Translations under genes and position numbers: made by a program
Assembly: GCA_001001485.1 (NCBI GenBank)
Contig: LCKO01000006.1
Coordinates: 4,350 to 68,349, forward strand
Source of the DNA: Candidatus Collierbacteria bacterium GW2011_GWB2_45_17
GTDB lineage: Bacteria > Patescibacteriota > Microgenomatia > UBA1400 > MFAQ01
Length of the DNA stretch: 64,000 bases
Direction of reading: 5' to 3'
In this document: positions 1 to 64,000 of the stretch, in pieces
Layout: each line of letters opens with the position of its first letter
How positions within the stretch are numbered: the stretch's first letter is position 1
Notes under the pieces: model-generated
Database searches by the model: none
Seen by the model: the letters and a program-made list of their open reading frames with translations, nothing else
What the model was told of the DNA's origin: nothing

Positions 1-468
1 ACTTTTTTAAACAGTGTCGACCGCTCCTACTACACAGAATTGATCGCCAACACCCTCCGCTCCCCTTCCTACCTTTCACTCGAGTACGTTTTGGCCAAAT
101 CCGGCCTCATCCCCGAAGGAGTCTTTGCTCTAGAATCTATTACTCTCAAATCGTCACGAGCCTACACTAACTTGCTCGGTCATTTTTCTTATCACAGCCT
201 CAAGCCCTCGCTCTTTACCGGCTACCACCAAATCACCTGGGACGACAAAGTTGTTCTCGAGGCGACCAGCGCCAAGGCCTTGTTTGATTGGCTCTATCTC
301 AAAAAAATGCTCGATGTTCGTGCTGAACTGACCCACGATCTGCGTCTTAACTGGGGTTATTTCTCATCTGCTGATTATCGCGAGTTTACCCAGTATGTTG
401 ACCTTTCCCACTCTCCAAAAATGCAGCAAATTAGTCGAATTATTCAAGAACTCTATGCTCATTCATGA
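1..468 (+). CDS. AbiEi-like antitoxin, C-terminal part (5' end outside window; apparent TTG at 40 is only the first in-window start)
   Basis: Frame is open from position 1 with no upstream stop. It overlaps the start of the downstream DUF1814/AbiEii-like gene by 74 nt, as AbiEi/AbiEii pairs do. The call rests on this genetic context more than on motifs. Confidence 0.35.
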   Translation, partial: TFLNSVDRSYYTELIANTLRSPSYLSLEYVLAKSGLIPEGVFALESITLKSSRAYTNLLGHFSYHSLKPSLFTGYHQITWDDKVVLEATSAKALFDWLYLKKMLDVRAELTHDLRLNWGYFSSADYREFTQYVDLSHSPKMQQISRIIQELYAHS

Positions 469-1288
469 TTTAAAATCGGTCTATCTATCAAATAAGCAGG
501 CGCACCCGGGATATTTGCGCAATCTCCTCAAAGAACGCTTGCAGTTCTACGTCCTCCAATTTGTAAGCGTTTCACCCTGGTCGCAGTCACTCATTTTCAA
601 AGGGGGGACATGTCTGCGCTTTTTCTTTGACTTGCCCCGCCTCTCCGAAGACCTAGATTTTGATGTTCAGGATGAGGCAAATTTCCAGATGTCTTCCTTT
701 GTCGAGGCCATTAGAAAACATTTTGTCTCTACGCTTCAATTTACCGAGCTTACGACCAAAATCGCGGGTAACGGCCGCACCCTCTACCTCAAATTTCCCA
801 TTCTAGATCAACTCGGCCTGAAACTTACGCCGTCGGACAGCCAGATTTTATTTATTCGGCTCGATTTTTCTCCGGCTATTGGGCATTCCTACGCTGTCGA
901 GCTAGCTACCAAATCCACCCTTAATTTTTCCTTTATCATCCAGCGCTATTCTCTCCCCGACCTCATGGCTGGCAAAATTGCCGCCATCATCAAGCGGGAA
1001 ACTCTGGAAGGTACCATAAAACAACCACGCATCAAGGGCCGTGATTATTACGATCTCGTTTGGTATCTCGAAAAAAATATTCGGCCTAATTGGTCATACG
1101 TCAAAGATTTAGTTGGGCTCTCCAAAACCGATGTTCTAAAACTCCTCCTACAAAAGATCAAGGTCATCGACCCCGCCCAGCTCAAAGCCGACATTGCCCC
1201 CTTTTTCCCCGATCCTCAATTTGTCACCTCTTTCAGTCAAAACATTCACGCGCTTTTTACCAGTCACTTTAAGAATCTAAAGGATTAG
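395..1288 (+). CDS. AbiEii/AbiGii-type nucleotidyltransferase toxin (DUF1814 family)
   Basis: 297 aa. The motif 'FKGGTCLRFFFDLPRLSEDLDFDV' matches the DUF1814 'KGGTAL…R.SEDiDf' nucleotidyltransferase signature. It overlaps the upstream partial ORF. Confidence 0.7.
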   Translation: MLTFPTLQKCSKLVELFKNSMLIHDLKSVYLSNKQAHPGYLRNLLKERLQFYVLQFVSVSPWSQSLIFKGGTCLRFFFDLPRLSEDLDFDVQDEANFQMSSFVEAIRKHFVSTLQFTELTTKIAGNGRTLYLKFPILDQLGLKLTPSDSQILFIRLDFSPAIGHSYAVELATKSTLNFSFIIQRYSLPDLMAGKIAAIIKRETLEGTIKQPRIKGRDYYDLVWYLEKNIRPNWSYVKDLVGLSKTDVLKLLLQKIKVIDPAQLKADIAPFFPDPQFVTSFSQNIHALFTSHFKNLKD

Positions 1289-1297
1289 GCATGGATG

Positions 1298-2878
1298 TTA
1301 GGCGTTTTCGCCATGTTGGCCCAGCTGTTTGGGTGAGAAGTCCATCATATGGCCCAGGAAACGCCAGCCGGCCATGAAGAGGAATTTGATGTCGTCCAGA
1401 TGCCTGATTTCCTTTACCTTACGAAGCATGAATTTGGGGCTTAAGAAGGATTTATAAAGATCTTGGGTGAGTTCCAAGACTTGTTTCTCCGTCAGAGGGG
1501 ATTTCATGACCGGCTTGCGCATGTCGTAGTCATCGTAGTCCTCGGAGAGAAGCCATCCTTCCTTCTTGCACTCTTTCCAAAGAGGCGTTCCCGGGTAAGG
1601 AATAACCACGGTGGCTTGGAGAGTGTCGACAAAACCCTTATCAAAACATTTCTTGGCCAGATCGACCGTTTTCCTGGCGTCTTCGTAAGTTTCCCAAGGA
1701 TAGCCCATCATGATGGTCAAGTGAGGATCCAGACCGCCCTTCTTGGCCATGCGGACACCTTCTTCGATCTGGTCAACCTTGACACCCTTATCCAGGTGAT
1801 CTAAGGTGTATTGATTGGCGGACTCCATACCGTAGAGAATGAAACGGAAGTTGGCTTTTCCCATTAGATCATAATGTTCTTGTTTGAGGGCGTTAAGGCG
1901 CATGTTACAACCAAAAACAACTTTTTTATGATAGCCGGAATCAATTAACAAATTACAAAAATCAATTAGCGGTTTACCGATCATAAAAGTGCCGGCATCG
2001 TCGAAGATTTCTTTGACGTGGTACTTATCGACGACGTGCTTGACTTCGTCAAATAGTCTTTGGGCCGTAAATCGGCGGTAGGAGCCGATGGGATTGATGG
2101 TATGGTCCCAGACACAGAAGGTACAGCGATTCCACCAGCAGTCGCGACCGGAGTACATGTAGGTGGCCGGGGTGTATTTGTAGTTACCGTTGTAGACGGC
2201 ATAGAGTTCCCACTTAGTAAGGTCTCGATCCACAAAAGGAAGAGTGTTCAGATCGTGTCCGATACTGGGTTTACCGGAATTGGCATAAACTGACGTTCCC
2301 TTTCTTTTGATGGTTTCGACCGGTTTTTGTTTAATTCTCTTATCCCCGATTCTCCACCAGACGCCACCTTCCAGCTCGGCGCCTTTGGATAAGTGATCCA
2401 GCAAATTGACGATAACAAAGTCGTAGTCACCTCCGGTGATGAGGTAGTCTACATTACTATTGTCCATCATTTCTTCCGGAGCAAAAGTGACATGATCCCC
2501 TACCCAGACGAGAAGGAGTTTGGGGAGCTCCTTTTTGAGGATCTTGGTCAGTTGCCAGTGTTTTTTGACGATCGGGGATTTGGTCTCGACCATGAGGACA
2601 TCAGGCTTGAACCTCTTAATTTCTTTTAGCCACTGCTCAAAAGTTTGTTCCTCCGCGATGCCATCCATCCATTTCACCTGGTAGCCATGAGCCTTCGCAT
2701 TGGAGGCGGCATAAGCCGGAACCATGGGGTAGATGAAGGTCTTGGCGTTGAAGTACTGAAACTGACGATTTTGGGAGAGTAACATGATCCCTTTGTCTGA
2801 GGGAGTGGGTGGATAACCGACAACAAGCCTTAAAGAGTGTTTGGTGCGGGGTGGTTGGTGCGAAGTGTTTTTAATCAT
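1298..2878 (-). CDS. B12-binding-domain radical SAM protein (class B-like)
   Basis: 526 aa. The N-terminus is a Rossmann-like B12-binding region ('PMVPAYAASNAKAHGYQVKWMDG…KPDVLMVETK'). A cysteine triad 'CWWNRCTFC' (Cx4Cx2C) follows ~110 residues later, as in a radical-SAM core. Confidence 0.65.
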   Translation of the reverse strand: MIKNTSHQPPRTKHSLRLVVGYPPTPSDKGIMLLSQNRQFQYFNAKTFIYPMVPAYAASNAKAHGYQVKWMDGIAEEQTFEQWLKEIKRFKPDVLMVETKSPIVKKHWQLTKILKKELPKLLLVWVGDHVTFAPEEMMDNSNVDYLITGGDYDFVIVNLLDHLSKGAELEGGVWWRIGDKRIKQKPVETIKRKGTSVYANSGKPSIGHDLNTLPFVDRDLTKWELYAVYNGNYKYTPATYMYSGRDCWWNRCTFCVWDHTINPIGSYRRFTAQRLFDEVKHVVDKYHVKEIFDDAGTFMIGKPLIDFCNLLIDSGYHKKVVFGCNMRLNALKQEHYDLMGKANFRFILYGMESANQYTLDHLDKGVKVDQIEEGVRMAKKGGLDPHLTIMMGYPWETYEDARKTVDLAKKCFDKGFVDTLQATVVIPYPGTPLWKECKKEGWLLSEDYDDYDMRKPVMKSPLTEKQVLELTQDLYKSFLSPKFMLRKVKEIRHLDDIKFLFMAGWRFLGHMMDFSPKQLGQHGENA

Positions 2879-3230
2879 GATTTTTTAAATATTTTATTAA
2901 AGCGTTGATGGAAATTATCAGTTTTTCGTATTTTGACTTGATAATTTCATAATCAGCGAGATCAATGTATTTTAGTTTACTGCATATTCGCAACAAAACT
3001 ATTGTCTCCCCTATTGAGCCCCTTGAAATAACAAGAAAGTGTCTGAAATCTTTATGTGTGTCTCTGTAAAAACCCTCGGCGATATTGGCACAGACTGAGA
3101 CTGTTGCTCTAGATATTTGAGATGATAGCCCAAATTTTTCCACCGCGGGTAGGCTCTTGATTACCGAGTATATCTGCAAAGTAATTTCTTCTGCTTCATT
3201 AAGAATTTTGATATCTTCTAAGGTTTTCAT
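2871..3230 (-). CDS. four-helix-bundle protein (TIGR02436-like, the family commonly encoded in 23S rRNA intervening sequences)
   Basis: 119 aa. Characteristic 'ANIAEGFYRDTHKDFRHFLVISRGSIGE' core. Confidence 0.8.
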   Translation of the reverse strand: MKTLEDIKILNEAEEITLQIYSVIKSLPAVEKFGLSSQISRATVSVCANIAEGFYRDTHKDFRHFLVISRGSIGETIVLLRICSKLKYIDLADYEIIKSKYEKLIISINALIKYLKNHD

Positions 3231-3266
3231 TGCACTATTAACTTTGCACTAAGCACTACGCACTAT

Positions 3267-3533
3267 TCAGGGAAAGAGTTGTTTTCCAGTTTTGTCTTTA
3301 ATTATGATAGCAAGAACGGGGCAAGAACGTGCGGCCTCCATAACAGCATCGAGAGTGTCGCCATCAGGATCGCTAATGATGGCCTTGCCATCTGAGTCTC
3401 GTAGCAAAAAGGTCAGGGGGGCGGCGATGGAACAGGGACCGGCGGAGATACATTTATCGAGATCAACGGTGATGGTGTGGCCATCTTTGCGGACGGCTTC
3501 GCTTTTTGATTCGGTGGTGGTTACCTTGGACAT
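3267..3533 (-). CDS. small mono-cluster [4Fe-4S] ferredoxin
   Basis: 88 aa. 'ITVDLDKCISAGPCSIAAP…DSDGKA…AARSCPVLAI' fits the divergent Fer4 (Cx5C…CP) ferredoxin pattern. Confidence 0.65.
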   Translation of the reverse strand: MSKVTTTESKSEAVRKDGHTITVDLDKCISAGPCSIAAPLTFLLRDSDGKAIISDPDGDTLDAVMEAARSCPVLAIIIKDKTGKQLFP

Positions 3534-3567
3534 TGGTGTTTTATTTTAGCAGGAAAAGGTTAGGTAT

Positions 3568-3608
3568 GAGATTGCCACGACCCGCCATAGCGGGCCTCGC
3601 AATGACGG
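3568..3608. repeat. module A repeat copy (divergent) within the six-frame ORF upstream of the HigB-like start
   Basis: 'gagattgccacgacccgccatagcgggcctcgcaatgacgg'. Confidence 0.65.
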
Positions 3609-3649
3609 TGATGATTGATTTCGGTTATTGTTTGGTATTAAATGGAGGT

Positions 3650-3988
3650 ATGGATAAATTTAAAGTATTCAGCTATGAAGATCGTAGCGGAAAAGATTTG
3701 ATTATCAAATCAGTTAAAAGGTTTACAAAATCTCAAAAATCAAAATATATTCGTCAAACTCTATTTCTAAGAAACTATGGTATCACTCGGAACAATCCCG
3801 TACTTAAAAAAATCGTAGGGACTCGAATGTGGGAGATGAGAAGCCTAGGAAAAGACAATCTTCGAATCTTTTGTGCTGAATACAGAGATGGTGTTGTTTT
3901 GCTACATGTTTTTATTAAAAAAACGCAAAAGACCAGTTCTGGCGACTTGTTACTTGCCCAAAGAAGACTTTCAGAACTACTTGACTGA
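3650..3988 (+). CDS. HigB-like / phage Gp49-like (RelE superfamily) toxin
   Basis: The six-frame ORF opens at 3506 inside a copy of repeat module A, but the likely start is the ATG at 3650, preceded by GGAGG. The sequence 'MDKFKVFSYEDRSGKDLI…MWEMRS…NLRIFCAEYRDGVVLLHVFIKKTQKT' fits the Gp49 family, and an XRE antitoxin gene follows immediately. Confidence 0.55.
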   Translation: MDKFKVFSYEDRSGKDLIIKSVKRFTKSQKSKYIRQTLFLRNYGITRNNPVLKKIVGTRMWEMRSLGKDNLRIFCAEYRDGVVLLHVFIKKTQKTSSGDLLLAQRRLSELLD

Positions 3989-4015
3989 ATATACCTTTTA
4001 TGGTATATTGTCTTT

Positions 4016-4303
4016 ATGAGAAACCTAAAGACAATTAATGAGTTCACCAAGGAGCTGCTTAAAGATCCCGAAGTCAAGGCTGAGTATGATAAACTCGAGC
4101 CTGAGTATCAACTCATGTGCGCAATTATTGAGGCAAGAAGAGAAAAAAGACTTAGTCAGAAGCAACTAGCCGTAAAGGCCAAGACAACCCAAGCCAAGAT
4201 TTCTATGATTGAAGCCGGTTTGTCAAACCCGACGATTCAGACAGTAAATTCAATTGCTATGGCTTTTGGGAAGAAATTGAGGATCGAATTTGTGTCTCGT
4301 TGA
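4016..4303 (+). CDS. XRE-family helix-turn-helix antitoxin (HigA-like)
   Basis: 95 aa. The HTH 'LSQKQLAVKAKTTQAKISMIEAG' starts 28 nt downstream of the toxin stop. Confidence 0.7.
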   Translation: MRNLKTINEFTKELLKDPEVKAEYDKLEPEYQLMCAIIEARREKRLSQKQLAVKAKTTQAKISMIEAGLSNPTIQTVNSIAMAFGKKLRIEFVSR

Positions 4304-4383
4304 GTAGAAGGAACACTTTCCAAAACGGAAATAGTTGGAGTAGAAAGTAATGTGCAATAATTGCACATTGTTCCAAAATGGAA

Positions 4384-5382
4384 CTATCTGGCTAACTTTT
4401 TCGTAAACAGGAAGCCTTGGAGAAAGCGAAGGCCGTACCAAAGATGGGTGATGAAGATGATTGGAATAGAGAGAAGAGATTGGAAGATGTTTTTTGAGAC
4501 GCCGGCTATCCAAATAGCATTGGCAATGAGAGATAGAAAATATCCTTTGAATAACAGCCAGCCAATCCGGTGAAAATAGTTTAATGGTGGTTGGTTTAAC
4601 CAACTAAGAAAAAGCAAGTAAAATATGCCTAGAACCAATAAGGACGGGCCAAAATAGACCAATTGAAGGGAGGTTTGGGGTAGAATTCTGGCAAAGAAGC
4701 CCCGATGAAGACCGAAGTTTCCATTTTGCCTAAGATGAGGGAACAAAATAGGTCGACGGTGATGGTAGACCAAGACTTGGGGATCGTATATAATTTTTTT
4801 ACCTAGTCTGTGAGTGAGATCGAGACAGAGCTTGGTATCTTCACCCGGCCAGAAGTTTGAGTCAAAACCACCAACTTTTTCGAAGTCCAGTTTGCGGACG
4901 GCTAGATTCATAGAAGGATAGTCTTTGACGAATCTTTTTTGGAAAAGCAGAAATCTATATAAATAAGGGCCGGAACCGATGGGAGAGGCAGAAGCCCAAC
5001 CGGAGGCGGCTTCTTGCCAACTGACTCCTGGAGGGGTGACTCCGGGACCACCGACACCGGCAATCATTGAATCCCTAAAGTGTGGCATCATATTTTTTAG
5101 CCAGTCCGGACTAGGAAATGCATCGTCGTCGATAAAGGCCAGGATTTCTCCTTTCGCCATTTTAGCTCCCACATCTCGCTTCTCGGCCGGGCCGACGTAG
5201 TGGCCGAAGTATTTTTGACGAAGTTTTGGGTAATTTAACTCAATCTTATAATCGCAGATCAGAATAATTTCGAAGCGTCGATAGGACTGTTTTTGAATAG
5301 CATCCAAACACTCTGCCAAATATGGATTTTTCTTTTTGTAATCGACAATGATGATAGAGACAATGGGGGGGGCTTTGTTCAT
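4384..5382 (-). CDS. glycosyltransferase family 2 (GT-A) with C-terminal membrane segments
   Basis: 'VSIIIVDYKKKNPYLAECLDAIQKQSY..FEIILICD' GT2 N-terminus with a DDD/DxD region, followed by a hydrophobic C-terminus. Confidence 0.75.
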   Translation of the reverse strand: MNKAPPIVSIIIVDYKKKNPYLAECLDAIQKQSYRRFEIILICDYKIELNYPKLRQKYFGHYVGPAEKRDVGAKMAKGEILAFIDDDAFPSPDWLKNMMPHFRDSMIAGVGGPGVTPPGVSWQEAASGWASASPIGSGPYLYRFLLFQKRFVKDYPSMNLAVRKLDFEKVGGFDSNFWPGEDTKLCLDLTHRLGKKIIYDPQVLVYHHRRPILFPHLRQNGNFGLHRGFFARILPQTSLQLVYFGPSLLVLGIFYLLFLSWLNQPPLNYFHRIGWLLFKGYFLSLIANAIWIAGVSKNIFQSLLSIPIIFITHLWYGLRFLQGFLFTKKLAR

Positions 5383-5463
5383 GGGGTGATTGACTATACG
5401 TGTCTAATGGGTTATATTTCTCTTAGTTAAGGACCAGCGTGAGCGGATTGCCATGGCTGGTCT

Positions 5464-6186
5464 TTACCGTATCTTGAGCCTAAATAAATAACTTGGGTTG
5501 ATTTTTGAGGCTATTTTCCTCCTAATAAATTTGATTTTCACTCTCTGAATTGGAGTCAATTTTGCACTCGAACCCTTATTTTCATAATAAAAGCGAGAAA
5601 TCAATGCCATACTGTCCGCTAGTTCAACATCGGGATCACGATTTCCCTTTGTAACGTAACTTAATGAGGTTACGTGTTCGCGGTATGTAGGACTATTCGA
5701 TTGATGATAATGATGAGCTCTTAATAGAAAGATATCTTGGTTCGTGTCTGATTCGGCTATTATTCTTCCATATAACTTTGTCTTCGACAAATTAAGTTTG
5801 AATTTTCTTAAAAGGGATCTGTAAGAGCGATTTAAAATCGTGTTAAGTTCCCAATTTCTTTTTTGGGCATGTTCCTTATTTACTATAATTGTAACAAAAC
5901 AGATCTTTTCATCGTTAATTACATTTATCAATTCTGACCAAAAATTTGTTTCCGCAACAGGGTCTTTCAGGGAAGCAAAAGGGCCGGCTTTACGGAATAT
6001 GTCACGCCCGTGAAGGATTATTTCAGAGTCACCGAAATATTTATCTTTTATTTTTGAGAGTGATCGATAAATCTTGTTTCTTCTTGATTCCTCGATAATA
6101 ACTCCACAAAGGATAAAATATTTTGATGGATGTCCATACGAAGCCTTGCCCGATTCATCAATAGAGAGTAGTTTGTATTTGTTCAT
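5464..6186 (-). CDS. DUF3800-family protein
   Basis: The N-terminus 'YKLLSIDESGKAS…YFILCGVII' matches the DUF3800 'iDESG' signature. Confidence 0.55.
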   Translation of the reverse strand: MNKYKLLSIDESGKASYGHPSKYFILCGVIIEESRRNKIYRSLSKIKDKYFGDSEIILHGRDIFRKAGPFASLKDPVAETNFWSELINVINDEKICFVTIIVNKEHAQKRNWELNTILNRSYRSLLRKFKLNLSKTKLYGRIIAESDTNQDIFLLRAHHYHQSNSPTYREHVTSLSYVTKGNRDPDVELADSMALISRFYYENKGSSAKLTPIQRVKIKFIRRKIASKINPSYLFRLKIR

Positions 6187-7007
6187 TTATAGCGGAGTTT
6201 GAGATGGGGGTCACCCTCCCAGTGGTCGGATCCATCATCGTCGTAGTAGTGAAGAATATAAGTGCGGTAAATAATGGCTAGGTAATCGATAAAGAAATTT
6301 TGAACCGAAGAAAGTCCAACATTGCTCATAAAATTGCTGGAAATCTCGACTGGTGATTCATAGATCCGCTTAAAACCAACCCTGTTCGCGATGGTGAGCA
6401 TCTCGAGGTCAAAAGCCCAACGCTTGACGATCATCCTGGGGAGGACTTTGACCAGGACGGATCGTTTAAAAACTTTGAGGCCGGTTTGAGTATCTGAAAC
6501 ATTCAAACCAAAAAAGAATCTGGTGGCTCTTTGAACGATATGCGAGAGAATTTTCCTCTGCCAAGGATACTTGACCTTGCTGGCGTGATGCCGCTTACTT
6601 CCGATGATAATATCGGCATCGTACCACTTCATGTGTTCGAGAGCCAAACCAATACCTTTGGCATTGAGGTCTGAACCGGCATCAATAAAAGCGATTATTC
6701 CCCCCTTGGCTCTCGCCATACCAAAACGAACCGCATAACCCTTACCTTTGTTTTGTTTATATGAATAAACCTTGATATCTTGCCGACGCGTTTTTTTGGC
6801 TAGATGATAGGTTTTGTCCCGAGGTGATATACGACCATCAACCACGCAGAGAATCTCGTAGGGGCGATTTAATTGACTCAGGTAGTACTTAATTACAGTA
6901 AGATCGGTGACGATGGTTTTGCAGTTATAGGCAGGAACAATCACCGAAAGAAGCGAAGGATCAACTTTTCCGATTTTTATCTTTTTTCTTTTGGTGACCT
7001 TAGGCAT
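6183..7007 (-). CDS. glycosyltransferase family 2 (polyprenyl-phosphate sugar transferase-like)
   Basis: 'LSVIVPAYNCKTIV…YEILCVVDG' GT2 signature. 4-bp overlap with the downstream gene. Confidence 0.75.
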   Translation of the reverse strand: MPKVTKRKKIKIGKVDPSLLSVIVPAYNCKTIVTDLTVIKYYLSQLNRPYEILCVVDGRISPRDKTYHLAKKTRRQDIKVYSYKQNKGKGYAVRFGMARAKGGIIAFIDAGSDLNAKGIGLALEHMKWYDADIIIGSKRHHASKVKYPWQRKILSHIVQRATRFFFGLNVSDTQTGLKVFKRSVLVKVLPRMIVKRWAFDLEMLTIANRVGFKRIYESPVEISSNFMSNVGLSSVQNFFIDYLAIIYRTYILHYYDDDGSDHWEGDPHLKLRYK

Positions 7008-7031
7008 GAAAGAATTTTACATCCAATAAAG

Positions 7032-8288
7032 TTATTTTGAATGGGGAGTTTGCCGACGGTAAAAATACACGAGCAGGGACAGGACCAAAAGGAAGTGAAT
7101 CGTAAGGTTCGACCAGATAATGCCGGAAAGGGAGGTACGGTTCATATATAAGAGCACTGGCTGAACGATGGTGGCTATCAGGAGCAGGTAGTTCGCCTGA
7201 GGGCGGCCCGTGGCCATGAGGAAAGAAAGGATAAACTGACTGAGAGCAAAGAAGACCATGGAAAATGCGAACAACCACAGATAAGGGGTGATGGCTAAGT
7301 ATTGGGATCCGGAAAGTATCCTGACAATGAAAGCCGGAAAAAGACTAAAAATACCGGCGCCTATGATCCCTAGAGCAAGGATTAGAACACCAAGCTTAAC
7401 CAAGACCGATTTGGCGGAGCCGGTGGCGGTATGACGATGGGTGGCAATGGGGAGGGTGAGAGCGATGAGAGGTGTAAGACCAAAAAGAATCATTCTGCCA
7501 AGAATGGACAGAGCGGAGTAGAGACCGGAGAAGTAAGAATCCGAAAAGGCTCTGACGACCAAAATATCGGTGGAGATGAGAGAAAGAGTACCTAGGGCAA
7601 AGAGGAAACTAAAACCGGTAAATCCTCCGAGTGAAAACCGTGGTGCTTTTTTGACTGTTAGGCGGGGAAAAATAGAGGGCCGGATCCTCCAAAAAATAAT
7701 GAGGGTGCCAATGATACTCGCGATCAGTTGACCAAGAACTGCCCCCGTAGCACCCAGGCCAAGACGGATAAGGAGAATGGATAAAACAATCGATAGAAAA
7801 ATACCGACAAAGCCGACGAGAGAGATAAAAATAAATTTCTGGAAAGCGGTAATGTAGGAAGTAACAATGGTTTGAAAAAGAGAGACAAACATACTAAGAC
7901 CAAGTACCACAAAGGCAGTGGGGTGAGCTTTGAACAAGACTGATAACGGACCGGCAAAGAAAATGAGAGCCAGGCCAAGGGTGACAGTAATGGGACTAAG
8001 AGTCTTCAAGAGATAGTAGAAGAATAGATTGGTAGAGACAGAGTCATCTTTCGCCTTGAAATCGGTGACGAACTTGGTGACCACGGTGGCGACGGTACCC
8101 ATGGGAATACTTAGGATATAGATTAGAGATAGATAAGACAAAAACTCCCCGTACTCGGCCGGGACAAGGAACCTCAGTAAAATCAGATGAAACAAATAGC
8201 GAAAAATGTTTTGGGTGAAGCTCGCCACGTAAAAGACCATAGTGCTTTTGGCTGTGGGAGTGGAGAGAGAATTGAATATTCGTTTCAT
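7032..8288 (-). CDS. oligosaccharide/polysaccharide flippase (Wzx/MOP superfamily)
   Basis: 418 aa with about 12 predicted TM helices. The N-terminal 'FRYLFHLILLRFLVPAEYGEF' is typical of polysaccharide biosynthesis (flippase) proteins. Confidence 0.6.
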   Translation of the reverse strand: MKRIFNSLSTPTAKSTMVFYVASFTQNIFRYLFHLILLRFLVPAEYGEFLSYLSLIYILSIPMGTVATVVTKFVTDFKAKDDSVSTNLFFYYLLKTLSPITVTLGLALIFFAGPLSVLFKAHPTAFVVLGLSMFVSLFQTIVTSYITAFQKFIFISLVGFVGIFLSIVLSILLIRLGLGATGAVLGQLIASIIGTLIIFWRIRPSIFPRLTVKKAPRFSLGGFTGFSFLFALGTLSLISTDILVVRAFSDSYFSGLYSALSILGRMILFGLTPLIALTLPIATHRHTATGSAKSVLVKLGVLILALGIIGAGIFSLFPAFIVRILSGSQYLAITPYLWLFAFSMVFFALSQFILSFLMATGRPQANYLLLIATIVQPVLLYMNRTSLSGIIWSNLTIHFLLVLSLLVYFYRRQTPHSK

Positions 8289-9775
8289 TGGTTTAGCTTG
8301 AAAATATAACTTGTGAAGACGCCGGAAGAGACAGTGGCGATGGGAGTATTCATATCGGAGTAGGAAATGACTTCGGAGATGACCACGCGGTAGAGTAGCT
8401 TTTCACTGGTAAATTCATCCGGATAGATCCAGCCGAAATACTCATCGGCAGAACTACTACTTGGGTGATTGCCGTAGGTTTGGAAGAGATAGCGCCAGCC
8501 ACCATATGGGTGGTATGGCCGAGGATCTTTTCCTACGGTCTCCAAACTAAAGGGGCTATTCCCTATTAGAGGCATAATTTGATTGATTAAATTCCTGCGA
8601 GTAGTAAGACCATATTGGGACTGGGTGGTGGTGAAGATGGTGACAGAGTTTATGGCGATATAGATGGCAAAGAGTGGTGTAAGAAGTTTCCAGCTTACTT
8701 TCTCCAAGAAAAGTCCCAGGACTATCGTAGTCATAATAAAGAAGCCTAGCAGATAGTATTCACAGCCAATGGAGGGGTAGAGGAGATAGAAAAGAAGAAT
8801 GGAAACGATCATCCAAGCGAGAATTTGAAACTTTCTTTCTTTTATCGCCTTCCGGAAAAACCAAACAAAAATCAGGACAACGAAGAGACTGATAAGGAAA
8901 ACTGGTCGAGTCATATCGCCATGGGCTCCTAGACCGTGTTCTTCTTGAATATTGGTGTAGGGCTTGAGGTAAAGTGCTCGACTGATCGAGAACCAAACAT
9001 TGTTTAGGTGATAGATAAGCTGGTCGAGACCAAAGACCGAACCCGAGGTTTTGGGGCTCAGGACATACCGGATGGGACCCAGGAGATCGTCAAAGTTGTG
9101 ATTGATATCGAAGACGATGAGGGGTGAGACGACGGCGAGATAGGAAAAGATAGAGATCATCCAGATAGAAAGAGAAATTTTCTTAATATTTTTCAGAACA
9201 AGGAAAATAACGAGTGGCCAGTAGACCATGAGTGATAGATGAAGGTGGAGGCCGGAAGCCATGATAATAGTGGAGAGAATAAACCAGCGAGTGTCCTTCT
9301 CTGCCCGGTACAAAGAATAAAGAAGCCAAATGGTGACAAAGGCAATGGGAGTGGGATTCCAAAAACGATGATCAAAATAAATTAGTAGCGCCGAAAAGCC
9401 ATAAAGAATAGCGGAAATCAAACCAACTTTTTTGGAAAATATCCTGGAGGCTACGAAATAGAGACTTATGGTAGTGATAATGCCAAAGAAAGAGGAGAAG
9501 TAGGCTAGGACAGAGAGATCACCGTTGCCGATCCAAAATAAAAGTGCGTTGAGATAGGTAAAGGCCGGACCCAGGTAAAAGCCAAAGTTACTGGCGCTCA
9601 CGCCGATCCAGATGGGATGAAAATCTTTGACTTGAGACCAGGCTAAGAGGGCTTGATACTCCTCATCAAAGTTAAAAGAAAACCACTCGGCTGATTTCCA
9701 AAATCGGAGAACTATCAGAAAAATAAACAGAAGAATCGGAATTATTTTGGTCGGAGTAATCTTTAACTTGGCCAC
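8285..9775 (-). CDS. polytopic membrane protein, GT-C-fold glycosyltransferase-like
   Basis: 496 aa. Highly hydrophobic multi-TM protein with an acidic 'FNFDEEYQALLAW' first loop, in an operon of glycosyltransferases. Confidence 0.45.
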   Translation of the reverse strand: MAKLKITPTKIIPILLFIFLIVLRFWKSAEWFSFNFDEEYQALLAWSQVKDFHPIWIGVSASNFGFYLGPAFTYLNALLFWIGNGDLSVLAYFSSFFGIITTISLYFVASRIFSKKVGLISAILYGFSALLIYFDHRFWNPTPIAFVTIWLLYSLYRAEKDTRWFILSTIIMASGLHLHLSLMVYWPLVIFLVLKNIKKISLSIWMISIFSYLAVVSPLIVFDINHNFDDLLGPIRYVLSPKTSGSVFGLDQLIYHLNNVWFSISRALYLKPYTNIQEEHGLGAHGDMTRPVFLISLFVVLIFVWFFRKAIKERKFQILAWMIVSILLFYLLYPSIGCEYYLLGFFIMTTIVLGLFLEKVSWKLLTPLFAIYIAINSVTIFTTTQSQYGLTTRRNLINQIMPLIGNSPFSLETVGKDPRPYHPYGGWRYLFQTYGNHPSSSSADEYFGWIYPDEFTSEKLLYRVVISEVISYSDMNTPIATVSSGVFTSYIFKLNQ

Positions 9776-9790
9776 AGAGATAGTTTAGCA

Positions 9791-10924
9791 TCAGCCGATA
9801 AAGTAGCCACGGGTGAAGAAGATAATTGAAAGTATAGAAAAAACTATAGTGGAAAAATAATAAACGTATTTAGTAAATGGGTGCTGGCGCTCTAACCAGT
9901 AGGCCAAATACATAAAGACTGGAAACATGACAAGTGTGTATCGCGGAACACTGGCAAAAGTGCCGGAGAAGCTGGGAAGGAGATAGGAAAGTAAGACAAA
10001 TAGCCAATAGGAAAAGCGTATTTTTTTGAAGGAAAAGATTAAGACACCCAAGACTAGTGTGGCAGAGAGAAGTTCCAATACGACTGTAAAAAATAAGGGG
10101 TCCCAGTGATCGGTAAAAATAAGCATTTTGGCGTAGCGAAAAAAGACCTGATGAAGCAGAATTAGCTTATTGACCGTCCGGCCGGTAAAGTTTGTTTGAA
10201 TTGTGGCGAAAAACAAGGCGTCTCCCGTCTTGAGAAATTGGAAACGCATAAATGACAGAAGCCCTAATGGTGGAAGGGTCAACCAGATGGCAGATGGATT
10301 TAAACATTTCTTGATATCTTTTCCGTAATAAACCCAGAATTCGTAGATAAGAGCCGGCCAGAGAAAAATGCCGGTGATTTTGGTGGCAGACGCGATAGCA
10401 GCCGCTATACAAGCCAAGAGGAATTGATTGCGGCGAGCAAAGTAAAAGCTGAGGACCGCCAGAAGTAGAAAAAGAGATTCTGTGTATACAGAACCAAAAA
10501 AGAAAGCTGTGGGAAAAAGCAAAAGGAGATAGATGGTTGATTTGGCAATTTTGGATTTGAAATCCAGAGCGACTAGTTTATAAAGGAAATAGAGAGCCAA
10601 AATAATACAGAGATGAGAAATAATTAGTCCGGAGGCGAGATAGTTATCGAAAAAATTGAAAGTGCGAATGGTCCAGGGGTAGATAGGGAAGAATGCATAG
10701 TCCATGTCTGTCTTGTGTTGGTAGCCGTAACCAAACTCGGCCAAGTCCAGATAATGAAGCCCGTCGAAGTTGGACCACATGGAAAAAAGATTACTCGCTG
10801 AAGGTATCTCGGTGAGATTGGTGAATCTGGTGCGTGGGGTCAGAAGAAACATGGCCGGAAGGGCGATGAGAATAATCAGCAGTCTCCAACCGAGGACGAG
10901 TTTAAGGATTTCTTTGATTGTCAT
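9791..10924 (-). CDS. membrane mannosyltransferase-like protein (PIG-V/GT-C-like)
   Basis: 377 aa multi-TM. 'WSNFDGLHYLDLAEFGYGY' resembles the WDxxHYxxIAxxGY motif of PIG-V/GT76-type mannosyltransferases. Confidence 0.45.
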   Translation of the reverse strand: MTIKEILKLVLGWRLLIILIALPAMFLLTPRTRFTNLTEIPSASNLFSMWSNFDGLHYLDLAEFGYGYQHKTDMDYAFFPIYPWTIRTFNFFDNYLASGLIISHLCIILALYFLYKLVALDFKSKIAKSTIYLLLLFPTAFFFGSVYTESLFLLLAVLSFYFARRNQFLLACIAAAIASATKITGIFLWPALIYEFWVYYGKDIKKCLNPSAIWLTLPPLGLLSFMRFQFLKTGDALFFATIQTNFTGRTVNKLILLHQVFFRYAKMLIFTDHWDPLFFTVVLELLSATLVLGVLIFSFKKIRFSYWLFVLLSYLLPSFSGTFASVPRYTLVMFPVFMYLAYWLERQHPFTKYVYYFSTIVFSILSIIFFTRGYFIG

Positions 10925-10936
10925 TTAATTTATATA

Positions 10937-11018
10937 GATTGCTTCGTCGTTTCACTCCTCGCAATGACGGGTGGAGTGAGATTGCCACGTCGCGATTACA
11001 CTCTTCGCAATGACGTGG
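10937..11018. repeat. two tandem module A copies at the 3' end of the GT4 gene
   Basis: 'agattgcttcgtcgtttcactcctcgcaatgacgg' followed by 'gagattgccacgtcgcgattacactcttcgcaatgacgtgg'. Confidence 0.8.
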
Positions 11019-12027
11019 AAAGAATGTGTTGATAAACGGCGAGGGTGAGTTTGGCGGTTTTGGCCCAAGAAAAGTCATGGGAACGTTCTTTGGCAAGATT
11101 AATTTGTTTCAATTTGGCTTCGGGAGAAAGTTTTAAAGCTTTTTTGATAGCTTTTTCCATGGATTTTAATTTCCTCGGACTAAAGGTAATCGCCTCTTCA
11201 TGATATATTTCCGGAAGGCTAGATTTTTTGGAACTGGCTATCAAGCAACCGGCCGTCATGGCTTCCAGTAACGGCAAACCAAAACCCTCGTACAAGGACG
11301 GCTGAACATAAAGCGAGGCTAGGTGAAACATGGCGTTAAAATCTTCATCCGGGACGAAACCCGGGTAACTGATGTGGTTGTAGACTTGTAAACGAACCAA
11401 ATCGATTAATTCCGGGTGAACCGGTTTAATAATTTCTTGGAGCATACCCTTACCAACGATTACTAATGGTATTCCGAGTCGATCCGTAACTTCAGCTAGT
11501 GAGGGGAGATTTTTATTTGGATTTGGCCCAGCGGCAAGCGTGAGGATAAATTTATCGGGAAGATGATATTTTTCTTTGATTTCGGCAATCTTTGAAGAAG
11601 AGGGGGGCTTTTTGTAGATCTCTGCTACCGCCAATGGGGTAACAAAGATTTTTTCTGGGGAGATACGAAAATATTTTTCGATATCTTTTTTGGAGTTTTC
11701 GGAGTCGGTAATGATGGCTGAAACCGATCTCAGAGACCACCACTGACGTAATAGATTGAGAGTACCCTTGATACCCTTAGGATACCGGCTGGACATAACG
11801 AGGGGTGTCAGATCATGAATAGTGACGATGGTGGGTTTTTCCTTTTTTACCGGAAAGGTAGCGTAAAAAAGATCAAAGAAGGGGAAGTGAATAATATCCG
11901 GATTTTTATCCGTCAAATCTATATCAGGAAGTTTAGCTAATGCTCTGGATAGATTTTCGGAATAAACTCCAACTCCCCTACCAGCGGAATGATCGCCTCC
12001 ATTTAGAAATACTTTAATTTTTTCCAT
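10996..12027 (-). CDS. glycosyltransferase family 4 (GT-B, 'group 1')
   Basis: 'EGFGLPLLEAMTAGCLIASS' EX7E-type C-terminal domain. Its last 6 codons and stop lie inside a copy of repeat module A. Confidence 0.8.
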   Translation of the reverse strand: MEKIKVFLNGGDHSAGRGVGVYSENLSRALAKLPDIDLTDKNPDIIHFPFFDLFYATFPVKKEKPTIVTIHDLTPLVMSSRYPKGIKGTLNLLRQWWSLRSVSAIITDSENSKKDIEKYFRISPEKIFVTPLAVAEIYKKPPSSSKIAEIKEKYHLPDKFILTLAAGPNPNKNLPSLAEVTDRLGIPLVIVGKGMLQEIIKPVHPELIDLVRLQVYNHISYPGFVPDEDFNAMFHLASLYVQPSLYEGFGLPLLEAMTAGCLIASSKKSSLPEIYHEEAITFSPRKLKSMEKAIKKALKLSPEAKLKQINLAKERSHDFSWAKTAKLTLAVYQHILSTSLRRV

Positions 12028-12898
12028 AATCTTCGTCTTTGTAGAGTTCCCAGAGCTTCATATAGGAAAAGGCGTGATGAAAACCTGAGTAAAGAGAGAA
12101 TACAAACCCTGGAAAACCATCCATAAAACCACGATAGCGGATATACAGACTAAGGAAAGTACCTAAAGGTTTAAAGAATAAATAATTTAGGGTGTTGAAA
12201 AAATTGATTTTGACGCCATCTCTTTTATAGAAACCGGCTTGGAGACTGGAGTAACGATTCTCTCGGAGTAAGTAGCGAGAAAAATTGGGGGTGGCAAAGT
12301 GATCCAGGTCAGAACGTAACCAACCGACACTTCCTTTAACAATCATTTGCTCATGGACATCTTTGGCGGGAAGTTCGGCCTTACCACGTTGGAATAGTCT
12401 GATCACCGGATCCGGGTACTGTCCAGCGTTCTTTAAATATCGATTGAGAAAGAAATTTTTTCTGGGTAACCAGTAGGCGGCGGCCGGTTTGGTGAGACGA
12501 TACGGCTCAGGAAAAAAGGGGAGAAATTTGTTGATGGTTGATTTTAATGGTGAAAGCCAACTGTCGTAACCAAAGTAGTCGCCATCGAGAATACCGATAA
12601 TTTCCTTTTGCATTACCGGCGTTATTCGCTCGTCAGCATCTAGCTGAAGAATCCAGTCAGACTTGGCTTCGCGATTGGCAATGTCTTTTTGGATGTGGAA
12701 GACCGGATTGTTTTCTCTGAGTAGCACCTTGGCACCCAGCTTGCGGGCGATCTCAGCCGTCTTGTCCGTAGAATGGCCATCCACCACGATGATTTCATCT
12801 ACCCAGCCCTTGACCGAGTTTAAGCAGTCGGCGATACAGTCCTCGTTGTTATACGAGGCTAAAGTGACCGAGATAGTTTGACGTTTAGATTTTTTCAT
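12014..12898 (-). CDS. glycosyltransferase family 2
   Basis: 'ISVTLASYNNEDCIADCLNSV…DEIIVVDGHSTDKT' GT2 signature. Confidence 0.75.
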   Translation of the reverse strand: MKKSKRQTISVTLASYNNEDCIADCLNSVKGWVDEIIVVDGHSTDKTAEIARKLGAKVLLRENNPVFHIQKDIANREAKSDWILQLDADERITPVMQKEIIGILDGDYFGYDSWLSPLKSTINKFLPFFPEPYRLTKPAAAYWLPRKNFFLNRYLKNAGQYPDPVIRLFQRGKAELPAKDVHEQMIVKGSVGWLRSDLDHFATPNFSRYLLRENRYSSLQAGFYKRDGVKINFFNTLNYLFFKPLGTFLSLYIRYRGFMDGFPGFVFSLYSGFHHAFSYMKLWELYKDEDYGKN

Positions 12899-14580
12899 TT
12901 GGTGGAGAGGAATTTGAACATTATAGCCCCTGCCGGAGAAAGAACCGTGCCAATTACTTTGGTGTCATCTACTTTTTCCTCGGCGGTAATGAGAAGAGTG
13001 TTGGGTAACAGCTTGTCTTGTTCGTAATTGATAGTGCGGAATTCGTATTTACCCAGCTTGCGGCCGGTAGCAAAGCCGTAGTGATCCGGTTCAGACATGA
13101 CGATATCTCTCTGAAGATCTGCCGGAGGATATTTGGTGAAGAAGGCGATCAAGATATATGGCTGGTCGTAACGATCGGTGATAATAATATGATCATATTT
13201 GTTGTAGTTTTCTTTAGTGAAGGCAGCAACTTGATCAAAACCGTATTGCCAGGCGTAGGGTAGTTCCTTCGGGTAGTGGACATAGTACATATGAAGATAA
13301 CGGGCAAATGAATAAAAACTCAAAAAACCAAAAATACAAAAAATCAAAATTTTGTAGACGAATTTATATTTTTTAATTAATTCAAAAAACTCATAAGTCC
13401 CCAGGGCGGCGATGATCATGAGTGGGACAGACATGTTCTCGGCTCGGAGGGCATGGGGTGACTGGTAGGTAATAGAGGCGGCTAGGGGGGCAATCAGGAA
13501 CCAAGCCAGAACGACTTTCTTACCGTTGGAGTCGAGCATTATTAGAGAAAGTAGTCCTAGGGCGAAGAATGGGAGAAGGAAGAGAAGACTTTGCCCCGTT
13601 TCCGGAACTTTGCTTCTGGCTATAGCATCCCCATTGAGGAATAGAAAATCAGGAGAGTAATGAGAAAGATAGTTTTGGACGAATCTCATGGAGTAAGAGA
13701 GATAACGATTGTGAATTAATCTGACTTGTAAACTGCTTTTATCCTCATGCTCAAGACGGTAGTTAGTGGCTTGCCAGTCCGGACCGGAGTCGGCAAAGAT
13801 CGAGACGCCGGAAAAACGAGACTGACCCTCTTTGGAGAGAAGTTGGCTGGCGATGGGGAGGGAAAGAAGAAGGCCGAGGAGGGTGGCAATGATAATAGTT
13901 TTCAGTTTTGAGTTCTCAGATTTCAGGTTTCTGATGCCGGAGAATAATTCTTGACGGTAGATGAAGACGAGAGAGAGGGCAAGAAGAGGAGAAATTATTC
14001 TGGCCGAATGATAAGTGTAAAAGCTTAAGGCAAAAGAGGTAACGAATAGGTAAAAATATTTTTGATTTTCCAAACCTTTTAAGAAACCCCAGACACCAAG
14101 AAGGATGAGGAAAGTAGCGGCGTTGACTTCCCAGCCACCCCTGGAAAACTGGAGATGCCAGGGAGATAGGGCGAGAAAAAGAGCAGAGAGTAAGGGTAGG
14201 TGGCGTGAGATTGCCACGTCGCGTTCGCTCCTCGCAATGACGGGAGGGAAGAGAAGTTTGATAATCAGGTAGACGAGAAGGACGCTGGCGATACCAAGGA
14301 GGGCCGATGGCAAACGAACCGCCGTGACAGTCAAACCCAAGAATTTGACAAAGGGTAAAACCAAATAAAAATAAACCGGAAGTTTGTAATCGTCGAAGGA
14401 CCGGAAGACCAAGGGCCAGGCTATGGAGTGCTCGTCTTTACCCGTTTGGATCAATGACCAGGCGTTATAGCCGATGGCGGCTTCATCGGCATTCAAACCG
14501 GCAGGGAACTGATCGAGAGAGTACAGTCTGAGAACAGCGGCGAAAATGAGGATAGCGATAATTAAAAAATGTTTTTTCAC
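12895..14580 (-). CDS. ArnT/PMT-like GT-C glycosyltransferase (GT39/GT83-like), paralog 1 of a tandem array
   Basis: 561 aa. N-terminal TM helix, then the DE-containing loop 'GLNADEAAIGYNAWSL', then more than 10 TM helices. Repeat module A is inserted in frame ('VIARSERDVAISRH'). Confidence 0.7.
   Translation of the reverse strand: MKKHFLIIAILIFAAVLRLYSLDQFPAGLNADEAAIGYNAWSLIQTGKDEHSIAWPLVFRSFDDYKLPVYFYLVLPFVKFLGLTVTAVRLPSALLGIASVLLVYLIIKLLFPPVIARSERDVAISRHLPLLSALFLALSPWHLQFSRGGWEVNAATFLILLGVWGFLKGLENQKYFYLFVTSFALSFYTYHSARIISPLLALSLVFIYRQELFSGIRNLKSENSKLKTIIIATLLGLLLSLPIASQLLSKEGQSRFSGVSIFADSGPDWQATNYRLEHEDKSSLQVRLIHNRYLSYSMRFVQNYLSHYSPDFLFLNGDAIARSKVPETGQSLLFLLPFFALGLLSLIMLDSNGKKVVLAWFLIAPLAASITYQSPHALRAENMSVPLMIIAALGTYEFFELIKKYKFVYKILIFCIFGFLSFYSFARYLHMYYVHYPKELPYAWQYGFDQVAAFTKENYNKYDHIIITDRYDQPYILIAFFTKYPPADLQRDIVMSEPDHYGFATGRKLGKYEFRTINYEQDKLLPNTLLITAEEKVDDTKVIGTVLSPAGAIMFKFLSTK
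14205..14244. repeat. module A copy, in frame inside ArnT-like paralog 1
   Basis: 'gtgagattgccacgtcgcgttcgctcctcgcaatgacggg'. Confidence 0.85.
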
Positions 14581-16247
14581 TTGTCTTTGGTCTTTATTAT
14601 TCTTAAAGAAATGTCTCCATTGGGGAAAAGCACATCAACGTGTTTTTCTATCGTGGGTAGAGAGAAATCAAAGTTTTCCGGAAAGTTGCCTATGGTTCCC
14701 ACAAAGATAGTGCCAAACTGATTACTAACTTCACTCAGACCGGACTGGTGGAACTCGGCCAGACCAACTTTGGCAACATTGCCAACGTCGTAACCGCCAG
14801 ACTGAAATTCATTGATCTTTTGATAAGTAGCCGGATCAAAACGGGAGTAAAAAAGATAGAAGATATATGGTTGACCCAAAACGTCGGTCATGACAACTTT
14901 GTCCTGCGGATACTGATTGATAAACTGCATGGCTTCTTTGTAGCCATATTGAAATTCTTTGGCATAAATGAAGTTTGAGTGAACAAAGAGAAGATCAAGA
15001 AAATAGACAAAGAAAACTATCGAGAGAAGGGCGACGAAAAAGAAAAGTGGCTTTATTTTCGTCAGCGCATAATAGGCTCCCAGTCCGCAAATAACTGCGA
15101 GGGGAATGGTGAGGAAAAGAGCTCTAACCGTCGAGTACTCGGAAAGGGTGAGAGATCCCGGAAGTGGGGCGAGCAGTAGTAAGCCGGCAATCAGGAGAGA
15201 GTTTTTTAGATTTGGGGATCTAACTAGAAAGATAACTCCTAAAACAAACCAAATAAAATCGAAGGGTAGAAGCATCCCCATACCGGGAACGTGTCCCCTT
15301 TCAACTATTCCTGTGCCTTCGTAAAATAGAACCCCCGGACTAAGGTGCTTCAGATACCGACTGGCAATCAGCCTAGTTGTCAGTTGTGGTTGGTTGTGAA
15401 AAAGACTGAGACTTAAGGAGTTGTTACTATCCGTGGCTCGGAGCTGTTCGCTGATGCCGGGATGATAGCCAAAGATGCTGAGTCGCTTCAGGCGATTGGC
15501 ACTTTCGCCGGACATGGTAGACAGTGTAAGCGAAAGGAAGAAGGCCAAGACAAAGGCGACAACGGCTTTATTTTTTTTGACGGAAAAATAGAGTTTAAAT
15601 TGATCTCTAAACTCTGACCAATAAAGTAGGACAGGAAGAACCAAAACCAGAGGAGTAAAAAGTTTGGCTGCTTGGTAGGTAAGGAAAGTCAGAAGAGCCA
15701 AGATGAGGGAGAAAGTCAGGAATTTGCCGGAACGAATAAAGACGAGAAGAAAATAAAGAGCGAAGAGAAGTAAGGTGACGAAGACATTGGTTTCCCAAGC
15801 CCCACGACTGAAGTGAATGTGCCAGGGCATGATGGCTAGAGAGAGGGCGGCGTAAGATCCCAGTTCACAGTTCTCGGTTGTCAGTTCTTGGTTTTTTGGT
15901 TTTGATTTTTTGGAAAATAGTTCATTGGTCAAAAGAAAGATGCCGTAAATGGCGAGGATGCCGGCGAGAGCGCTGGGGAGTCGGACGGCAAATTCGGTGA
16001 GTCCCAGAACAGCGATGGGTGGAATGGCCAGATAGACGTAAAGTCCCGGTTTAAAATCTCCGAAGCTTTTGAAAATGATCGGAAGAAACTTTCCGAATTC
16101 ATCTCGACCGGTTTTGATGATTGAATAGGCGTTGTAACCCAGAGCCGCCTCATCCCAAGTTAAGGCATTGGGTAATGATCCGAGCTGATAAAGTCTGAGG
16201 ACAGTTCCCAAAATAAGAGCGAGTATCAATAGCCAGTACTTCTTCAT
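14577..16247 (-). CDS. ArnT/PMT-like GT-C glycosyltransferase, paralog 2
   Basis: 556 aa. 'LTWDEAALGYNAYSI' loop. An AGAACT-type module is inserted in frame ('SKPKNQELTTENCELGS'). Confidence 0.7.
   Translation of the reverse strand: MKKYWLLILALILGTVLRLYQLGSLPNALTWDEAALGYNAYSIIKTGRDEFGKFLPIIFKSFGDFKPGLYVYLAIPPIAVLGLTEFAVRLPSALAGILAIYGIFLLTNELFSKKSKPKNQELTTENCELGSYAALSLAIMPWHIHFSRGAWETNVFVTLLLFALYFLLVFIRSGKFLTFSLILALLTFLTYQAAKLFTPLVLVLPVLLYWSEFRDQFKLYFSVKKNKAVVAFVLAFFLSLTLSTMSGESANRLKRLSIFGYHPGISEQLRATDSNNSLSLSLFHNQPQLTTRLIASRYLKHLSPGVLFYEGTGIVERGHVPGMGMLLPFDFIWFVLGVIFLVRSPNLKNSLLIAGLLLLAPLPGSLTLSEYSTVRALFLTIPLAVICGLGAYYALTKIKPLFFFVALLSIVFFVYFLDLLFVHSNFIYAKEFQYGYKEAMQFINQYPQDKVVMTDVLGQPYIFYLFYSRFDPATYQKINEFQSGGYDVGNVAKVGLAEFHQSGLSEVSNQFGTIFVGTIGNFPENFDFSLPTIEKHVDVLFPNGDISLRIIKTKDK
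15861..15915. repeat. module B-like oligo-repeat (cagttctc variants), in frame inside ArnT-like paralog 2
   Basis: 'cagttcacagttctcggttgtcagttcttggttttttggttttgattttttgg'. Confidence 0.55.
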
Positions 16248-17992
16248 GGAAGTTCGATTATTTTAAAAGCGGTTGACCCATCCAGAAAATTGATGGTTTT
16301 TAAAACGTTGGCTCCTGTCGGAAGATGATCCGGCGAAGCAACCATCAAACTGTTGGATGTCGGAATCTCTCCGCCACTTTCCAGAGGTAACGAGGTGATC
16401 TTGCCGACCGGAATTTGCCAGTCGTTAACGAAGTAGACGTTATCGATTTTGTCCGTCCAAAACCAGTCCGATTTTTCAAACCGAATATTGTCCCCGCCCG
16501 GTTGTAATTTTTCAGGGGCAAGTTGGTTATAAAAAGCATAGAAAATATGGGCTTCACCATAGCGTTTGGAGATAAAGACTTTGGAAAAGTTTTTCTGAGT
16601 ATTAATAAAATCGAAGACTTGCCGGTAACCATATTGCCAAGACTCCGAGTAGGTCTTGGAGTAGTTAGTGAAGTAGTCGTCTGAATAAATGACGAAAACG
16701 ATAATAGCCACTGTCATCACTAAAGCAATTAAAAATGTTTTGGCAAAAGCCGAGAGACGATCCGCAAGAAAAAATAAACCTAAAGCGGCAATAATTACGG
16801 TAGCAGGAATCATGGGGTTTGGACGTAGAGCTTGTGGGGGATCGACTGTTAGGGCAGAAGCAACAGGAGAGAGCAAGAGCCAAGAAAGAATGAATTGATT
16901 CGATTTTTCACTTGGATTTTTAATTAAGTAAAATATCCCAATTAAAAATAAAACCATAATGGGAAAGCCAAGAAGGTTTCTGCCGGGGATAGCGAACTGG
17001 AACTGGGCTCCCCTGCTCTGATTGAAGAAATCCGGAGCGAAGTAACCAAAATAATTATTGATGAAAGTCTGGGCAAAATACAAAGGTCGGTTATAGACAA
17101 ATTTGGCGATGATGGGAGGTAAGCCACTCTCCAGTCTTTTCTGTCCTAGGGTGTAGGCAGTTGATTCGGTGATGATATTTAATTTGCCATAACGGGCAGT
17201 GCCGGTACCAGTAAAGATCTGATAAGCCACAATGGTGGCGAAAAAGGCAAGAATTAATATTGCGATCACCATCTTGATCCTGGATTGCCACGTCGCAAAC
17301 GCTCCTCGCAATGACCGCCAGTAAATAATGATAAAGGCCAAAATAATTGTGGGGACAAAAATTCTAGAAGTATTGTAGGTATGAAGAGATAAGCCAAAAA
17401 GGAAAGCAGAAGCTATTAGTGCGAAGTTGTTGGTTCGAGGTTCGTTGATAGAGCGTATTAGAAAGTAGGCTGCGAAAATTATTAGAGTTAGTGAAAGATT
17501 GGCCTCCAATGCCGGGCGGGAAATAAAGAAGTGCCAGGGCATAAAGGCAAGGAAGAAAGCGGAGATAGTTGGCAGATTACAGATGTCAGATGACAGTTTA
17601 GGTAATTTGTTTATGGACTTGTTGTTATTTCTGAGAACTGAGAACTTAGAACTGAGAACTAATTGATTTGCGAGAAGGTAGATACCTGGAATGGCGAGGG
17701 TGCCGGCAAGGGCGGAGATAAAGCGGATTGAAAAAACCGAAAGACCAAAAGCCCAAACAGGGAAGACCGTCAGATATATATAGAGGGGCAGTTTGTAATC
17801 GCCAAAAGCTCTGAAAATTAGGGGTAGTCTAGTTCCCCATTCGTCTTTTCCGGTAAGAAGAATTGAGTAGGCGTTATAACCATGACTGATTTCATCCCAG
17901 TTAGGGGCGACCGGAAAACGATCTAACCAGAAGAATCTGACTAAACCACCCAACAAAGTTAAAATTAAAAGAATCAGAAGTTGTTTTTTCAT
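16244..17992 (-). CDS. ArnT/PMT-like GT-C glycosyltransferase, paralog 3
   Basis: 582 aa. 'NWDEISHGYNAYSI' loop. Carries in-frame copies of modules A ('SLRGAFATWQS'), B and C. Confidence 0.7.
   Translation of the reverse strand: MKKQLLILLILTLLGGLVRFFWLDRFPVAPNWDEISHGYNAYSILLTGKDEWGTRLPLIFRAFGDYKLPLYIYLTVFPVWAFGLSVFSIRFISALAGTLAIPGIYLLANQLVLSSKFSVLRNNNKSINKLPKLSSDICNLPTISAFFLAFMPWHFFISRPALEANLSLTLIIFAAYFLIRSINEPRTNNFALIASAFLFGLSLHTYNTSRIFVPTIILAFIIIYWRSLRGAFATWQSRIKMVIAILILAFFATIVAYQIFTGTGTARYGKLNIITESTAYTLGQKRLESGLPPIIAKFVYNRPLYFAQTFINNYFGYFAPDFFNQSRGAQFQFAIPGRNLLGFPIMVLFLIGIFYLIKNPSEKSNQFILSWLLLSPVASALTVDPPQALRPNPMIPATVIIAALGLFFLADRLSAFAKTFLIALVMTVAIIVFVIYSDDYFTNYSKTYSESWQYGYRQVFDFINTQKNFSKVFISKRYGEAHIFYAFYNQLAPEKLQPGGDNIRFEKSDWFWTDKIDNVYFVNDWQIPVGKITSLPLESGGEIPTSNSLMVASPDHLPTGANVLKTINFLDGSTAFKIIELP
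17282..17317. repeat. module A copy, in frame inside ArnT-like paralog 3
   Basis: 'ggattgccacgtcgcaaacgctcctcgcaatgaccg'. Confidence 0.85.
17573..17665. repeat. composite of module C ('agattacagatgtcagatgacag') and module B ('tctgagaactgagaacttagaactgagaact'), in frame inside paralog 3
   Basis: Direct sequence match to the copies at 48585-48611 and to the module B blocks. Confidence 0.75.
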
Positions 17993-19653
17993 TGCTTAAA
18001 GTCAAAGACTTCCATAATTATCTCACCTGTCGGGGTAGTAACTTGATGCAGAGTGTGTCTTTCACTTGGTAGCAGGGAATTCCCCTGCCAAACATAAAGA
18101 GTTTCAAGATTTTTATCTTCCGGCCAATCTAATTTTTCGAATGAATATTTTCCCAATCTATATTTACCCATTTGATCCAAATAATCGACCGGATTTTTTT
18201 GCATTTCCTTTTCCCAGTCTGCAGAAGCTGCTTGAAAGACTGGTGGAGGTGTCTTAAGGTAAAAAGCAATGAACGATTGCCCTTGTGTCCCCTTATCGAC
18301 CATAACAGTATCGTAATTCCTCTGAATCTTTGAAATAGCATTCACGGTATCTCTCCAGCCGTAAGACAAGGCTTTGGGGTAGGTAACAACCGAGTTGAAA
18401 AAGTAATCCTCGAAATAGAATCCGGTCAGGATAATGGCCAGTCCGATAAAAAGTCCCAGGATTTTTTTAGAGTACTTATTTTTTATTTCCAGGAATCTAA
18501 CAAAACCAAAAGCGGCGATTATTTCCCATAGACACAAAAAGGAACCGGCACGGTTTGGGCGGTAACCTTCTTTAGTAAGCGCTGCCGGGATGGCGGCAAG
18601 GAGGAGCCAAATAAGTAGAGGTCTGGCATCGTAGTCTTCATCTTTTATCTTCTTAAGAAGAAGGAAAAGACCAAAAAGAACGAGAGGTAACATCCAGAAA
18701 AGAAGGAGTCCCCTACCTGGAATAACCGAGTAGGTTATTTCCCGACCACCTTCGGTAAACCAAAATGGTAAAGAGAAATAACTAAGATAATTCTCTCCGA
18801 ACCGAGAGATGACGGTAAATATTTTTCGGTGAAAGAGACGTGGTATTTTTGGGTTTATCTTTGCAAGTGGGGAGTAGAAAGATTGATCATCGATTTGTTT
18901 TAAATTGACAGTATCGAGTTTAGATACCAGAAGATCCCCTCCCCTTTTGGCGGAGTTGCCAAAAACTGAGTCTATAACTAGAGGACTTAAAAGAATAATA
19001 ATTGTCAGAAGGGCAGGCAGTAGTGATTTTAAACCTTTTGAAAAAATCTGCCGGCGATAAAGGAATAACAGCGAAAGGGCAAAGAGAGGAATATAGATTT
19101 TAGCCGAGTGATAGGCATACAAACTGAGACCCCAAAGAATGGCGGTGTAAATAAATTGTCGATGGTCTTTGAGTCCTCTCAAATATAAATAAAGTCCCAA
19201 GGGAAACAAAAAGGAGGTGAGGTTCACTTCCAAGGCAGTTCTTGAAAACTGGATATGCCAGGGAGAGAGGGCGAGAAAGATAGCACTATAGAGTGGAAGG
19301 TGTTTATAGTTAGGGAATATTTTGCCGGTGAGTAAATAAATCGCTAAGATGGCCAAGACCCCAAAGATGGCACTAGGGAGGCGCGCGGCAAATTCATTTA
19401 GCCCGAAGATTGCAACACTGGGAATCATCAAATAGGTCTGGAGGGGCGCTTTGTAGTCCAGAAATGACTTGAAAGAAGAAATCGGCCAACCCAATCCCCA
19501 CTCGTCCTTACCTGTTTGCAGAAGACTGTAGGCGCTATACGCCTGACTAGCTTCGTCTGGAGAAAAGCCGGCGGGTATGCGACCGAGGTAGGTGAAGCGT
19601 AGGAAAAGCCCCAGGATTAGGATTAAGGCAAGGAGGACTTTCCCGATTTTCAT
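17989..19653 (-). CDS. ArnT/PMT-like GT-C glycosyltransferase, paralog 4
   Basis: 554 aa. 'FSPDEASQAYSAYSL' loop. Confidence 0.7.
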   Translation of the reverse strand: MKIGKVLLALILILGLFLRFTYLGRIPAGFSPDEASQAYSAYSLLQTGKDEWGLGWPISSFKSFLDYKAPLQTYLMIPSVAIFGLNEFAARLPSAIFGVLAILAIYLLTGKIFPNYKHLPLYSAIFLALSPWHIQFSRTALEVNLTSFLFPLGLYLYLRGLKDHRQFIYTAILWGLSLYAYHSAKIYIPLFALSLLFLYRRQIFSKGLKSLLPALLTIIILLSPLVIDSVFGNSAKRGGDLLVSKLDTVNLKQIDDQSFYSPLAKINPKIPRLFHRKIFTVISRFGENYLSYFSLPFWFTEGGREITYSVIPGRGLLLFWMLPLVLFGLFLLLKKIKDEDYDARPLLIWLLLAAIPAALTKEGYRPNRAGSFLCLWEIIAAFGFVRFLEIKNKYSKKILGLFIGLAIILTGFYFEDYFFNSVVTYPKALSYGWRDTVNAISKIQRNYDTVMVDKGTQGQSFIAFYLKTPPPVFQAASADWEKEMQKNPVDYLDQMGKYRLGKYSFEKLDWPEDKNLETLYVWQGNSLLPSERHTLHQVTTPTGEIIMEVFDFKQ

Positions 19654-19654
19654 A

Positions 19655-21319
19655 CTACTTACTATTATATGGCTTGGTACCGGTCAAAATGTAGAAAAGA
19701 GGTTGACCGAAGATATTTTTTTGAGTGGCAAGAACTTTGGTGTTCTCCAAAGGGTTTTTACTCCAGTCCCAATCCCCTATCCCTTCGCGTCCTTGGACGG
19801 CGAGATAAAGATCATTGTTCGTCAGGAGGACTTTGAGCTCATCCAGATTGGGTGACTCTCCAAAATAGTATTTGTCCGCAAATTGGAACCCGTGGAAAGA
19901 TCTGGCTTGATAAGTATCAACCACATCAGTGACAAAGTTTTTTTGGAATTCCTTAGGTGAGTACCTGGTATAGAAAAGAAACATGAGAAGGGATGGCTGA
20001 TGGGTATTGTTGATGTAGACCTTGTCGTATTGAGGCAGTAGAGGTTTTAATTCAGTAAAAATATTTTTGAAACCATATTCCCAAAGAGAGGCAGACTCGT
20101 AACGGTAATGAGCAGAATAACGGTGAAAGTAACCGGCAAAAGAAACGGCGAGAATTATTAAGAAGATGAAGATCGTTGATTTGATTAATTTACTGGAGAA
20201 GAAACTTAGAAGATAAGTACCGCCGAGAGAGGAAATTAATATTAATGGAGGCAGCATTAGAAAAAGACGGGTGGCATGAGTGCCACCATCTACGGTGAGA
20301 CAGCTAGGTATTGGGGAAAGAAGAAGCCATAATAACAGTAGGCGGTTATTCTTTTCGGTAATATTTTTAAGCATGAAAAATAAACCAGCAAGAAATAGTG
20401 GAAGTAAGATTGTAAGAAGCTCACCGACCATTGAAACTGAGTGTCGGAATTGAGGATCGCCTTTTATAAAAAGAAACTGTGGGGAGAAAGCGGTGAGGTA
20501 GTTATTCATGAACGCCGAAGAAATGGCGAGATATTTGTTGTGAAAAAGGGTTTCAACAATTGATTTACCAACCCAGGGATCTGTTCTTTGGAGGATAACC
20601 GTTTCAATAATTTTTGAGTCACTAAAAATACTCACTAAATTGAAACGACCACCGGCTTGGCCAAAAAATACGTTGTAAATTACCGGAAAGAAGATGATTA
20701 AAGGGAGAATAAGACGGATCCAATTTGTTTTAAGATTAAGTCTTGGTTTAAAAACAAAAAGAAGAGAAAGAACAAATAAAGGGGTAAAGACCATGGCAGT
20801 CGAATAAGTATAGAAAGTGAGGACAAAAGGAATTAGACCGGCAAAATATTTTTCTTTCAAGAAGAGATGGGTACCGAGCATGACCAGGAAAATTAAGGGA
20901 ACGACCTCAAAAGCGGCTCTGGAAAAATGAATGTGCCAGGGAGTAAAAGCAAGTAATAAAGCCGATAAAAGAGCAGTTCTTTTGTTTTTAAAAATTGTTA
21001 AGCCGAGAAGGTAAATTAAATAAATGCTGGCGGAACCGAGCAGAGCTACGGGAAGTCGTACAGCCAGATCGGTGGGACCAAATATCCCTACAAAGGGAGC
21101 GGTGATGTACATGAGAAGCGGGGCGCGCCACTCTGAAAGGCTTTGGATATAGGTAGGTAAGAGGTGCCCCATGTAATCGCGACCGGTAGTGATGAGAGAC
21201 CAAGCCTGATAACCAACGTCTATTTCATCTCCAAAAAGAGCAATAGGAAGACTAGTGAGACTCTGGAGCCGAAAAAAAGCCCCGGCTGCAATAATGATCG
21301 CCAGAAAAGCTTCTATCAT
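19655..21319 (-). CDS. ArnT/PMT-like GT-C glycosyltransferase, paralog 5
   Basis: 554 aa. 'LFGDEIDVGYQAWSL' loop. Confidence 0.7.
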   Translation of the reverse strand: MIEAFLAIIIAAGAFFRLQSLTSLPIALFGDEIDVGYQAWSLITTGRDYMGHLLPTYIQSLSEWRAPLLMYITAPFVGIFGPTDLAVRLPVALLGSASIYLIYLLGLTIFKNKRTALLSALLLAFTPWHIHFSRAAFEVVPLIFLVMLGTHLFLKEKYFAGLIPFVLTFYTYSTAMVFTPLFVLSLLFVFKPRLNLKTNWIRLILPLIIFFPVIYNVFFGQAGGRFNLVSIFSDSKIIETVILQRTDPWVGKSIVETLFHNKYLAISSAFMNNYLTAFSPQFLFIKGDPQFRHSVSMVGELLTILLPLFLAGLFFMLKNITEKNNRLLLLWLLLSPIPSCLTVDGGTHATRLFLMLPPLILISSLGGTYLLSFFSSKLIKSTIFIFLIILAVSFAGYFHRYSAHYRYESASLWEYGFKNIFTELKPLLPQYDKVYINNTHQPSLLMFLFYTRYSPKEFQKNFVTDVVDTYQARSFHGFQFADKYYFGESPNLDELKVLLTNNDLYLAVQGREGIGDWDWSKNPLENTKVLATQKNIFGQPLFYILTGTKPYNSK

Positions 21320-21348
21320 AGATCCATTATAGCCATTTTTTCATTTTC

Positions 21349-22491
21349 CTAAATAAAGGGGATTTTTAATGTCAGGAATAAATTTAGAAAGTGAAAAAGA
21401 CTCAGAGTAACGTAACCGACCCACCAAGCCGGATTCTCTGCAAAAGTAAGTAGTCCAAAAATAAGAGCCGGGGCGAGGTGCCTCTCATGCACTCTCGTCT
21501 GCAGAAAGAAAACGGCTAGGGCCCAGATGAATAAAGAGTTCAGGAAAGTTCTTGGGTATTGGTTCTTGGATACTCTGATAAGTAGATACACAAGTAGAGA
21601 TATAAGAAGGACGATGGAGATTGTTCGCACAGAGAGTAGTCCCAGGTGAACGGAGTCTTCGGCTCCAGCCGGATATAAAAGATACCAAAAATTCCAGGCC
21701 GCATCGGAAACGCCGGTAGAGGACCCACTGAGAGTGGCAAAATAATTTTTAAGCGCGGCAAAGGGGCTCAAGCCGAAGGGCAAGTAACTGGCAAAGAAAA
21801 CAAGGATCGAGTAGAAGGCTCCTGCCAGAAGTTGTCGAACAGGAAGATTCTTTAGCCAAAGAAAGAGATAAAAGGGCGCGAACCAGAGAGCTGTTTGTTT
21901 CGTCAGAGTGGCAAAGATAAAAAATATTAATGATGAGGATTTAGCCCGATCCGTTTTACCGAGAAACATGAGGTAGAGAGAAAGTAAAAGAAAAAAGTTA
22001 GTTATCGGTTCGATTTGACCCCAGACCGAACTGAGGTATATAACCGCCGGATTAAATAAATAGAGAGATGTTAGTAAGTATGGATGTTTAATTTTTCTGG
22101 CTTGGAAAAACTTGAAAATTAGAAGACCGGTACCCAGATCTGCGAGGATTCCGGGTAACTTGAGAAAACCGTAGCTCATATTTTCGTGATTAAACAAAGG
22201 AATGATAAATGACGGAAAAAAAGAAAAAGAATTATTTAAGAAAGTAAATAAATTGCGTAGAAGGGAAAGAAATAGATTGGAAACGGCGAAAAGGTAAATT
22301 GCTAATGGTGGATAATTGGCATCGTTAAAGCCGGTGAAGTGAGTTGAATAAAGTCCGATCGTGTTCGTCAGAGCGGCATTTCCCCAGACCAAGTGATTTT
22401 TGACATCTCCCGAGTACTGAGGAAATAGAAATATTAAACGTAGCAAAAAAGCTACTACCAAGATCACGTAAATTGACTTAATCTTTTTCAT
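21349..22491 (-). CDS. polytopic membrane protein, GT-C-like (DUF2029/GT87-like)
   Basis: 380 aa, multi-TM. 'SGDVKNHLVWGNAAL' early loop. Confidence 0.4.
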   Translation of the reverse strand: MKKIKSIYVILVVAFLLRLIFLFPQYSGDVKNHLVWGNAALTNTIGLYSTHFTGFNDANYPPLAIYLFAVSNLFLSLLRNLFTFLNNSFSFFPSFIIPLFNHENMSYGFLKLPGILADLGTGLLIFKFFQARKIKHPYLLTSLYLFNPAVIYLSSVWGQIEPITNFFLLLSLYLMFLGKTDRAKSSSLIFFIFATLTKQTALWFAPFYLFLWLKNLPVRQLLAGAFYSILVFFASYLPFGLSPFAALKNYFATLSGSSTGVSDAAWNFWYLLYPAGAEDSVHLGLLSVRTISIVLLISLLVYLLIRVSKNQYPRTFLNSLFIWALAVFFLQTRVHERHLAPALIFGLLTFAENPAWWVGYVTLSLFHFLNLFLTLKIPFI

Positions 22492-23647
22492 AATCCACCA
22501 ATAACCAAATCAATACAGCTATTATTCCAGCTCTGGATATTTGAACTATTTCTAAAAAGTAAGAAGACTTCGTCAGAGATACCGGTAAAGCAAGTTTTGA
22601 ATGAATAAACATCTGCAAGTGTAAGGAAGGATCAAAGGAAAACAGGATAATTAACCAACAGATTATTAAAGTGAAATAAAAAAAGTAGTCAGCCTTAGAA
22701 ATAGAATAGATGACGAGCCAAGGCATGATCCATACTAGCCACTGAGGGTGGAAATGAGAAAAAGCTAGAGAGGCCAGAAGGGCAGAACCAATCGCAGTTG
22801 GTAGAGATAGCCTCTTCTTCCATACCAGGATTAGAATTAAGGTGTAGAAGATGAAAAAGAGAGGAATGTCATGACCGGAAGCGATGGAGATGGAGGCGTA
22901 GGTACTTTTACCTATTTGTTCGGCGAAGAGGGCGTAGTAACGATAGGCGGCAGATCCAAGATAGGGAAGAATTCCAAGTAGATAAACTCCAAGGCCGGTA
23001 ACAGCTAATAGCAGAGATTGAAGGAGCTTTTTGTGAGTAGCCAAATAATGGAGAGCCAGAATGGGGATGAGGATCAATCCCGCTGGCTTGATGAGAGCCG
23101 AAAGGGCAATCAGAAGCACCGAGAGAAAGGGTTTGCCTTTCTGGTAATAGTAGAGACCAAGGGTGATAAAGAGAGCAATGATGATATCTACTTGACCGAC
23201 CATTGAACTAACATAAATTGCCAGAGGGTTGAAAGTCCACAAAAGCATGGCAAGTTTTTTATGATTCTGTTTTTCAAAAAATTTAGGGAGTAACCACAAA
23301 AAAGCTAGATCTGCCAAAATCATAGGGAGTTTGTATAGAAGGAGAAGAACGTTGAAGTTGGGACTTGAAGGTAACCAGTCTTGATTGGCGAAAATTTGGC
23401 CGGTTTCTTTTACCACTGCTTGAAACGGCAAATAGATGAGGGAGGGAATTAGATAAGCTAAGGGTTGGTAGTTGAAGACTACGTTGGTATTTGGAGTGTC
23501 GTAGAAAGTAAATAACTTTCCCTCACCAATGATCAGTTTTCCGGCTATTGAAAAAGCCCCGATATCCGACTGATAAGTAAAAATTGAGACAACCACCCTA
23601 ATTAAAAAAGCAAAACAAATCAGATATTTAAACCATGAACTATTCAT
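22478..23647 (-). CDS. polytopic membrane protein, GT-C-like
   Basis: 389 aa, multi-TM. 14-nt overlap with the next gene. Confidence 0.4.
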   Translation of the reverse strand: MNSSWFKYLICFAFLIRVVVSIFTYQSDIGAFSIAGKLIIGEGKLFTFYDTPNTNVVFNYQPLAYLIPSLIYLPFQAVVKETGQIFANQDWLPSSPNFNVLLLLYKLPMILADLAFLWLLPKFFEKQNHKKLAMLLWTFNPLAIYVSSMVGQVDIIIALFITLGLYYYQKGKPFLSVLLIALSALIKPAGLILIPILALHYLATHKKLLQSLLLAVTGLGVYLLGILPYLGSAAYRYYALFAEQIGKSTYASISIASGHDIPLFFIFYTLILILVWKKRLSLPTAIGSALLASLAFSHFHPQWLVWIMPWLVIYSISKADYFFYFTLIICWLIILFSFDPSLHLQMFIHSKLALPVSLTKSSYFLEIVQISRAGIIAVLIWLLVDYEKD

Positions 23648-24453
23648 CTTTTTACAGTTTTAATTATTTTCTGCCATTTTTGACCCGCCCAAAGAACTAG
23701 ATTTAGTATAGCTGAGCCAATTACTCCGTGATATATCTGGGCGGACTTGGCTAAAGGACTTTTAAGATGACTGACAAAATTACCACTAGCACCATGAGCG
23801 TGTTGAACCTTGGCTTTGGGCAAGTAATAGATGGGGAAGCCAAACCGATGAAGGCGGCGACAGAACTCGATGTCTTCATAATACAGAAAGTAGGCTTCGT
23901 CTAGACCACCAACTATGTCAATCGTAGATTTAGGAATCAAAAAGGCAGCCATGACAACAACATCTACTTGGGTAGTTTCCTCCCCAGGATTGTATTTGTT
24001 AAAGCAGTTCTTACAGTTGAAGAAGTAATACTTGATAGCGTTCAGAATGGTGGGAAATTTGTAACAAGAAGGTTGAAGATTGCCGTCATTATTTAAGAGC
24101 CGAGGAGCAACAGCACCAAGTTTGGGAGTTTTTTTAGCGAAGTCAAGAAGATTTTTTAGAGCAGAGCCAATAATTCTGGTGTCGGGGTTGATGATGAGAA
24201 TATAATCCCCTTTCGAGATTTTAATACCCTGATTGATGGCTTTGCTGAAACCAATGTTTTCCAGATTTCGAATGACGGTTGGTTTCAGAGAATGTTTTTC
24301 GGCTTTGTCAGCTCCTTTATCCGATGGGTAATTATCGACGACGATAATTTCTTTTTTTATACCATCCCGATTCTTTTTGATAGAATCCAAAAAAGGAACA
24401 ATCGTATTTTCCGAACGATAGCCGACCGTTATTATGGACAGCTCAGGTTTCAT
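23644..24453 (-). CDS. glycosyltransferase family 2
   Basis: 'LSIITVGYRSENTIVPFLDSI…EIIVVDNYPSD' GT2 signature. Confidence 0.75.
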   Translation of the reverse strand: MKPELSIITVGYRSENTIVPFLDSIKKNRDGIKKEIIVVDNYPSDKGADKAEKHSLKPTVIRNLENIGFSKAINQGIKISKGDYILIINPDTRIIGSALKNLLDFAKKTPKLGAVAPRLLNNDGNLQPSCYKFPTILNAIKYYFFNCKNCFNKYNPGEETTQVDVVVMAAFLIPKSTIDIVGGLDEAYFLYYEDIEFCRRLHRFGFPIYYLPKAKVQHAHGASGNFVSHLKSPLAKSAQIYHGVIGSAILNLVLWAGQKWQKIIKTVKR

Positions 24454-25327
24454 AAGGCGTGTTTACCAATTTAAAAACTTCCTGGTCAGAGATGGGGAGA
24501 GATTGCCGCTTGCCTTTGGTAATGAATTCTTTTAGGGCGGCAAAGATGACCTTTAAATATCGAGGGTGTCTCAAGGAGTTGGAAAAAAGAAAAAGTTTGT
24601 GCGAAAGAAGCATCCGTAGATCAGAAAAATTTTGCCAGGTAAAAAGAAGCTCGTTTCTTTGTTTAATTAAATTCATATATTCCTTGTTTTTTAGTCCAAA
24701 GGTGGATTCGTGATGGTGGACGACAATTGGTTCCGGTGTCCAGATTATTTTGTATCCCGAACGCCAGGCGCGCCAGCCAATATCGATATCTTCCCAGTAA
24801 GCCGGACTATATATTTCATTGAAACCTCCCAGTTTATCCCAGATTGACCGCCTTAGGATACAACTGCCGCCGGACGGCCAAGCGGAGTAATGCGGGGTTT
24901 TTTTATCTTCCCCCCGGACAAACTGAAACTTGCCGGAGTGCCAGGAAACTTGTGGCCAGGATGAATTTTCTTCGTTGAAGTTCACCGCAAAAACTTTAAG
25001 GTCATCGAAGTATTCCATGGATTTTTCGATGTAACCCGGTTTGGGATAGACATCGTTATTGATAAAGATAAGAAAATCGGCCTTCGAATATGAAACTCCT
25101 TCATTGACCGATTTAGAAAAACCAAGATTTTCCGAGTGCCGAACACAGATCACTTTGGGCAACCATTTTTCCAGATATTTCGGAGCATCGTCCGTACCGC
25201 CGTCGTCTACGACGATAATTTTATTTACTTCCGGTGAGGTTTTAAGTACCACCGGTAAATTCTTTTCCAACAGCCATTGGGCGTTGTAAGAAGGGATGAC
25301 GATGTCGATCGTGGGCTGTTTGGCCAT
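24443..25327 (-). CDS. glycosyltransferase family 2
   Basis: 'IDIVIPSYNAQWLLEKNLPVV…IIVVDDGGTDD' GT2 signature. Confidence 0.75.
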   Translation of the reverse strand: MAKQPTIDIVIPSYNAQWLLEKNLPVVLKTSPEVNKIIVVDDGGTDDAPKYLEKWLPKVICVRHSENLGFSKSVNEGVSYSKADFLIFINNDVYPKPGYIEKSMEYFDDLKVFAVNFNEENSSWPQVSWHSGKFQFVRGEDKKTPHYSAWPSGGSCILRRSIWDKLGGFNEIYSPAYWEDIDIGWRAWRSGYKIIWTPEPIVVHHHESTFGLKNKEYMNLIKQRNELLFTWQNFSDLRMLLSHKLFLFSNSLRHPRYLKVIFAALKEFITKGKRQSLPISDQEVFKLVNTPYET

Positions 25328-25360
25328 ATTCTTAATTATAGCTAACTCAACAGGAATCTA

Positions 25361-27631
25361 TTAGTATTTTATTCTAAATACTAAATACAGGAAAAAGACG
25401 GCTAAAGTAACCAGCGACAAGTAGACTCCCTTCTTAAAATCCGGGTTATTATAACCAAAGGTGATCTTATGCTCGCCTTTGGGAACTGACACTTCTTTGA
25501 AGGTTTCCTTGAACTTCTGAATCGTGACCGGAGTATCGTCGATATTGGCTTGCCAATGGTCGGAGTAGTTTTCCATCAAAACGAAGCGGTTGTCGGTGGT
25601 AGTATTTACGGTAAATTCCCAAAAATCGTCCGCTTTGTTCGTGAGAAGTATTGAGTTTTTTGGATTAGTCTCGGAGAAAAAGTACGGAGGGGTGTAGTTT
25701 TGATTTTCTAAAATAACTACAGTACCTTCAGTAAAAACAGGTTTCCAGATTTTCTGATTAATACTATCAGCGATTTTCCCGTCCTTATCCGGAATCGAAA
25801 CCTCGCTTCTCTTTAGAGCCATAAAATACTTCACTCCAAATTCGTCAAGCTTATCTAGGGCTGCACCATTCTCAAAGTAACGACTGATACTGCCATGGAC
25901 GTCTTGATTTTTCATATACTTTTCGTACTGCAAGGGAGCAATCGGATCGTAACCGGAAGTAGAATAAAAGCCGAATACCTCCCACATATTGGGTGGCAGG
26001 AGCTCTCCGGACTCTCTCTCGAACCGGAAAAGATTAGGGGTTTCTGAATACTTTTCTTTGACAAAGGTAATCGATGGTGTTTCCGGAAAGTATAAATTTT
26101 TGGGAACAAAGGGAGTTACTTTTTTAAAGAAAAGAAAACCTTCGAAAAAAGCCAATAGTAAAACGACGTAGACCGCTAGAGTTTGTAATTTCCGGAACCT
26201 CAGCCCAGTCGCCAAGAGTCCAAAAAGAATTATGTAAATACCAAAAGGATACACTGAGTTTCTAGCCGCCGTGGTGAAATTGGCTTTGATTGCTTGATAA
26301 TAGCTTGACATGCCGGGACCGTCTTGGGCGATGACATAAAGCGACCCAAGAAGAATGCTGTAAAGCAGTAAAAAGAAAGCGATAAATATGACGTTAGAAA
26401 ACAAAAGTGATTTGCCATCTACTTTCCTTGAGAGAAAATCTTTGATCCCTGAGCTTGCTAAAATCACCCCGCCGAAAATGGCGAGAATAATGCTTCTCCC
26501 GGCCGGACTGCTGGATAAAAATGGCAGATGATATTGATAAACCAAAAATCCAAACGGGTACCTGGTAGTTAAAAATATACCCAGTAATAACAATACCAGG
26601 CCAATGACACCTAAAGAATCTATCTTTCTGGACCGAAATACTTTAACAATTTGGTAGATAGCAAAAAATAAAGGGATTGTACCAAAGTTGACTAATTTTT
26701 CTTGGAAATTATAATCTCCGCCAAAGTAATTCCCAGTGGAAGGATTGCCAAATACATTTACAGAGAAGAGGGTGGCCAATAATTTACTCCAAGGTATGAA
26801 CCCAAAATTTACTCCCACAAGTGTTTCAAGTGATCGAATTGAGTGGCTAATAATACTTAGGCTTGGGAAAATGGCGGGAGCGGTAAGAAGTAGAGAAATA
26901 ATAATTATGCAGAGTGGCTTTATGAAGGATAGTAGCCTGTTCTCTCCACGGGACAACATTCGAATTGAAGTCCAAAGGTAAAAAATAATGAGACAATAAC
27001 CGATGGTTTGGGGGTGTCCTGAGAGTATTAAAAAAACCAAAGAGAGAGTACATAAGAACGTAAAATGTTTCTCGAAAAAATATAATACCCAAGGAAGCAT
27101 GGCTAAGGCGAATGAAATAGTTCCCCAAGTAAGCCAGCCAGTGAAGAAGCTAGACATGCTCCAGCCAATAGCCAGAAGCCAGCCGGAAATTGGTGAGGCG
27201 AAGACAAATGAACCCAAAAGATATCCACCTAGTAAAGACAGAAAGACCTGAGAAATTACAATGAAGGACATGGCATCTATTTGGGGAAGAAATGTATAGA
27301 AAATATTTAAGGGTGAGAAAAGCATGGTATGGAACCATGGTGACATCTCGTAGCCGGAGAAGGAATATGGATTCCAAATATTTATTTTTCCCTTTAACAA
27401 GTCGGTGACTCCACGATTTCTCCAGATCCAAAATTGAGAGATAGTATCTGATATTAGGGAATTTTTTACCGGTGGGCGGACGGCATAACCATAACTTTCA
27501 TTCAACCAGGGATAGTACATTCCGACCGGGATATCGATAGGTAGGGGGGTGTTTTTATTCTTAAAGTAGGGAAAAAATAGAACTCCGATGATACTCAAGA
27601 TGACGAGGTTGACAATAAGTCTTTTCATCAA
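25361..27631 (-). CDS. YfhO-like large membrane protein (GT-C-related)
   Basis: 756 aa. About 14 N-terminal TM helices, then a C-terminal extracytoplasmic domain and a terminal TM segment. Confidence 0.45.
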   Translation of the reverse strand: MMKRLIVNLVILSIIGVLFFPYFKNKNTPLPIDIPVGMYYPWLNESYGYAVRPPVKNSLISDTISQFWIWRNRGVTDLLKGKINIWNPYSFSGYEMSPWFHTMLFSPLNIFYTFLPQIDAMSFIVISQVFLSLLGGYLLGSFVFASPISGWLLAIGWSMSSFFTGWLTWGTISFALAMLPWVLYFFEKHFTFLCTLSLVFLILSGHPQTIGYCLIIFYLWTSIRMLSRGENRLLSFIKPLCIIIISLLLTAPAIFPSLSIISHSIRSLETLVGVNFGFIPWSKLLATLFSVNVFGNPSTGNYFGGDYNFQEKLVNFGTIPLFFAIYQIVKVFRSRKIDSLGVIGLVLLLLGIFLTTRYPFGFLVYQYHLPFLSSSPAGRSIILAIFGGVILASSGIKDFLSRKVDGKSLLFSNVIFIAFFLLLYSILLGSLYVIAQDGPGMSSYYQAIKANFTTAARNSVYPFGIYIILFGLLATGLRFRKLQTLAVYVVLLLAFFEGFLFFKKVTPFVPKNLYFPETPSITFVKEKYSETPNLFRFERESGELLPPNMWEVFGFYSTSGYDPIAPLQYEKYMKNQDVHGSISRYFENGAALDKLDEFGVKYFMALKRSEVSIPDKDGKIADSINQKIWKPVFTEGTVVILENQNYTPPYFFSETNPKNSILLTNKADDFWEFTVNTTTDNRFVLMENYSDHWQANIDDTPVTIQKFKETFKEVSVPKGEHKITFGYNNPDFKKGVYLSLVTLAVFFLYLVFRIKY

Positions 27632-27634
27632 TAA

Positions 27635-29467
27635 TTATTTTTGATTGGATATCGGGAGGTAGGTCTTATTTCCCTCTGCGTCGGAGAAGAAAATAGTGCC
27701 GGAAGAGAAAATCTTCTCTTCTCTGATTTCGATGCCGGGTAGGAGATTTCTGTCGATTGTCTCCTTGTCAAGCGAAGGATGGAGTTCACCAATGAATCTG
27801 GGGAATTTATCCGGGATTACCTGTCTGAGGTCCTCGTCTATTAGTGGCTGGCCGATGATAGTCAGATTGGATAAGGCTAATAAATATTTTCCGTTTTCAC
27901 TCAATCTGGAGAAAACGACATACACATTTTTTTGCGTTCTCGCCTTGGCATTCTTGTCCGGGACAATTTCGATTTTGCCTGCCGGGTCGAAGCCGGGAGA
28001 GAGATGTTCCCACTTCCAAACTGTTTTCCACTGGTTGTGTTCGATGACAAAGTTTAGCTCTTGGTTACTACTAAATTCACCAAAGTCCGTCAGATACTTG
28101 GTATTTAATTTCCCCCGATGAATAGTGTCGGTATCGACAATATCGGTGATAGAAACTTCGATTTTTTTGACCCGTAAAGTAGTATAAAAGTTTTCTAAAA
28201 TAGATTGGAATTTATCTTCCGGAAACTGAGATCTGGTTTTCCGGTCGATACTGCGATAGAGCTCGCGATAGGCCCGGGTATTGAGGAAGTGAGACACGGG
28301 TTCGGTGTGGCCGGGTAAATTTCTAACTGTAAGTGTCGGCAGCAGTATTGAGAGATTGAGGAAAGCCAGGATAAGGATAACTGGCGTGAACTTCCGGAAA
28401 AAAAAGAGAATAAAGAGAATAAAGAGAGGAACAACAGGCATGAGGTAGCGCGCCCAAAAGGGAATGACGGTGTTGACGGCGAGAACTGCCATGCTAAAAA
28501 GAGTGAGATAGATCCAAAAATACTCTTTTTTCTTGAGACTTAAGGCAAATATCACAACTGAGAGGATAACTCCCAAAGGCAGGATGAGGGACCAGTCCCC
28601 CAGCCCAGTCTGAGCACCACCCACCCAAAAACCTTTGTAAATATTCAGAAAGATCCCCCGCCACTGATTGAGATAATCTATGGAATCAACGCCACTATGG
28701 AGATAAAAATCTAATGGCTTTTCGTGAAGCCGGAGCCATGGAATTGGATTTGGATGGTGAATGAAATAAGAGAAAAAAGAAATGACGTACCCGGCAAAGA
28801 CCGAAGATAAATACAGAAGAGTGTTCAAAAATTTTCGAGAACTTAAGAATACCAGAATCAAACCGATGAGCAGAGTCAGCGGAGTGTAAACTCCAATCTT
28901 GGTCCCGGTCGCGAGCCCGAGGAAAATGCCCGCCAAGATAAGGTCTTTCGGCGTGAATCTCTTAAAAAACTTAACAAAGAAAAGAGTGTGAAGAGCAAAG
29001 AGGGCTGTAAGAGGCAGATCCAGCATAGTTTCTTTGATCTGGGTGGCGATAAAAGGAGTGGTGATAAAGAGAAAAAGGCCGAGTAGGGCTGTAGTCCGAC
29101 CGACAAAGAGTTCAAGACAGAGTAAGTAGATTGCTAATCCCGTGAGGAGGTAAAAACCTAAACTAATCCAGTAGGGGTTCCCCATCGAGTATTCCGCCAG
29201 TCCATAGAGATACTTGGCAAAAGGGGGAACTTCGTAGTTGATGTTAAACGGATTTTCACCCTCCACTAGCCGATACCCGACAAACTTGTAGAGCTCGCCA
29301 TCGGAAATTCCCCGAGAACTCTGGGGAACGTTCCACTGAGAGTTGTAATAATAGTTTTCGTAGTACTCGGGATTGTATTTGTAAAAGAAAATCTGTCGGG
29401 AGAAGTAAAGAATGGAAACCGTGACTAGACCAATGAGAAAGAGGAGAATTACGTCTAGTTTTTTCAC
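27635..29467 (-). CDS. polytopic membrane glycosyltransferase-like protein (GT-C)
   Basis: 610 aa. The first TM helix is followed by an ~80 aa loop, then a multi-TM core and a C-terminal soluble domain. Confidence 0.45.
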   Translation of the reverse strand: MKKLDVILLFLIGLVTVSILYFSRQIFFYKYNPEYYENYYYNSQWNVPQSSRGISDGELYKFVGYRLVEGENPFNINYEVPPFAKYLYGLAEYSMGNPYWISLGFYLLTGLAIYLLCLELFVGRTTALLGLFLFITTPFIATQIKETMLDLPLTALFALHTLFFVKFFKRFTPKDLILAGIFLGLATGTKIGVYTPLTLLIGLILVFLSSRKFLNTLLYLSSVFAGYVISFFSYFIHHPNPIPWLRLHEKPLDFYLHSGVDSIDYLNQWRGIFLNIYKGFWVGGAQTGLGDWSLILPLGVILSVVIFALSLKKKEYFWIYLTLFSMAVLAVNTVIPFWARYLMPVVPLFILFILFFFRKFTPVILILAFLNLSILLPTLTVRNLPGHTEPVSHFLNTRAYRELYRSIDRKTRSQFPEDKFQSILENFYTTLRVKKIEVSITDIVDTDTIHRGKLNTKYLTDFGEFSSNQELNFVIEHNQWKTVWKWEHLSPGFDPAGKIEIVPDKNAKARTQKNVYVVFSRLSENGKYLLALSNLTIIGQPLIDEDLRQVIPDKFPRFIGELHPSLDKETIDRNLLPGIEIREEKIFSSGTIFFSDAEGNKTYLPISNQK

Positions 29468-29487
29468 TCCCTAAGTTTAGCAAACTT

Positions 29488-30570
29488 TCAGAGGAGCGAG
29501 GTAAGTTTTTTATTGAACTCGGAGATAGAAAATGTTTTGGCTCGAGCGATAGCCCCTTTGGACATCGCTTCTAAAGCTTGAAGATTTTTAATAAGATGCT
29601 GGGTGGCTGAAGCAATTTCGTCGGGTGTGTTACAAAGTACTCCCGAGTTTTCGGTGATAATTTCTTTCTGGCCACCTTTGTTGATGACTAGGGGGATACA
29701 ACCGGCGGACATGGCCTCGACCGTGGCCATGCCGAAGTGCTCGACTTTTTCGGGATCGGTTTGCTCATTAATTTCGTAACCGGCGGCATGCCAGAAGAAC
29801 TTGGCTTGAGAATAGAGCTTCTTTAATTCGTTAAAGTCAGGGTTGGTTATAAATTCAACAGACAGACCTTTGGCGAGATTTTTTAACTTTTTGATAGTTG
29901 CCTCATCCCCTATCAATCCACCGGCTAAAATTAATTTATAGCCTTTGGTTTTTCCGGATAGTATTTTAAATGATTCGATTAGAGCATCTTGACGTTTGCT
30001 ATGAGAAGGGGAGTCAAAACGGGCAACAGAGAGAATCAAATTCTCTTTTTTCCCCGACTTAAAGCTTTCGGTATCGATCGGGGGATAAAGGACAAAACCC
30101 TTATCTTTTTGTAAATTCTTTTCTAAGACATTTCTGGTAAATTCAGAGTTGTAGACAAACTTTCGGACGAAGACAGTCTTTAGATTATTGATGATGCTGT
30201 TACTGCCCAGTTTTTTGAAGGGAACCTGAAAGTGTATCAGATTGTTTTTCGAGAATAAAAAGGGGAGACTGCCGTCGCTCACCCAGAAAATTAGATCGAA
30301 GTCTTTGGTAAATTTCAGTCTTTCGGCATAATCGGTTTTCTGGCTACAGAGGTCGTAGATCCCCTGATCGAGAGTGATTTTGGACAGATCGAGTCCAAAA
30401 CGAGTTTCCGCGGCTAGAAGATCATTTTTGGCTGGCCAGGCAAGAACGACCGAGTAACCATTTTGAATTAGTCCTAAAGCAAAGGTAAGCACGTAGCGCT
30501 CCCCTCCTCCGAGAGTGTCAATGTAGGGATCGTAAATTAAAGCTTTTTTCATGATTTTTTCTCTTCCCAT
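29488..30570 (-). CDS. glycosyltransferase family 4 (GT-B)
   Basis: 'HFGMATVEAMSAGCIPLV' GT4 C-terminal motif. Confidence 0.75.
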   Translation of the reverse strand: MGREKIMKKALIYDPYIDTLGGGERYVLTFALGLIQNGYSVVLAWPAKNDLLAAETRFGLDLSKITLDQGIYDLCSQKTDYAERLKFTKDFDLIFWVSDGSLPFLFSKNNLIHFQVPFKKLGSNSIINNLKTVFVRKFVYNSEFTRNVLEKNLQKDKGFVLYPPIDTESFKSGKKENLILSVARFDSPSHSKRQDALIESFKILSGKTKGYKLILAGGLIGDEATIKKLKNLAKGLSVEFITNPDFNELKKLYSQAKFFWHAAGYEINEQTDPEKVEHFGMATVEAMSAGCIPLVINKGGQKEIITENSGVLCNTPDEIASATQHLIKNLQALEAMSKGAIARAKTFSISEFNKKLTSLL

Positions 30571-31355
30571 TCGGCGAGAATCTGTTTGTCGATGTTATCA
30601 TAAGTCTCTTTAAGTGTCGGTTTTCTTTGCATCTCCCAAAGACGCTCGTAGGTGATGAACTTACTGAACATCTGGTAAATAATTTCGACCCAGCCCTCAG
30701 TACCATCTCTCCAAAGTCTTTGCTTAACTGCTCTACTCCAAAACTCGGTCAGAATTATCCGGATGAATCGCCAACCGGCCATAGGAGGATGGTGGGCATC
30801 GAGGAGTAGGTTGGCTTCCGTCTTCGACCACTCCAAAGTGTTGGAGAGTTTTTCGTCAATGTTTTTATGAGAAAGGTGAACCATTTGCTGTTTGAGTTTT
30901 CCAGTGGTGCCGGTCAATTTTGGTTGTTCATGAAGACGGCCTTCCCAGCGCTTAAGGGCGACTCTTTTCATTAATCTCAAAACACGAGGGTCGGGCCAGT
31001 GGTCAAGGTGTTTACCTAAAAAGATTTCATAGCGACTGATGGTATAGGCGGAGTGTTCCGGTTTGTTGATAGTATCGATAATTTCTTTGGCTAGTTTGAC
31101 AGGAACTCTTTCGTCCGAATCAAGGTACAAGAGCCATTCTCCTTTGGCTGTCTTAGCTCCATCGTTGCGCCACTTGGCAAAACTGTCCCCGGTCGTGTGG
31201 ACGATTTTGGTGCCAAATTTTCGACAGATATCAAGAGTGCTGTCCGTAGACCCGGTATTGACCACTATGATCTCATCGGCGAATTGCGAAGATTTTATGG
31301 CAGGGATAATTTCGTGAGCTACGTTTCGGACGAGAATGATGACAGATAGTTTCAT
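30549..31355 (-). CDS. glycosyltransferase family 2
   Basis: The six-frame ORF extends to 31535. The likely start is the Met of 'MKLSVIILVRNVAHEI' at 31355, which abuts the upstream gene's stop at 31357. Confidence 0.65.
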   Translation of the reverse strand: MKLSVIILVRNVAHEIIPAIKSSQFADEIIVVNTGSTDSTLDICRKFGTKIVHTTGDSFAKWRNDGAKTAKGEWLLYLDSDERVPVKLAKEIIDTINKPEHSAYTISRYEIFLGKHLDHWPDPRVLRLMKRVALKRWEGRLHEQPKLTGTTGKLKQQMVHLSHKNIDEKLSNTLEWSKTEANLLLDAHHPPMAGWRFIRIILTEFWSRAVKQRLWRDGTEGWVEIIYQMFSKFITYERLWEMQRKPTLKETYDNIDKQILAEWEEKKS

Positions 31356-31356
31356 A

Positions 31357-32262
31357 TTATTTTTTCCAACTCCCCCAGCCGAATTTTTTGGTGAAGTAGT
31401 CTCTGACCGCGATTTTTTGAGCGGGGGTACCGATAATAAGTTTTTTAATTGCTTCGCGAAGAAGGGCAATTTTGGTACGAGTGCGGGCATAGGTAAATCC
31501 GAATAAAAGTCTGTTCCGAGTAAGAAAATAATCATTTAAAGGAGAACCAATTCCCGAACTCTGAGCCACTTTATGACCGATTTTAATTTGTGGGTCGACG
31601 AGCAATTTATAACCGGCTTTTTTAACGCGAAGACACAGATCTGAGTCTTCGAAGTAAAGACAGTATCTTTCGTCAAAAAGGCCGACTTTTTCTAAGATTT
31701 CGGCCCTGACAATAAAGAGACAGCCTGTGACAAAATCGGTATTTCTAATTTGGTCGAATTGGCCCTTGTCGACTTCGTCTACACCTATGTGGCTGGCATA
31801 GACATTGTCCCAGTCGTGTTTCCCGCCTGCGTACCAGATGACTTTTCCCAAATCTTCTTTTTGGTAATTTTCTTTAAATTCAAAACCTTTGGAAAAGTAG
31901 ATAAGACCTCCAACAACTCCGATATTTTCATCACTAATGGGTGAATTAAGAATATTTGTCACGAAGTCAGCCGGAACAACGGTATCGTTATTTATGAGAA
32001 CTATAATATCTGCCTTATCTTTGAGGGCGCGTTTCATACCGAGGTTGTTGCCAGCGGCAAAACCAATGTTTCCCGGGGAATCTAGGTAGATGGCGTGTTT
32101 GAATTTGCCCAGATTCTTCTTGAGGTTTTTCGAGAGGGAGTTGTCCACACAGTAAATAACAATCTCAACGCCTTTGGGTAAGATATTGGCTTCGAGTTGA
32201 GTGACTACCTCAATGGTATCCTCGTCACTGTGAAAACCAACCGTAATAAAGGCAATTTTCAT
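31357..32262 (-). CDS. glycosyltransferase family 2 (rhamnosyltransferase-like)
   Basis: 'KIAFITVGFHSDEDT…IVIYCVDNS' GT2 signature. Confidence 0.7.
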   Translation of the reverse strand: MKIAFITVGFHSDEDTIEVVTQLEANILPKGVEIVIYCVDNSLSKNLKKNLGKFKHAIYLDSPGNIGFAAGNNLGMKRALKDKADIIVLINNDTVVPADFVTNILNSPISDENIGVVGGLIYFSKGFEFKENYQKEDLGKVIWYAGGKHDWDNVYASHIGVDEVDKGQFDQIRNTDFVTGCLFIVRAEILEKVGLFDERYCLYFEDSDLCLRVKKAGYKLLVDPQIKIGHKVAQSSGIGSPLNDYFLTRNRLLFGFTYARTRTKIALLREAIKKLIIGTPAQKIAVRDYFTKKFGWGSWKK

Positions 32263-32305
32263 TGTCTTAATTATACTGCCTATCGGTACGGTAAAAAAAT
32301 CCCCT

Positions 32306-33223
32306 TTATTTTAGGAGGCGGCGTTGGAGCTTGAGGAAGAAAGCTTCGGTTTTCGAACGGGAAGATTGGAGCTTGGAGGTAATAATCCAGTAACGGAATT
32401 CTTTGAATTTTTCCTTAAAAATGGTCTGCCAGAGAGGAGTGAACTCTCTTTCCTTGATGGGTTTTTGGTCTTCAGACTGCCAGACCTTGAGATAGATAAG
32501 TAGGATGGAGAAAAACTGGAGCAGAGCCATGATGAGACCGTGAAGACCATCTTTGTAGCCTTCACCGGCAAAGAAGCGGGAGAGAAATTCACCAAGGGGT
32601 TTTTTTACTAAATCAGCCGGATCAAACACATAGCCGGACTTGATCAGCTCTTTGGCTTGCTGGGTTGAGTAGCGAAGAGAGCGGGTAAAATATTCGTCAA
32701 TGGTGCGATAGTGGTGGTGTTCTATGGCAAAATCAGAGTCGTCCTGCAGATTGAAGCCATTACCGAAGGTTATCGGAACGGAATGGATCTCATCTTGCCA
32801 CTCGACCGAATCCTTTTTGAAAAAACGAATATTGTAGTCCGGCCACCAGCGTGAATGCTGAAGCCACTGGCCAAAAACCAAGTTTTTCCTGGGGATCCGA
32901 ACAAAGTCCAGCTCGTTCCGATCCGCAATCTCGATTAGCTTGGCGGCGAGAGTTTTGGGAACACGCTCGTCGGCATCGATAATCAGAATCCAGTCTCCCA
33001 GTGCTTTTTTGATGGCGAAGTTTCTGGCCGGTTCGACAAAACCGACAGCCTGATGATCATAAATCCGATCGGTAAACTGCTGAGCTATCTCCTTGGTGTT
33101 GTCCGATGATTCCATGTCCACGACAACAATTTCATCACAGAACTTTAGAGTCTTCAGACAATCAAAGAGATTTTCAGATTCGTTTCTAGTATTGACAACT
33201 GCTGAAATTTTTATCTTGGACAT
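32306..33223 (-). CDS. glycosyltransferase family 2
   Basis: 'ISAVVNTRNESENLFDCLKTLKFCDEIVVVDMESSDNT' GT2 signature. Confidence 0.75.
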   Translation of the reverse strand: MSKIKISAVVNTRNESENLFDCLKTLKFCDEIVVVDMESSDNTKEIAQQFTDRIYDHQAVGFVEPARNFAIKKALGDWILIIDADERVPKTLAAKLIEIADRNELDFVRIPRKNLVFGQWLQHSRWWPDYNIRFFKKDSVEWQDEIHSVPITFGNGFNLQDDSDFAIEHHHYRTIDEYFTRSLRYSTQQAKELIKSGYVFDPADLVKKPLGEFLSRFFAGEGYKDGLHGLIMALLQFFSILLIYLKVWQSEDQKPIKEREFTPLWQTIFKEKFKEFRYWIITSKLQSSRSKTEAFFLKLQRRLLK

Positions 33224-33226
33224 GGG

Positions 33227-36200
33227 TTAGTTAAATTTATATATGTTAATTTCTCCCGAGTCAAAGATTTTCTTTAAGTTTAAGTCTCCCGGATGGAGTT
33301 TAAGTTTTTGGAGAGGAGTTTCGTAGACGTACAAAATGTTGTTTTTGGTTAAAAACTCTATCCCCCATTGTTTATCCTCAGTATTGTAGAGACGCTGGAT
33401 GTCTCTAGCCTTTTCTTTGTAATCAAAGCCGGTGATATCTAAGTTAATAGTATCCGAAAGGAATTCCGGTCGTCCTGAGATGGCTGAAATGTAAGCGGTG
33501 AAGACGTAGGAGTAGAGAGGTTTGGGGGCATAGATTGATCTTGAATCGTTTTGGTTGAATAACGGAGACAAGACGATACCTTTTGGCTGATCTCTAAGTT
33601 TATCCAAAGCAAGCAGTTCGGTGTAACTGATTCGTGAAGCAGAGAAGAAACCAATGTAGTCTTTTAGAGTACCGACCGAAGTTAGAATGGCGAGGAAGAG
33701 CACGGGAACTAGAAGATAAATATTTAACTTAGATAGAGCTTTGGCGGTGAAGATGGCGAGAAAGAAAAGAGCGTAGTACATAAACTGAATGGTGTTCCAA
33801 GGATTGACGTTTTGAATAAACAAAGTGGGAAGAAGTAAACCAAAAAGGATGATCCAACGAACGATAGTTTCCGAAGAGGTAACGGATTTTGTTTTGTAGA
33901 TCTCAAATAGTCCAATAAGGCGCAGGCCAAGGTTACCGAGTAAAAAGACGGCTAAGGCAAAAAGATTAACCAAACCCAGTTTGACAAAGTTACCGGAGGC
34001 CTCGTAAGCTTGCCAAGCAGACACTAGTTGTGGCCAGTAGAAACGATCGAAGGAAGCGAAGAGACTTCTGGGAAACCATAGAGGAGAAAATAGAAAAGGT
34101 GCCGTTCCCCCAAGAGTGATGAAGGGCAGAGATATCAAGCCGCCGAGAAGTAGGACTCCAAAGAATAGTTTATATTTCCGTGAAAAAAGAAGAGCGCCGA
34201 GAAGAAGAATAAAAGCATAAATTTTTGTTTGGGAGAGGAGGGCACCGAGGAGGAAGAGGGAAAAGAGAGTTGTCAGTTTATAGTTCTCAGTTCTCAGATT
34301 GTGGTTCGTGGGGATGGATTCCCGATCAGGTCGGGAATGACTTTGGTGAAGATTGAGGAAGAGAAGGAGGACGACGATGGAGAGGGCGAAGGGGGGGTTT
34401 AAAAAAATGGAAACAGATTGATTGGACCAGAAAGCGGATTCTCCGGAAAAGATGTCCTGACCGTTTAGGAGTTTGGGAATAAAACCGAAAGACCCGGCTA
34501 AAAATATCAAGACTAAAGCCAGTAACCTTTCTGCGCGGGAGTAATTCCAGCTCTTGAGCAATTTATCGAGAAGAAAAATAATCGCAAGGCCGGTAAGGAC
34601 CGGAAAAATCATGAAGTAAAAATTGATAGCCGAGACTCCGAAAATTTTGACAATAATTCCGGAAAGGAAATCAAAAATAAAGTGATAGTTGGATATCTTT
34701 TCTCCGGCTATTTGAGGATGAGAAAGACTAAAGGGAGCACCGGCGAACTTTTCGATCATAGATAAATGGAAAACGGCGTCGTGACCGTTTGGTCCCCAAA
34801 AGCCCATACCAAATGACTGGAGGGTACCGCTCCTAATAACGGTTAGTGAAGCGAGAAGGGCGACGGAGATGCCAATTATCAAGGTGGAGTGAGATTTACC
34901 CGCAAGGGGTATCCAGGAGAGCCACGTCGGAGTACCTTCTCGCAATGACGAACCTTTTGACCTTTTTATTTTTTTTGCTACGAAGATTGTAATTAGAACA
35001 ATTAATAGCCAGAAGAGCCAGGTATAGGAGTTGGTATTTTTGAAGGGGGTAAACGGAGTTAAGTTCCAAGTGGTGATATTCTTCTCTCTGCCAACCTTAA
35101 TGTCTTTGGAAGTGATGGCTGGTGCCGTAAAACCGGAGAAGGAAATTTTGTCAGGAAATAAAGTCAGTGTTTTGTTTTCCAGTTGGAAAGAAATTTCCCA
35201 GTTGTCCCATTGTTTGGAATGTATAGGAGTAGCTTTCTCCATATCTATAGACATGATTAGCTCAGAGCCAGGAAACTTGATGGAGTCGATGACTGCTGGA
35301 ATTTCGTGGAAGAGATCGAGACTTTGATTTGGAGTAGCGAAGTTGTCTTCATAAATGTCTCGGTTGTAGACGCGGAAGTCGATTATCTTGGTTTCTCCAT
35401 TAACCGATTTAAGGCCGATTCTGTAAAAAGGACTTTGGTACCAAAAGACTTTACCCGGGTCGGTTAGCTTAAGGTCGGTAGATTGATAGAAATAAGCCGG
35501 TGAACTAACCGGATAGCGGGCTTTAAACCAGTCACCAAAGTCCGAAAGAGAGATTGGATGAAGACTAAATTTGTCGTGATTTTTTTTGAGGGTGATAAAA
35601 ACATTTTTAATTTCGTCTTTATAGTTCGGAAGGTAATAATCGTTTTCCAAGCCGATGTTGACATAGGTAAATTCATTAAAGAACTTCTGCTCGTATTGAT
35701 TGATAAGTTTTTCGAAGTACTTGGTGTCTTGACCCATGTTCAAGTAATCATTGACTTGGACGGAATAAGCCGACTCCGATCTGTAGCCATAAAAATTAAA
35801 GAGGTCTCTTTGTGCCCAACGAACCATGGCTAAATCGACCCGATTTTCTTTACTTGAGGCAGGAATCAAAGAATTATTTTTGTCCGGGAAGTAAGGACTA
35901 CCGAGATACCCGCCCCATAGACGATATTTGTCGGTGGAGTATTGATCGTCGCAGTTCATGGCGGTCAAGACCGAGTACTTGGACTGGAGATACTGGAGTG
36001 AGTAACTATCTAGATGCCAAGCAGAGACAGACTTGGGATAAGAACCGAAACGAGCGAAGAAAGCATTCATGTAGGTATCGATCAGCTTGATTCTGTCTTG
36101 AATGGTGTAACCGGAGAGAAAAATGCGATTGGCGTTAAAAATAGAAATTCCGGGAGGATATGAAATGTTGGTAGCCTCTGTTAGTTTAGGGGTGATCTCC

Positions 36201-36550
36201 AAGAAAGCTCCGAGAGATTGATTTTTGTCCGTCTCTACAAGATTATTAAAGAAAGCCGACATGGTAGCGTCTTGTACCGCGTCGTATCGCAGAAGCCAAG
36301 TGATGGGAAAAGCTGAATGGGTAGATTCATTGTATTGATAGAGTGGAAGAGCCAATGGGTCTTGACCAGGAGTTTGCCAACCTTCAGTTCCTCGAATGGG
36401 ATTGGCAAAGGTAACAAAAGTTTCCGGCTTGAAAGCTAGAGCTTGTCCGGTAGCCGCAAAGAAAAAGAGAGCTAGGAGGATAAATATTTTTCTAAGCATG
36501 TTTAATCTTAAAGTAACTAAGGGTGTCCGTAAAAAATGATTTGCCTTCAA
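33227..36550 (-). CDS. large (~1100 aa) membrane protein: signal peptide, ~500 aa extracytoplasmic domain, then a polytopic GT-C-like domain
   Basis: N-terminal 'LLALFFFAATGQALA' signal. The C-terminal half is highly hydrophobic. Contains in-frame copies of module A ('TPTWLSWIPLAGKSHS') and module B. Confidence 0.45.
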   Translation of the reverse strand: MKANHFLRTPLVTLRLNMLRKIFILLALFFFAATGQALAFKPETFVTFANPIRGTEGWQTPGQDPLALPLYQYNESTHSAFPITWLLRYDAVQDATMSAFFNNLVETDKNQSLGAFLEITPKLTEATNISYPPGISIFNANRIFLSGYTIQDRIKLIDTYMNAFFARFGSYPKSVSAWHLDSYSLQYLQSKYSVLTAMNCDDQYSTDKYRLWGGYLGSPYFPDKNNSLIPASSKENRVDLAMVRWAQRDLFNFYGYRSESAYSVQVNDYLNMGQDTKYFEKLINQYEQKFFNEFTYVNIGLENDYYLPNYKDEIKNVFITLKKNHDKFSLHPISLSDFGDWFKARYPVSSPAYFYQSTDLKLTDPGKVFWYQSPFYRIGLKSVNGETKIIDFRVYNRDIYEDNFATPNQSLDLFHEIPAVIDSIKFPGSELIMSIDMEKATPIHSKQWDNWEISFQLENKTLTLFPDKISFSGFTAPAITSKDIKVGREKNITTWNLTPFTPFKNTNSYTWLFWLLIVLITIFVAKKIKRSKGSSLREGTPTWLSWIPLAGKSHSTLIIGISVALLASLTVIRSGTLQSFGMGFWGPNGHDAVFHLSMIEKFAGAPFSLSHPQIAGEKISNYHFIFDFLSGIIVKIFGVSAINFYFMIFPVLTGLAIIFLLDKLLKSWNYSRAERLLALVLIFLAGSFGFIPKLLNGQDIFSGESAFWSNQSVSIFLNPPFALSIVVLLLFLNLHQSHSRPDRESIPTNHNLRTENYKLTTLFSLFLLGALLSQTKIYAFILLLGALLFSRKYKLFFGVLLLGGLISLPFITLGGTAPFLFSPLWFPRSLFASFDRFYWPQLVSAWQAYEASGNFVKLGLVNLFALAVFLLGNLGLRLIGLFEIYKTKSVTSSETIVRWIILFGLLLPTLFIQNVNPWNTIQFMYYALFFLAIFTAKALSKLNIYLLVPVLFLAILTSVGTLKDYIGFFSASRISYTELLALDKLRDQPKGIVLSPLFNQNDSRSIYAPKPLYSYVFTAYISAISGRPEFLSDTINLDITGFDYKEKARDIQRLYNTEDKQWGIEFLTKNNILYVYETPLQKLKLHPGDLNLKKIFDSGEINIYKFN
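34272..34301. repeat. module B-like copy inside the 1107-aa protein gene
   Basis: 'gtcagtttatagttctcagttctcagattg'. Confidence 0.6.
34897..34960. repeat. extended module A copy (A with the internal insert 'tttacccgcaaggggtatccaggagag'), in frame
   Basis: 'ggagtgagatttacccgcaaggggtatccaggagagccacgtcggagtaccttctcgcaatgacg'. Confidence 0.85.
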
Positions 36551-37991
36551 AAAAATAAATTGCTAGAGAATAAATGGCGGCCGAGCTCATGACGATCATG
36601 ATTAGAGCAGGAAAGGAGTTTATGAAACGGATAGTAAAAAATAAAAATGAGGACATGAAAGCAGTAGCGGCTAAGGGAGTTTTAACAATCGCTAAAAAAC
36701 TAAAATCGACATGTTTCTTGGCCATAAAAATGGTAACTATGGAAGAGGTAGCAATAATACCGGTGGCGTAAGCGACACCGAGGTAGCCGAATTTAATTGC
36801 CAGTAAGGGCATAATAGCCCAAGTGAGACCGGTCCACATGAGCATTAGTTTGAAAGTAGACTTGATGTGCCCGGTGGCATTTAACAGATTGGTGAGACTG
36901 GTACTGATACTGGCCCAGGCGGAGTTGTAGAGATAGATATAGAGAGGAATGATGGCGGGTAGCCATTTGGCGTAGTGGGGAATCAGGTGAGTCATGGGTG
37001 GTGCCACAAAACCCATGCCGGCGAGAATGGGGAAAGCCAAGAGGCACATGTACTTGAGACTGACTTCAACTGCTTTGGCCAGTTTTTCTTTGTCGTGTTG
37101 GAGTCTGGCAAAAGTCGGGAAGGAAACTTTGGTGAGATTGTCCATGACAATACGGAGAGGTAAACCGGCCCAGCGAGAAGCCCAGCCAAGGTAACCCAAG
37201 CCTGTAGTGCCGATGATCCTGGTTAGAATAATGGTCATGCCATCGTCTTTTAGGACAGCGAGAAAAGTATTGGCTTGGTAGGGTAAACCAAAACGAAGTA
37301 GATGAGAAAGAGACGGACGACTTATGCCAAATCTCGGTCTCCAAGGATAAACGAGGTACATGGCAACCAGGCCGACCACTCCCCTACCAAGAACGGCGTA
37401 AGTGAAAGCGGTAACCCCAAAACCTTGCCAAGCAAAGTAAACGGCTAAACTGTTGAAGGTGAGCGTTTCCAAAACTTGAGGGAGGATAAGTTTATTAAAC
37501 TTGATTTCTCTTTCGAGCATGATGGAAGGAATAGTTTTTAGAGAACTAAGGAAGAGTGAGACACCCATGGCATACAACAAGTACATGCCTGCTTGGTCTA
37601 TTTGGTACTGAGTCCGAATAATAGGAGAGAGGACAAAGAGAATAACAAGCAATGTCACGACTAAAACTTGCTGAACCGTAAAGGTGGTGGAAAGATCTTC
37701 TTTGGTAATGGCCTCTTTCTTTTGGATCAGAGCGGCGGCGAGACCAATATCGGAAAAATAGGCTAAGAAATTTACCACCGAAGAAACTAAATAAAATATC
37801 CCGTAAGTGTTGGGGTCTAGGAAAATAGTGAGCGCCAGGGTGGCGATGAAGGAGATTATTTGAACGATGAAAGTTCTAGATATGAGAGCCAAGACACCGG
37901 AAACAGAACGGCGTTTTACCTCTTGGAACTCTAGAGTCGATGGGGCGTCAGGGGAGTTCTGTCTGCCGGCAGACAGGATTTCATCGATCAT
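36492..37991 (-). CDS. oligosaccharide flippase (MOP/Wzx superfamily)
   Basis: 499 aa with about 14 TM helices and the typical polysaccharide-biosynthesis-protein architecture. Confidence 0.6.
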   Translation of the reverse strand: MIDEILSAGRQNSPDAPSTLEFQEVKRRSVSGVLALISRTFIVQIISFIATLALTIFLDPNTYGIFYLVSSVVNFLAYFSDIGLAAALIQKKEAITKEDLSTTFTVQQVLVVTLLVILFVLSPIIRTQYQIDQAGMYLLYAMGVSLFLSSLKTIPSIMLEREIKFNKLILPQVLETLTFNSLAVYFAWQGFGVTAFTYAVLGRGVVGLVAMYLVYPWRPRFGISRPSLSHLLRFGLPYQANTFLAVLKDDGMTIILTRIIGTTGLGYLGWASRWAGLPLRIVMDNLTKVSFPTFARLQHDKEKLAKAVEVSLKYMCLLAFPILAGMGFVAPPMTHLIPHYAKWLPAIIPLYIYLYNSAWASISTSLTNLLNATGHIKSTFKLMLMWTGLTWAIMPLLAIKFGYLGVAYATGIIATSSIVTIFMAKKHVDFSFLAIVKTPLAATAFMSSFLFFTIRFINSFPALIMIVMSSAAIYSLAIYFFEGKSFFTDTLSYFKIKHA

Positions 37992-39762
37992 GGCGGAAGA
38001 GTTTTATTAATAGAATGATGGAGAACAAAGTAATTAAGTCTGAGAAAAGACGAACTTTGGTATAGCCAATTTTTGAGTAGACGGAGTGGGTGCCTTGATC
38101 AACACTAACGACGACTCTACCCAAGTCCGGATCAATTTCAGTCTTAACTTTTTTGCCGTCAATTTTGGTAACCAAACCCGGGAAAGTATATAAAGGCAAC
38201 ATCACTTTGGCTGAAGGAGAAGAGACATTCACTTCAAAGTTCATCCAGTTGGTGCCGGAGTGAAAATTAAGGACTCCGCCATAACCTTCAGAAAAAATAG
38301 GAATAGTAAAAGCCGGAGCGCCAGGTGGCTTGGGAGCTGACCTGGGTAAATAATCGAAGATGCCTCCGGTCACTTGATTTTCCCAACTGTGGCCGGATAA
38401 CTTTTCTTGAAGAGTCATTCTGACATGTCTTTCGAAGCGGAAGAAGGGCAGATTAAAGAAAATGATAAATAAAATAAGAATCGAAAATAAAATGGGTTTA
38501 AAAATCTTCGACAAATAGAGAGTCGAGAGATAGCCGGCGGCAAAGGAAAAGTAGAAAACTGTTAAAGCGACTAGTCGCCAAGGGAATTGAGAGTACTGGA
38601 GTATGCCAATTCTTTCCCAGATAGGGTTTGACCGGCTGTGAGTGAGGAAGGCATAAGCAAAACCAAAGGCAATGGTCATTAAGATCATGAGATTGATGGA
38701 GTGAGATTTACCCGCAAGGGGTATCCAGGAGAGCCACGTCGCTTCGCTCCTCGCAATGACGGATGTGGATGGAGTGAGATTCCTCGACTTCGCTCGGAAT
38801 GACATACGGAATACAGCCAATATAGCTGCGAGGATGGCACCGATCCATTGAATGTGTCCGATGGAAAAAGACATGCCGTCTTCCGGACCCCAAGTAGAGC
38901 CACCGTAACCCCAGAAGCGGGATAAAAATAACTGTTTGATATCGGCGAAATGGGCCAGATAGTTGAAGTAGCCAATGGTCATGGTGTCGACATGGACGAA
39001 TTTTTGCTCCAGAATTACCGGCAGAAAGAAAAAGGCTGAAAGACCGACACCTAGGAGACCGGCAAAAAAGAGATCTTTCATGGCGGTGAATTTATGGGTT
39101 TTCCACATCCAAAAAAGTGCCCAGATAATAGCCGTGGGAGCGAAGACCAGAGTCATAACGTTGTGAGAGGTTAGCTGGAGTGCCAGAGCGAGAGCGAGAA
39201 ATAAAAGATTTTGTTTGGGTTTGTCTTTGGTAATAAGACGATAAATATAGAGCAGGATGAAGGGGAACCAGACCATTCCCCAACCTTCATTCATGGCACC
39301 ACGCACATAAATATCGACCGAGTGATAAGGGGAGTAGACGTAGAGAATGGCGGAGAGAACCCCGCCCCATTTGCCAAAAAATTCTTTGGCTAGTAAATAC
39401 ATTCCCAGACCACTGAGGAAAAAAGCGAGGGCAAACATGACTTTGACGGGTAAGAAATAACCGGCTCCGAGAAGAACCATCAGTTCCATGGGATAGTAAG
39501 GCATGGGTGGATAAAACTGCATCAGGGGATAACCGTAGCCAAAACCCGGGTCAGGTACCCAACGGCAAGGAATTTGACCGTCTAAGACACATTTATGAAC
39601 CTCATAGAGTCGAAATACCTGAAGATCGTCGTGCATAGGGAAAAAGTTCGGTCGAAAAATATCCCACGCGGCCGGAACTATGAGAAGTAACAAAATTATT
39701 TCCAAGCGGAATCGCCAAATAAACTTTGACAAAGATATTAGCATGTGGGAAAGAAAGCGCAT
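37981..39762 (-). CDS. polytopic membrane protein, putative GT-C glycosyltransferase
   Basis: 593 aa. Two tandem module-A copies read in frame ('SFRAKSRNLTPSTSVIARSEATWLSWIPLAGKSHS'). Confidence 0.4.
   Translation of the reverse strand: MRFLSHMLISLSKFIWRFRLEIILLLLIVPAAWDIFRPNFFPMHDDLQVFRLYEVHKCVLDGQIPCRWVPDPGFGYGYPLMQFYPPMPYYPMELMVLLGAGYFLPVKVMFALAFFLSGLGMYLLAKEFFGKWGGVLSAILYVYSPYHSVDIYVRGAMNEGWGMVWFPFILLYIYRLITKDKPKQNLLFLALALALQLTSHNVMTLVFAPTAIIWALFWMWKTHKFTAMKDLFFAGLLGVGLSAFFFLPVILEQKFVHVDTMTIGYFNYLAHFADIKQLFLSRFWGYGGSTWGPEDGMSFSIGHIQWIGAILAAILAVFRMSFRAKSRNLTPSTSVIARSEATWLSWIPLAGKSHSINLMILMTIAFGFAYAFLTHSRSNPIWERIGILQYSQFPWRLVALTVFYFSFAAGYLSTLYLSKIFKPILFSILILFIIFFNLPFFRFERHVRMTLQEKLSGHSWENQVTGGIFDYLPRSAPKPPGAPAFTIPIFSEGYGGVLNFHSGTNWMNFEVNVSSPSAKVMLPLYTFPGLVTKIDGKKVKTEIDPDLGRVVVSVDQGTHSVYSKIGYTKVRLFSDLITLFSIILLIKLFRHDR
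38697..38809. repeat. extended module A copy plus a divergent A copy in tandem, both in frame
   Basis: 'ggagtgagatttacccgcaaggggtatccaggagagccacgtcgcttcgctcctcgcaatgacgg' + 'atgtggatggagtgagattcctcgacttcgctcggaatgacatacgg'. Confidence 0.85.
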
Positions 39763-39791
39763 GTGAGTTAATTATATACGGGGAAAGAGGG

Positions 39792-41312
39792 TTATTTTAA
39801 GCGGAAGAAGAGGAGGGACTCGTGAGTGCCGTCCAGTCTAGCCGACTTGGGATATTCTTTAATTAGTTCCAGTTTAGCCATTTCGGAAGCCGGCAGTTTA
39901 TTTCTAGAAGCGTTAATAATATAGAAGCGGAGATTGTCTTTGGAAGTATTTAATAATCCCGAGGGAATTTCGGTGTTGTGAGGGTCCGAGCCAACGATAG
40001 TGATATTTTTGTGACCTTCGGTATAGATTTGTAAACCATCAGGCAAGGTGCCAAAGAAACCCTCGGTAAAGACGACAACTTTGTTACCATTGGCCTCTTC
40101 ATTGAGAATATAAGTAGCGATTTCTTTTTGACCGTAACCGGCAGTCCATTCTTCGAGATAACCACTACGCATATCAAAGGACATGGGAGCGGCGGTGGGT
40201 TTCAAGAGATAGACAAAGGTGATTATCAGGGGAACGGAAATAAAGATTATTATCGAGGCTTTGATAAGGAGCCCTTTCCGACTAAAAAGCCAGTGAAGAC
40301 CGAGACCGGCTATAGGAATTAAAGGCAGGGTGGTATAAAGAATGTAACGACTAGTGTAGACTCTGGCAATAGCCGCTTGAAAAAGTAGCGGTAAAAGGGA
40401 AACTAGTATTAAAAAAAGATATGACCGCCTGGTTTGGGAATTTAAATAACCCAAGACACCGAGTAGTAGGACAGTGGGAGTCAAAAGGAGAAATAACCAG
40501 TTACCGGTTTTTTGAAGATTTTCGATAAGAGGAACAGTTGGGTGGCTGAGAACCTCTTTAACGGTGTAGACGTAGTCGCCGTTTCTGGTGCCGATCATCT
40601 GGAAACCAACCCCCAAACGGAGAACATTGTACATGGCTTGGGAAATAACTAATGCCAAAAACAAACCCCAAAGGAGTCTGGCTAAAGTAGTTAACTTTAA
40701 TTTTTTAAAGTCGAGGAAGAACAGAGCGGTGACAATAACCCACACATAATAAACAGAGGCGGGTGACTTGGTTAGAAGTCCCCCGCCGATAGCAAAGCCA
40801 AGATACATGGCATACTCAATCTGGAGTGTCTTGACAAATTTGATAGCAAAGATCAGAGACCAGATACCAAACATAGCCAGAAGACTATCCGCCAAGGCCA
40901 TGCGGTCGAAGAACATAGTGAAAGGAATGATGGCGTAGAGGAAAGAGCTAAAAAGGGCGATGTAAACTTCGGCAAAAAGAACGTAGGCCAGAACGCCAAC
41001 GCCGATGAGCGACCCAAGTCCGGCGACGACCGAAAGTAGACGGCCGGCAATAAGAGGATCGGACGTTAACTTAAGAAAGGGTATGGTGGTCCACATAAAG
41101 AGTGGTTGTTTGCCGTCCTGAAGCGGTAGGAAACGGAGGGTTGGTTCCGACCTCATGACTTGCGACCAACGAACATAAATAGCTTCGTCAACAAAGACCG
41201 GAATCTCATTTAATCGATAGAGACGAAAAAATAAAAAAAGAATCAGAGAAATAATGGATATTCCAATTAGCCAAAGTATATTATTTTTGGTCATATTTGC
41301 CTTGTATATCAT
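39792..41312 (-). CDS. ArnT/PMT-like GT-C glycosyltransferase
   Basis: 'RLNEIPVFVDEAIYVRWSQVM' DE loop after the first TM helix. 506 aa, multi-TM. Confidence 0.65.
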   Translation of the reverse strand: MIYKANMTKNNILWLIGISIISLILFLFFRLYRLNEIPVFVDEAIYVRWSQVMRSEPTLRFLPLQDGKQPLFMWTTIPFLKLTSDPLIAGRLLSVVAGLGSLIGVGVLAYVLFAEVYIALFSSFLYAIIPFTMFFDRMALADSLLAMFGIWSLIFAIKFVKTLQIEYAMYLGFAIGGGLLTKSPASVYYVWVIVTALFFLDFKKLKLTTLARLLWGLFLALVISQAMYNVLRLGVGFQMIGTRNGDYVYTVKEVLSHPTVPLIENLQKTGNWLFLLLTPTVLLLGVLGYLNSQTRRSYLFLILVSLLPLLFQAAIARVYTSRYILYTTLPLIPIAGLGLHWLFSRKGLLIKASIIIFISVPLIITFVYLLKPTAAPMSFDMRSGYLEEWTAGYGQKEIATYILNEEANGNKVVVFTEGFFGTLPDGLQIYTEGHKNITIVGSDPHNTEIPSGLLNTSKDNLRFYIINASRNKLPASEMAKLELIKEYPKSARLDGTHESLLFFRLK

Positions 41313-42039
41313 TTTTCTTGACTTGAATGATTTGCATCAACATATCGATGGACTCAAAAACAAAACCTCTCTGCTTGCTGTTGGAAGTGTCTTCGTCTTT
41401 CCAAGTGACATCGACTTCTTTGAGTTTATATCCAAATTTTTCGGCCAGAAATAGAAGCTCGACATCAAAAGCGGAAACGGTCCAACCTTTTGAAGCAACT
41501 TTTTTGGTCAAGACTGAAAGAATTGGAAAAATTCTCTTGGCGGCTGTCAGCTTCATAGCTTTGAAACCACACTGGGTATCGATGACGTCGTGAAGAAGCA
41601 TGGCTCCTCTAATAGAGCGAAAAGTCCAGGAAGCAATCTGGCGCAGTAAGGGAAAATTTTTCCGCATCTTACCTCTGGAGCCAAAGACGACATCAAAGCC
41701 TCGATCAAACCACGGTAGTAATTTTTCGATCTCTTTCAAGGGAGTGGATTGGTCCATGTCGGTGTAGAGAACTATTTCTCCTTTAGCTACTTGAATGCCG
41801 TTCCAGATACCGGCGGCTTTACCTCCGTGCTGGCCTCGGATCAGCCGGAAATTGGAATGAGTTTTAACAAAATTTTTAATAATGACATCTCCCCCATCAG
41901 TTGAACCATCGTCGTTGATGATGACCTCCCAGTCAAATCTTACCGTAGACAAGAAAGAGTTCATTTCATCGAGTACTCCCCTTTTGAGATTGGCGTGTTC
42001 GTTGTAGTTACTGAGAATTATGGAAAGTTTGGGGGTCAT
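41281..42039 (-). CDS. glycosyltransferase family 2 (polyprenyl-phosphate glycosyltransferase-like)
   Basis: 'LSIILSNYNEHANLKRGV…WEVIINDDGSTDG' GT2 signature. Confidence 0.75.
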   Translation of the reverse strand: MTPKLSIILSNYNEHANLKRGVLDEMNSFLSTVRFDWEVIINDDGSTDGGDVIIKNFVKTHSNFRLIRGQHGGKAAGIWNGIQVAKGEIVLYTDMDQSTPLKEIEKLLPWFDRGFDVVFGSRGKMRKNFPLLRQIASWTFRSIRGAMLLHDVIDTQCGFKAMKLTAAKRIFPILSVLTKKVASKGWTVSAFDVELLFLAEKFGYKLKEVDVTWKDEDTSNSKQRGFVFESIDMLMQIIQVKKNDIQGKYDQK

Positions 42040-42581
42040 TTAAAAAGGTTGGCTTGGTAGTATTTTAACTCATCGATGGACTCTAAAATGTCGCCTTTGG
42101 CTCGGTGAGGCTCCATCTTGGGATAGTCGGGGATGTTGGGGTACCAGCGGTGCAGAAGCTCCTTTATGGTGTTGGTGTCGACAATCCGATAATGGACAAA
42201 GTCGTAGAGCTTGGGCAGGTAGATTCTCAAAAATTCCCGATCAATGTAAATCGAAGAGCCGGCCAGTAAAGCCGTATGAGGAGCGCAGTACTTTCTTAAA
42301 AAATCCAATGTCTCTGCTTCTGCTTGAGCAATGGTAATCGAAGACCTCCGAATCTCCTCCAGCAGTCCGGACTGGCTGAAGTGTTCTCTGTTCCACCGAG
42401 CCATACCGGTAAGAGTCGATTCCGGCTGATGAATAACCAGGTCCGGCCCCGTGCCAAGCACTTTCAAACTTCCATCGGTAACCACAGTAGCAATTTCGAC
42501 GATGACGCCTTTATTAACATCCAAATCGGTAAATTCCAGATCGAGCCAGATCAGTGGTGAGCTGGGTAAAGTAGAACTCAT
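42036..42581 (-). CDS. orn: oligoribonuclease (DEDDh 3'-5' exonuclease)
   Basis: 'LIWLDLEFTDLD' Exo I motif, 'SSIYIDREFL' and C-terminal 'HRAKGDILESI'. Confidence 0.8.
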   Translation of the reverse strand: MSSTLPSSPLIWLDLEFTDLDVNKGVIVEIATVVTDGSLKVLGTGPDLVIHQPESTLTGMARWNREHFSQSGLLEEIRRSSITIAQAEAETLDFLRKYCAPHTALLAGSSIYIDREFLRIYLPKLYDFVHYRIVDTNTIKELLHRWYPNIPDYPKMEPHRAKGDILESIDELKYYQANLFK

Positions 42582-44065
42582 TTGGTGTGAACTAAGCGAT
42601 AAATTTTTAAATAATCAATGTTCCACTGACCCTCTACGTGAGAAGGGCCGAAGACGGCGATCTGCCAAGCGGGATGGCCTTCCGGCTGACAGCTATCCCC
42701 ATCTTCACAGATAACAAAAAGTTGGTCGACTATCCTTTCCTCACCTCTCACTAAATTGGCTTTTTTGTTCTCCAAGAAATAGCGGTAAGACTCATCGTAG
42801 TTTTGCTTAGCAATGAGACCGAAGTTAAAAGATTCGCCTTTTGACTCTTGAATAATCAGATCGACGGTGGCTGAAGTGCGCCAGAGTTGGCGATTGGGAT
42901 TTTCTTTGACTGGGCTAAAAATCAAACTGTAAGAAAATAGAAAAATTATTAAGGTCAATGAAAAAAATTTAAGAACAAGATTTTTTTCAAAAAGGAAACC
43001 GAAGACCGCGCCGAGCAATAAATAGATGGCAGGATAAATAAAGCCCAGATAGTGAACGTAGACATGTTGTTTATAAACACTCAGACCGAGAATTGCAAAA
43101 CCCAACCAAACAAAAAGTAATTTTAACGATGATTGCCACTTTGATTTAATAAAGACCAGGATCGAGAGGATAAAAACCATGATGGCGGTGAAAGGAGCCA
43201 GCAGTGTCTGACGCGCCAACACCATATCGGAGACCGTCATGAGGATTGTCGGCAAGAAACGATCCGATCGGACGGGATTGAGGTTGACCGTAGTTTGTCG
43301 GTCGGTAAAAAAGGCACGAAAGGCGTTGAAGTTTAGCCATTGATGTTTAATGTCAAAGAGGAGTAAAGGCGACATTAAAATCAAAAAACTCAAAAAACCA
43401 AATAAAGAAAAACGTAAAAAACTTTTTTTGGATTTTAGATCTTTGGATTTATTGATAGAAATCAAAGTAAAGAGCCAGAAAAGACCGAGAACCGGAATGA
43501 GGAGTAGTCCGAGATAGTGCATCTGCAAGGCAAAGGCGAAGAAAATACCGACTAAAGATAACCAGAAATATTTTTTATTTCTCCAAACTTCATAAATTCC
43601 CCAAATACAAAGCAAGGAGAAAAGGGGCATGGGGTTCGGGTTCCAAGAAGAACGAGAATAGATAATGGCGACCGGTGAAACGGCATACAAAAGAGCGGCC
43701 ACGACTCCGGCGGATTTGCTAAACCAAACTCGACCAACAAACCAGGTAAGCCAAACGGTCAGAGTTCCGATTAGAGCGACCGCTATGGCAGGGCCGATGG
43801 GACTAAGACGAGAAAGCAGCAAAGCAGGGGCCATCAGATAGTAATAGAGGGGGCCAAGGTACATGTTACCAATGCTGGTTTGGGGGCCAATGAAGACCAG
43901 ATTTCCTTTGGTAACGAGATCCCGAACGATGCGAACGTCACGCCCTTCGTCTCCCAAGAAAGTCATAAAATCACCAATACGATACAGACGAAGGAACAAG
44001 GCGAGAAGTAAAATTAAAATCAACAAGACCGACTCGAATTTGTTTTTTTTGATGAAGTCGATCAT
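42578..44065 (-). CDS. ArnT/PMT-like GT-C glycosyltransferase
   Basis: 'GDFMTFLGDEGRDVRIVRDL' DE loop. 495 aa, multi-TM. Confidence 0.65.
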   Translation of the reverse strand: MIDFIKKNKFESVLLILILLLALFLRLYRIGDFMTFLGDEGRDVRIVRDLVTKGNLVFIGPQTSIGNMYLGPLYYYLMAPALLLSRLSPIGPAIAVALIGTLTVWLTWFVGRVWFSKSAGVVAALLYAVSPVAIIYSRSSWNPNPMPLFSLLCIWGIYEVWRNKKYFWLSLVGIFFAFALQMHYLGLLLIPVLGLFWLFTLISINKSKDLKSKKSFLRFSLFGFLSFLILMSPLLLFDIKHQWLNFNAFRAFFTDRQTTVNLNPVRSDRFLPTILMTVSDMVLARQTLLAPFTAIMVFILSILVFIKSKWQSSLKLLFVWLGFAILGLSVYKQHVYVHYLGFIYPAIYLLLGAVFGFLFEKNLVLKFFSLTLIIFLFSYSLIFSPVKENPNRQLWRTSATVDLIIQESKGESFNFGLIAKQNYDESYRYFLENKKANLVRGEERIVDQLFVICEDGDSCQPEGHPAWQIAVFGPSHVEGQWNIDYLKIYRLVHTK

Positions 44066-44778
44066 TTTAACTTGTACCAGAGTCTAAATAAATCGACAAA
44101 GCTTTGGATGATAACATCCATGTTCGCGCCGGTGCCTTCTCCTTGGCGGCGAGGGAAATGATTGACGCCGATTTCGACAATTTTAAAACCGGCCTTTTGG
44201 GCTTTGATGAGAAACTCACTACTGATAAAAGCACCTCGCTCGCTTTGAAGAGGCTCAATTTTTTCCAATACTTTTTTGGAAATGAGTTTGAAGCCGCAGT
44301 CAATGTCTCTCACCGATAAGCCGAAAAGAATCTTGACGAAGATCTGCCAGGCAAAAGTATTTATTTTTCTTGAAAGCGAAACTTTTCTACTTAAGTAATA
44401 GCCGATGACCAGGTCGGCACCAGTCTCCGCCTGAGTAGCCAACAAGCGACTGATTTCCGAAAAGTCGAACTGACCATCCGAATCGATGAAAGAAATCCAG
44501 GGGTACCGACAGGCATAGAGACCACTTTTAAGGGCCGCGCCGTACCCTCGGTTGGGGTGATGGTGGATGACCGAGATGTTTTTGTCTTGATGACTAAGAT
44601 TGTCGGCAATTTCCCCGGTCTTATCTCTTGAACCGTCATTAACAATAATCAGTTCCCATTCCGAAACATTTTTTTCCAGATTTTCGACTACGTTTTTGAC
44701 CGTATTTTTGAGACTGGCTTCTTCGTTATACGCCGGCAGAAAGACAGACAATTTTTCTATTTGTCGCGACATATTCAC
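44062..44778 (-). CDS. glycosyltransferase family 2 (polyprenol-phosphate sugar synthase-like, ArnC/DPM1-like)
   Basis: 'LSVFLPAYNEEASLKNTV…ELIIVNDGSRDKT' GT2 signature. Confidence 0.75.
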   Translation of the reverse strand: MNMSRQIEKLSVFLPAYNEEASLKNTVKNVVENLEKNVSEWELIIVNDGSRDKTGEIADNLSHQDKNISVIHHHPNRGYGAALKSGLYACRYPWISFIDSDGQFDFSEISRLLATQAETGADLVIGYYLSRKVSLSRKINTFAWQIFVKILFGLSVRDIDCGFKLISKKVLEKIEPLQSERGAFISSEFLIKAQKAGFKIVEIGVNHFPRRQGEGTGANMDVIIQSFVDLFRLWYKLK

Positions 44779-44797
44779 CAGTATATACTAGAGGTAG

Positions 44798-45913
44798 ATG
44801 AAACGAACGTATTTATTCTTGTTGTCGGCCTTGTTTACGTTGGCAATATGGATTCCTTTTGGACTAAAAATGAAACTTCCCCTTTGGGGTTTGGACTTCT
44901 CCGAAGGGACTAAAATCCTTTGGCAAAATTACGACGGACCAAACTACTTGATTGTAGAAAAAACTTGGTACGACAAAGAAATGATTAAGACTTCGTTCTC
45001 GACTACTGAACCGACCGAGTATTTCCCGGCACACTTTCCTCTTTATCCGGCGGTAATTTCTGTATTTGATCCATTTCTAAAAGGTCCAAGCGCCATGCTC
45101 TTAGCCACTCTTATTGGATCCGTTCTCTGTTTCTTGATGTTTTATAAATATTTATTGGAATTTAAATTAAGTGTTGATCCGTTCTGGCTGACTTTAGTAT
45201 TTATGATTTTTCCCGCCAGATGGTTGGCTCTAAGAGGGGTGGGCTCACCCGAACCATGGTTTATTTTGTTTATTCTGGCTAGTCTTTTTTACTTTAAAAA
45301 AGAGAAATACATACTGGCAGGAATATTTGGAGCTTTAGCTCAACTAACAAAAAGCCCGGCAGTGATACTATTGGCCGCTTACGGAATATTTGCTATTGTT
45401 CAGTCAATTAAAGAGAAAAAGATTCAGTGGAAATATTGGCCTCTGCTACTTCAGGCTTTAGCTGTCGTTGGTTTATTTTTGTTTTTCAAAATCAGAACCG
45501 ATGACTTATTGGCTTATCTCCATAGTGGTGATAATATTCATCTTTTTTGGCCACCGTTTAGTGTGTTTGCTCCAAAGGGGCAAGTATGGGTGGGAAATTT
45601 CTGGCTGGAAGATATTATCTGGACCTGGTTGGTTTTCGGAATTGGAATTATGAAACTCAAAGAAAAGAAATTGGATATTGAGTATTACTTTGCCGGATTA
45701 TTTTTTCTGTCGACTCTCTTTATTGCTCATAGGGATATCAGTAGATATATTTTACCCGCGACTCCATTAGTTCTTATCGGTTGGGATAATCTGGTACACA
45801 AAAAAGAATTCAAATTAATTGCTTGCTTACTGATATTCCCGATCTTTCTGTTTACTTGGAACTTCTTGCTGAACAACACCGCCCCAATAGCCGATTGGGC
45901 ACCATATTTGTGA
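44798..45913 (+). CDS. polytopic membrane protein (GT-C/DUF2029-like)
   Basis: 371 aa, multi-TM. Only large plus-strand gene within the locus, divergent from the GT2 gene at 44062. Confidence 0.4.
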   Translation: MKRTYLFLLSALFTLAIWIPFGLKMKLPLWGLDFSEGTKILWQNYDGPNYLIVEKTWYDKEMIKTSFSTTEPTEYFPAHFPLYPAVISVFDPFLKGPSAMLLATLIGSVLCFLMFYKYLLEFKLSVDPFWLTLVFMIFPARWLALRGVGSPEPWFILFILASLFYFKKEKYILAGIFGALAQLTKSPAVILLAAYGIFAIVQSIKEKKIQWKYWPLLLQALAVVGLFLFFKIRTDDLLAYLHSGDNIHLFWPPFSVFAPKGQVWVGNFWLEDIIWTWLVFGIGIMKLKEKKLDIEYYFAGLFFLSTLFIAHRDISRYILPATPLVLIGWDNLVHKKEFKLIACLLIFPIFLFTWNFLLNNTAPIADWAPYL

Positions 45914-45926
45914 AACAAATATGGAA

Positions 45927-45996
45927 AGAACTCAAGGAATCAAGGACACAAGAACTCAAGACAGGCAAAATATTAAACAAAAGAACTCAAGGCAAT
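45927..45996. repeat. AGAACTCAAG oligo-repeat block (module B), left flank of the four-helix-bundle gene
   Basis: 'agaactcaaggaatcaaggacacaagaactcaagacagg…aagaactcaagg'. Confidence 0.8.
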
Positions 45997-46000
45997 TAAA

Positions 46001-46354
46001 GTGATAAGTACAAAGCAAAGACTGGAAGATAGATTGCCAATTTTATTACGGTCGGTCGTTCGATTGTGCAAAAAATATCAGACTGAATTAATTGCCAAAA
46101 GAATTATTCCACAGCTCGTCGCTTCAATCGGGTCGATTGGTGCAAACTATCAAGAGGCTACGGCCGCGATGAGTAAGAAGGACTTTGTTAAATGTCTTAA
46201 GATCGCACGAAAGGAAGCTCGAGAAAGTATCATTTGGTTAGAAGGAATGGACGAATTGTCTGATGGTGCAGATAAACAAATTCCAGAAATAACTCAAGAG
46301 GTAAAAGAGGTGAGTTATATTCTTACAAGTATTATCTCGAAAACTGAGTCTTAA
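46001..46354 (+). CDS. four-helix-bundle protein (TIGR02436-like)
   Basis: 'IGSIGANYQEATAAMSKKDFVKCLKIARKEARESIIWLE' core. Second copy of this family in the window. Confidence 0.8.
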   Translation: MISTKQRLEDRLPILLRSVVRLCKKYQTELIAKRIIPQLVASIGSIGANYQEATAAMSKKDFVKCLKIARKEARESIIWLEGMDELSDGADKQIPEITQEVKEVSYILTSIISKTES

Positions 46355-46366
46355 CCTTTTTCTTTA

Positions 46367-46409
46367 CTTGTCTTGAGTTCTAGATTCCTCGAGTTCTTGA
46401 GTTCTTATC
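46367..46409. repeat. module B block in inverted orientation, right flank of the four-helix-bundle gene
   Basis: 'cttgtcttgagttctagattcctcgagttcttgagttcttatc' is the reverse complement of the left-flank motif. Confidence 0.8.
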
Positions 46410-47583
46410 GCTTTTTCCAAATCACGAGGTTGTAGATGAACCAGTTGAGGGGGACGGTGATCGCGAAGACGGCGAGGACGAGGAAGAGGGTGCGGTATTG
46501 GTCACCGAATACTTGTGTACCGACGCCGATCACCAGGCTGGGCAGAACAATCCCCGAGACGACGGAGCTGAGATTGAAGGTGGTAAATTTTTTGACTAAG
46601 GTGGTACCCCAGATCAGCTTTTCGTTTTTGAAGGTCCAAAGGTTATTGAGAATAAAGTTGCTGATGATCGAAAATTCGGCGGCAAGGGCATTTGCTAATG
46701 TATTTCTAACCCCAACGACGCTGATCAAATTGCTAAGAAGCTTGGCAAAGATATCGAGGCCGACCTTGTTGATGACAAAGCCAAAAAGACCGATAGTGCC
46801 AAATTTGATAAACTTTTGGGTGGTGGAGTCGTTCCATCTGAGTAAAACAGCTGTTCTGAGAATATCTTTGGCTGTCTGCGGTTCAATCTTGGACTCACCC
46901 GTTTCTCTGAGGCCAAACTGTAAAGGGATTTCCTTAATCTTGGCACCTAATTGAATGGTCTTGTAAATAAACTCCAGTTTGTAGCCAAAACTTCTGGAAT
47001 ACAAATGATCCATGTCCATGGTGTCGACAAAGCCTTTGATACGGGTAGCCTTTAGGCCGGTGGTGGGGTCGGTAAGGCGGAAAAAGTTTTTGGTTGGAAA
47101 GAACATGAAAATCCTTGCAGCTAAGCCACCTACTTCACTAAAGAAAAGTCTCTTGAAACCCCAACCTTTGGGATTACTACCACCTTTGATCTTGCGGGAG
47201 CCCAAGACATAATCATAACCTTCATCAATAGCCTGAAGCATGATGGGGATGGTGGTGGGCGGGTGCTGAAAATCACTATCGAACTCGATGACTACATCGG
47301 CGTCGTGCTTACTCATAGCTCTTCTAAAACCCTTTACATAAGCTGCACCAATCCCCTCTTTTTTGGTTTCGATCAGAAGATCAAGATCTGGGTATTGCTT
47401 TTGTTTGTCTTGAATTATTTTCCAAGTACCATCTGGGGACTTGCCATCGACGTAGAGTAAAACACATTTCCAGTTGGAGATTTTGGGAAAGGTTTTGATA
47501 AAAAGATAATCGATCATCCTCGCAGTGTGCCCTGCTTCATTGTAAGTGGGGATGACAATGACGGCGACGGGGAGTTGCTTCAT
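46405..47583 (-). CDS. GT2 polyprenyl-phosphate glycosyltransferase fused to a C-terminal GtrA-like membrane domain
   Basis: N-terminal 'VAVIVIPTYNEAGH…' GT2 region. The C-terminal ~120 aa holds 4 TM helices of GtrA type ('FIKFGTIGLFGFVIN…'). Confidence 0.7.
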   Translation of the reverse strand: MKQLPVAVIVIPTYNEAGHTARMIDYLFIKTFPKISNWKCVLLYVDGKSPDGTWKIIQDKQKQYPDLDLLIETKKEGIGAAYVKGFRRAMSKHDADVVIEFDSDFQHPPTTIPIMLQAIDEGYDYVLGSRKIKGGSNPKGWGFKRLFFSEVGGLAARIFMFFPTKNFFRLTDPTTGLKATRIKGFVDTMDMDHLYSRSFGYKLEFIYKTIQLGAKIKEIPLQFGLRETGESKIEPQTAKDILRTAVLLRWNDSTTQKFIKFGTIGLFGFVINKVGLDIFAKLLSNLISVVGVRNTLANALAAEFSIISNFILNNLWTFKNEKLIWGTTLVKKFTTFNLSSVVSGIVLPSLVIGVGTQVFGDQYRTLFLVLAVFAITVPLNWFIYNLVIWKKR

Positions 47584-47586
47584 TGA

Positions 47587-47814
47587 TTATTTATCTTTGC
47601 AACAATCGCCACCGCAACAGTTATCGTTTTTTTCAGAAATTTCTTCACGTTTTCCGGTTTCGTCGTACCAGTAGAGTTTTTTTTCGTCCTCGCCGACAGT
47701 CTTGGTGTGGGATCCGTCACAAAAGGGTTGGTTTTTTGATAAGCCACACATACAGATATGTTTATCTCCTACCTGAACGGGAGTGTGGGCGGTTTTTTTT
47801 ATTAGTCTGGGCAT
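47587..47814 (-). CDS. CDGSH-type iron-sulfur domain protein
   Basis: 'CMCGLSKNQPFCDGSHTK' CDGSH motif. The six-frame ORF extends 12 codons further upstream into the module B block, so the start is taken at the Met of 'MPRLIKK'. Confidence 0.6.
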   Translation of the reverse strand: MPRLIKKTAHTPVQVGDKHICMCGLSKNQPFCDGSHTKTVGEDEKKLYWYDETGKREEISEKNDNCCGGDCCKDK

Positions 47815-47828
47815 GAGGATATTATATA

Positions 47829-47868
47829 GCTCAAGAACTCGAGAACTCAAGGAATCAAGAACTCAAGC
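47829..47868. repeat. module B block, intergenic between the CDGSH gene and trmD
   Basis: 'gctcaagaactcgagaactcaaggaatcaagaactcaagc'. Confidence 0.8.
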
Positions 47869-47880
47869 TATAATTGGAGT

Positions 47881-48525
47881 ATGAAGATTGATATTTTGAC
47901 TATATTCCCAGAAATGTTTGAGGGAGTGTTTAAAACCTCGATTATCGGCCGGGCGACAGGGACGAGGGTGGTGGACATCAAGGTTCACAATCTGCGCGAC
48001 TGGAGTGATGATAATTATAAGAGTGTGGACGATCGGCCTTTTGGGGGGGGCGCGGGCATGGTGATGAGAGTGGATGTGGTGGAGAGAGCAATTAAAGAAC
48101 TCAAGAACTCAAGAACTCAAGAACTCAAGACTAGGGTGATATTGATGGATACGAAGGGGAAAATGTACGACCAAAAAGTAGCCGAGAAGCTGAAACTCGA
48201 AGAACGCCTAATTTTGATTGCGCCCCATTTTGAAGGTATCGACCATCGGGTACATGAACACTTGGCGGATGAGGTTTATAGCATCGGGCCTTACGTCCTG
48301 AGTGGTGGAGAGCTACCGGTGATGGTGGTGGTGGACAGTCTTTGCCGCTTGTTGCCCGGGGTGCTGGGGAACTCCGAGTCGCTTAAAGAAGAGTCTTACA
48401 GTGAGGAAATGGAGATAGAGTACCCGCAATACACCAGACCGGCGGAGTACAAGGGTTGGAAGGTGCCGGAGGTACTTCTCTCGGGTGATCACAAAAAAAT
48501 TGAGGCGTGGAGGAAGAAGCGGTAA
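47881..48525 (+). CDS. trmD: tRNA (guanine37-N1)-methyltransferase
   Basis: 'MKIDILTIFPEMFEG…SIGPYVLSGGELPVMVVVDSLCRLLPGVLGN' matches TrmD. An in-frame (AAGAACTC)x4 insertion encodes 'KELKNSRTQELKT' at 48095-48131. Confidence 0.85.
   Translation: MKIDILTIFPEMFEGVFKTSIIGRATGTRVVDIKVHNLRDWSDDNYKSVDDRPFGGGAGMVMRVDVVERAIKELKNSRTQELKTRVILMDTKGKMYDQKVAEKLKLEERLILIAPHFEGIDHRVHEHLADEVYSIGPYVLSGGELPVMVVVDSLCRLLPGVLGNSESLKEESYSEEMEIEYPQYTRPAEYKGWKVPEVLLSGDHKKIEAWRKKR
48095..48131. repeat. module B tandem octamer repeat inside trmD
   Basis: 'aagaactcaagaactcaagaactcaagaactcaagac'. Confidence 0.85.
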
Positions 48526-48534
48526 ATTTATATA

Positions 48535-48581
48535 GATTGCCACGTCGGATTACCTCCTCGCAATGACGAATGGTGGGAGGG
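48535..48581. repeat. module A repeat copy (intergenic)
   Basis: 'agattgccacgtcggattacctcctcgcaatgacgaatggtgggagg'. Shares the 5' flank 'aatttatatagattgc' with the copy at 10925. Confidence 0.8.
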
Positions 48582-48590
48582 AAAATAGAT

Positions 48591-48611
48591 TACAGATGTC
48601 AGATGTCAGTG
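48591..48611. repeat. module C repeat 'agattacagatgtcagatgtcag'
   Basis: The same 20-mer (1 mismatch) occurs at 17573-17596 inside a GT-C CDS. Confidence 0.7.
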
Positions 48612-48886
48612 TAATGTAAAGGTTTAGATTTTTTCTGGGCGAGTTCTCGAGCTTCCTCGGCTGTCGTGGCAAGACCGTTTCTTAAATATTTCATTGCTTT
48701 TAGATATTGATCAGGATCCGGAAGTATTTCAGCCAGATCTCCAGCAATTTCTAAATACTCAGCAGTCTGCAACTGCTGAATTCTTTTGAATTCATTGCCT
48801 TTTCTCTCTGCATCAGAACTGTCATTTCTTTCTTCATTCAAACGGTTGACCTCTTTGTCTCTTAGATATTTCACAAGTGGTTCCAT
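48599..48886 (-). CDS. hypothetical protein
   Basis: 95 aa ORF, charged/helical. No recognisable family. Confidence 0.35.
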   Translation of the reverse strand: MEPLVKYLRDKEVNRLNEERNDSSDAERKGNEFKRIQQLQTAEYLEIAGDLAEILPDPDQYLKAMKYLRNGLATTAEEARELAQKKSKPLHYTDI

Positions 48887-48894
48887 ACGAAGGA

Positions 48895-49665
48895 TTATAA
48901 CTTAGGGATTCCGAAGGGGATGAGATAAATGATAGTATCGGATGAAGGAATTGTCACCAAGTCTTTTATTTTTAATTCGTCAAACGAACTGATGACTACC
49001 ATTCCCAATCTAAGGCTTTCAGCTTGAAGATAGAGACTTTGAGCCACATGACCGGCTTCGAGATAGACTTCTTTGTCGTGGCCGATGCCACCATAAGCTT
49101 CGGCCATCTTACCCATATTGCCGGTGATTACCAGGACCGCCGGAGCTTTTTTGAAAGAACTTTCGTTTAGAGCCTCGTAAAGAGCCTGTTGGAGCTCAAC
49201 TGATTGGATGGGTTTTAGCTGATGAACCGGAGTTCTGTCTCCCGGAAGATATTGGTACTCACCAGCCTCTAAACCGGTAACTTTGGAAGCTACCAGAAAA
49301 ATCGATAGAGGGTAGGTTGACTTGGCTGAAGGAGCCGTCCGGCCTCCCCAGTCTACAGTGACCCCTTGCGCGGACCAGAGCATCTGAGAGACTTGTTTGA
49401 GAGAAAGTTCTTTATCCTGGAAGTCTCTCCTGGTGCGGCGATTCTTTAAAGTCGCCTCGACAGAGTTACTGCTCCTAAATTCTGGGCTGGGTAGAGAAAT
49501 ATTTTCGGCCGGAAGAATGGTGGCAGAAGCGGTTGATTCCGGACTGCCGGTGGTAGGAGAAGTTTTTTTAATAACTATCGTACCCAGAAGGATAAAAAAT
49601 ACAACTAAAGCAGTCAGCGCCGGTGTTAGCCAGTGTTTGAGAGGTGAAGGCGCTGTCTTTTTCAC
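48895..49665 (-). CDS. nitroreductase-family protein (SagB-type dehydrogenase-like) with N-terminal signal/TM
   Basis: 'RRTRRDFQDKELSLKQVSQMLWSAQG' nitroreductase-fold N-terminal motif. 256 aa. Confidence 0.55.
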   Translation of the reverse strand: MKKTAPSPLKHWLTPALTALVVFFILLGTIVIKKTSPTTGSPESTASATILPAENISLPSPEFRSSNSVEATLKNRRTRRDFQDKELSLKQVSQMLWSAQGVTVDWGGRTAPSAKSTYPLSIFLVASKVTGLEAGEYQYLPGDRTPVHQLKPIQSVELQQALYEALNESSFKKAPAVLVITGNMGKMAEAYGGIGHDKEVYLEAGHVAQSLYLQAESLRLGMVVISSFDELKIKDLVTIPSSDTIIYLIPFGIPKL

Positions 49666-49668
49666 AGT

Positions 49669-50322
49669 TTAGATAAAACTGACCACCTTAGCCGTCTTCC
49701 TGATACCGGTAAACCATTCTTGGGTTTTGGCGTAGACTTCCTGCTGATAAAGGGTGTCTTTGATATTGGAGGCCACTTCTTCCAGTTTCTTACCCGTAAA
49801 AAGGGTGCCGTTGTCGGTAAAATACTTTTTAACTGCCTCGTCGGAAACTTGGATCTGGTAAGTTTTTTCGATCATCTTTTTTAAACTCAAACTCTGTTTG
49901 ATGGACTCTTTGGCCTTGGCTTCAGTTAAGCCGTACTGGGTCAGAGCGGCCTTGAAAGCGTCTTCACTGCCGTAGTCTTTGACTATTTTGGCCATCTCAT
50001 CGGCAACCTCATTCTCCGTAACAGTGATGTTGTTTTTCTTTACCTCCTGGAGAAGAAGTCTTTCCGAAACAATTTCATCAAAGGCTTGCTTGCCATACTT
50101 CTCAGACATCCTTTTATTTAGTTCGTAACGAGTGACCGGAACCGAGTTGACCGTGCCGGCGAGAAATAGTCCGCGATACTTTTGAGCCAGCAAGAAAAGG
50201 AGCGAGCCGAGGGCGATGATTAAGATTAACTTGCCGTAAAATCCAAACGGTGAATGTTTCACTTCGCGTAGCTCTTTAATCATTTTAATAGATTTGACGG
50301 TTTTGACGGTTGGTTTTTTCAT
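49669..50322 (-). CDS. SurA N-terminal-domain/PpiD-like periplasmic chaperone, membrane anchored
   Basis: The likely start is the Met of 'MKKPTVKTVKS…' (the six-frame ORF extends to 50556). The TM anchor is followed by 'VTRYELNKRMSEKYGKQAFDEIVSERLLLQEVKK'. Confidence 0.5.
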   Translation of the reverse strand: MKKPTVKTVKSIKMIKELREVKHSPFGFYGKLILIIALGSLLFLLAQKYRGLFLAGTVNSVPVTRYELNKRMSEKYGKQAFDEIVSERLLLQEVKKNNITVTENEVADEMAKIVKDYGSEDAFKAALTQYGLTEAKAKESIKQSLSLKKMIEKTYQIQVSDEAVKKYFTDNGTLFTGKKLEEVASNIKDTLYQQEVYAKTQEWFTGIRKTAKVVSFI

Positions 50323-50338
50323 GGATAAATTTTTATTA

Positions 50339-50725
50339 TTAATATATATTATCACTTTCCAGGTCGATAATATTATCGAAGAAAGGAATGACCGGATCAG
50401 GCAGTTCGGTGCCAAAATTAATGATGTTCTGGCGGATCCATTCGTAGTCGGAGACAGAAGTTTTTTCGAATGTCGGCTGAAGAACTCCGATGTCCGGAGG
50501 AAGAAAAACAGGTTTGTCTGAGCCACGGAAGATGGTTTTACCGATAGATAGAGCAATTAAAAGAACAGTGATAATTCCACCACTGATAATAAACCACTTA
50601 TACCGAATGGCTTTGGCTTTCAGTGGCACGAAAAAGGCACCACTTTTAAGATCGTTTATCAATTTTATCGCTTCCGGATTGGTTATCTTATCGGTTAGGT
50701 TGAGCATAGTTTTTTTCCAGATCAA
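50339..50725 (-). CDS. hypothetical membrane-anchored protein
   Basis: 128 aa with one TM helix. Confidence 0.35.
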   Translation of the reverse strand: MIWKKTMLNLTDKITNPEAIKLINDLKSGAFFVPLKAKAIRYKWFIISGGIITVLLIALSIGKTIFRGSDKPVFLPPDIGVLQPTFEKTSVSDYEWIRQNIINFGTELPDPVIPFFDNIIDLESDNIY

Positions 50726-51296
50726 TGAGACGATCTATCCAGTCCCGTTGAAGAGTTTGGATCTCGGCCATTTTTTCGACTCTCGAGGAAAAAAAGATTT
50801 CAGCATCGGCTGATTCTTCGGCCTCAAGAAACTCCAAGTTCTTGGCCAGTAGATCAATTTTTACATCAACCACCTTGGCACTTTCGCGCAGTTCCCGAAT
50901 CCTGGCCGTAACGGTAGCGGGAAGAGAGCCGGGTAGCTTGGAGACCAAATTCTCTAAAGCAATGTTGGAGTCCAATTGAGTCCTCACTAAAGTGGCAAGT
51001 TTGTTGGCGATGATACCGAACTTAATCATCCGATCGTGATGGGCCACGGACTTGGTATATGTTAGAGTAAACTTTTTTAAATCCTCCTGAGTAATGACAG
51101 TCTGGGACTTTTCAGCCTCGGCCAGATAAAACTGTCTGGAAGCGGCAAGAGAAGAAATAATGGGTTGAATTGGCGAATAGTCGGTTTTGGTATTGCCGAT
51201 GAGATCCAAAATGTACCAGCTGAATGAAGCCTTGGCCAAGTCTCGAGAGAGAATCGTTTGTTTGGCTGATAAAATAACTTTTTGCTGATTATCCAA
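50688..51296 (-). CDS. hypothetical protein
   Basis: 202 aa, helical. No recognisable family. Confidence 0.35.
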   Translation of the reverse strand: MDNQQKVILSAKQTILSRDLAKASFSWYILDLIGNTKTDYSPIQPIISSLAASRQFYLAEAEKSQTVITQEDLKKFTLTYTKSVAHHDRMIKFGIIANKLATLVRTQLDSNIALENLVSKLPGSLPATVTARIRELRESAKVVDVKIDLLAKNLEFLEAEESADAEIFFSSRVEKMAEIQTLQRDWIDRLIDLEKNYAQPNR

Positions 51297-51412
51297 ACTA
51301 GAAGTGTTTAAGTAGTCGGCTTTAAGGAGTCGGTACTCTGGATAATATTGACGGTATTGACCGTATTGAAAGTCGTAATCTGACTTGGCGGAGGCACTAC
51401 TAGTATAACTGA

Positions 51413-52315
51413 TTATATTTTAGGCAGGCTCAGACCTTGCCCCAAAAGAAGTTCGACTACAGTCTGCCAGGAGGAAAAATGAAGATCGAGAGTTTCTTCG
51501 GTGATTTTAGTTTTTAGACCACCCCAAACTGGATAGCGATTTGGATTGGTTTGGGTTTTTAAGAATTCGTGAACAGAGATAGATTTAATGACAGAAGAGT
51601 CAGCACTGAGATGATCAATGACGAAGGTAATAAGTTCATAGGGAGTGGTGGTGTCGGAAGAACAGTGGAAAACCCCGTGAGAGCCGGTCTCGATAATTCT
51701 ATCGAGAGCTTCGGCAATTTCGTCGATAAAGGCAATGCAGATTTGCTGATCCCTGAACAGGGGGTACATTTTGCCATCGGCGTATTTTTTGAGAGCTCCT
51801 CTAATGTAGTCAGATTTCGGTTCAAATTTGACACGGACTGGGTAAATAATTCTAAGGATGGTTCCACCATTGTCTCTGACTATTTTTTCGGCTCTATTTT
51901 TGGTCCAACCGTACCAAGTAAGTTTTTCGCTGGAGTCGGGTGGTGTTTCTGGTTCTTCGTATGGACCGGGCTGACTTAAGTCCCCAGGAAAGACCATGTC
52001 GGTAGAAATTTGGATGAAGTTTTTTGATTTGAAAGAATCGGAAAGGTTTTTTGTCCCCTCAACGTTCACCTGCCACGCCGGTCCGGTTTCATCTCCGGAT
52101 TGGGCTTCGGAAGCGTTGACATCGGTAAAAGCGGCGAAGTTGACGATCCAGTCAGGATTTTCTTTTTCCAGTAACTGACTGACTTGTTCTTTATTGGTAA
52201 GGTCAAATTGGGGGTATTCGGGAGTAACAAAGTTAAATTTATCGGAGTATTTTTCGATGAAGCGGGAACCGACTAAACCACTGGCGCCGGTGACAAGGAT
52301 TTTGAGTTTGGACAT
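51413..52315 (-). CDS. rmlD: dTDP-4-dehydrorhamnose reductase
   Basis: 'KILVTGASGLVGSRF' Rossmann N-terminus and the RmlD-like substrate-binding region. Confidence 0.7.
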   Translation of the reverse strand: MSKLKILVTGASGLVGSRFIEKYSDKFNFVTPEYPQFDLTNKEQVSQLLEKENPDWIVNFAAFTDVNASEAQSGDETGPAWQVNVEGTKNLSDSFKSKNFIQISTDMVFPGDLSQPGPYEEPETPPDSSEKLTWYGWTKNRAEKIVRDNGGTILRIIYPVRVKFEPKSDYIRGALKKYADGKMYPLFRDQQICIAFIDEIAEALDRIIETGSHGVFHCSSDTTTPYELITFVIDHLSADSSVIKSISVHEFLKTQTNPNRYPVWGGLKTKITEETLDLHFSSWQTVVELLLGQGLSLPKI

Positions 52316-52318
52316 AAC

Positions 52319-52882
52319 TTACATTATCTCAGGTTTGACGAAATCAAAAGAAACAACCTTTGGATCGATACGACATTCCTGGGTATTTTCGTTGGCGACG
52401 AAGAATTGATCGGTGAAGTAATTGAGTGTGACTGAATCATTATTGGGATTGATGAAGCCATGAGCCACGCCGGCCGGGATATAAACAAATTTATCGGCCG
52501 AGAGAATAATCTTCATCTTCGTCAGATAAGAAGATGATTCAGGACGATAATCGATCAGACCCAGAATGATGGTGCCATTGGTAGTCCAGATTTCATTTTG
52601 ACTCGGATGAATGTGCCAAAAACGTTTGGTTTTGGGAGCCAAAAATGAGGTATTGGCTTGAACGGGGCGGAATTTGATGCCCAAGTCTTTAAGAGTCACG
52701 GTATACCCTTGGGGATCAAGACGGATGGTCTCTTTGAACCAGCCACCGTAGTCATCGGCGAAGGTGCTGACCTTAACGACGTGGACATCTTGGATACCTT
52801 CAGCCTTCTCGTACGTTTGACGGTAGAGTTTAATCTTTTTGGGTAGGGCAATGGATCTATTTTTAATTCGTTTAAGTCCCAT
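52319..52882 (-). CDS. rmlC: dTDP-4-dehydrorhamnose 3,5-epimerase
   Basis: Cupin fold. 'FWHIHPSQNEIWT…YIPAGVAHGFINPNND' RmlC motifs. Confidence 0.8.
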   Translation of the reverse strand: MGLKRIKNRSIALPKKIKLYRQTYEKAEGIQDVHVVKVSTFADDYGGWFKETIRLDPQGYTVTLKDLGIKFRPVQANTSFLAPKTKRFWHIHPSQNEIWTTNGTIILGLIDYRPESSSYLTKMKIILSADKFVYIPAGVAHGFINPNNDSVTLNYFTDQFFVANENTQECRIDPKVVSFDFVKPEIM

Positions 52883-54622
52883 TTATGGTTGATGATTGTA
52901 AAAGTTTTCTGAGGTAATTTTCATATCTTGCCACCACCATTTGTTTGCTCGGTACCAAGCGACGGTTTCTTTTAAGCGTTTGTAAAAGGGTTCTTTTGGC
53001 TCCCAACCAAGCTCTTTATTGATTTTTTTCCAACTGACGGCGTAACGACGATCGTGTCCCGGTCTATCCGTGATGTATTCAATTCGGTTAGGGGGGAGTT
53101 TCATGATCTTGAGAATCTTTTTGGCCACTTGAAGATTGCTGACGTCTTTTTTCATGCCACCGACGGTGTAGCTACCGCCGATCTTGCCTTTGAGTAGAAC
53201 CATTTCGATGGCCCGACAGTGATCTTCCACATACATCCAGTCGCGGATGTACCGTCCGTCACCGTAGATTAAAATATTTTTTCCGTCTAAAAGATTGGTG
53301 ATAGCTCGGGGAATAAATTTTTCGGTATCCTGGAAAGGGCCGAAGTTGTTACTGCAGTTGGTTATGGTCACCGGCAAACCAAAGGTGGTATGGTAAGACA
53401 TAACCAAGTGATCGGAGCTGGCTTTGGAGGCTGAGTAAGGCGAGTTTGGATTGTATTTAGTTTTGCCGTTAAATTTATTTTTTGAGTTTAGTTTCAAAGC
53501 TCCGAAGACTTCATCGGTTGAGATATGGTGGAATCTGGAGCCATACTTTTTGGCGGCTTCCAAGAGAGTCTGGGTTCCCAACACATTGGTTCTGGTAAAA
53601 ATCATGGGGTCTTCGATGGAGCGATCGACATGGGTTTCAGCCGCAAAATGAACAACCATATCCACCTGAGAGACTAGGCTGTCGACGATTTTTGGATCGG
53701 TGATATCCCCTTTGACGAAAGTGTAATTTTGATTATTTTCAATATCTTTCAGCGATTCTTGATGTCCGGCATAAGTAAGACTATCTAGATTGATGATTTG
53801 ATCGGCGGGGTGTTTCTTTAGCCAGTAGTGAATAAAGTTTGAGCCGATAAAGCCGGCACCGCCGGTGACCAAAAGTCTCCTGCCAGACTTAACTTTTTTG
53901 GCTTTTTCGGCCATGTGCTGGCCGGCATGCAAGAGGCTATCAAAAGTACCGGCATCCTGCCAGTAACTATCAAAGACATAAGCCTTTAACTCTCCCCTCT
54001 CTAAGTAGGTATTGTTGATACTGTCCTGACCATTAATTTCCAGTTCTCCCCGCGGTGATGGCTTGAGATTCTTGGCCATGTCGACCACCCGATGATCGTA
54101 AGTGTATAAACCGACAGAAACATACATAGACTTGGGTTGGCTGGGTTTTTCTTCGATAGACAAAACCTGGTTATCTTTGTCTAGTTCGACGACACCAAAT
54201 CTTTTGACTTCTTCAAGATTGTCTAGCTTCTTGACGTAGATTTGTCCACCGGACTTGAAGGACTTGATTTGTTCGGAAAAATCTTCATCAATAATGTTAT
54301 CTCCGAGAATCATGGTGACGTCATCGTTATCAAGAAAATCTTCTCCAATAATAAATGCCTCAGCCAAGCCGCGTGGTTCTTTTTGAATGGCGTAACTAAA
54401 ATGGACGCCAAATTCCTCACCGGTTCCGAGTAAGTTTAAAAATAGGCCTGAGTTTTCCGGAGCCAAGACAATAAGAATGTCCTTTATCCCCGCTCTGACC
54501 AGAGTTTCAATAGAATAGTAGATCATGGGTTTGTTGTAAACAGGCAAGAGCTGTTTACTGATAACCCACGTCAAAGGCCGCAGTCTGGTCGCACGTCCAC
54601 CGGCTAGGATAATTCCTTTCAT
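52883..54622 (-). CDS. rmlAB: fusion protein: glucose-1-phosphate thymidylyltransferase (RmlA, N-terminal) + dTDP-glucose 4,6-dehydratase (RmlB, C-terminal)
   Basis: N-terminus 'MKGIILAGGRATRLRPLTWVISKQLLPVYNKPMIYY' matches RmlA. From about residue 240, 'LLVTGGAGFIGSNFIHYWL…YSASKASSDHLVMSY' matches RmlB. Confidence 0.8.
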   Translation of the reverse strand: MKGIILAGGRATRLRPLTWVISKQLLPVYNKPMIYYSIETLVRAGIKDILIVLAPENSGLFLNLLGTGEEFGVHFSYAIQKEPRGLAEAFIIGEDFLDNDDVTMILGDNIIDEDFSEQIKSFKSGGQIYVKKLDNLEEVKRFGVVELDKDNQVLSIEEKPSQPKSMYVSVGLYTYDHRVVDMAKNLKPSPRGELEINGQDSINNTYLERGELKAYVFDSYWQDAGTFDSLLHAGQHMAEKAKKVKSGRRLLVTGGAGFIGSNFIHYWLKKHPADQIINLDSLTYAGHQESLKDIENNQNYTFVKGDITDPKIVDSLVSQVDMVVHFAAETHVDRSIEDPMIFTRTNVLGTQTLLEAAKKYGSRFHHISTDEVFGALKLNSKNKFNGKTKYNPNSPYSASKASSDHLVMSYHTTFGLPVTITNCSNNFGPFQDTEKFIPRAITNLLDGKNILIYGDGRYIRDWMYVEDHCRAIEMVLLKGKIGGSYTVGGMKKDVSNLQVAKKILKIMKLPPNRIEYITDRPGHDRRYAVSWKKINKELGWEPKEPFYKRLKETVAWYRANKWWWQDMKITSENFYNHQP

Positions 54623-54658
54623 AGACGACTATTATACCTTATGACACAACTTTAGCCT

Positions 54659-54910
54659 CTAAAAAAGTCCTATAACAATAAAACAACCAAGGAGGGCAAA
54701 AAGGACGTATTCAGTCACGATTTTTGAGTGATATGTATGTTCTTTTAGGTGATGAACTATACCCCATATAATATATAATAGGGATATTCCTAGAACCACA
54801 AAACGTTGAAATATAGGGTTGCCGTTATAAATTAAGATCAGGACAATGCCGGTAGAAACGAGGAGACAGAGGACTAAATAATCGAGAAGATGTCTGAGAG
54901 GTTTTTTCAT
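54659..54910 (-). CDS. small two-TM membrane protein
   Basis: 83 aa, hydrophobic. 4-bp overlap with the upstream gene. Confidence 0.4.
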   Translation of the reverse strand: MKKPLRHLLDYLVLCLLVSTGIVLILIYNGNPIFQRFVVLGISLLYIIWGIVHHLKEHTYHSKIVTEYVLFALLGCFIVIGLF

Positions 54911-55743
54911 AGAATGATTCCTTGGCGGATAATCAGAAGGATAATAGCCATCCCGGCGAAGTAAGTTAGGTGAGCCCAGGTTTTACCGGAAAGTCGAATA
55001 AGATTGTACCTTAAGACAAAGATCCAGTCGAGACTAAGGGCAAACAGAATTAAGATCACAAAGGCGAGTGACCAAGACCGCGAAAGATCTAGAGGGGATA
55101 AACCCGATGAAGGAATGATTTTTTCACTGGCTAAAACCGGCAGGGCATCGACCGTACTGGAAGCGATGCGGGAAACGGAAGTCTGGGGGGTACCAAACAT
55201 TTGAACAACAATGGTGGTCTCGACACCGTTTATGTAGCCATCCATGACGGCAACTCCGATGTCTTGGTAACGGCTATCCAGCAAATTTTTCTTGTGGGTG
55301 GAAGAAGCCATCCAAGCCGAGACGATGTCTTTGGGATTGCTAAAGTCACGAGCCAAGTTTTCACCGGCGTGCTGATATTTGTAACCGGCATTGGAAACGA
55401 AAGTCCAAGGCTCGGTACCCTGGGGCGAAACATGGGCCCAGTAATTATTGGCAAACATGTCGGTGGCCTTGGCGAGGGCGGCTTGAGACAGTTCCGGACT
55501 TGATCTGACGATTTCGAGACCGGCATTAAGCCTTTGATTGTTGGTCAATTCGATCACTTTGGCCACGTCAATTTGAGAAGCATAACCGAGAACTCCCGGA
55601 AGAAGCCCAATGGTGATATCGACGATGGACCGGCCCATGATAAAAAGACCAATGAGAATGACAATTGAACGAGGCCAGAGAAGCCTTGCTTTGTGATTGT
55701 TGTGGGGATGTGGAACAAAAAGAGTGAGGGCAGGGTGCGCCAT
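54907..55743 (-). CDS. CAP (SCP/PR-1-like, YkwD-type) domain protein flanked by TM segments
   Basis: 'NNYWAHVSPQGTEPWTF…GYKYQHAGENLARDFSN…SAWMASSTHKKNLL' CAP motifs. Confidence 0.6.
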   Translation of the reverse strand: MAHPALTLFVPHPHNNHKARLLWPRSIVILIGLFIMGRSIVDITIGLLPGVLGYASQIDVAKVIELTNNQRLNAGLEIVRSSPELSQAALAKATDMFANNYWAHVSPQGTEPWTFVSNAGYKYQHAGENLARDFSNPKDIVSAWMASSTHKKNLLDSRYQDIGVAVMDGYINGVETTIVVQMFGTPQTSVSRIASSTVDALPVLASEKIIPSSGLSPLDLSRSWSLAFVILILFALSLDWIFVLRYNLIRLSGKTWAHLTYFAGMAIILLIIRQGIIL

Positions 55744-55854
55744 AACTTAATCCATTATAAGAGCTTGCTCGTCTTCTTTACAATAACCAAGTTATTGTAA
55801 TATCCAGACTGCGCTTCCTCTTATAATCCCTTGTAACTTCGTTACAATGTTGGA

Positions 55855-56154
55855 TTATGGCACAAAATAAATCGGCTCCACTGGGCTGTTTTGACCATTG
55901 ACCGGAAGGCCGAGGGCAAAACCTAGCGTGTTGGCGATGGCGACCCCGATGCGAGTGCCGGTGAAAGAGCCGGGGCCGAGATTCACCAGGATTTCCGTGA
56001 TATCTTCTTGTTTCAAGCCCTCCTCTGCCAAACAAGATAGAAGAAAGCCAAAAACGTCTTGATTTCTGGGAGAGTCGACTTTGTTCACGAATTCTTTATT
56101 ACCCAGACGGATGATGACTTGAGTGTTGTTGGTGGAGTCGAGATAGAGTTTCAT
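55855..56154 (-). CDS. tsaB: TsaB-like (YeaZ) t6A biosynthesis protein, short N-terminal-domain-only form
   Basis: 'ILVNLGPGSFTGTRIGVAIANTLGFALGLPV' motif. Only 99 aa. Confidence 0.55.
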   Translation of the reverse strand: MKLYLDSTNNTQVIIRLGNKEFVNKVDSPRNQDVFGFLLSCLAEEGLKQEDITEILVNLGPGSFTGTRIGVAIANTLGFALGLPVNGQNSPVEPIYFVP

Positions 56155-56161
56155 ATATGGA

Positions 56162-57037
56162 TTATATATTTTCGCTGGCTATGTCGGTTAGACACTTGAC
56201 GGAATTGGTGATGTTACCCAGGGTAAAAATGCTAATACCGTTAATTCCCAGTTCTGGAGTGTTTTTTTCGGCTAGCTCGGTTAGGAGGTACCTGGGTGAA
56301 AAGCCGGTAATCATACCTGTAGCCAGAGACATTGCTAATTTTGGTTTTGACTTTAAAAAGGCCATGGCGTCTTTGATACCGATAGTCTCTAAAACCTTGA
56401 CAAAGGAATTCCACTTCAGTTTTCCGAGAAGTCCGAGCTCGACCGGTAAATAAACACCTCTTTGTCTAATTTCCATAAGCCAATTAAAAAGAGTGTCGGC
56501 ATCGAAAAACATCTGTGTGACTATTTCCATTTGCACACCTGCCTTCTCGGCAAATTCTTGTTTCTGTAGTAACACTTCGATCGGATCCATATCCATTACC
56601 GGATTGCCTTCCGGGTAACCGCCAATTCTTATTTTTTTGGGCAATATCCCTCTAATTAATAAACCATTAAGAACATCTTCAGTCTTTTTGAAGTCTTCGA
56701 AAGATGGGTCACCATCTCCTCCAACAATGAAGGCTTTTTCCATGCCGGCGTTTATTAATCTAAGAGAGACCTCGTCAAAATGATCTTGACTATAAATACG
56801 TCTGGCGGCGAGGTGTGGCCAAACTCTTTTCATTTTTTCCGGTCCCAGCATCTCAGCAAAATGCACCGTCTCTTCAATACCGGTGGGTCGACAGGTGACA
56901 CTAATCGTATTGGTTTCGGGGATGATATTTATCAAATCCAAAGCCTTTTCGGTCGGTAAGACTTCGTAATTGGCTTCTGTGATCCACTGTTTTAGATATT
57001 CCGGAGGGGTAAGTCTTTCGGCTGATTTTTCGAGCAT
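56162..57037 (-). CDS. methylenetetrahydrofolate reductase-like TIM-barrel protein
   Basis: 291 aa with MTHFR-like topology. Assigned from overall similarity only. Confidence 0.45.
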   Translation of the reverse strand: MLEKSAERLTPPEYLKQWITEANYEVLPTEKALDLINIIPETNTISVTCRPTGIEETVHFAEMLGPEKMKRVWPHLAARRIYSQDHFDEVSLRLINAGMEKAFIVGGDGDPSFEDFKKTEDVLNGLLIRGILPKKIRIGGYPEGNPVMDMDPIEVLLQKQEFAEKAGVQMEIVTQMFFDADTLFNWLMEIRQRGVYLPVELGLLGKLKWNSFVKVLETIGIKDAMAFLKSKPKLAMSLATGMITGFSPRYLLTELAEKNTPELGINGISIFTLGNITNSVKCLTDIASENI

Positions 57038-57044
57038 GTTCAGA

Positions 57045-57479
57045 TTAATAAGAAACTATTTTTATTTCTCTCTGGTCATCACCGGTGGCTTTGAAGAAGA
57101 TATCGATTCGCTTTTGGGGTAGAATATCAATAAATTTTTCCGGCCACTCAATAACCATTAAGTTGGTAGGATCGTACCAGATTTCTTCAACATCAAAGGC
57201 TTTGATTTCAGCTATGGAGCCCAGACGATAGAGATCAAGGTGGTAAAAGGTTTTAATTACCGGATGGTTGGTGATCGGATACTCGCGCATGATAATAAAA
57301 GTGGGAGAAACCAAACGGGGAATAGTGAAGAAAGAAGCCAGTCCTTGAGTAAAAGTAGTTTTCCCCGCGGCCAGAGCCCCATAAAGACAGATGGTAGTCC
57401 CCTCTTCTAGCCCAGAGGCAAGGTTGTGGGCTATTGCTTGAGTTTCTTGAGCGGAGCTACTAATAAAGAGCTGTTCCAT
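57045..57479 (-). CDS. tsaE: tRNA threonylcarbamoyladenosine biosynthesis ATPase TsaE
   Basis: 'ICLYGALAAGKTTFTQGLA' Walker A and 'VSPTFIIMREY' TsaE motif. The start is taken at the Met of 'MEQLFISS'. Confidence 0.7.
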   Translation of the reverse strand: MEQLFISSSAQETQAIAHNLASGLEEGTTICLYGALAAGKTTFTQGLASFFTIPRLVSPTFIIMREYPITNHPVIKTFYHLDLYRLGSIAEIKAFDVEEIWYDPTNLMVIEWPEKFIDILPQKRIDIFFKATGDDQREIKIVSY

Positions 57480-57820
57480 AATTGGTGTTTGATAATGATT
57501 AAAGTGGAGATAACTAAACCGATGGAGTCGATGCCCACATCCCAAAGCTTACCGGCCCGGAAAGGCACAAACAGTTGATGAATTTCGTCGGTAAAGGCAA
57601 AAATTATGGAGAACAAAAAAGCTTTGGCCGGATTCTTTATCCCCACCGCCCGGTACATCAATAACATGAGCAGGATGTATTCCAAAACATGAGCAAATTT
57701 CTTGGAAAAAAAGTCTTCGGCGACGGTGCCATTGACGGGGAGGTCGGACCTCGCAGAAAAAGAGAACATCAGAATCATCCAGAGTATTACCGGCATGTAT
57801 CTCAATAGAAATTTTCCCAT
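57431..57820 (-). CDS. VanZ-like membrane protein
   Basis: 129 aa with 4 TM helices and the 'DEIHQLFVPFRAGKLWDVGIDSIG' VanZ motif. Confidence 0.5.
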   Translation of the reverse strand: MGKFLLRYMPVILWMILMFSFSARSDLPVNGTVAEDFFSKKFAHVLEYILLMLLMYRAVGIKNPAKAFLFSIIFAFTDEIHQLFVPFRAGKLWDVGIDSIGLVISTLIIIKHQLWNSSLLVAPLKKLKQ

Positions 57821-57829
57821 GTGATTATT

Positions 57830-58981
57830 CTAATCTTTTTTATGCCTAAAATACAACCAGCCACCAGAAACGGTGCTTAAGATAGCGCCAAAAACAAAAG
57901 TGTATTTGAGGATTATGTTACGGTTTGGATTTGTTTCCATTGACGTCGGTATTGATTCGGGCGGGATTAATCCCGCCCCTACAGGGGAATCAACAAGGTT
58001 GGCGGAATCGGTGGATTCGCCGAGGACCGAGGAGGGTGTTGCAGTAGCCTGCAAGGCCTGGCCTTGCAGGGGCTTGATGGATGGAGTTGAGGTCGGGGTT
58101 TTTGTAGGAGTTGGTGTCGGCGATTTTGTAGGAGTTGGAGATGGTGTGGGTGTCGGAGTAGGTGCAAGTGTCGTTTCTACAATATTTTTTGAGAGGATTG
58201 GATTAACTTCAAAACTTTCTCCAGAATTGAATGTTTTTTGCTCACTCCAGTCAGCGTAACCTTGTTTGACAAGCTTGATAGTATGGCTACCAAGATCACA
58301 ACTAACTTCGTTTGAATCGTCACAATGACAACCGGCGCAAAAATAAATTGACTCCGGCGCGTAGTGATGGGTATAACCACCGTCAACAAATATCTTAATG
58401 TTAGACAAAGTGGCTCCGTCGGAATCCTTGACAGAATTTATTTTGTAAATAGATTTTGCCGGAGTTGGTGTAGGAGTTTGAGTGGGGGTTGGTGACTCGG
58501 TGACGGGAGAAGCTGTTGGACTGGGAGTAGAGGTGGGGCTTGGAGAGGGACCGGCAACCGCTATCAAAGTAACGTCTGAAGATTGAGAAAAACTAGTACC
58601 ACTAGCAGTGTAACGGCCCACTTTGAAGTAGTAATCTCCAGCTGGTTTGTCCGAGTCGAACTTAAACTTCATCTGGCCGTTCCAACTCCCCGATTCAACT
58701 TTGAAATAACTTGACGGAGATCCGGATAAGTTAACCCACCCTCCAGAATTGTTTTTTGTATAGCCAAAGTAGGAGGTACTGGAGTCAGGATAGAAGAAAA
58801 CCCCCCGGATATATGAGGAACCACAACCGGAACATGTTAAAACCACGTCGACGGTTAATTCTTGGTCCACCATAATTGAGGATGGAACGCTTCCAGTGCT
58901 AATAGAGGAGGCGGAAATAATAACTTTTGGGAACAGAATAACCCAGACAAAAAGAAACAATACGGGCAGGATTTGTTTCAC
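57830..58981 (-). CDS. secreted/cell-surface protein with Pro/Thr/Ser-rich linkers and a C-terminal TM anchor
   Basis: Signal peptide 'LPVLFLFVWVILFPKVIISAS'. Tracts 'PSPSPTSTPSPTASPVTESPTPTQTPTPTP' and 'PTPTPTPSPTPTKSPTPTPTKTPTSTPS'. C-terminal hydrophobic segment followed by 'RHKKD'. Confidence 0.55.
   Translation of the reverse strand: MKQILPVLFLFVWVILFPKVIISASSISTGSVPSSIMVDQELTVDVVLTCSGCGSSYIRGVFFYPDSSTSYFGYTKNNSGGWVNLSGSPSSYFKVESGSWNGQMKFKFDSDKPAGDYYFKVGRYTASGTSFSQSSDVTLIAVAGPSPSPTSTPSPTASPVTESPTPTQTPTPTPAKSIYKINSVKDSDGATLSNIKIFVDGGYTHHYAPESIYFCAGCHCDDSNEVSCDLGSHTIKLVKQGYADWSEQKTFNSGESFEVNPILSKNIVETTLAPTPTPTPSPTPTKSPTPTPTKTPTSTPSIKPLQGQALQATATPSSVLGESTDSANLVDSPVGAGLIPPESIPTSMETNPNRNIILKYTFVFGAILSTVSGGWLYFRHKKD
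58045..58073. repeat. 25-bp palindromic element 'cctgcaaggcc(t)ggccttgcagg', in frame inside the surface-protein CDS
   Basis: A perfect 10-bp inverted repeat around one central base. A second copy lies at 59027-59059. Confidence 0.75.
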
Positions 58982-59026
58982 TAATTAAAATATAACAGAA
59001 CACAAAACACTACAAGGAGACTCCTC

Positions 59027-59059
59027 GTAGAGCCCTGCAAGGCCAGGCCTTGCAGATAC
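59027..59059. repeat. 25-bp palindromic element copy (intergenic, upstream of the surface-protein gene)
   Basis: 'gtagagccctgcaaggccaggccttgcag'. Confidence 0.75.
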
Positions 59060-59205
59060 TATGTATGCTTAAAAGTAAGCGCTTGCCCGTCTTCTGCTCA
59101 ATGGTTGTTATATGGCACTAAACGTGGTATAAATAGGTTAGACAGTAATTCCTCAATCGTGGGATTCCGGATGGTTTCTCATAAAAGCGATTGGGGTTTG
59201 TTGTA

Positions 59206-59841
59206 CTAAGGAAACAAAAAGCTTTCTTCTACGATGACTTTTTTAATAATGTCGTAATACTTTGAATCTCCCCGCTCGTATTTTCGGAATATTGACCATG
59301 ATATAAAATCTACTGCTTGTAACTGTTTTACTTGTCTGGGAGTTTTGACTTCTATATTTATTTTAACTTTGTGTTTACTAGTTACTTGAGTTTTTAAATA
59401 ACTTTCAAAATTTTGATTTAAAAAACGATTTGTCTCGCGCTTTGAAGCGATTATGGTAATTGTATTTGAATCAACAATTTTTTTTGAAAAAATTCTATCC
59501 AACAATATGTTGGTTACGAAATTGTACAAAACATGTTTTTCATTTTGGAGTTTGGTATATACCTTTGATTTGTTTAGACAAATTATCATAACCCTTGGTT
59601 TTAGGGTTACTAATTTAGACAAGAGTTTTTTTCTTGTTTTTGGAGATTCTTTGACAGCATGGAGTACTCCTCCAGAGAGTCTCTTCACCTTTTTTCGTAA
59701 ATTAGAGTGAGTTAGTTTGACAAGCTTTTCGATTCTTTTTTCTTCTTCGGTAAACAGAATTGTAACTATAAAATACTTTGATACTCTTTTTGTTTTTGAA
59801 AATCCTAGGTCGCCACTTTCATCTAAATATATCGTTGCCAT
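59206..59841 (-). CDS. DUF3800-family protein
   Basis: 'MATIYLDESGDLGF…YFIVTILF' DUF3800 N-terminal signature. Confidence 0.55.
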   Translation of the reverse strand: MATIYLDESGDLGFSKTKRVSKYFIVTILFTEEEKRIEKLVKLTHSNLRKKVKRLSGGVLHAVKESPKTRKKLLSKLVTLKPRVMIICLNKSKVYTKLQNEKHVLYNFVTNILLDRIFSKKIVDSNTITIIASKRETNRFLNQNFESYLKTQVTSKHKVKINIEVKTPRQVKQLQAVDFISWSIFRKYERGDSKYYDIIKKVIVEESFLFP

Positions 59842-59853
59842 TATTTTTGTAAA

Positions 59854-61077
59854 CTATTTAAGATGGAGGTAGAGTGTCATTTTTCCATTATTTTGGAAAA
59901 GCCGAACATTGTTTCCAAAACTGGTTGATCCTCTATAGAAGTAAGCCACACCATCGTCAACCGCCCTGACAATAGTATCATTCGATCCAGACAAGTCGAG
60001 TCCATGATGGAAATTGTCTCTATAATAATAAAAATACGGTGTATGTCCGTAACACTGGGTAACTCTTACTTCATTCATTGGCCATGAAGCAGAGCCATTT
60101 CCAAAATCTTTTGTAACCGATGAATTTCGAGTGTCGTCACAAGCATCTTTATAAAAAAATATATTTCTTCGTGAAAGAACGCTTTCTGGATTTAGACTTT
60201 TATCACCATACCAACTAATATCTCCTGTTGAATAATTAGAGTGGTCTTTTTCTGAAAGATTATAGTAACCGAAATGGAGATGAGCCCCCTTTGAAAAGCC
60301 GGTATTCCCCATTACTCCAATAATATCTCCCTTTTTAACATCCTTTTTGCCGGTAAATTGTGATGAAGCCAGAGATGTTAGCTCCGCTGTTGCCTCAGCT
60401 TTGAGGGATTGAAATTTCTTTTCATCATTCTGAAATTGAACAAGCAGGACTTGCTTGTCGGCCACTTGTGAATCAAGAACTTTTTTTTGCGAAATGAGTT
60501 TTGCCTTTAGTTTTTCAACTTCCTTTTGTTTCGTGACTTTGTCCTGTTTTCTCTGATCGTAGTCGAGACGCGAGCGTTCCAGCTCCGAAAGAATCAGTTG
60601 ATCCTTGGCCTTAATGGTATTAAGGTATTTTAATTTAGTTAAGAAGTCTCCAAATGAACTAGTCGAAAAAATCATGTCTATCGGAGTCACACGGGAACGG
60701 CGGTAGCTTTCTCTGACTCTCGCCAGATAGATTTTTCCCAGCTCGTCCATGGACTCGTTCACCGTTTCCAAAACTCCGCCTAAAACGGTTATTTCTTTTT
60801 CCAGAGAGTTAATCTGGATCTGGGTTCGATTGATCTCAGCCCGAGCAAGATTTATTTTTGAATTTAAGGTAGATATCGCTTGTTGATAAGTAGCTATTTG
60901 GCTTTCTGATGTGGAAATCTTCTCGTCACAAGCTTTACTTACATTGTCCCAAAAAGTAATTAATTGATCCGGAGGAAGCCCAGATTGTGGTTTGTCTTCA
61001 CAGTAAACAGCATGAACACCAGTTGGAATCAAAAAAGCTCCGAGGAGAAGAAAAAGAAAGATGAGAGTTTTTTTCAT
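59854..61077 (-). CDS. EnvC-like coiled-coil M23 metalloendopeptidase; the M23 sequence motifs appear in permuted order
   Basis: Signal peptide, then ~200 aa of coiled coil. 'GDIIGVMGNTGFSKGAHLHF' (normally the C-terminal M23 motif) follows directly after the coil. 'FHHGLDLSGSNDTIVRAVDDGVAY…MTLYLHLK' (normally the N-terminal HxxxD…HL motifs) lies at the extreme C-terminus. Confidence 0.6.
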   Translation of the reverse strand: MKKTLIFLFLLLGAFLIPTGVHAVYCEDKPQSGLPPDQLITFWDNVSKACDEKISTSESQIATYQQAISTLNSKINLARAEINRTQIQINSLEKEITVLGGVLETVNESMDELGKIYLARVRESYRRSRVTPIDMIFSTSSFGDFLTKLKYLNTIKAKDQLILSELERSRLDYDQRKQDKVTKQKEVEKLKAKLISQKKVLDSQVADKQVLLVQFQNDEKKFQSLKAEATAELTSLASSQFTGKKDVKKGDIIGVMGNTGFSKGAHLHFGYYNLSEKDHSNYSTGDISWYGDKSLNPESVLSRRNIFFYKDACDDTRNSSVTKDFGNGSASWPMNEVRVTQCYGHTPYFYYYRDNFHHGLDLSGSNDTIVRAVDDGVAYFYRGSTSFGNNVRLFQNNGKMTLYLHLK

Positions 61078-61979
61078 TTTGACCGCTTGACGAACCTGGC
61101 GGCGGCGAAGAAACTAGAGATAAAGGAAAGTATCAAGCCAAAGACCAGTAGAGAGAGAAGTAACAAAAGAATGACTTCGGGGCGGATGGGAAAGGAAATA
61201 ACCCCACCAAGTCTAGGAGCGAGGAAGGGGGTAGAGTAAAGAAGGGTGATGTAGCTTAATACCCAGCCAAAAAGAGCACCGACGAGACCGTAGATAACTG
61301 ATTCAAGGAGGTATGGCTTGATAATGTAGAAGTTCCGAGCACCGAGAAGTTTGAGAGTACCTATCTCCAAACGACGGGAGGAAATCTTCATGGAAATAAT
61401 AATCATGATGGTCAGAACGCAGACGATGGTCAGAGCGATGATGAGTAACAATCCAGCCATACGAATGGCATTGGTCCACTTGGTCAGCTCCGAAATGACA
61501 TCTTCGGGAAAGTCAATTTCCTTTTTGCTCGCCGGAGTCTCACTGACAACATCGGACTTTTCCAAAATGGAGACAATGGTTCCGAAAGACTTCGGATCAC
61601 TGGCGGTAATCTCGACACTGGCAGGCAGGATATCGGCGGTGACAATGCCCCAGTCGGTGACTGTACCCAAAAGTATCGGATCGTTGCCGACGCTTTTTTT
61701 ATAGAGCTCCAGTGCATCTTGTTTGCTGATATAAATGGCGTTTTTGACCCCTTGAGTGGAGGTGAGATTACTTATCAGGCCAGCAACCTGATCGGTGGTA
61801 TGGCCGTCCTTTAAATAAGCGATGATCTGGGGTTTGGTTTCAAAGTTTAAGAGTATGGAGTGCGAGGCGAGGGTGACCAGGGTAAAAATGCCAACGACAA
61901 ATAGAGTAATGGAGACGACAAAAATGGCGGCTAATGCTTGAAAGGGAGTGCGGCGGATATTTTTTAAAGCGGTGTTCAT
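61074..61979 (-). CDS. ftsX: cell-division ABC transporter permease FtsX
   Basis: 301 aa. N-terminal TM helix, periplasmic domain, three C-terminal TM helices. Confidence 0.7.
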   Translation of the reverse strand: MNTALKNIRRTPFQALAAIFVVSITLFVVGIFTLVTLASHSILLNFETKPQIIAYLKDGHTTDQVAGLISNLTSTQGVKNAIYISKQDALELYKKSVGNDPILLGTVTDWGIVTADILPASVEITASDPKSFGTIVSILEKSDVVSETPASKKEIDFPEDVISELTKWTNAIRMAGLLLIIALTIVCVLTIMIIISMKISSRRLEIGTLKLLGARNFYIIKPYLLESVIYGLVGALFGWVLSYITLLYSTPFLAPRLGGVISFPIRPEVILLLLLSLLVFGLILSFISSFFAAARFVKRSK

Positions 61980-62668
61980 TTATTTTTCGTTTTGGGTTTT
62001 GTAGAGTGAGATTCGGAGTCTGAGATTATCTTACCTTTTTCCAGCATAATTCGCCTGGCAGAGCTTAGATCGATGAGGGTGACGTCGTGGGTGGCCATGA
62101 TGACGGTGGTACCATCGGAGTTTATTTTTTTTAGCAAATTAAATATTTCAATAGAAGTTTCTTTGTCTAAATTTCCGGTGGGCTCGTCTGCAAAAAGAAT
62201 GGGTGGATCGGCCGCTATGGCTCTGGCGATAGCCGCTCTTTGAATTTCACCTCCGGAAAGCTGGACGGGGAAGAGATTTTCTTTTCCGGGAATACCAACC
62301 ATGTCCAACAACCGATTAATTTTGTCCGAAATCTTTTTTGGGGAGTAACCCCCTATTTCCAACGAGAGGGCAATGTTCTCTCCAACTGTCTTGTCCGGAA
62401 TTATTTTGTAATCTTGGAAGATAAAGCCGATTTTCCGACGAAGAGGTGGAATGTTTTTGGGCTTGATCTTGGAAAGATCCTCGCCATCGATAATGATTTT
62501 ACCTTTGGTGGGTAGCAAATCACGGATAAGAAGACGGCCTAAAGTAGTTTTTCCCACACCGGACTTGCCGGTAATGACCACGAACTCTCCGGGAGAAACG
62601 GAAAAATCAATATCGTCTAAGACTGTGTCACCAGAATAAGTTTTGGTGACGTGAGAAAAATCAATCAT
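61976..62668 (-). CDS. ftsE: cell-division ABC transporter ATP-binding protein FtsE
   Basis: 'GKSGVGKTTL' Walker A, 'LSGGEIQRAAIARAI' signature and 'ILFADEPTGNLD' Walker B. The start is taken at the Met of 'MIDFSHV'. Confidence 0.8.
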   Translation of the reverse strand: MIDFSHVTKTYSGDTVLDDIDFSVSPGEFVVITGKSGVGKTTLGRLLIRDLLPTKGKIIIDGEDLSKIKPKNIPPLRRKIGFIFQDYKIIPDKTVGENIALSLEIGGYSPKKISDKINRLLDMVGIPGKENLFPVQLSGGEIQRAAIARAIAADPPILFADEPTGNLDKETSIEIFNLLKKINSDGTTVIMATHDVTLIDLSSARRIMLEKGKIISDSESHSTKPKTKNK

Positions 62669-63189
62669 TTTGGTAGAGGCATGTTCAGATTTTCGACCTT
62701 CACACGACCAACATCCATCAACCAACCTGCCTTTTGACCTTTAAAGGTTTCTCCCCAAACAGTGATTTGGTGACCCACTAAAGTATCAAGATCGATAACT
62801 GAGCTAGTCATATAAACAGTTTGCGAGATGCCACCTGGACGGACTAGTTTGTGAGTACCCTCACCGTTTAGACCACCTTTGTCCAGAACACCGGTGGCTG
62901 AAGTATTGAAGGCTTTTTCGTCGGCCGAGCCATAGATATCTCCCACCTTGACGCCTGTTTGAGGAACTTCTGCTTGGATATTTTTTAAATCACCTGAAGT
63001 GCCACTCGCCAGTTTGCCGGAAATACGGGTCTTCAGGCTTGCCCCGATATAAAAACCAACGATAGCCACAACTAAAAAGATAATGACTGTCAGGTAATTT
63101 GATCTCTTTTCGACTACCAAAACCGGTTGGTCTATCGCCGGTTCGGTGCCTGGATCTAGTTTGTCTAGATCAATCGTCTTTATTTCCAT
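62665..63189 (-). CDS. hypothetical membrane-anchored protein
   Basis: 174 aa with one TM helix followed by an extracytoplasmic domain. Confidence 0.35.
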   Translation of the reverse strand: MEIKTIDLDKLDPGTEPAIDQPVLVVEKRSNYLTVIIFLVVAIVGFYIGASLKTRISGKLASGTSGDLKNIQAEVPQTGVKVGDIYGSADEKAFNTSATGVLDKGGLNGEGTHKLVRPGGISQTVYMTSSVIDLDTLVGHQITVWGETFKGQKAGWLMDVGRVKVENLNMPLPK

Positions 63190-63192
63190 AAC

Positions 63193-64000
63193 TTAGTTTA
63201 TCATCTTTAACTCCGACTCGATAAAACCATCGAGATTGCCATCCAGAACAGAGTCCGGATTGGTTTCTTCATACTGGGTTCTTAGATCTTTGACCAATTT
63301 ATACGGGTGGAGAACGTATGAGCGAATTTGATGTCCCCAACTGGCGATAGTCACACTGCCTTTTATCAAGTTGAGTTCTTCTTGGCGTTTGGCTTCTTGA
63401 ACTTCCCAAAGTTTAGACTTAAGAACTTGCATGGCAATTTTGCGATTGGCATCTTGATAACGCTGAGTTTGACACTCCACCACGATACCTGAAGGGAGAT
63501 GCTTGATGCGAACTGCGGTGCTGACCTTATTGACATTCTGGCCGCCGGCACCACTGGCTCGGCTGGCTTCGAACTCCAGATCTTCGTCGCGAATTTCAAT
63601 TTCTGTTTCTTCCGGAAGAAGAGGCATAACCTCGACCCCGGCAAAAGATGTCTGTCTCAGCTTATCGGCATTAAAAGGAGATTGACGGACTAATCGATGG
63701 GTTCCTTTTTCGTTTTTTAAATATCCGTAGGCAAAACGTCCACGAACCAAATAGGTAACGGACTTGATACCAACTTCTTCCCCGGCCGAGTACTCAATCG
63801 TCTCAAAAGTCCAACCTCTTTTCTCGAAGAAACGAGTGTACATCCGAGACAACATGCTAGCCCAGTCCATAGCTTCGGTACCACCCTGACCGGCTTTGAT
63901 CGAGACGATGGCTTCGGAAAGATCGTATTTTCCCGACAAAAAAGTAACCAGTTCGACTCTTTCGACACTTTTAACTAAGGTTTGAAAAAATATCTCCACT
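63193..64000 (-). CDS. prfB: peptide chain release factor 2 (partial; N-terminus outside window)
   Basis: 'RQSPFNADKLRQTSFAGV' SPF tripeptide motif and 'SGAGGQNVNKVSTAVRIKHLP' GGQ motif. Confidence 0.85.
   Translation of the reverse strand, partial: VEIFFQTLVKSVERVELVTFLSGKYDLSEAIVSIKAGQGGTEAMDWASMLSRMYTRFFEKRGWTFETIEYSAGEEVGIKSVTYLVRGRFAYGYLKNEKGTHRLVRQSPFNADKLRQTSFAGVEVMPLLPEETEIEIRDEDLEFEASRASGAGGQNVNKVSTAVRIKHLPSGIVVECQTQRYQDANRKIAMQVLKSKLWEVQEAKRQEELNLIKGSVTIASWGHQIRSYVLHPYKLVKDLRTQYEETNPDSVLDGNLDGFIESELKMIN

Follow-up and report, generated by a model that had tools for sequence, protein, structure and literature searches.

A lineage-conserved operon rich in GT-C glycosyltransferases, a candidate system for envelope glycan assembly in Candidatus Collierbacteria

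What does a groundwater bacterium with a genome of about 1 Mb make with a long run of membrane glycosyltransferases? We examined this question in a 64,000-nt window from Candidatus Collierbacteria (Microgenomates, CPR; contig LCKO01000006.1), for which a first-pass annotation had proposed a glycosylation mega-locus of about 50 kb, leaning toward protein O-mannosylation of the PMT type. The locus was thought to be uncharacterised in this lineage, and our literature search likewise found no published description of it.

Pfam searches of all open reading frames of at least 100 aa upheld the mega-locus with small corrections (Table 1). The block is large, but its contiguous part spans 43 kb (4384-47583), with unrelated genes before the rml genes. 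Between 4384 and 44778, 31 successive genes all lie on the minus strand, never more than 81 bp apart and with eleven 4-bp overlaps, which suggest co-translation. As first proposed for 4.4-45 kb, almost all (29/31) are glycan genes; the other two encode a DUF3800 protein and an oligoribonuclease, the latter keeping its position within the operon in all relatives. The block encodes 16 GT-C-fold proteins, 11 GT2 and 2 GT4 enzymes (13 in all, near the earlier figure of about 12) and, as anticipated, two MOP/Wzx flippases. Two cytoplasmic modules, I (29488-37991) and II (4384-12898), each combine one GT4, several GT2s and their own flippase.

The rml genes are indeed nearby, 3.8 kb from the block and separated from it by genes for TrmD, a nitroreductase, a SurA-like protein and one unknown, but the coordinates first given for rmlABCD covered only RmlC and RmlD; RmlA and RmlB are fused. 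Measured against NCBIfam equivalog cut-offs, the RmlB domain scores high enough (456 > 365) but RmlA, RmlC and RmlD do not, and the last two are putative assignments at the family level only. Together they form a dTDP-6-deoxyhexose pathway, probably that for L-rhamnose. At the distal end, beyond the limits drawn earlier, the radical SAM enzyme at 1298 (NCBIfam HpnJ 166 bits, under its cut-off) is a probable accessory sugar-modifying enzyme of the locus. Its ortholog in the relative L043 is 93% identical; that in L042 is 52% identical and directly adjoins the last GT2.

Table 1. Features of the locus and its surroundings (window coordinates)
Feature	Position	Strand	Basis
B12-binding radical SAM enzyme (HpnJ/BchE-like)	1298-2878	-	Pfam Radical_SAM + B12-binding
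GT2, last gene of co-directional block	4384-5382	-	Glycos_transf_2 56 bits
DUF3800 gene, non-glycan, inside block	5464-6186	-	Pfam
Short GT2 without TM helices, polyprenyl-phosphate-sugar synthase-like	6183-7007	-	GT2 68 bits
Second MOP/Wzx-type flippase, divergent	7032-8288	-	Orthologs' Pfam matches, JGI name, ~12 predicted TM
GT-C, PMT_2 type	8285-9775	-	PMT_2 36 bits; FDEE motif after TM1
Small GT-C, 377 aa, Gpi18/PIG-V-like	9791-10924	-	PMT_2 27 bits; NFDG motif
GT4, module II	10996-12027	-	Glycos_transf_1 65 bits
GT2, module II	12014-12898	-	GT2 64 bits
Five tandem GT-C paralogs, 554-582 aa	12895-21319	-	Paralogy; two at PMT_2/PMT gathering scores
Tandem GT-Cs singly	12895-14580, 14577-16247, 16244-17992, 17989-19653, 19655-21319	-	
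Two GT87/MptA-B-like GT-Cs	21349-22491, 22478-23647	-	GT87 26.4 bits (gathering score 25)
Two GT2s	23644-25327	-	GT2 71 and 84 bits
YfhO-like polytopic protein, 756 aa, replaceable patch	25361-27631	-	YfhO 30.5 bits (gathering score 28.5)
GT-C (PMT/PMT_2) + C-terminal MecA_N/NTF2-like ectodomain, replaceable patch	27635-29467	-	
GT4, module I, cytoplasmic	29488-30570	-	Pfam
Three GT2s, module I, cytoplasmic	30549-31535, 31357-32262, 32306-33223	-	Pfam
1,090-aa fusion, unannotated, conserved partner of Wzx	33227-36550	-	AlphaFold2 pLDDT 89.3 + Foldseek
Wzx/MOP flippase	36492-37991	-	Polysacc_synt_3 183 bits
GT-C, PTPS_related/PMT_2	37981-39762	-	Pfam, at or above gathering scores
GT-C, PMT_2/PMT	39792-41312	-	Pfam, at or above gathering scores
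Short GT2 without TM helices, polyprenyl-phosphate-sugar synthase-like	41281-42039	-	GT2 75 bits
Oligoribonuclease (Orn), non-glycan, inside operon	42036-42581	-	NF003765 205 bits (cut-off 106)
GT-C, PMT_2, among first genes of minus-strand operon	42578-44065	-	PMT_2 46 bits
ArnC/GtrB/DPM1-like GT2, start of minus-strand operon	44062-44778	-	GT2 114 bits
Small GT-C, 371 aa, Gpi18/PIG-V-like	44798-45913	+ (divergent)	AlphaFold2 pLDDT 89.7
Archaeal-type polyprenyl-phosphate-mannose synthase (putative)	46405-47583	-	Pfam GT2 + GtrA_DPMS_TM
RmlD (putative)	51413-52315	-	Pfam; under NCBIfam equivalog cut-off
RmlC (putative)	52319-52882	-	Pfam; under NCBIfam equivalog cut-off
RmlA-RmlB fusion, one gene	52883-54622	-	Pfam
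Surface-anchored protein, two Pro/Thr linkers	57830-58981	-	Translation; weak PEGA match

The polytopic proteins had been placed in GT-C families, and Pfam, paralogy and AlphaFold models agree. Ten of the 16 reach gathering scores for PMT_2, PMT, GT87, YfhO or PTPS_related. The proteins at 12895, 14577 and 16244 are full-length paralogs of two Pfam-positive GT-Cs (E 1e-35 to 1e-71), and 21349 was assigned by 31% identity to the adjoining GT87-like protein. For 33227 and 44798, whose Pfam matches are absent or sub-threshold, the membrane part of each AlphaFold model (pLDDT 89-90) matches GT-C structures only. All 16 reading frames are intact, and each encodes an acidic motif in the loop that follows TM1. 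The abundance noted earlier thus stands, but the count of about 17 drops by one: the probable seventeenth, at 7032, was rejected as a GT-C and is a divergent MOP flippase. It matches no Pfam family itself, but among 29 orthologs (50-78% identity) 16 match Polysacc_synt or Polysacc_synt_3; JGI names it 'O-antigen/teichoic acid export membrane protein'.

The five tandem copies, old paralogs, share 28-35% identity with one another over their full length; behind TM1 each has a conserved D-E pair, part of the motif DE-x(2-3)-GY-x-A-(Y/W)-S. L043 has one-to-one orthologs of all five in unchanged order (74-88% identity), and L042 has them for three (50-61%). One-to-one orthology despite a paralog identity of about 30% indicates that their functions are non-redundant. 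The GT-Cs at 37981-41312 are tied to this family by hhalign (probability 78-99%), and the small GT-Cs at 9791 and 44798 are paralogs with 26% identity. The best 26 PDB matches to the 44798 model are all GT-C proteins, including STT3, PglB, ALG9, ArnT, Pmt4 and GPI-MT-I, with PimE at rank 29; most relatives with coverage of the region have a 371-aa ortholog. The precomputed MptA_B_family match of the 21349/22478 pair is weak, and the YfhO match at 25361 is confined to the C-terminal 66 residues of a protein with ~12 TM segments. The GT-C at 27635 matches PMT_2 (37 bits) and PMT (30 bits), plus a PBP2a N-domain (31.5 bits, residues 394-510).

Beside the Wzx flippase (NCBIfam MOP flippase 132 bits, under cut-off) lies the fusion protein at 33227, whose ORF begins about 17 codons ahead of the true start. 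Its model predicts a signal anchor, a glycoside-hydrolase/deacetylase-fold ectodomain (~25-480) and an OST-like GT-C (~490-1090); Foldseek matched 3LM3 (E 4e-12) as well as STT3, AglB, DPY19 and AftA (E 3e-8 to 2e-4). The WWDxG motif is absent from this protein, and a GHD in its first external loop is invariant. In farther relatives, the GT-C half stands by itself in the same position after Wzx, so that the adjacency holds even when the ectodomain is lacking.

Four GT2s resemble polyprenyl-phosphate-sugar synthases, as the first-pass annotation had suggested, with full-length top PDB matches to ArnC, GtrB and DPMS (ArnC at E 2.5e-15 for 44062). Those at 6183, 41281 and 44062 are paralogs; the top NCBIfam match of 6183 is PpgS (full-length), and 41281 matches PgfS, ArnC and DPhHxTase-like, all under cut-off. 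The fourth, at 46405, does combine GT2 and GtrA parts, but what had been read as a fusion is the native architecture of the P. furiosus DPMS (PDB 5MLZ; E 6.6e-40, residues 6-351), and we regard it as a putative full-length archaeal-type Dol-P-Man synthase. Synthases adjoin GT-C genes, as expected: 44062 with 42578, 41281 with 39792 and 46405 with 44798. No stand-alone GtrA-type flippase for polyprenyl-P-sugars is present. No GT-C and no tested GT2 or GT4 reaches a curated NCBIfam cut-off, so the specificities for sugars and acceptors are inferred throughout.

A chimeric assembly, or a functionless array of decaying duplicated pseudogenes, was weighed as an alternative. The source is metagenome-assembled, and near-identical assemblies differ by small indels (~200 bp inside the GT2 at 12014-12898 in DPQI01000004.1; 74 bp plus 19 gap positions in LCKV01000006.1). 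However, identical proteins in the same order were found on more than 23 independently assembled contigs (NCBI, ENA, JGI, Logan), and the order recurs in about 30 species. About 25 Collierbacteria species keep the core colinear at 55-87% identity, including the module I GT4 and GT2s, and genomes labelled Woesebacteria have a looser version of it. The whole ~50-kb locus was reconstructed in one relative. L042 and L043 keep the distal half, and both have orthologs of the GT2 at 4384; the GT4 at 10996 and GT2 at 12014 are 88% identical in L043. Locus orthologs (63-88%) are as conserved as the adjacent TrmD (77-85%), and all 16 GT-C frames keep their acidic motif. The locus is a lineage-conserved operon of Candidatus Collierbacteria and not a chimera, an explanation that we consider effectively refuted.

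Two functional alternatives deserve weighing. In dedicated protein O-glycosylation, PMT-like GT-Cs would attach mannose to Ser/Thr residues within Pro/Thr-rich linkers of secreted or S-layer proteins, and other GT-Cs would elongate the glycan outside the cell. Four GT-Cs meet the PMT (PF02366) gathering score, and the D-E pair after TM1, found in the five tandem and three other PMT_2-type GT-Cs, is comparable to the loop-1 DE motif of PMTs; yet PF02366 and PF13231 take in ArnT too. The OST-like GT-C beside Wzx and the weak likeness of the GT2 at 32306 to the protein glycosyltransferases GmaR and SunS also fit protein glycosylation, whereas Pfam searches reported no PMT_4TMC domain in any protein, and the two modelled GT-Cs have their best structural neighbours scattered across OST, ALG, ArnT, PimE and Emb, with no specific tie to PMT. 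The proposed Thr/Pro-rich acceptor (57830-58981) is a real secreted protein, with a signal peptide, two PT linkers and a C-terminal TM anchor, 3 kb beyond rml, but it is the sole PT-rich ORF in the window and lies outside the operon, so that it is a candidate acceptor by composition only. Actinobacterial protein O-mannosylation requires one PMT, not sixteen GT-Cs, and the analogy does not mirror the taxonomy of this CPR host. Furthermore, where PMT_2-type GT-Cs have been characterised in monoderm bacteria, their targets are LTA, WTA or wall polysaccharides (PMC8035078, with wall-polymer cases of PMT-2-domain GT-Cs in its Table 2). The leaning toward PMT-type O-mannosylation drew on the Pfam names PMT and PMT_2, nothing more specific emerged, and we consider this explanation unlikely.

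We think it more doubtful still that this is a glycosylation island, in which the co-directional packing usual for streamlined CPR genomes merely brought together independent small systems, each a GT2 synthase with one or two GT-Cs and its own acceptor. The two separate GT4-GT2-MOP modules, at least three synthase/GT-C pairs and the presence of orn and the DUF3800 gene inside the block would suit this idea, as would the modular gain and loss seen here: relatives carry non-orthologous genes in the patch 25361-29467 (L045 has others in place of 25361, next to orthologs of the 23644-25327 GT2 pair at 91-97% identity), and the GT-C at 8285 is missing from the corresponding position in L042 and L043. 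But the order of about 25 genes is kept across species down to 55% identity, and in part to ~45%, which exceeds what streamlining alone would give; four synthases for 16 GT-Cs imply common donors, and the tight overlaps speak for joint translation.

We therefore favor a multiplexed, multi-component transmembrane glycosylation system for an envelope glycopolymer as the best reading, and it is probable that the operon assembles and decorates one or more envelope glycoconjugates, mostly at the outer face of the cytoplasmic membrane. In this scheme, the GT4 and GT2 enzymes would build lipid-(P)P-linked oligosaccharides, probably including rhamnose, that the MOP proteins would flip. The OST-like GT-C after Wzx would then transfer or polymerise the flipped unit, and its ectodomain may bind or trim the glycan. 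The four synthases would supply polyprenyl-phosphate monosaccharides, which the other ~15 GT-Cs would attach singly, each with its own linkage or acceptor specificity. This resembles the stepwise GT-C sugar addition of mycobacterial LM/LAM and arabinogalactan assembly and Firmicute multi-component transmembrane glycosylation; the Wzx-type flippase GacK and the GT-A enzyme GacI, which lacks TM helices, are precedents (PMC8035078). Possible acceptors are a wall polysaccharide or lipoglycan and surface proteins, singly or together, with a glycopolymer favored. Our Pfam search of the window returned no initiating phosphoglycosyltransferase (WecA/WbaP type), Wzy, WaaL, chain-length regulator or LCP ligase, so essential steps would be encoded elsewhere or by unrecognised proteins. 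CPR envelopes are poorly known, and the predicted glycan thus has no polymer to be compared with. An operon that takes up about 4% of the genome and encodes 16 membrane sugar-transferases acting extracellularly points to an elaborate surface glycan; if our reading is true, a CPR bacterium with a tiny genome makes one that is previously undescribed.

Every ORF of 100 aa or more in the window was scanned against Pfam. From 4384 to 44778, 31 minus-strand genes follow one another with intergenic gaps of at most 81 bp and 4-bp overlaps at 11 junctions; this block encodes 15 GT-C candidates, 10 GT2 and 2 GT4 glycosyltransferases, 2 MOP/Wzx flippases, and 2 unrelated proteins. With the GT-C and GT2 just past it, the whole 43.2 kb holds 16 GT-C, 11 GT2, 2 GT4, and 2 flippase genes. 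The first-pass annotation, which had counted about 17 GT-Cs, about 12 GT2/GT4 enzymes, and two flippases, was essentially right (we find 16, 13, and 2). Its contiguous span of ~50 kb shrinks to 43 kb, as the rml genes are set apart by genes for TrmD, a nitroreductase, a SurA-like protein, and one protein without assignment. Two modules, I (29488-37991) and II (4384-12898), each combine a GT4 with several GT2s and their own MOP flippase. The oligoribonuclease gene has a 4-bp overlap on either side and keeps its position in every relative examined. Only 19 bp separate the first gene of the block (which ends at 44778) from the plus-strand GT-C 44798 (genes are named by their start in the window), so the promoters of both either overlap coding sequence or lie elsewhere.

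Table. Features within and around the glycosyltransferase locus
Feature	Position	Strand	Remarks
AbiEii toxin	395-1288	+	Flanks/interrupts locus
B12-binding radical SAM enzyme	1298-2878	-	Distal end of locus; HpnJ/BchE-like, below cut-off
23S rRNA intervening-sequence protein	2871-3230	-	Flanks/interrupts locus
Gp49/HigB-like toxin	3506-3988	+	Flanks/interrupts locus
DUF3800	5464-6186	-	Unrelated gene inside block
33227, part 1: signal anchor	N-terminal		From model
33227, part 2: ectodomain	Residues ~25-480		Best match 3LM3 (putative glycoside hydrolase/deacetylase), E 4e-12
33227, part 3: GT-C domain	Residues ~490-1090		After extra TM helix; best matches STT3A/B, AglB, DPY19, AftA, E 3e-8 to 2e-4
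Oligoribonuclease (Orn)	42036-42581	-	NCBIfam equivalog cut-off passed, 205 vs 106 bits
Divergent GT-C	44798-45913	+	Just past block
23S-IVS (23S-IVP) protein	46001-46354	+	Between 44798 and 46405; flanks/interrupts locus
GT2 with GtrA/DPMS membrane domain	46405-47583		Just past block
RmlD	51413-52315	-	Pfam; NCBIfam 114 < 224
RmlC	52319-52882	-	Pfam; NCBIfam 41 < 156
RmlA-RmlB fusion	52883-54622	-	579 aa; RmlB 456 > 365 (equivalog), RmlA 272 < 361
CAP/SCP-domain (cysteine-rich secretory protein family) protein	54907-55743	-	Predicted TM segments; between rml and TsaE/VanZ genes

Ten of the 16 GT-Cs reach the Pfam gathering score (PMT_2, PMT, GT87, YfhO, or PTPS_related), four were assigned via paralogy, and two via AlphaFold2 models and Foldseek, so the polytopic proteins that the first-pass annotation had left to HMM searches do match GT-C sequence families or structures. 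Three of five tandem proteins (554-582 aa) are sub-threshold and are full-length paralogs of the passing two (28-35% identity, E 1e-35 to 1e-71), while 21349 shares 31% identity over ~170 aa with its GT87-like neighbor 22478. Profile comparison of ortholog alignments with hhalign ties the tandem family to 39792 and 42578 at 98-99% probability and 37981 to 42578 at 94%. None of the GT-Cs reaches any curated NCBIfam cut-off, and PDB sequence searches with the tandem GT-C 17989 and the tandem-family profile gave nothing useful (ArnT at E 0.16). The weakest calls are 21349 and 25361, the latter with a YfhO match spanning only its last 66 residues.

Neither 44798 nor 33227 has a usable Pfam hit, and their AlphaFold2 models were built from alignments of database homologs. 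The model of 44798 (pLDDT 89.7) has ~11 membrane helices, and its top 26 Foldseek matches in the PDB are all GT-C enzymes (STT3, PglB, ALG9, ArnT, Pmt4, GPI-MT-I, Emb, ALG3), with PimE at rank 29. GT-Cs typically have ~8-13 TM helices; a crude hydropathy scan gave 5-14 segments for the 16 candidates and undercounts 21349 (3) and 44798 (5). GT-Cs also bear an acidic motif (DxD, DE, or a modified form) in their first extracytoplasmic loop, and all 16 carry an Asp or Glu in the loop after TM1: a D-E pair in the five tandem copies, GHD in 33227, and FDEE, VDEA, GDEG, HDD, or N(F/Y)DG elsewhere. This acidic residue is invariant in the three aligned families, as D33 and E34 (13 tandem-family sequences), D46 (44798), and D574 (33227).

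One relative carries a separate ortholog for every one of the five tandem GT-Cs, in unchanged order and at 74-88% identity, and three of them also have one in a relative at 50-61%. Since the paralogs are only ~30% identical to one another, the one-to-one relationships argue for old paralogs with five distinct, maintained specificities rather than a recent amplification. A 7-bp repeat, present four times in the tandem gene 16244-17992, was considered as a phase-variation switch; its sequence does not differ among six independent assemblies, and we therefore dropped the idea. In another GT-C, 27635-29467 (minus strand), the C-terminal ectodomain (residues 394-510) is similar to the NTF2-like N-terminal domain of PBP2a/MecA (31.5 bits), a possible sign that the enzyme or its acceptor is associated with the cell wall.

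The 1,090-aa protein 33227 (33227-36550, minus strand) lies directly after the Wzx flippase, an enzyme of the kind that supplies lipid-PP-oligosaccharide donors. Its model (pLDDT 89.3) has three parts (Table); after 3LM3, the next matches of the ectodomain are CE4-type deacetylases and ArnD. The GT-C half resembles STT3, AglB, and PglB in fold, matching STT3A/B and AglB at E 3e-8 to 5e-7 with modest TM-scores of 0.35-0.46 on target. Unlike these enzymes, 33227 carries an N-terminal hydrolase/deacetylase-fold ectodomain and not the OST C-terminal peptide-binding domain. It has no Pfam STT3 hit and no OST match at the sequence level; its profile recovered only 3LM3 among PDB sequences (E 0.0024). 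Neither WW nor W.D matches anywhere in its sequence, and so there is no WWDxG; the invariant first-loop motif of the family is GFWGPNGHD. The protein as modeled is therefore OST-like in fold and lies outside the OST family.

In more distant relatives, the gene after Wzx encodes 550-600 aa that match the GT-C half only, and in one genome the ectodomain is encoded as a separate gene as well. Wzx and the GT-C are thus the conserved pair, and the fusion seems particular to the Collierbacteria branch. We detected 265 homologs of 33227; none has a name, and all those with a source label are CPR. PF12979, precomputed for some of them, was not reproduced with the current Pfam copy.

The four short GT2s 44062, 41281, 6183, and 46405 form one paralog group. 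Over its whole length, 46405 matches the Pyrococcus Dol-P-Man synthase 5MLZ (E 6.6e-40), so what had first been annotated as a GT2 fused to GtrA has the native DPMS membrane domain. The sequence makes a convincing case for 46405 as a polyprenyl-P-mannose synthase of the archaeal DPMS type. The only GtrA-like TM domain in the locus is the one within this protein, and there is no stand-alone GtrA in the window. The other three are without TM helices: 44062 aligns full length with ArnC (its best PDB match), GtrB, and DPMS, below every NCBIfam cut-off, and 41281 and 6183 give full-length NCBIfam alignments of the ArnC/GtrB/DPMS/PpgS type, all under curated cut-offs. None of the nine GT2/GT4 proteins scanned against NCBIfam reaches a curated cut-off. 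A precedent for a GT-A without TM helices is GacI of S. pyogenes, which needs a membrane partner (PMC8035078). Three GT2s are adjacent to GT-Cs (44062 and 42578, 41281 and 39792, 46405 and 44798), an arrangement kept in relatives; in the window, the last pair is split by the 23S-IVP gene.

The flippase of module II, 7032-8288, has no Pfam hit of its own, and 16 of 29 orthologs, a sample enriched for members with precomputed hits, match Polysacc_synt families; the JGI name for its orthologs is O-antigen/teichoic acid exporters. It was probably the seventeenth GT-C of the first-pass annotation, and its rejection as a GT-C in favor of a divergent MOP flippase brings the count to 16. Placement with hhalign failed for 33227 and 7032 (13% and 4% probability), which were settled by the structure model and the ortholog Pfam matches, respectively.

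Identical copies of proteins of the window are found in DPQI01000004.1 (GCA_003539025.1), in two MAGs from Rifle groundwater (GCA_001001635.1 and GCA_001001715.1), and among ENA, JGI, and Logan assemblies; GT-C 17989 is present on more than 23 contigs. With the Wzx gene as anchor and one genome per species, we compared 31 CPR loci. Some 25 Collierbacteria keep the gene order of the segment 29488-47583, with amino-acid identities of 55-87%, and genomes labeled Woesebacteria have a looser version (40-50%). Relatives with full 21-kb flanks have 5-8 GT-C-like genes around Wzx (median 7). The distal half, comprising the tandem GT-Cs, a GT2, a GT4, a small GT-C, the second flippase, and two GT2s, is kept in two relatives (loci L042 and L043) at 50-88% identity, and one 681-kb contig carries both halves with 5.3 kb between them, and thus the complete ~50-kb locus. 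The assembly chimera that the first-pass annotation had raised is contradicted by this recurrence in independent assemblies, ~25 species, and one long contig. Related contigs are typically 0.6-1.09 Mb; the genome is small (~1 Mb), and the locus therefore takes up ~4% of it.

Parts of the locus vary. One close relative has a 531-aa GT-C and two genes on the reverse strand in place of 27635 and the YfhO-like 25361; the window has an extra gene, 8285-9775; and in several species only distantly related GT-Cs (22-31% identity) follow the GT4. Near-identical assemblies (L003, L004) differ by small indels that could reflect strain heterogeneity or assembly error: DPQI01000004.1 lacks ~200 bp (12262-12464) inside the GT2 12014-12898, leaving 170 aa, and LCKV01000006.1 has a 74-bp difference (16290-16363) near the 3′ end of GT-C 16244-17992 (552 vs 582 aa) and 12895-14580 split into 471 and 85 aa. 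Many records with this CPR-specific locus (L011, L015, L018-L020, L024, L028-L031, and L034-L038) bear the titles "uncultured Pseudomonadales," "Gammaproteobacteria," or "Spirochaetia bacterium." That the taxonomy in these titles is mislabeled is indicated by the order of their genes and by a Wzx 48-87% identical to that of the window (66-87% at the Collierbacteria grade, 48-62% for more distant loci).

Synteny breaks relative to relatives fall at the small mobile or toxin-antitoxin-type genes (23S-IVS, AbiEii, Gp49/HigB-like). Of the two minus-strand DUF3800 genes, one lies at 59206-59841; at the place of the other, inside the operon, L042 and L043 lack a counterpart. The radical SAM gene is kept at the distal end in both (L042 13067-14524, L043 15015-16577); it directly abuts the last GT2 in L042, whereas in the window 23S-IVS and Gp49/HigB-like toxin genes intervene. 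HpnJ acts on a glucosamine moiety, and by analogy the enzyme may modify sugars of the pathway. Past this gene, the locus runs on in L042 (14538-21263) and L043 (16969-21254) with further GT2s and a GT4, an epimerase, SAM methyltransferases, a nucleotidyltransferase of 506 aa, and a SIS+HAD fusion; on this side, the locus of the window organism seems to be shorter.

Lipid-phosphate-linked sugars, made by GT2s of the DPM1, ArnC, and GtrB types, serve GT-C enzymes as donors on the extracytoplasmic side of the membrane, and MOP/Wzx proteins flip lipid-linked oligosaccharides. Given the co-located polyprenyl-P-sugar-synthase-like GT2s, the 16 GT-Cs may use donors of this kind. In the pathway we propose, the GT4 and GT2 sets would make lipid-linked oligosaccharides, probably with the rml-supplied dTDP-6-deoxyhexose, and the two MOP proteins would export them. 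The OST-like GT-C beside Wzx would then transfer or polymerize the flipped unit, and the other ~15 GT-Cs would attach sugars singly, drawing on as many as four polyprenyl-P-sugars. Sequence matches make rhamnose the likely rml product; RmlA, RmlC, and RmlD fall below equivalog cut-offs, so another dTDP-6-deoxyhexose is possible. The fusion truncates the RmlA part C-terminally to 237 of 286 positions of TIGR01207.

By analogy, such a pathway would join the logic of Firmicutes multi-component transmembrane glycosylation to that of mycobacterial LM/LAM/AG assembly, multiplied and packed into one operon. Mycobacteria and corynebacteria build LM/LAM and arabinogalactan with Ppm1; PimE and MptA/B/C (GT87); AftA-D; and EmbA-C. 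The likeness would lie in many non-redundant GT-Cs, one linkage each, using polyprenyl-P-sugar donors at the outer face; the locus has the GT87/MptA-B-like 22478 and 21349, and AftA, Emb, and PimE are among the structural neighbors. Mycobacterial GT-C genes number ~15-20 and are scattered over a 4.4-Mb genome, whereas the locus is a single 43-kb operon with negligible sequence identity to those enzymes. The window shows neither a decaprenyl-P-arabinose pathway nor genes for a PIM anchor. The multi-component (three-component) systems reviewed include GtrA/B/C, CsbB-GtcA-YfhO, GtlA/B, L. lactis CsdAB/CD/EF, and S. pyogenes GacI/J/K/L (PMC8035078). As in these, a GT-A would make a polyprenyl-P-sugar, a flippase would move it, and a polytopic GT-C (PMT_2, YfhO, or unassigned) would transfer the sugar outside, and GT2 and GT-C genes are neighbors; precedents include a Wzx-type flippase, a GT-A without TM helices, and a rhamnose polysaccharide as acceptor (PMC8035078). 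Known systems have one GT-C each, with up to ~3 systems per genome among the tabulated organisms (PMC8035078). Here, 16 GT-Cs and 4 putative synthases share one operon in a ~1-Mb genome, stand-alone GtrA is lacking, and one synthase is of the archaeal DPMS type.

Wzx/Wzy-dependent O-antigen and capsule loci share with this one Wzx flippases, sets of GT2s and GT4s, rml genes linked to them, and a patch that varies between species while the frame around it is conserved. Unlike those loci, it is dominated by GT-Cs, and the window has no recognizable initiating phosphoglycosyltransferase, Wzy, Wzz, WaaL, or LCP ligase: none of its ORFs of at least 100 aa hits Glycos_transf_4, Bac_transf, Wzy_C/O-antigen polymerase, or Wzz. 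The initiator, Wzy, and chain-length genes could lie elsewhere in the genome. The Arn pathway (ArnC, ArnD, ArnE/F, ArnT) is echoed in the ArnC match of 44062, the ArnD match of the 33227 ectodomain (deacetylase fold), and ArnT among the GT-C matches. ArnT-type modification of lipid A was nevertheless rejected, CPR bacteria being generally taken to be monoderm, which makes that acceptor unexpected, and the Ara4N synthesis genes ArnA/ArnB being absent from the window.

Protein O-glycosylation on Ser/Thr, as by the GT39 enzymes (eukaryotic Pmt1-7, actinobacterial Pmt/Rv1002c; donor Dol/polyprenyl-P-Man), is a less likely reading: the locus shares with them PMT/PMT_2 matches, the loop-1 D-E pair, and an encoded DPMS, and 19655 (32.6 bits), 27635 (30.3), 39792 (25.6), and 42578 (23.5) exceed the 22.7-bit gathering score of PF02366 (PMT). 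However, that model is not specific to protein-modifying enzymes, Pmt4 and Pmt1/2 are just mid-ranking structural matches, and no protein of the GT-C locus has a PMT_4TMC or MIR domain at E ≤ 0.01 in Pfam. The Thr/Pro-rich surface protein that the first-pass annotation had put forward as acceptor (57830-58981) is genuine, with a signal peptide, two PT linkers, and a C-terminal anchor; it is the only Pro/Thr-linker protein in the window, but it lies outside the operon and is a candidate by composition only. We favor a glycopolymer or lipoglycan as acceptor because 16 GT-Cs exceed what protein O-mannosylation requires, PMT_4TMC is lacking, and Firmicutes GT-Cs with a PMT-2 domain act on LTA, WTA, or wall polysaccharides (PMC8035078 table).

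All components are of known kinds, and the locus extends known glycosylation logic without a new principle. It is unusual in scale (a ~1-Mb genome with one conserved operon that encodes 16 GT-Cs), in the pairing of Wzx with a GT-C that carries a deacetylase-fold fusion, a new GT-C architecture, and in an archaeal-type DPMS in a bacterium. Sixteen non-redundant GT-Cs per ~1 Mb is several times the mycobacterial density per megabase. In the open-access literature, no relevant description came up of this locus, or of an expansion of GT-Cs or other glycosyltransferases, for CPR, Patescibacteria, Microgenomates, or Collierbacteria.

We also raise an idea that we consider unlikely as a whole: that the GT-C family that follows Wzx throughout Microgenomates (33227 and its homologs of ~550-600 aa) is a new class of bacterial en-bloc transferase or polymerase, OST-like without WWDxG, that replaces Wzy/WaaL/PglB for Wzx-flipped lipid-PP-oligosaccharides, that the Collierbacteria ectodomain edits the glycan, and that with ~15 single-sugar GT-Cs it builds a mycobacterial-style extracytoplasmic heteropolymer, the main surface determinant of episymbiont-like cells. 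If true, the polymer would bear on host attachment and phage recognition. As concrete targets, the locus offers a defined set of genes for metatranscriptomics, the new GT-C architecture paired with Wzx, and the archaeal-type DPMS, and cells could be enriched with lectin or antibody probes. The usual picture of CPR bacteria is one of minimal metabolism, with a life thought to be spent attached to hosts. A conserved operon at ~4% of a ~1-Mb genome implies that an elaborate, extracellularly assembled glycan is central to the biology of these cells.

Follow-up and report, generated by a model that had tools for sequence, protein, structure and literature searches.

A run of five membrane glycosyltransferase genes in an uncultured groundwater bacterium, Candidatus Collierbacteria, carries short and dissimilar insertions, which raises the question of whether these insertions diversify the enzymes, as a sequence-only reading of the locus had proposed, or have reached them by another route. 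Our analysis of the surrounding 64,000 nucleotides (hereafter the window) favors the latter. We consider it probable that the locus is an ancient GT-C operon for polyprenyl-phosphate-sugar transfer, in whose cytoplasmic loops DNA repeats have landed repeatedly and are tolerated.

The five consecutive minus-strand genes described earlier were recovered as open reading frames, here called P5-P4-P3-P2-P1 (Table 1). P1 is identical to UX01_C0006G0023 of Candidatus Collierbacteria GW2011_GWB2_45. Pairwise identity among the paralogs is 27.5-35% across nearly the full length, where ~30-40% had been estimated by eye. Of the ATGA junctions reported for the array, only P4/P3 and P3/P2 held; P2/P1 is a GTGA overlap formed by the GTG start of P1, and P5/P4 does not overlap (TAG-T-ATG). 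The P1 stop and the start of the downstream GT2 gene again form an ATGA overlap, and this GT2 gene is syntenic with the array across all relatives examined. The suggested translational coupling is thus compatible with the four-base overlaps at most junctions, the P5/P4 junction excepted.

Table 1. Genes and repeat elements discussed in the text (window positions)
Feature	Position	Strand	Remarks
Intergenic module A variant	3568..3606	-	different apical hairpin, CCCGCTATGGCGGG
Two tandem module A units	10935..11014	-	3' end of GT4 gene
GT2 glycosyltransferase	12014..12898	-	Pfam Glycos_transf_2, 64 bits
P1 GT-C paralog	12895..14580	-	561 aa, GTG start; module A and heptamer inserts
Degenerate heptamer tract, P1 loop CL3 (site 2)	13897..13938	-	CTGANNN type; read as GIRNLKSENSKLKT; TRF period 7, 5.0 copies
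Module A, P1 loop CL1 (site 1)	14207..14241	-	sense GTCATTGCGAGGAGCGAACGCGACGTGGCAATCTC, read as VIARSERDVAIS, aa 114-125
P2 GT-C paralog	14577..16247	-	556 aa; one heptamer-like insert
P2 site 1 insert	15855..15914	-	SKKSKPKNQELTTENCELGS; degenerate GAACTGN heptamers; repeat family D8
P3 GT-C paralog	16244..17992	-	582 aa; three in-frame repeat inserts
Module A, P3 loop CL3 (site 2)	17281..17315	-	SLRGAFATWQS; frame unlike that in P1
'EPRTNN' short module, P3 loop CL2	17417..17446	-	in frame
P3 site 1 composite	17573..17665	-	(GTTCTCA)x4 heptamers, spacer, (CTGNCAT)x3 heptamers
P4 GT-C paralog	17989..19653	-	554 aa; site 1 empty here, occupied in relatives
P5 GT-C paralog	19655..21319	-	554 aa; no repeat insert in this genome
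Perfect 8-bp hairpin element, then CTGAGAA heptamers	34268..34341	-	GTCATTCCCGACCTGATCGGGAATCC; in frame between TM helices of 1107-aa membrane protein
Long-form module A with nested hairpin	34885..34949	-	in frame in 1107-aa protein, right after TM helix and KKIKRSKG; repeat family D14
Two adjoining elements	38697..38803	-	in frame between TM helices of 593-aa GT-C-like protein (37981-39762)
GT2 fused to GtrA/DPMS transmembrane domain	46405..47583	-	Pfam Glycos_transf_2, 75 bits; GtrA_DPMS_TM, 42 bits
Intergenic composite	48533..48613	-	CTGACAT heptamers, then module A

The earlier assignment of the array to the ArnT/PMT-like GT-C glycosyltransferases is supported by Pfam matches, conserved residues and an AF2 model. 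P5 matches PMT_2 with 35.9 bits and PMT with 32.6 bits, both above cutoff, and P4 matches PMT_2 with 49.3 bits. P1-P3 stay under the PMT_2 cutoff in this genome (only 18.3 bits for P3); PMT_2 is listed in the precomputed Pfam column for the insert-free P3 ortholog in L126, and PF13231 is present in insert-free orthologs. None of the NCBIfam models, ArnT-type included, fits any of the five paralogs, and a sequence-profile search of the PDB gave no match for these GT-C proteins. The DE-loop strings quoted before are present, and in the alignment all five sequences share D32, E33, P140, W141, H142, R147 and E151. The AF2 model of P1 reaches a pLDDT of 88. With its N-terminus in the cytoplasm, each paralog crosses the membrane through about 11 TM helices, and lysine and arginine number 59 in 203 aa of the loops assigned to the cytoplasm versus 11 in 181 aa of the external loops. 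The active site faces outward and comprises the first external loop with its invariant Asp-Glu and a PWH...FSR...E loop; the C-terminal alpha/beta domain lies on the outer side as well.

Compared with the ArnT (GT83), PMT_2 and GT39-like bacterial GT-C enzymes, P1-P5 share ~10% sequence identity with ArnT, for which 13 helices are reported where about 11 are counted here; lipid A production is not expected in these bacteria. The array proteins differ from the eukaryotic and actinobacterial PMTs (GT39) in that Pfam scans found no MIR domain and that a small alpha/beta fold makes up their C-terminal domain. The mycobacterial embCAB operon likewise contains tandem GT-C paralogs, three arabinosyltransferases against five or six genes here, but Emb proteins measure about 1,100 aa and possess large carbohydrate-binding domains, whereas the array paralogs have about 550 aa.

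Each of P1-P5 has a 49-65% identical ortholog in L126 and L127, with gene order kept (61% and 56%, respectively, for P5), against ~30% between paralogs, and where paralogs agree in a residue, the codon agrees as well only 30-42% of the time. This divergence indicates that P1-P5 separated long ago and that each has been conserved in its own right, and P5-P4-P3-P2-P1-GT2-GT4 forms the core of an operon conserved in Microgenomates. Five conserved genes without redundancy make it reasonable to suppose that the enzymes act sequentially with distinct specificities, as had been envisaged, and we regard this as plausible.

The insertion modules themselves are DNA repeats, not protein modules, and belong to two classes: hairpin elements, whose ends (GTCAT...AATC) are conserved while the apical stem varies, and 7-nt tandem repeats. 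Module A, 35 nt in length, was located in P1 and P3 as previously noted. It is read there in two different frames, further copies lie between genes and within unrelated proteins, and its matches lie far above chance (three to the full pattern against 0.00 expected, eight to the half-site against 0.27 expected), so that the modules are repeats at the DNA level and the idea that they diversify function as protein-level units falls away. The upstream unit of the tandem pair in the GT4 gene (10996-12027) encodes its final six codons (TSLRRV) and the stop. TRF detected period-7 tracts at 13897-13931, 17573-17596 and 17631-17660, the last with 4.3 copies and 91% matches. In P3, the composite and module A were confirmed; however, a supposed further C+B composite was the site 1 insert counted twice, and the short 'EPRTNN' insert had been missed. 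Module A is nearly unchanged in many phyla, in which its 29 specified bases are found again, both orientations are represented and an inverted partner commonly lies 10-40 nt away. We found no published description of it in the literature, and no transposase or other mobilising enzyme within the window.

We then considered where the elements sit. The loop that holds site 1 is cytoplasmic, as claimed, although the helix before it is TM2 in the structural model rather than TM3, helix 68-81 being juxtamembrane. Mapped onto the model, the four insertion sites of the five paralogs lie in predicted cytoplasmic loops, well away from the active site, which faces outward. As the inserts would thus occupy the membrane face opposite the DE-loop active site, it is unlikely that they diversify donor or acceptor specificity. 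Among 35 hairpin elements in four Collierbacteria loci, 27 are inside coding sequence, all of them directly 3' of a hydrophobic or TM helix segment, with a frame usage of 15:10:2 that disfavors the acidic frame. All 35 are in sense orientation; orientation relative to replication and that relative to transcription are inseparable here, nearly all genes being on one strand. Only one of the three antisense frames contains a stop; stop codons alone are insufficient as the cause of this strict orientation, which could point to an RNA-level role.

A comparison across relatives bore out the expected insertion polymorphism. Module A of P1 is missing from orthologs of 545-547 aa, and about 53 of 120 P1 orthologs have an extended site 1 with contents of many kinds, a figure estimated by regex and containing a few false calls. 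The P2 site 1 insert is absent from the L001 and L005 orthologs and replaced by a different element in that of L003, site 1 of P4 holds three different inserts in these three relatives, and site 1 of the L003 P3 ortholog retains only a 15-nt remnant (CGTCAT-AAG-AATCTC). Furthermore, a segment near-identical to the 'EPRTNN' DNA of P3 lies at the homologous position of L001 P4, and the sites used in the 1107-aa protein are occupied by other elements in its L095 ortholog. Since the same loops are filled by different elements, or left empty, in orthologs of 75-88% identity, insertion and turnover are recurrent. We propose that short DNA repeats repeatedly land in frame within genes and would survive only where the peptide is tolerated, that is, in cytoplasmic loops right after a TM helix; the frames retained would mostly be the two that yield neutral or basic peptides, and replacement, nesting and internal deletion would drive fast turnover. 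The elements are best described as selfish or neutral DNA without adaptive tuning of specificity. Besides purifying selection, targeted insertion or a selected function could underlie the repeated use of the same loops.

Such a function might reside in the RNA: the hairpins could act in processing or stability of the long operon transcript or in ribosome pausing after TM-coding segments, the peptide being a tolerated side effect. The uniform sense orientation, the placement of coding copies directly after TM-coding segments, and a conserved stem base beneath an apical stem that varies by compensatory changes, with a GNNA loop in the classic center, agree with this. We nevertheless judge it unlikely, as no Rfam family matches module A, which folds weakly (z-score near 0), element-free orthologs work, other phyla have both orientations as inverted pairs, and the one-strand gene layout and the GC disparity reported genome-wide for Collierbacteria (PMC7143001) both confound orientation. 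It is very unlikely that the inserts are instead selected cytoplasmic peptides, for example docking modules for a GT2/GT4 partner or a regulator, that adaptively diversify the five enzymes. Although the same four loops are used repeatedly across paralogs and lineages and the frame bias leans toward basic or neutral peptides, identical DNA yields unrelated peptides in two frames, contents differ between 75-88% identical orthologs while many orthologs are insert-free, the same elements stand in intergenic DNA, the GT4 tail and a HisRS of an alphaproteobacterium, and the inserted segments belong to the regions modeled with lower confidence in P1.

Repeats drive phase variation of glycosyltransferases in Neisseria, Haemophilus and Campylobacter, and 7-nt tracts within glycosyltransferase genes, whose unit is not a multiple of three, could by this precedent be contingency loci in which slippage shifts the frame and toggles single enzymes and thereby surface glycans. 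The tracts, however, are short, with no more than 4-5 units, and degenerate (78-91% matches; never more than two perfect units side by side in the array), none of the five genes is disrupted here or in the four Collierbacteria loci, and relatives differ by whole-element replacement and not by unit number, which makes this highly improbable. Hardly credible, finally, is a young, dynamic family in which gene conversion between paralogs keeps the copies similar or reshuffles them. P1 and P4 share 83% identity over one 64-nt block 3' of site 1, and a 260-nt P1 segment (13849-14110) has been replaced between two strains otherwise 97-99.7% identical; yet the closest sequences to this segment are P1 orthologs from other lineages rather than paralogs, synonymous sites between the low-identity paralogs are saturated, and orthology is one-to-one across Microgenomates. 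The check for gene conversion that the sequence-only reading had suggested thus points away from it, and the array is not evolving by recent duplication either.

The tolerated insertion that we favor has a counterpart in Rickettsia palindromic elements (RPEs), short palindromic repeats described as lying in frame in unrelated protein-coding genes, where their peptides are tolerated (Ogata et al. 2000 via PMC10969869, as far as the latter source recounts it). The array elements resemble RPEs in behavior, by in-frame palindromic insertion, but are shorter (25-65 nt against about 150 bp for RPEs), reside in a CPR bacterium, are strictly sense and enter only cytoplasmic loops beside TM helices; the module A family is also spread over many bacterial phyla. 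In our assessment, the GT-C operon is itself ordinary, though unusually large, and has been colonised by palindromic elements as Rickettsia genes are. Similar hairpins of the 'VIPWLDHGI' type among RPE peptides offer a lead only. Like REP elements and REPINs, the array elements are multicopy imperfect palindromes, 25-40 nt long, and in other phyla module A commonly shows the inverted pairing of REPINs. REPs are, in contrast, extragenic and species-specific, whereas most elements here are within genes and module A recurs across phyla; no RAYT gene was seen within the window. The heptamers of ACTGNNN/CTGANNN type resemble the STRR heptanucleotide repeats of cyanobacteria, reportedly described by Mazel and colleagues in 1990, a different phylum; the tracts here are short, in coding sequence and often beside hairpin elements.

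The array operon belongs to a cell-envelope glycosylation island of ~40 kb, which also contains donor-supply genes: a GT2-GtrA fusion, other GT2s, a YfhO-like protein, a flippase and rmlABCD. The fusion is a candidate synthase of the polyprenyl-phosphate-sugar donor for the GT-C enzymes. GT2 enzymes of the island such as this one would make the carrier-linked sugar, and each paralog may then move a sugar from polyprenyl-phosphate to an extracytoplasmic acceptor, putatively a wall glycopolymer or surface protein, with a linkage or acceptor specificity of its own; the four-base start/stop overlaps may maintain coupled synthesis of the paralogs. This gene content resembles three-component transmembrane glycosylation systems, which combine a CsbB/GtrB-type GT2 synthase, a flippase and a GT-C such as YfhO/GtrC (PMC8035078), and their scheme of cytoplasmic polyprenyl-phosphate-sugar synthesis, flipping and external transfer fits the island as far as its genes tell. 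The island differs from these systems in its far larger set of GT-C genes, about 14 in 45 kb, well above the usual number.

The sequence-only reading had described five consecutive minus-strand open reading frames, and all five (P1-P5) are present as described. The P1 protein is 100% identical to UX01_C0006G0023 from Candidatus Collierbacteria bacterium GW2011_GWB2_45 (CPR/Microgenomates, groundwater). Pairwise identities among P1-P5 range from 27.5 to 35% over nearly the full length (BLASTP). A five-way alignment contains 49 invariant columns, including D32, E33, P140, W141, H142, R147 and E151 (P1 numbering), and confirms the strings quoted earlier for the DE loop, i.e., the first external loop with the invariant D32-E33. 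The ATGA overlaps proposed to join the genes hold for P4/P3 and P3/P2, whereas P2/P1 is joined by GTGA and P5/P4 is separated by one base (TAG-T-ATG); a further ATGA overlap joins the end of P1 to the GT2 gene that follows.

Three other Collierbacteria assemblies (loci L001, L003 and L005) contain these five genes as well, with the same GT2 and GT4 after them. Arrays of six tandem genes are found in a more distant Microgenomates genome (L126) and a Woesebacteria genome (L127), while the only orthologs that adjoin each other in a Wildermuthbacteria genome (L128) are those of P2 and P1. Each window paralog has its own best match in these distant genomes at 49-65% identity, compared to ~30% to any other paralog, and the same codon is used in only 30-42% of the residues identical between paralogs. 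These one-to-one best matches and the low codon sharing show that the duplications are older than the Microgenomates radiation and that homogenisation is not ongoing. The individual conservation of the five genes argues for five non-redundant activities and supports the earlier proposal of distinct specificities; order of action, donor and acceptor of P1-P5 are presumptive. One-to-one orthology across Microgenomates moreover provides a defined target set for expression and glycan analysis. The operon is unusually large but conserved, and the kind of enzyme itself is already known; literature searches by sequence, encoded peptide and topic returned no description of the array.

Coordinates of the array genes, further glycosylation genes and intergenic module A copies in the window
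Feature	Position	Strand	Remark
P1	12895-14580	-	561 aa, GTG start
P2	14577-16247	-	556 aa
P3	16244-17992	-	582 aa
P4	17989-19653	-	554 aa
P5	19655-21319	-	554 aa
GT-C-like gene	8285-9775		PMT_2 match
GT-C-like gene	9791-10924		PMT_2 match
GT-C-like gene	27635-29467		PMT_2 match
GT-C-like gene	37981-39762		PMT_2 match; carries module A copies
GT-C-like gene	39792-41312		PMT_2 match
GT-C-like gene	42578-44065		PMT_2 match
GT87-like gene	22478-23647		32% identical to paralog 21349-22491
YfhO-like protein	25361-27631
GT2 fused to GtrA/DPMS transmembrane domain	46405-47583		further along the window
Intergenic module A copy	3568-3606
Intergenic module A copy	10935-10994
Intergenic module A copy	48533-48567

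A fold comparison of the P1 model returned ArnT (5f15; 396 residues aligned) with a score of 21.5, STT3B (21.2), Pmt4 (20.3), ALG12 (19.0), Pmt2 (18.7), AglB (18.2) and PglB (17.3), and Foldseek agrees with this result. P1 thus displays the polytopic membrane fold and the conserved N-terminal TM module of the GT-C_A fold, as in ArnT/PglB/STT3/PMT. In the model, TM1 (2-19) is followed by a long first external loop in which the DE motif opens a helix (31-46); residues 68-81 form a juxtamembrane helix, ahead of ~10 more TM helices and an alpha/beta domain at the C-terminus (448-561). D32-E33 lie at the beginning of helix 31-46, do not vary among the five paralogs or among 70 P1 orthologs, and are the putative acidic catalytic residues of the first extracytoplasmic loop. 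In GT-C proteins the N-terminus is cytoplasmic and the DE loop external, and with this orientation the short loops of the P1 model alternate between the two faces. Among the insert-free L126 orthologs, loops assigned as cytoplasmic contain 59 K+R in 203 residues versus 11 in 181 for the external loops, which is a positive-inside pattern. Therefore, judging from the fold comparison, the model topology and the positive-inside loops, P1-P5 are GT-C glycosyltransferases of the PMT_2 type.

P4 (49.3 bits) and P5 (35.9 bits) exceed the gathering cutoff of 26.1 bits for Pfam PMT_2 (PF13231), while P1-P3 score 17-22 bits and fall under it. PF13231 is present in most P1 orthologs that lack inserts and in the P1-P5 orthologs of L126, and the sub-cutoff scores of P1-P3 coincide with the presence of inserts. 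The inserts probably lower real GT-C proteins beneath Pfam thresholds, so that annotation pipelines label them hypothetical. ArnT proper was rejected, as NCBIfam gave no ArnT model match for P1-P5, only weak sub-cutoff matches to Agl23 (28-37 bits versus a cutoff of 126), and no PDB match was obtained by sequence-profile search at E<=1; Pfam scans recognised no arnABCDEF-type set in the window. The Asp-Glu motif of PMT loop 1 is present and invariant in P1-P5; PMT (GT39) proper was rejected because the MIR domain is absent from the five proteins in Pfam scans.

Nearly all genes between 1.3 and 44.8 kb reside on the minus strand and form a glycosylation island with ~14 GT-C-like genes, many GT2 and GT4 genes and one Polysacc_synt flippase; dTDP-rhamnose genes (an rmlA/B fusion, rmlC and rmlD) are located further along. 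A precedent for tandem GT-C paralogs in one operon is embCAB, and the three-component scheme, made up of a GT2 synthase, a flippase and a GT-C transferase (review PMC8035078), fits the whole island. The five or six distinct GT-C enzymes and the ~14-gene island suggest that ultrasmall CPR bacteria assemble an elaborate envelope glycan outside the cell. CPR surfaces mediate host attachment and are essentially uncharacterised, from which these enzymes derive their interest. GC skew on the plus strand is positive over nearly the whole window (1-64000). As almost every gene runs on the minus strand, the coding strand is rich in C, in line with the unusual strand-wide G/C disparity described in Collierbacteria and related bacteria (PMC7143001). 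The island and its surroundings also contain scattered genes for an AbiEii-type toxin and for two DUF3800 proteins (395-1288, 5464-6186 and 59206-59841); one of the DUF3800 genes lies between GT2 genes and is syntenic in L001. tRNA-linked integration was rejected, as no tRNA genes are present in the window.

The repeat modules noted in these genes are real and occur far above chance: within the window, the full pattern of module A, a ~35-nt hairpin element, matches three times versus 0.00 expected, and its right half eight times versus 0.27 expected. Their placement had to be revised. The 'further' composite of P3 (17573-17665) is the insert in the loop after the previously assigned TM3 and had been counted twice, and a short third P3 insert (17417-17446) had been missed. 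At the DNA level, class 1 comprises hairpin elements whose sense strand starts with GTCAT and ends with AATC(T/C). Module A belongs here (GTCATTGCGAGG-centre-CGTGGCAATCTC), together with a second type (GTCATTCC-loop-GGAATCC) that forms perfect 8-bp hairpins with z-scores of -3.6 to -4.2, and a third type starting with GTCATCC. Class 2 consists of tandem 7-nt repeats of the CTGANNN type and includes both modules B and C. Module A is read in two frames (VIARSERDVAIS in P1, SLRGAFATWQS in P3), lies between genes as well, and is also found in two other membrane proteins (33227-36550 and 37981-39762). In the GT4 gene at 10996-12027, it supplies the last six codons and the TAA stop (TSLRRV*; 10996-11014), and the element at this 3' end runs on into the intergenic spacer, where a second unit follows. 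Taken together, the two frames, the intergenic copies, the copies in other genes and the GT4 tail show that the modules are DNA elements, not the protein-level modules they had been taken for.

Insertion polymorphism, the lack of which would have spoken against the sequence-only reading, is clearly present. Orthologs that are 75-88% identical differ in the contents of the same loops. Site 1 (cytoplasmic loop CL1) of P1 contains module A in the window, the GTCATTCC hairpin with heptamers in L001 and a VIPAKAGIH hairpin in L003 and L005, and is empty in locus L004. In P4, the same site is empty in the window and contains three different elements in L001, L003 and L005. Site 1 of P3 harbors heptamers in the window, a long-form module A in L001 and only CGTCAT-AAG-AATCTC in L003, two abutted element ends that look like a deletion remnant; that of P2 holds a heptamer-like insert in the window but nothing in L001 or L005. 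Site 2 (CL3), CL2 and CL5 behave like site 1 in their varying contents, and some elements are nested (a hairpin inside module A) or arranged in tandem. The modal form of 120 P1 orthologs has 545-547 aa and a short loop, and in ~53 of them site 1 is extended and holds many contents unrelated to each other (estimated by regex, a few false calls included). A metagenome scan with the conserved 27-mer 3' of P1 site 1 matched two contigs, both insert-bearing and neither an empty allele. An assembly artefact was rejected, as the same loci with in-frame inserts are present in independent NCBI, JGI and ENA assemblies.

The rules of insertion were drawn from four Collierbacteria loci, i.e., the window, L001, L003 and L005. 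All 35 hairpin elements are sense-oriented relative to the genes (p ~3e-11 under random orientation), and 27 of them lie inside coding sequence, where they are read in frames of the SLRG type (15, basic), the VIA/VIP type (10, neutral) and the HSR type (2); the acidic HCEE reading of module A was never seen among these coding copies. Every coding copy directly follows a hydrophobic helix, and the insert loops of P1-P5 are those assigned as cytoplasmic. A pyrimidine precedes GTCAT in 15 of 17 cases (visual count). No element copy is present in the more distant loci L126-L128. We read this pattern as frequent insertion and subsequent selection for peptides that are tolerated where TM helices end on the cytoplasmic side; alternatively, the elements may have a real target preference. 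Read as insertion and selection, the array is a clear natural experiment on the positions at which a polytopic membrane protein tolerates insertions of 10-35 residues, namely the starts of cytoplasmic loops in basic or neutral reading frames.

Two strains, represented by the window and L134 (Ga0209542_10074288), are 96.8% and 99.7% identical on the flanks and wholly different over P1 13849-14110, a segment of 260 nt that includes site 2. The replacing segment resembles the P1 orthologs of other lineages more closely than it does any paralog. The pattern looks like a localised replacement and points to allelic recombination, not inter-paralog conversion; gene conversion between paralogs was rejected on the basis of the low codon sharing and the similarity of this segment to P1 orthologs. 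P1 and P4 share 83% identity in a 64-nt block directly 3' of site 1 (14122-14185 versus 19222-19285; SPWH.QFSR), a value far higher than in the best 20-codon windows of the other paralog pairs (0.63-0.72); either a micro-conversion or simply strong conservation of the motif may account for it.

The exact pattern GTCATTGCGAGGAGC-N4-GCGACGTGGCAATC is present in at least 120 stretches of GTDB species-representative genomes; hosts among the matches listed are Bacteroidota, Chloroflexota, Alpha-, Gamma- and Deltaproteobacteria, Spirochaetota, Clostridia, Actinobacteria, Nitrospirae, Armatimonadota, Cloacimonadota and Patescibacteria. A ~33-nt core with 29 specified bases is nearly unchanged from Bacteroidota to Chloroflexota to Patescibacteria. 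In these genomes, module A is often followed by a shorter inverted partner 10-40 nt later, and short tandem repeats sometimes adjoin. Between the conserved arms ATTGCGAG and GTGGCAAT, 198 copies contain 82 distinct centres, the commonest being GAGC-GNNA-GCGAC and most others hairpins of unrelated sequence. A Watson-Crick stem of at least 4 bp is found in 55% of the centres versus 10% of shuffles, and the observed mean was reached in 0 of 200 shuffle replicates. The many unrelated hairpin centres between fixed arms show a structure with a conserved base and a covarying apical stem.

In-frame copies also occur in other hosts. In the MAG of an alphaproteobacterial Micavibrio (L014, 3940-5295), an inverted module A pair lies in frame in histidyl-tRNA synthetase (HisRS; …GLLRDFITRND-VIARSVSDVAIQ…), and a 939-aa membrane protein of a Bacteroidales MAG contains several in-frame copies. 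A clear ortholog of the window's 1107-aa membrane protein, encoded on contig CAZUFH010000001.1 ('uncultured Pseudomonadales'; L095, 1494-4838), carries different hairpin elements at the same two sites; this contig probably derives from CPR DNA that was wrongly binned with a Pseudomonadales MAG.

The Rickettsia palindromic elements (RPE; PMC10969869) are an established case of small palindromic repeats that colonise genes in frame. This feature is shared by the 27 copies that lie in frame in GT-C, GT2, GT4 and unknown membrane proteins of the four Collierbacteria loci, and by the in-frame HisRS copies of the Micavibrio MAG. The likeness is one of insertion behavior: the elements described here measure 25-65 nt compared to ~100-150 bp for RPE families and differ, by description, in sequence, host phylum, confinement to cytoplasmic loops next to TM helices, strict sense orientation and cross-phylum core. 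With REP/REPIN sequences they have in common a short imperfect palindrome present in many copies (10 in the 64-kb window, 35 in the four loci), and the module A pairs of other phyla resemble REPINs in their inverted-partner layout. However, REP/REPIN are extragenic, whereas 27 of the 35 copies lie in coding sequence. Pfam scans found no RAYT (Y1 HUH transposase) gene in the 64-kb window and no transposase-like gene among almost all window ORFs of at least 150 aa. A riboswitch, a ribozyme or a known sRNA was rejected because Rfam searches gave no family: the gathering threshold yielded nothing in the window or in 15 loci from other phyla, and an E-value search with the Mucilaginibacter inverted pair yielded just chance hairpin-like miRNA matches far under threshold. 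A mainly phage-borne element was likewise rejected, because only 4 of 2.9 million viral contigs carry module A. The inserts are a variant of the phenomenon already known from RPE, and the element family itself has no Rfam match; in-frame gene colonisation by small palindromic repeats is not confined to Rickettsia.

Literature searches by sequence, encoded peptide and topic gave no description of the elements. Tentatively, and with more doubt than conviction, we propose that module A and its relatives may constitute an undescribed pan-bacterial hairpin class that would spread by a possibly ssDNA-dependent mechanism. Such a class would combine a conserved base (GTCATTGCGAG...GTGGCAATC), whose mismatches are fixed, with an apical stem that covaries freely, and would often be associated with 7-nt tandem repeats. 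If this holds true, Collierbacteria coding DNA would have been colonised strictly in the sense orientation and at the cytoplasmic ends of TM helices, and the elements would act as a general source of loop insertions, not specific to Rickettsia, affecting membrane proteins and also certain soluble proteins, e.g., HisRS.

The window contains further repeats of other kinds. The essential tRNA methyltransferase gene trmD (47881-48525, plus strand) carries a perfect (AAGAACTC)x4.5 octamer tract in frame at 48095-48130, encoding ...KELKNSRTQELKT...; slippage would put trmD out of frame, because the length of the unit cannot be divided by three. Another AAGAACTC octamer tract is located at 47830-47867. 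A small gene for a 23S rRNA-intervening-sequence (four-helix-bundle) protein (46010-46355; Pfam PF05635) lies between inverted arms of 44 nt (45926-45969 and 46363-46406) that are 82% complementary and also built of AAGAACTC octamers. Two perfectly complementary 23-nt sequences (58049-58071 and 59033-59055), each palindromic (CTGCAAGGCC/GGCCTTGCAG), flank the gene at 57830-58981; this gene gives a weak PEGA-domain match and has internal tandem repeats with units of 24 and 12 nt (58083-58138 and 58461-58494).

Follow-up and report, generated by a model that had tools for sequence, protein, structure and literature searches.

Four-helix-bundle (4HB) proteins, also annotated as 'S23 ribosomal proteins', form a large family whose link to intervening sequences (IVSs) of rRNA genes has been an oddity since the 1990s. 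To our knowledge, no cellular function has been assigned to the family outside the Avd proteins of diversity-generating retroelements (DGRs). In the window analyzed here, a stretch of 64,000 nucleotides of Candidatus Collierbacteria DNA, a gene of this family lies between two protein-coding genes and is bracketed by inverted repeats, which raises the question of what kind of element it belongs to. Very probably, positions 45926-46406 are a resident copy of a widespread, compact, discrete and dispensable type of cassette, the free-standing counterpart of ORF-bearing rRNA IVSs. Such a cassette consists of a 4HB gene of the S23p/Avd fold and two inverted arms of ∼4.5 tandem 7-8-nt units with an AAACAA/AAGACA-type tail. 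It would have entered long ago between two convergent glycosylation genes and been inherited vertically since, with arms and protein under purifying selection, and it would have been cleanly lost at least three times.

The four-helix-bundle gene and its inverted arms

The 4HB gene (46001-46354, plus strand, GTG start, 117 aa) matched PF05635 (23S_rRNA_IVP) with 47.5 bits (cutoff 33.8) and TIGR02436 with 65 bits (cutoff 24) in profile searches. No rRNA or tRNA gene was found in the 64-kb window using Rfam at gathering thresholds and ARAGORN, in agreement with the first-pass annotation, which had described an IVS-type gene outside any rRNA gene. The AF2 monomer model of the protein had a pLDDT of 95.7, with helices at residues 8-25, 32-54, 59-86 and 93-116. 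Foldseek matched this model to 2RLD (TM 0.82, 33% identity), 2GSC (TM 0.77) and Avd (4DWL, TM 0.70), and phmmer connected the protein to 2RLD with E = 2.4e-9. The gene is preceded by that of a 371-aa membrane protein with weak likeness to PMT-type (GT-C) glycosyltransferases (44798-45913, plus strand) and followed by a GT2-GtrA gene (46405-47583, minus strand), the neighbors that the annotation had named. Among the called genes, no transposase or recombinase gene was present within or beside the cassette, and no promoter-like or terminator-like site was found within 45600-46400.

The claim that the gene sits on a ∼480-bp cassette bounded by inverted repeats was borne out, with arms of 44 nt each that are 82% complementary. 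They are not imperfect repeats of a generic kind, as had been supposed: in each arm, four AAGAACTC-type octamers and AAGA make up a 36-nt array, after which comes an AAGACA-type tail. The left arm (45926-45969, plus strand) reads AAGAACTC AAGGAATC AAGGACAC AAGAACTC AAGA (36 nt, 4.5 octamers) and continues into the tail CAGGCAAA. The right arm (46363-46406, minus strand), read on the minus strand, is AAGAACTC AAGAACTC GAGGAATC TAGAACTC AAGA plus CAAGTAAA, and it overlaps with the GT2-GtrA stop codon at its outer end. An extra single unit, AAAGAACTCAAGG (45980-45992, plus strand), carries AAGG 9 nt before the GTG start and could pair alternatively with 46362-46381 (inverted pair of 20 nt, 90%). 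At the left junction of the cassette, across the stop codon of the 371-aa gene, lies a short hairpin, CCATATTTGT-GAA-ACAAATATGG (45902-45924, plus strand), which is a 10-nt inverted repeat with 100% complementarity. When inspected by eye, the loci L017 and L020 had a palindrome of other sequence in its place, and the empty-site loci described below had none.

The inverted repeat was scored as the best local alignment between the 200 nt upstream of an ORF and the reverse complement of the 200 nt downstream of it. The cassette scored 24, compared to 8.0 ± 1.1 for shuffled sequences (z = 14.7), which was the top score among the 58 ORFs of the window, the runner-up reaching 12. The complementary termini can form a long terminal stem around the ORF, as in IVSs, and when 45915-46415 was folded as RNA, a check that the annotation had recommended, the MFE and centroid structures both contained this stem (z = -4.7 vs shuffles). 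A lack of pairing beyond the short units had been named as an outcome that would refute the proposal; this outcome essentially applies, as the pairing comprises little more than AGAACTCA-type units and 6-12 nt of tail.

A second, canonical 4HB gene is present at 2871-3230 (minus strand, 119 aa; PF05635 107.9 bits, TIGR02436 104.7 bits). It is embedded in an operon, where it immediately precedes a B12/radical-SAM gene. Its earlier description as unflanked holds insofar as no inverted partner was found for it. However, it is not entirely bare, because a tandem array of TAGTGCN heptamers (3231-3268, minus strand; TAGTGCG TAGTGCT TAGTGCA AAGTTAA TAGTGCA) lies directly before its ATG.

Inheritance, loss and distribution of the cassette

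Contigs L001-L016 are near-identical, represent a single Rifle groundwater population and hold no comparative information. At greater distance the cassette was found at the exact same junction down to 59% identity of the 4HB protein (L027), and at 53% identity (L030) it occupied another position in the same kind of gene cluster. At this locus the cassette has been inherited vertically over this range and is not recently mobile. The left arm was 86-88% identical in orthologues in which the third codon positions of the 4HB gene were merely 46-51% identical, and the right arm was 79-93% identical in orthologues of the AAGAACTC clade. Arms at 86-93% identity, against third codon positions at 46-51%, are therefore under selection. 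The 4HB protein is under purifying selection as well, with 90% amino-acid vs 51% third-position identity to L017. In Collierbacteria, a lineage of the candidate phyla radiation (CPR), the cassette is thus an old acquisition passed on by vertical descent, with arms far better conserved than synonymous sites. The arm unit of L027 is AAAAACTC, and both arms shift from AAGAACTC to AAAAACTC at the level of the clade; this shift could equally be AT drift.

The search for empty sites in related genomes, also recommended by the annotation, was positive. In L227, L228 and L229 the 371-aa gene abuts the GT2-GtrA gene at the exact cassette junction, cleanly and with the remaining synteny intact. These three loci are nested among cassette-bearing lineages, and by parsimony the empty sites represent secondary losses. 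Such sporadic presence and absence among relatives is the behavior of a dispensable element and is also seen in IVSs. Replacement of the L227 region from an L228-like donor was considered as a source of the joint absence of cassette and arrays described below. It was not supported, as the GT2-GtrA and TrmD proteins of L227 group with the window lineage (in this comparison the GT2-GtrA protein of L072 was left out).

The same architecture was found around most related genes in other bacteria. Among 74 metagenomic homologues, 33-49% identical, 56 (76%) had inverted flanks with a score of at least 15, compared to 4 of 104 control ORFs (4%) from the same loci (Mann-Whitney p = 1e-25). The flanks were mostly ∼4.5 tandem heptamers, and the repeat unit was specific to the cassette and not to the genome. 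Over the ∼470 nt between the outer arm ends, L163 and L176 were ∼90% identical while their flanks were unrelated, and in four further cassette pairs the likeness likewise stopped at the outer arm ends. The cassettes are thus discrete units with terminal inverted repeats at their boundaries, as in transposons and MITEs, and to this extent the mobile-element architecture proposed in the annotation was upheld. The same arms flank a distant canonical homologue in a Phycisphaerae genome (L076), where argH and thiL are the neighboring genes; its protein is 23% identical to that of the window, and its unit is nearly the same (AAGAACAC for AAGAACTC). No link to an rRNA gene was found, and none of 80 homologue loci lay inside one. 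Several called N-termini of homologues (MTNDQ..., MSNDK...) turned out to be translated heptamer arrays. Close inverted pairs of arrays without an ORF were observed in Chthoniobacterales and Acidobacteriota (L091, L105, L108, L115 and L117). In a limited literature search we could not find a description of the repeat-armed 4HB cassette: in open-access text no paper joined 4HB, S23 or IVS-protein terms with inverted or tandem repeats, and the 16-mer of the array was absent from the text searched.

Solo arrays and related dispersed repeats

The unit of the arms also occurs outside the cassette. The core AGAACTCAAG had 11 matches in the window, all of them inside 45927-48129, with a chance expectation of 0.2. 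A solo array in the intergenic spacer of the CDGSH gene and trmD (47830-47867, plus strand) brackets, together with the right arm, the minus-strand GT2-GtrA-CDGSH unit. It was present in the cassette-bearing orthologues L017, L020 and L072 and not detected in L024; among the empty-site loci it was absent from L227 and L228 and present in L229. A further solo array, a perfect (AAGAACTC)x4 + AAGA (48095-48130, plus strand), lies in frame within trmD and encodes KELKNSRTQELK. At this position the TrmD proteins of L227 and L228 have ADLKTDESK and KDLKTPETK instead; the array takes the place of a loop about as long as itself and adds no large insert. In L006, positions 47868-48130 are deleted. In CPR genomes, solo arrays of 36 nt (12 codons) were found in frame in surface loops of housekeeping proteins, among them TrmD, aminoacyl-tRNA synthetases, TopA and UvrA. 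All four arrays of the window are sense-oriented to an adjacent gene. Arrays that lie within ORFs are mostly on the sense strand (44 vs 5 antisense), but this bias was dropped as evidence, because the antisense strand of AAGAACTC arrays has TGA in every frame and the bias is automatic. Neither in the window nor in 18 loci of other phyla that carry arrays did the arms or arrays match a known RNA family at Rfam gathering thresholds or with ARAGORN.

In-frame insertion into protein genes is also known from Rickettsia palindromic elements and from MITE-like repeats. The solo 36-nt arrays resemble the Rickettsia elements in lying in frame in housekeeping proteins, and differ from them in being tandem octamers instead of palindromes and in being far shorter. 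Cyanobacterial STRRs are dispersed short tandem heptamers. In the array units, as in dispersed short tandem repeats, 7-8-nt units are repeated in tandem, in many copies, between and within genes and sometimes in opposite-strand pairs. The result ties this class of unexplained repeats to a specific gene family.

TAACTGA repeats are known from Beggiatoaceae, Cyanobacteria and Bacteroidetes and are similar to the arrays in having two to six tandem 7-nt units, a mostly intergenic location and a patchy distribution across phyla (PMC4679880). They lie immediately before start codons, in the forward direction, and unlike the arms they are described as direct arrays without an inverted partner; where that text matches helix-bundle, S23 or intervening, a 4HB gene beside the repeats is not mentioned (PMC4679880). 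Also similar in layout are the paired sites described in Geobacter metallireducens as 'global regulator binding sites' (Aklujkar et al., 2009; PMC2700814), with three to five tandem units of 8 nt, 8-9 nt and 7 nt in classes 1, 2 and 3, respectively. They form opposite-strand pairs whose spacing varies, and they are numerous, both in intergenic positions and inside genes (PMC2700814). Unlike the cassette, these pairs have no 4HB gene reported between them, and many flank insertions of the IS110 family or the IS481 family (ISGme8, ISGme9) or plain intergenic spacers (PMC2700814). Their units are GC-rich (PMC2700814) and differ in sequence from those of the cassette, to which any relationship would be conjectural.

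Possible functions of the arms

The cassette has several features in common with rRNA IVSs (Coxiella burnetii helix 45, Leptospira, and 16S and 23S rRNA of CPR bacteria). It shares the PF05635/S23p family, its ORF lies between complementary termini able to form a long stem, and its presence is sporadic, with vertical persistence after acquisition being possible (PMC4990558, PMC11270868). The Coxiella IVS, an element of 428-444 nt, contains an S23p ORF, and its terminal stem of 28 bp is cut by RNase III (PMC4990558), and the ∼480-nt cassette belongs to the same size class; rRNA insertions of CPR bacteria contain 23S_rRNA_IVP ORFs (PMC11270868). In contrast to rRNA IVSs, the cassette is located between two protein-coding genes, its stem is 82% complementary where theirs are nearly perfectly so, and its arms are phased 7-8-nt arrays of ∼4.5 units, a feature that was not seen in one published description of an IVS. 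The Coxiella S23p protein is reported to be decaying, whereas the protein of the cassette is clearly maintained by purifying selection.

By analogy with these elements, we infer co-transcription, in vivo pairing of the arms and RNase cleavage, as well as any role of the 4HB protein, in the following scheme. The cassette, which has no promoter-like site of its own, would be read through from the upstream 371-aa gene, and in the read-through transcript the arms would pair to a stem of ∼40 bp. The stem would be a substrate for a double-strand-specific RNase of the RNase III type, as in rRNA IVSs, and its cleavage would release the 4HB message from the host transcript; it is proposed that the insertion would therefore be tolerated. 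In many family members the stem may also cover the start region and gate translation of the 4HB gene. The arms would be the cis-elements that define the unit. As a whole, we regard this mechanism as plausible but somewhat short of probable; in Coxiella RNase III cleavage is established, whereas for the cassette it is a proposal by analogy. The 363 arm mismatches had no G-U wobble bias, with 66 changes giving a wobble in the sense transcript vs 59 of the opposite kind (p = 0.59), and A/T transversions dominated. A pairing signature specific to RNA was not found, and RNase III processing is therefore still a step that we infer. Nor did stem bases covary in the AAGAACTC clade: cognate left and right arms were no more alike than non-cognate ones, and each arm resembled its orthologue more closely than it did its partner. 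Two further observations count against the stem. A stem needs no internal periodicity, yet the count of ∼4.5 units is conserved, and unpaired solo arrays persist nearby, one of them in trmD, and are gone with the cassette in two of the three empty-site genomes.

These observations are of interest for an alternative that we consider possible although unlikely, in which the arms are protein-binding arrays and not a stem. Five DAG/AAA cores with a spacing of 7-8 nt (4.5 units) would be phased for a pentameric 4HB ring on RNA or DNA, like TRAP or HutP, and the protein would bind its own arms, for autoregulation or cassette maintenance, as well as nearby solo arrays such as those at trmD. Five chains are present in each of the closest solved relatives, 2RLD and 2GSC, and homopentamers are reported for Xcc0516 and Avd, Avd being a positively charged barrel with an RNA-binding element. 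Array length was 36 nt in 22 of the 27 arrays called in orthologous loci and in 22 of 57 arrays of low-GC genomes. The heptamer cassettes had a median array of 30 nt and 4.5 units in 18 of 33 cases, and therefore conserve the number of units and not the length, so that the count holds across 7-nt and 8-nt units. The cores of the units are conserved, with arm mismatches falling in variable positions, and the specificity of the unit for the cassette rather than the genome is in line with this reading. Solo arrays of the cassette's own unit were nearby in 9 of 39 loci, compared to 1 of 195 for foreign arms, and cassette and solo arrays are jointly absent from L227 and L228. However, L229 retains solo arrays without a cassette at the site, and a 4HB gene was within a few kb in only 2 of 115 AAGAACTC-array loci of other genomes. 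The unit type also does not track the protein (L076 with 23% identity has nearly the same unit, L027 with 59% has AAAAACTC), and no S23p-type protein is known to bind nucleic acids in a sequence-specific manner. The likeness to Avd is one of fold; Avd is pentameric and its positively charged barrel binds a defined RNA element, and in contrast to the cassette the 4HB homologues on phage contigs are mostly without arms (8 of 10). A DGR at this locus was rejected, as no reverse transcriptase was present among the called genes within 10 kb on either side (L010-L012), and the Avd model NF033474 did not match the 46001-46354 protein and was far below its cutoff for the 2871-3230 copy.

We consider it improbable that the cassette is a non-autonomous mobile element whose arms act on the DNA level as terminal inverted repeats, with the 4HB gene as cargo or accessory factor. 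Movement or excision would then be due to a recombinase or transposase encoded elsewhere, or to hairpin or slippage processes, and the element would have left solo arrays as footprints or one-ended products, or would insert by preference at such arrays. Sharp boundaries of likeness at the outer arm ends in unrelated contexts, clean presence and absence at one junction, and arm mismatches without strand asymmetry are consistent with such an element, and the ORF-less inverted pairs resemble MITE-like derivatives. In Geobacter metallireducens, opposite-strand pairs of tandem-octanucleotide sites often occur with IS110-family or IS481-family elements (ISGme8, ISGme9) at fixed distance (PMC2700814). 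Against this reading, inspection by eye showed no target-site duplication where the cassettes of the window, L163 and L176 meet their flanks, and the cassette has no transposase or recombinase gene in or beside it. Its very long vertical inheritance, with strong purifying selection on arms and protein, would be unusual for a decaying non-autonomous element. Under a last reading there is no cassette at all, and an ordinary gene is flanked by generic dispersed 36-nt repeats. Their inverted orientation would come from two convergent units (the 5' side of the 4HB gene and the 3' UTR of GT2-GtrA), each repeat being sense-oriented to one of them. This reading could draw on the arrays standing alone at 47830-47867, at 48095-48130 and in many genomes in which no 4HB gene is close by, and on the sense orientation of all four window arrays, but it is largely refuted and highly improbable given the family-wide excess of inverted flanks, a right arm that in L076 and L030 is not in the 3' UTR of a convergent gene, the end of cassette likeness at the arms and the joint loss of arms and gene at empty sites.

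The preferred reading, if a discrete repeat-armed cassette is typical of the family, makes (AAGAACTC)4.5 a concrete cis-sequence for 4HB binding or RNase cutting. The result also flags repeat arrays that lie in frame inside essential CPR genes. As a speculation, to which we give little weight, pentamers of the S23p/Avd fold might be readers of five-fold phased tandem repeats, each cassette being a self-contained protein with cognate arrays that can seed satellite arrays in genes and spacers nearby. STRR, TAACTGA repeats, Geobacter sites and the KNSRTQEL-coding CPR arrays would then be cis-elements of a single system, with rRNA IVSs as those cassettes that chanced to land in rRNA genes. If it is true that the typical 4HB family member is a discrete cassette with phased repeat arms, present in many lineages and mostly outside rRNA genes, the rRNA IVS would be a special case of a general element.

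A four-helix-bundle gene between inverted octamer arrays

The gene at 46001-46354 (plus strand, GTG start) encodes a four-helix-bundle (4HB) protein of 117 aa, which matched PF05635 with 47.5 bits (cutoff 33.8) and TIGR02436 with 65 bits (cutoff 24). Its left neighbor (44798-45913, plus strand) encodes a 371-aa membrane protein with a weak likeness to PMT-type (GT-C) glycosyltransferases, and its right neighbor is a convergent GT2-GtrA gene (46405-47583, minus strand). A repeat search showed that the 4HB gene is enclosed by an inverted pair of 44-nt arms (45926-45969 and 46363-46406) that are 82% complementary. As the first-pass annotation had anticipated, a terminal stem pairing these flanks was present in both the MFE and the centroid RNA structures of 45915-46415 (z = -4.7). 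The inverted-flank score, defined as the best local alignment of the 200 nt upstream with the reverse complement of the 200 nt downstream, was 24 for the cassette, compared to 8.0 ± 1.1 for shuffles and 12 for the runner-up among the 58 ORFs of the window. Given the gene matches, the arm complementarity, the fold and the flank score, the arrangement of a gene between inverted arms is real. No rRNA or tRNA genes were found in the 64-kb window, in agreement with the earlier placement of the gene outside rRNA.

Both arms are tandem arrays of octamers. The left array reads AAGAACTC AAGGAATC AAGGACAC AAGAACTC AAGA on the plus strand, and the right array, read on the minus strand, AAGAACTC AAGAACTC GAGGAATC TAGAACTC AAGA; both are 36 nt long (4.5 units) and continue into an AAGACA-type tail. 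Two solo arrays, lacking an inverted partner, were present nearby: one of the cassette-arm unit type in the spacer 5′ of trmD (47830-47867), and a perfect (AAGAACTC)x4 + AAGA in frame within the essential gene trmD itself (48095-48130), where it encodes KELKNSRTQELK in a variable loop. The rest of the 64-kb window contained no further copies. One metagenome assembly (L006) fuses both direct arrays and lacks the first ∼72 trmD codons (window 47868-48130), which reflects either assembly collapse at the repeat or genuine recombination between the arrays in the population; several other contigs stop within the trmD array. A short perfect hairpin at 45902-45924 combines the 3′-terminal codons of the 371-aa gene with spacer sequence past its stop. 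It recurs at two orthologous loci (L017, ∼5935-5957; L020, ∼5940-5956) with a species-dependent sequence and preserved palindromy, is missing from the loci that lack the cassette, and may belong to the left cassette junction.

A second, canonical 4HB gene (2871-3230, minus strand) belongs to an operon, with a small ORF on one side and a B12/radical-SAM gene on the other. Its earlier description as unflanked holds insofar as no inverted partner or right arm was found, but a heptamer array (3231-3268, minus strand; TAGTGCG TAGTGCT TAGTGCA AAGTTAA TAGTGCA, consensus TAGTGCN) ends directly at its ATG. A Gp49-like (DUF891, PF05973) toxin-type ORF is present nearby at 3506-3988.

Conservation and empty sites at the junction

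Candidatus Collierbacteria is a lineage of the candidate phyla radiation (CPR), within the Microgenomates group. An identical 4HB protein was encoded on Rifle groundwater contigs of this lineage (GCA_001001635.1, GCA_003539025.1), which were near-identical to the window and therefore comparatively uninformative. In other species the same junction was occupied by 4HB homologues of 90, 80, 79, 67, and 60% identity, each with both arms. Across the orthologous loci 22 of 27 arrays were 36 nt long, and in the clade of 60-67% identity the unit on both arms was AAAAACTC. In L030 (53% identity) the 4HB gene lies within a co-directional glycosyltransferase operon, and the inverted array pair encloses it together with a 166-aa ORF. 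The 4HB coding sequences of the window and L017 were 79% identical, with 51% at third codon positions and 90% at the protein level, while the left and right arms were 88 and 93% identical; for L020 the arms were 86 and 79% identical and the third positions 46%. As protein and arms both exceed the third-position identity, the 4HB protein and both arms are under purifying selection.

A search for orthologues of the 371-aa neighbor yielded the empty sites that the first-pass annotation had suggested looking for, and three were retrieved with their context (L227, L228, and L229; 73, 69, and 63% identity of the neighbor). In all three the 371-aa and GT2-GtrA genes abut or overlap at their stop codons, the surrounding synteny is unchanged, and the 4HB gene and arms are absent from the junction. 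Neighbor-joining trees were computed for the 371-aa protein, for GT2-GtrA and for TrmD. The lineages without the cassette branched among those that have it, and the cassette was present in the deepest lineages (L024, L026, L027). The rank order of the 4HB identities was nearly that of the neighboring gene. The most parsimonious history is that the cassette was ancestral and was cleanly lost at least three times independently, although repeated gain at one site could also produce this pattern. The cassette at the window locus is an old resident.

The cassette-bearing species examined over the trmD stretch had a solo array at or in trmD. Both trmD arrays were missing in L227 and L228, whose TrmD loops read ADLKTDESK and KDLKTPETK, and both were retained in L229 despite the absence of the cassette. 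In place of the solo array 5′ of trmD, L227 carries a different palindromic element of ∼50 nt (..GAGATTGCCGCGCTCCGCTCGCAATGACG..; ∼6530-6640), which resembles small palindromes of the CPR loci L046 and L063. The spacer upstream of trmD seems to be a preferred site of small repeats.

Cassettes and arrays in other genomes

A 4HB alignment used as query against JGI metagenome contigs returned at least 568 confirmed relatives, of which the best 80 loci (33-49% identical) were analyzed. Among these, an inverted-flank score of at least 15 was reached by 56 of 74 4HB genes and by 4 of 104 control ORFs of the same loci (Mann-Whitney p = 1e-25). The arms were again tandem arrays, with a dominant period of 7 (22 left and 34 right arms at a strict threshold, compared to 1 of 115 control windows) and with units that varied between cassettes (AAATTTC, GAAATCC, AAGATAC, CAAATCA, TAATGAC, and others). 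Usually four units were followed by AAACAA; extra units often ran into the first codons, which explains the odd N-termini of called 4HB proteins. Well-defined arrays in this set had a median length of 30 nt (interquartile range 28-31) and 18 of 33 contained 4.5 units, so that unit number, not length, is the trait shared with the window octamers. Two contigs (L191, L218) each carried two cassettes with different units, which makes the units cassette-specific; paired 4HB genes 1-2 kb apart were observed on these and on L148, L149, L184, and L222. The design extends to another phylum: in a Phycisphaerae genome (L076) a canonical 4HB gene lies between argH and thiL, co-directional with both, with arms of (AAGAACAC)n / AAGAACTC type. 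None of the best 80 homologue loci was in an rRNA gene, and on viral contigs only 2 of 10 scorable 4HB homologues had such arms. One cassette (L159, 3341-3863) lies ∼50 nt from a tmRNA gene and another (L175) beside two tRNA genes; a preference for stable-RNA neighborhoods is possible.

Among the best 80 loci, 153 pairs of 4HB genes were 65-88% identical at the nucleotide level. In all but one of the listed pairs no blastn similarity was found between flanks 250-1500 nt away, some contigs being too short for both flanks. L163 and L176 were ∼90% identical across the whole cassette, measured between the outer arm ends (∼470 nt), with background directly outside, and L165/L206, L175/L180, L206/L224, and L210/L215 showed the same pattern. 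No target-site duplication was seen. Similarity that ends at the arms, between unrelated flanks, argues for a unit placed in different contexts, and the earlier proposal of a discrete IVS-like cassette bounded by inverted repeats is borne out. Dispersal, as implied by the proposed mobile character, is supported by these copies in unrelated contexts; recent mobility is not supported at the window locus, where the cassette is long established.

When GTDB species genomes were scanned for exact matches to three AAGAACTC-type units, at least 115 loci were returned. Among the matches listed, Collierbacteria and Woesebacteria contributed many in each genome; the others came from Acidobacteriota, Chthoniobacterales, Planctomycetes, Bacteroidota, and further groups, and from MAGs that are labeled Pseudomonadales but look CPR-like in sequence. 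A 4HB gene within a few kb was present at only 2 of the 115 array loci listed. Conversely, 9 of 39 cassette loci had an extra solo copy of their own arm type within the surrounding few kb, compared to 1 of 195 tests with arms borrowed from other cassettes. Among the matches listed from low-GC genomes, 22 of 57 arrays were exactly 36 nt and 32 of 64 were in frame within housekeeping ORFs. CPR-like examples (L057, L075, L125, L132, L110, L142) have an in-frame 36-nt AAGAACTC array in aminoacyl-tRNA synthetase, TopA, UvrA-like, and TrmD genes, and the in-frame arrays listed from CPR-like genomes always encode a phase of the cyclic peptide KNSRTQEL. Chthoniobacterales and Acidobacteriota (L091, L105, L108, L115, L117) contained close inverted octamer-array pairs, ∼25-60 nt apart, with no ORF between them; these are possibly cassette derivatives, analogous to ORF-less IVSs or MITEs. 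Acidobacteriota MAGs (L044, L049-L051, L065, L069-L071, L087, L096, L131, L137) carried dozens of AAGAACTC/GAGAACTC arrays per genome, each preceding a conserved hairpin (..AGAATGGAACAGGAGGACGGC...GCCGTCGTCTTCCGGATT) that matched no Rfam family. These Acidobacteriota repeats have the octamer array in common with the cassette and look like a multicopy element of their own.

Role of the arms and relation to known systems

The cassette protein is by every testable criterion a PF05635/TIGR02436 family member. Its model was a confident four-helix bundle (pLDDT 95.7), closest to BT_0352 (2RLD, TM 0.82), Xcc0516 (2GSC), and Avd (4DWL, TM 0.70). Xcc0516 and Avd are reported to be pentamers, and Avd to bind a defined RNA element. 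A role of the cassette as a DGR component was rejected.

RNase III cleaves the terminal stem of those rRNA intervening sequences (IVSs) that carry a 4HB-family ORF (PMC4990558). Because of this analogy, and because no promoter-like or terminator-like sites were found between the upstream gene and the cassette, the likeliest role of the arms, tentatively, would be to pair in the transcript, with cleavage of the stem as in rRNA IVSs. Against an RNA stem, arm mismatches showed no wobble asymmetry (66 vs. 59) and cognate arms within a clade were not more alike than non-cognate ones; a stem also leaves the phased units, the conserved unit number, and the selected solo arrays unexplained. The main alternative, possible if somewhat doubtful, is that a pentameric 4HB ring binds each array through five phased cores, which would explain the periodicity and unit count, the cassette-specific units with their local satellite arrays, and the joint loss of cassette and solo arrays in L227 and L228, but the unit type does not follow the divergence of the proteins (L076 vs. 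the window; L027). That the arms are DNA-level terminal inverted repeats of a mobile element is unlikely: the sharp boundaries and the ORF-less array pairs fit, but transposase and target-site duplication are lacking.

The cassette is built like an rRNA IVS, but it is not one since it lies outside rRNA genes, the defining location. Cyanobacterial STRR repeats are a third near match to the arrays, besides two published descriptions that are among the nearest. These are the paired tandem octa- and heptanucleotides termed global regulator sites in Geobacter metallireducens (PMC2700814) and the TAACTGA heptamers of Beggiatoaceae, Cyanobacteria, and Bacteroidetes (PMC4679880); the passages on these repeats contain no link to 4HB genes. 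In open-access text no account was found of 4HB genes forming cassettes whose arms are inverted tandem arrays, and an earlier description elsewhere is possible. The cassette architecture is family-wide, with strong controls, and turns rRNA IVSs into a special case; the arms are the first concrete candidate cis-elements for the 4HB family.
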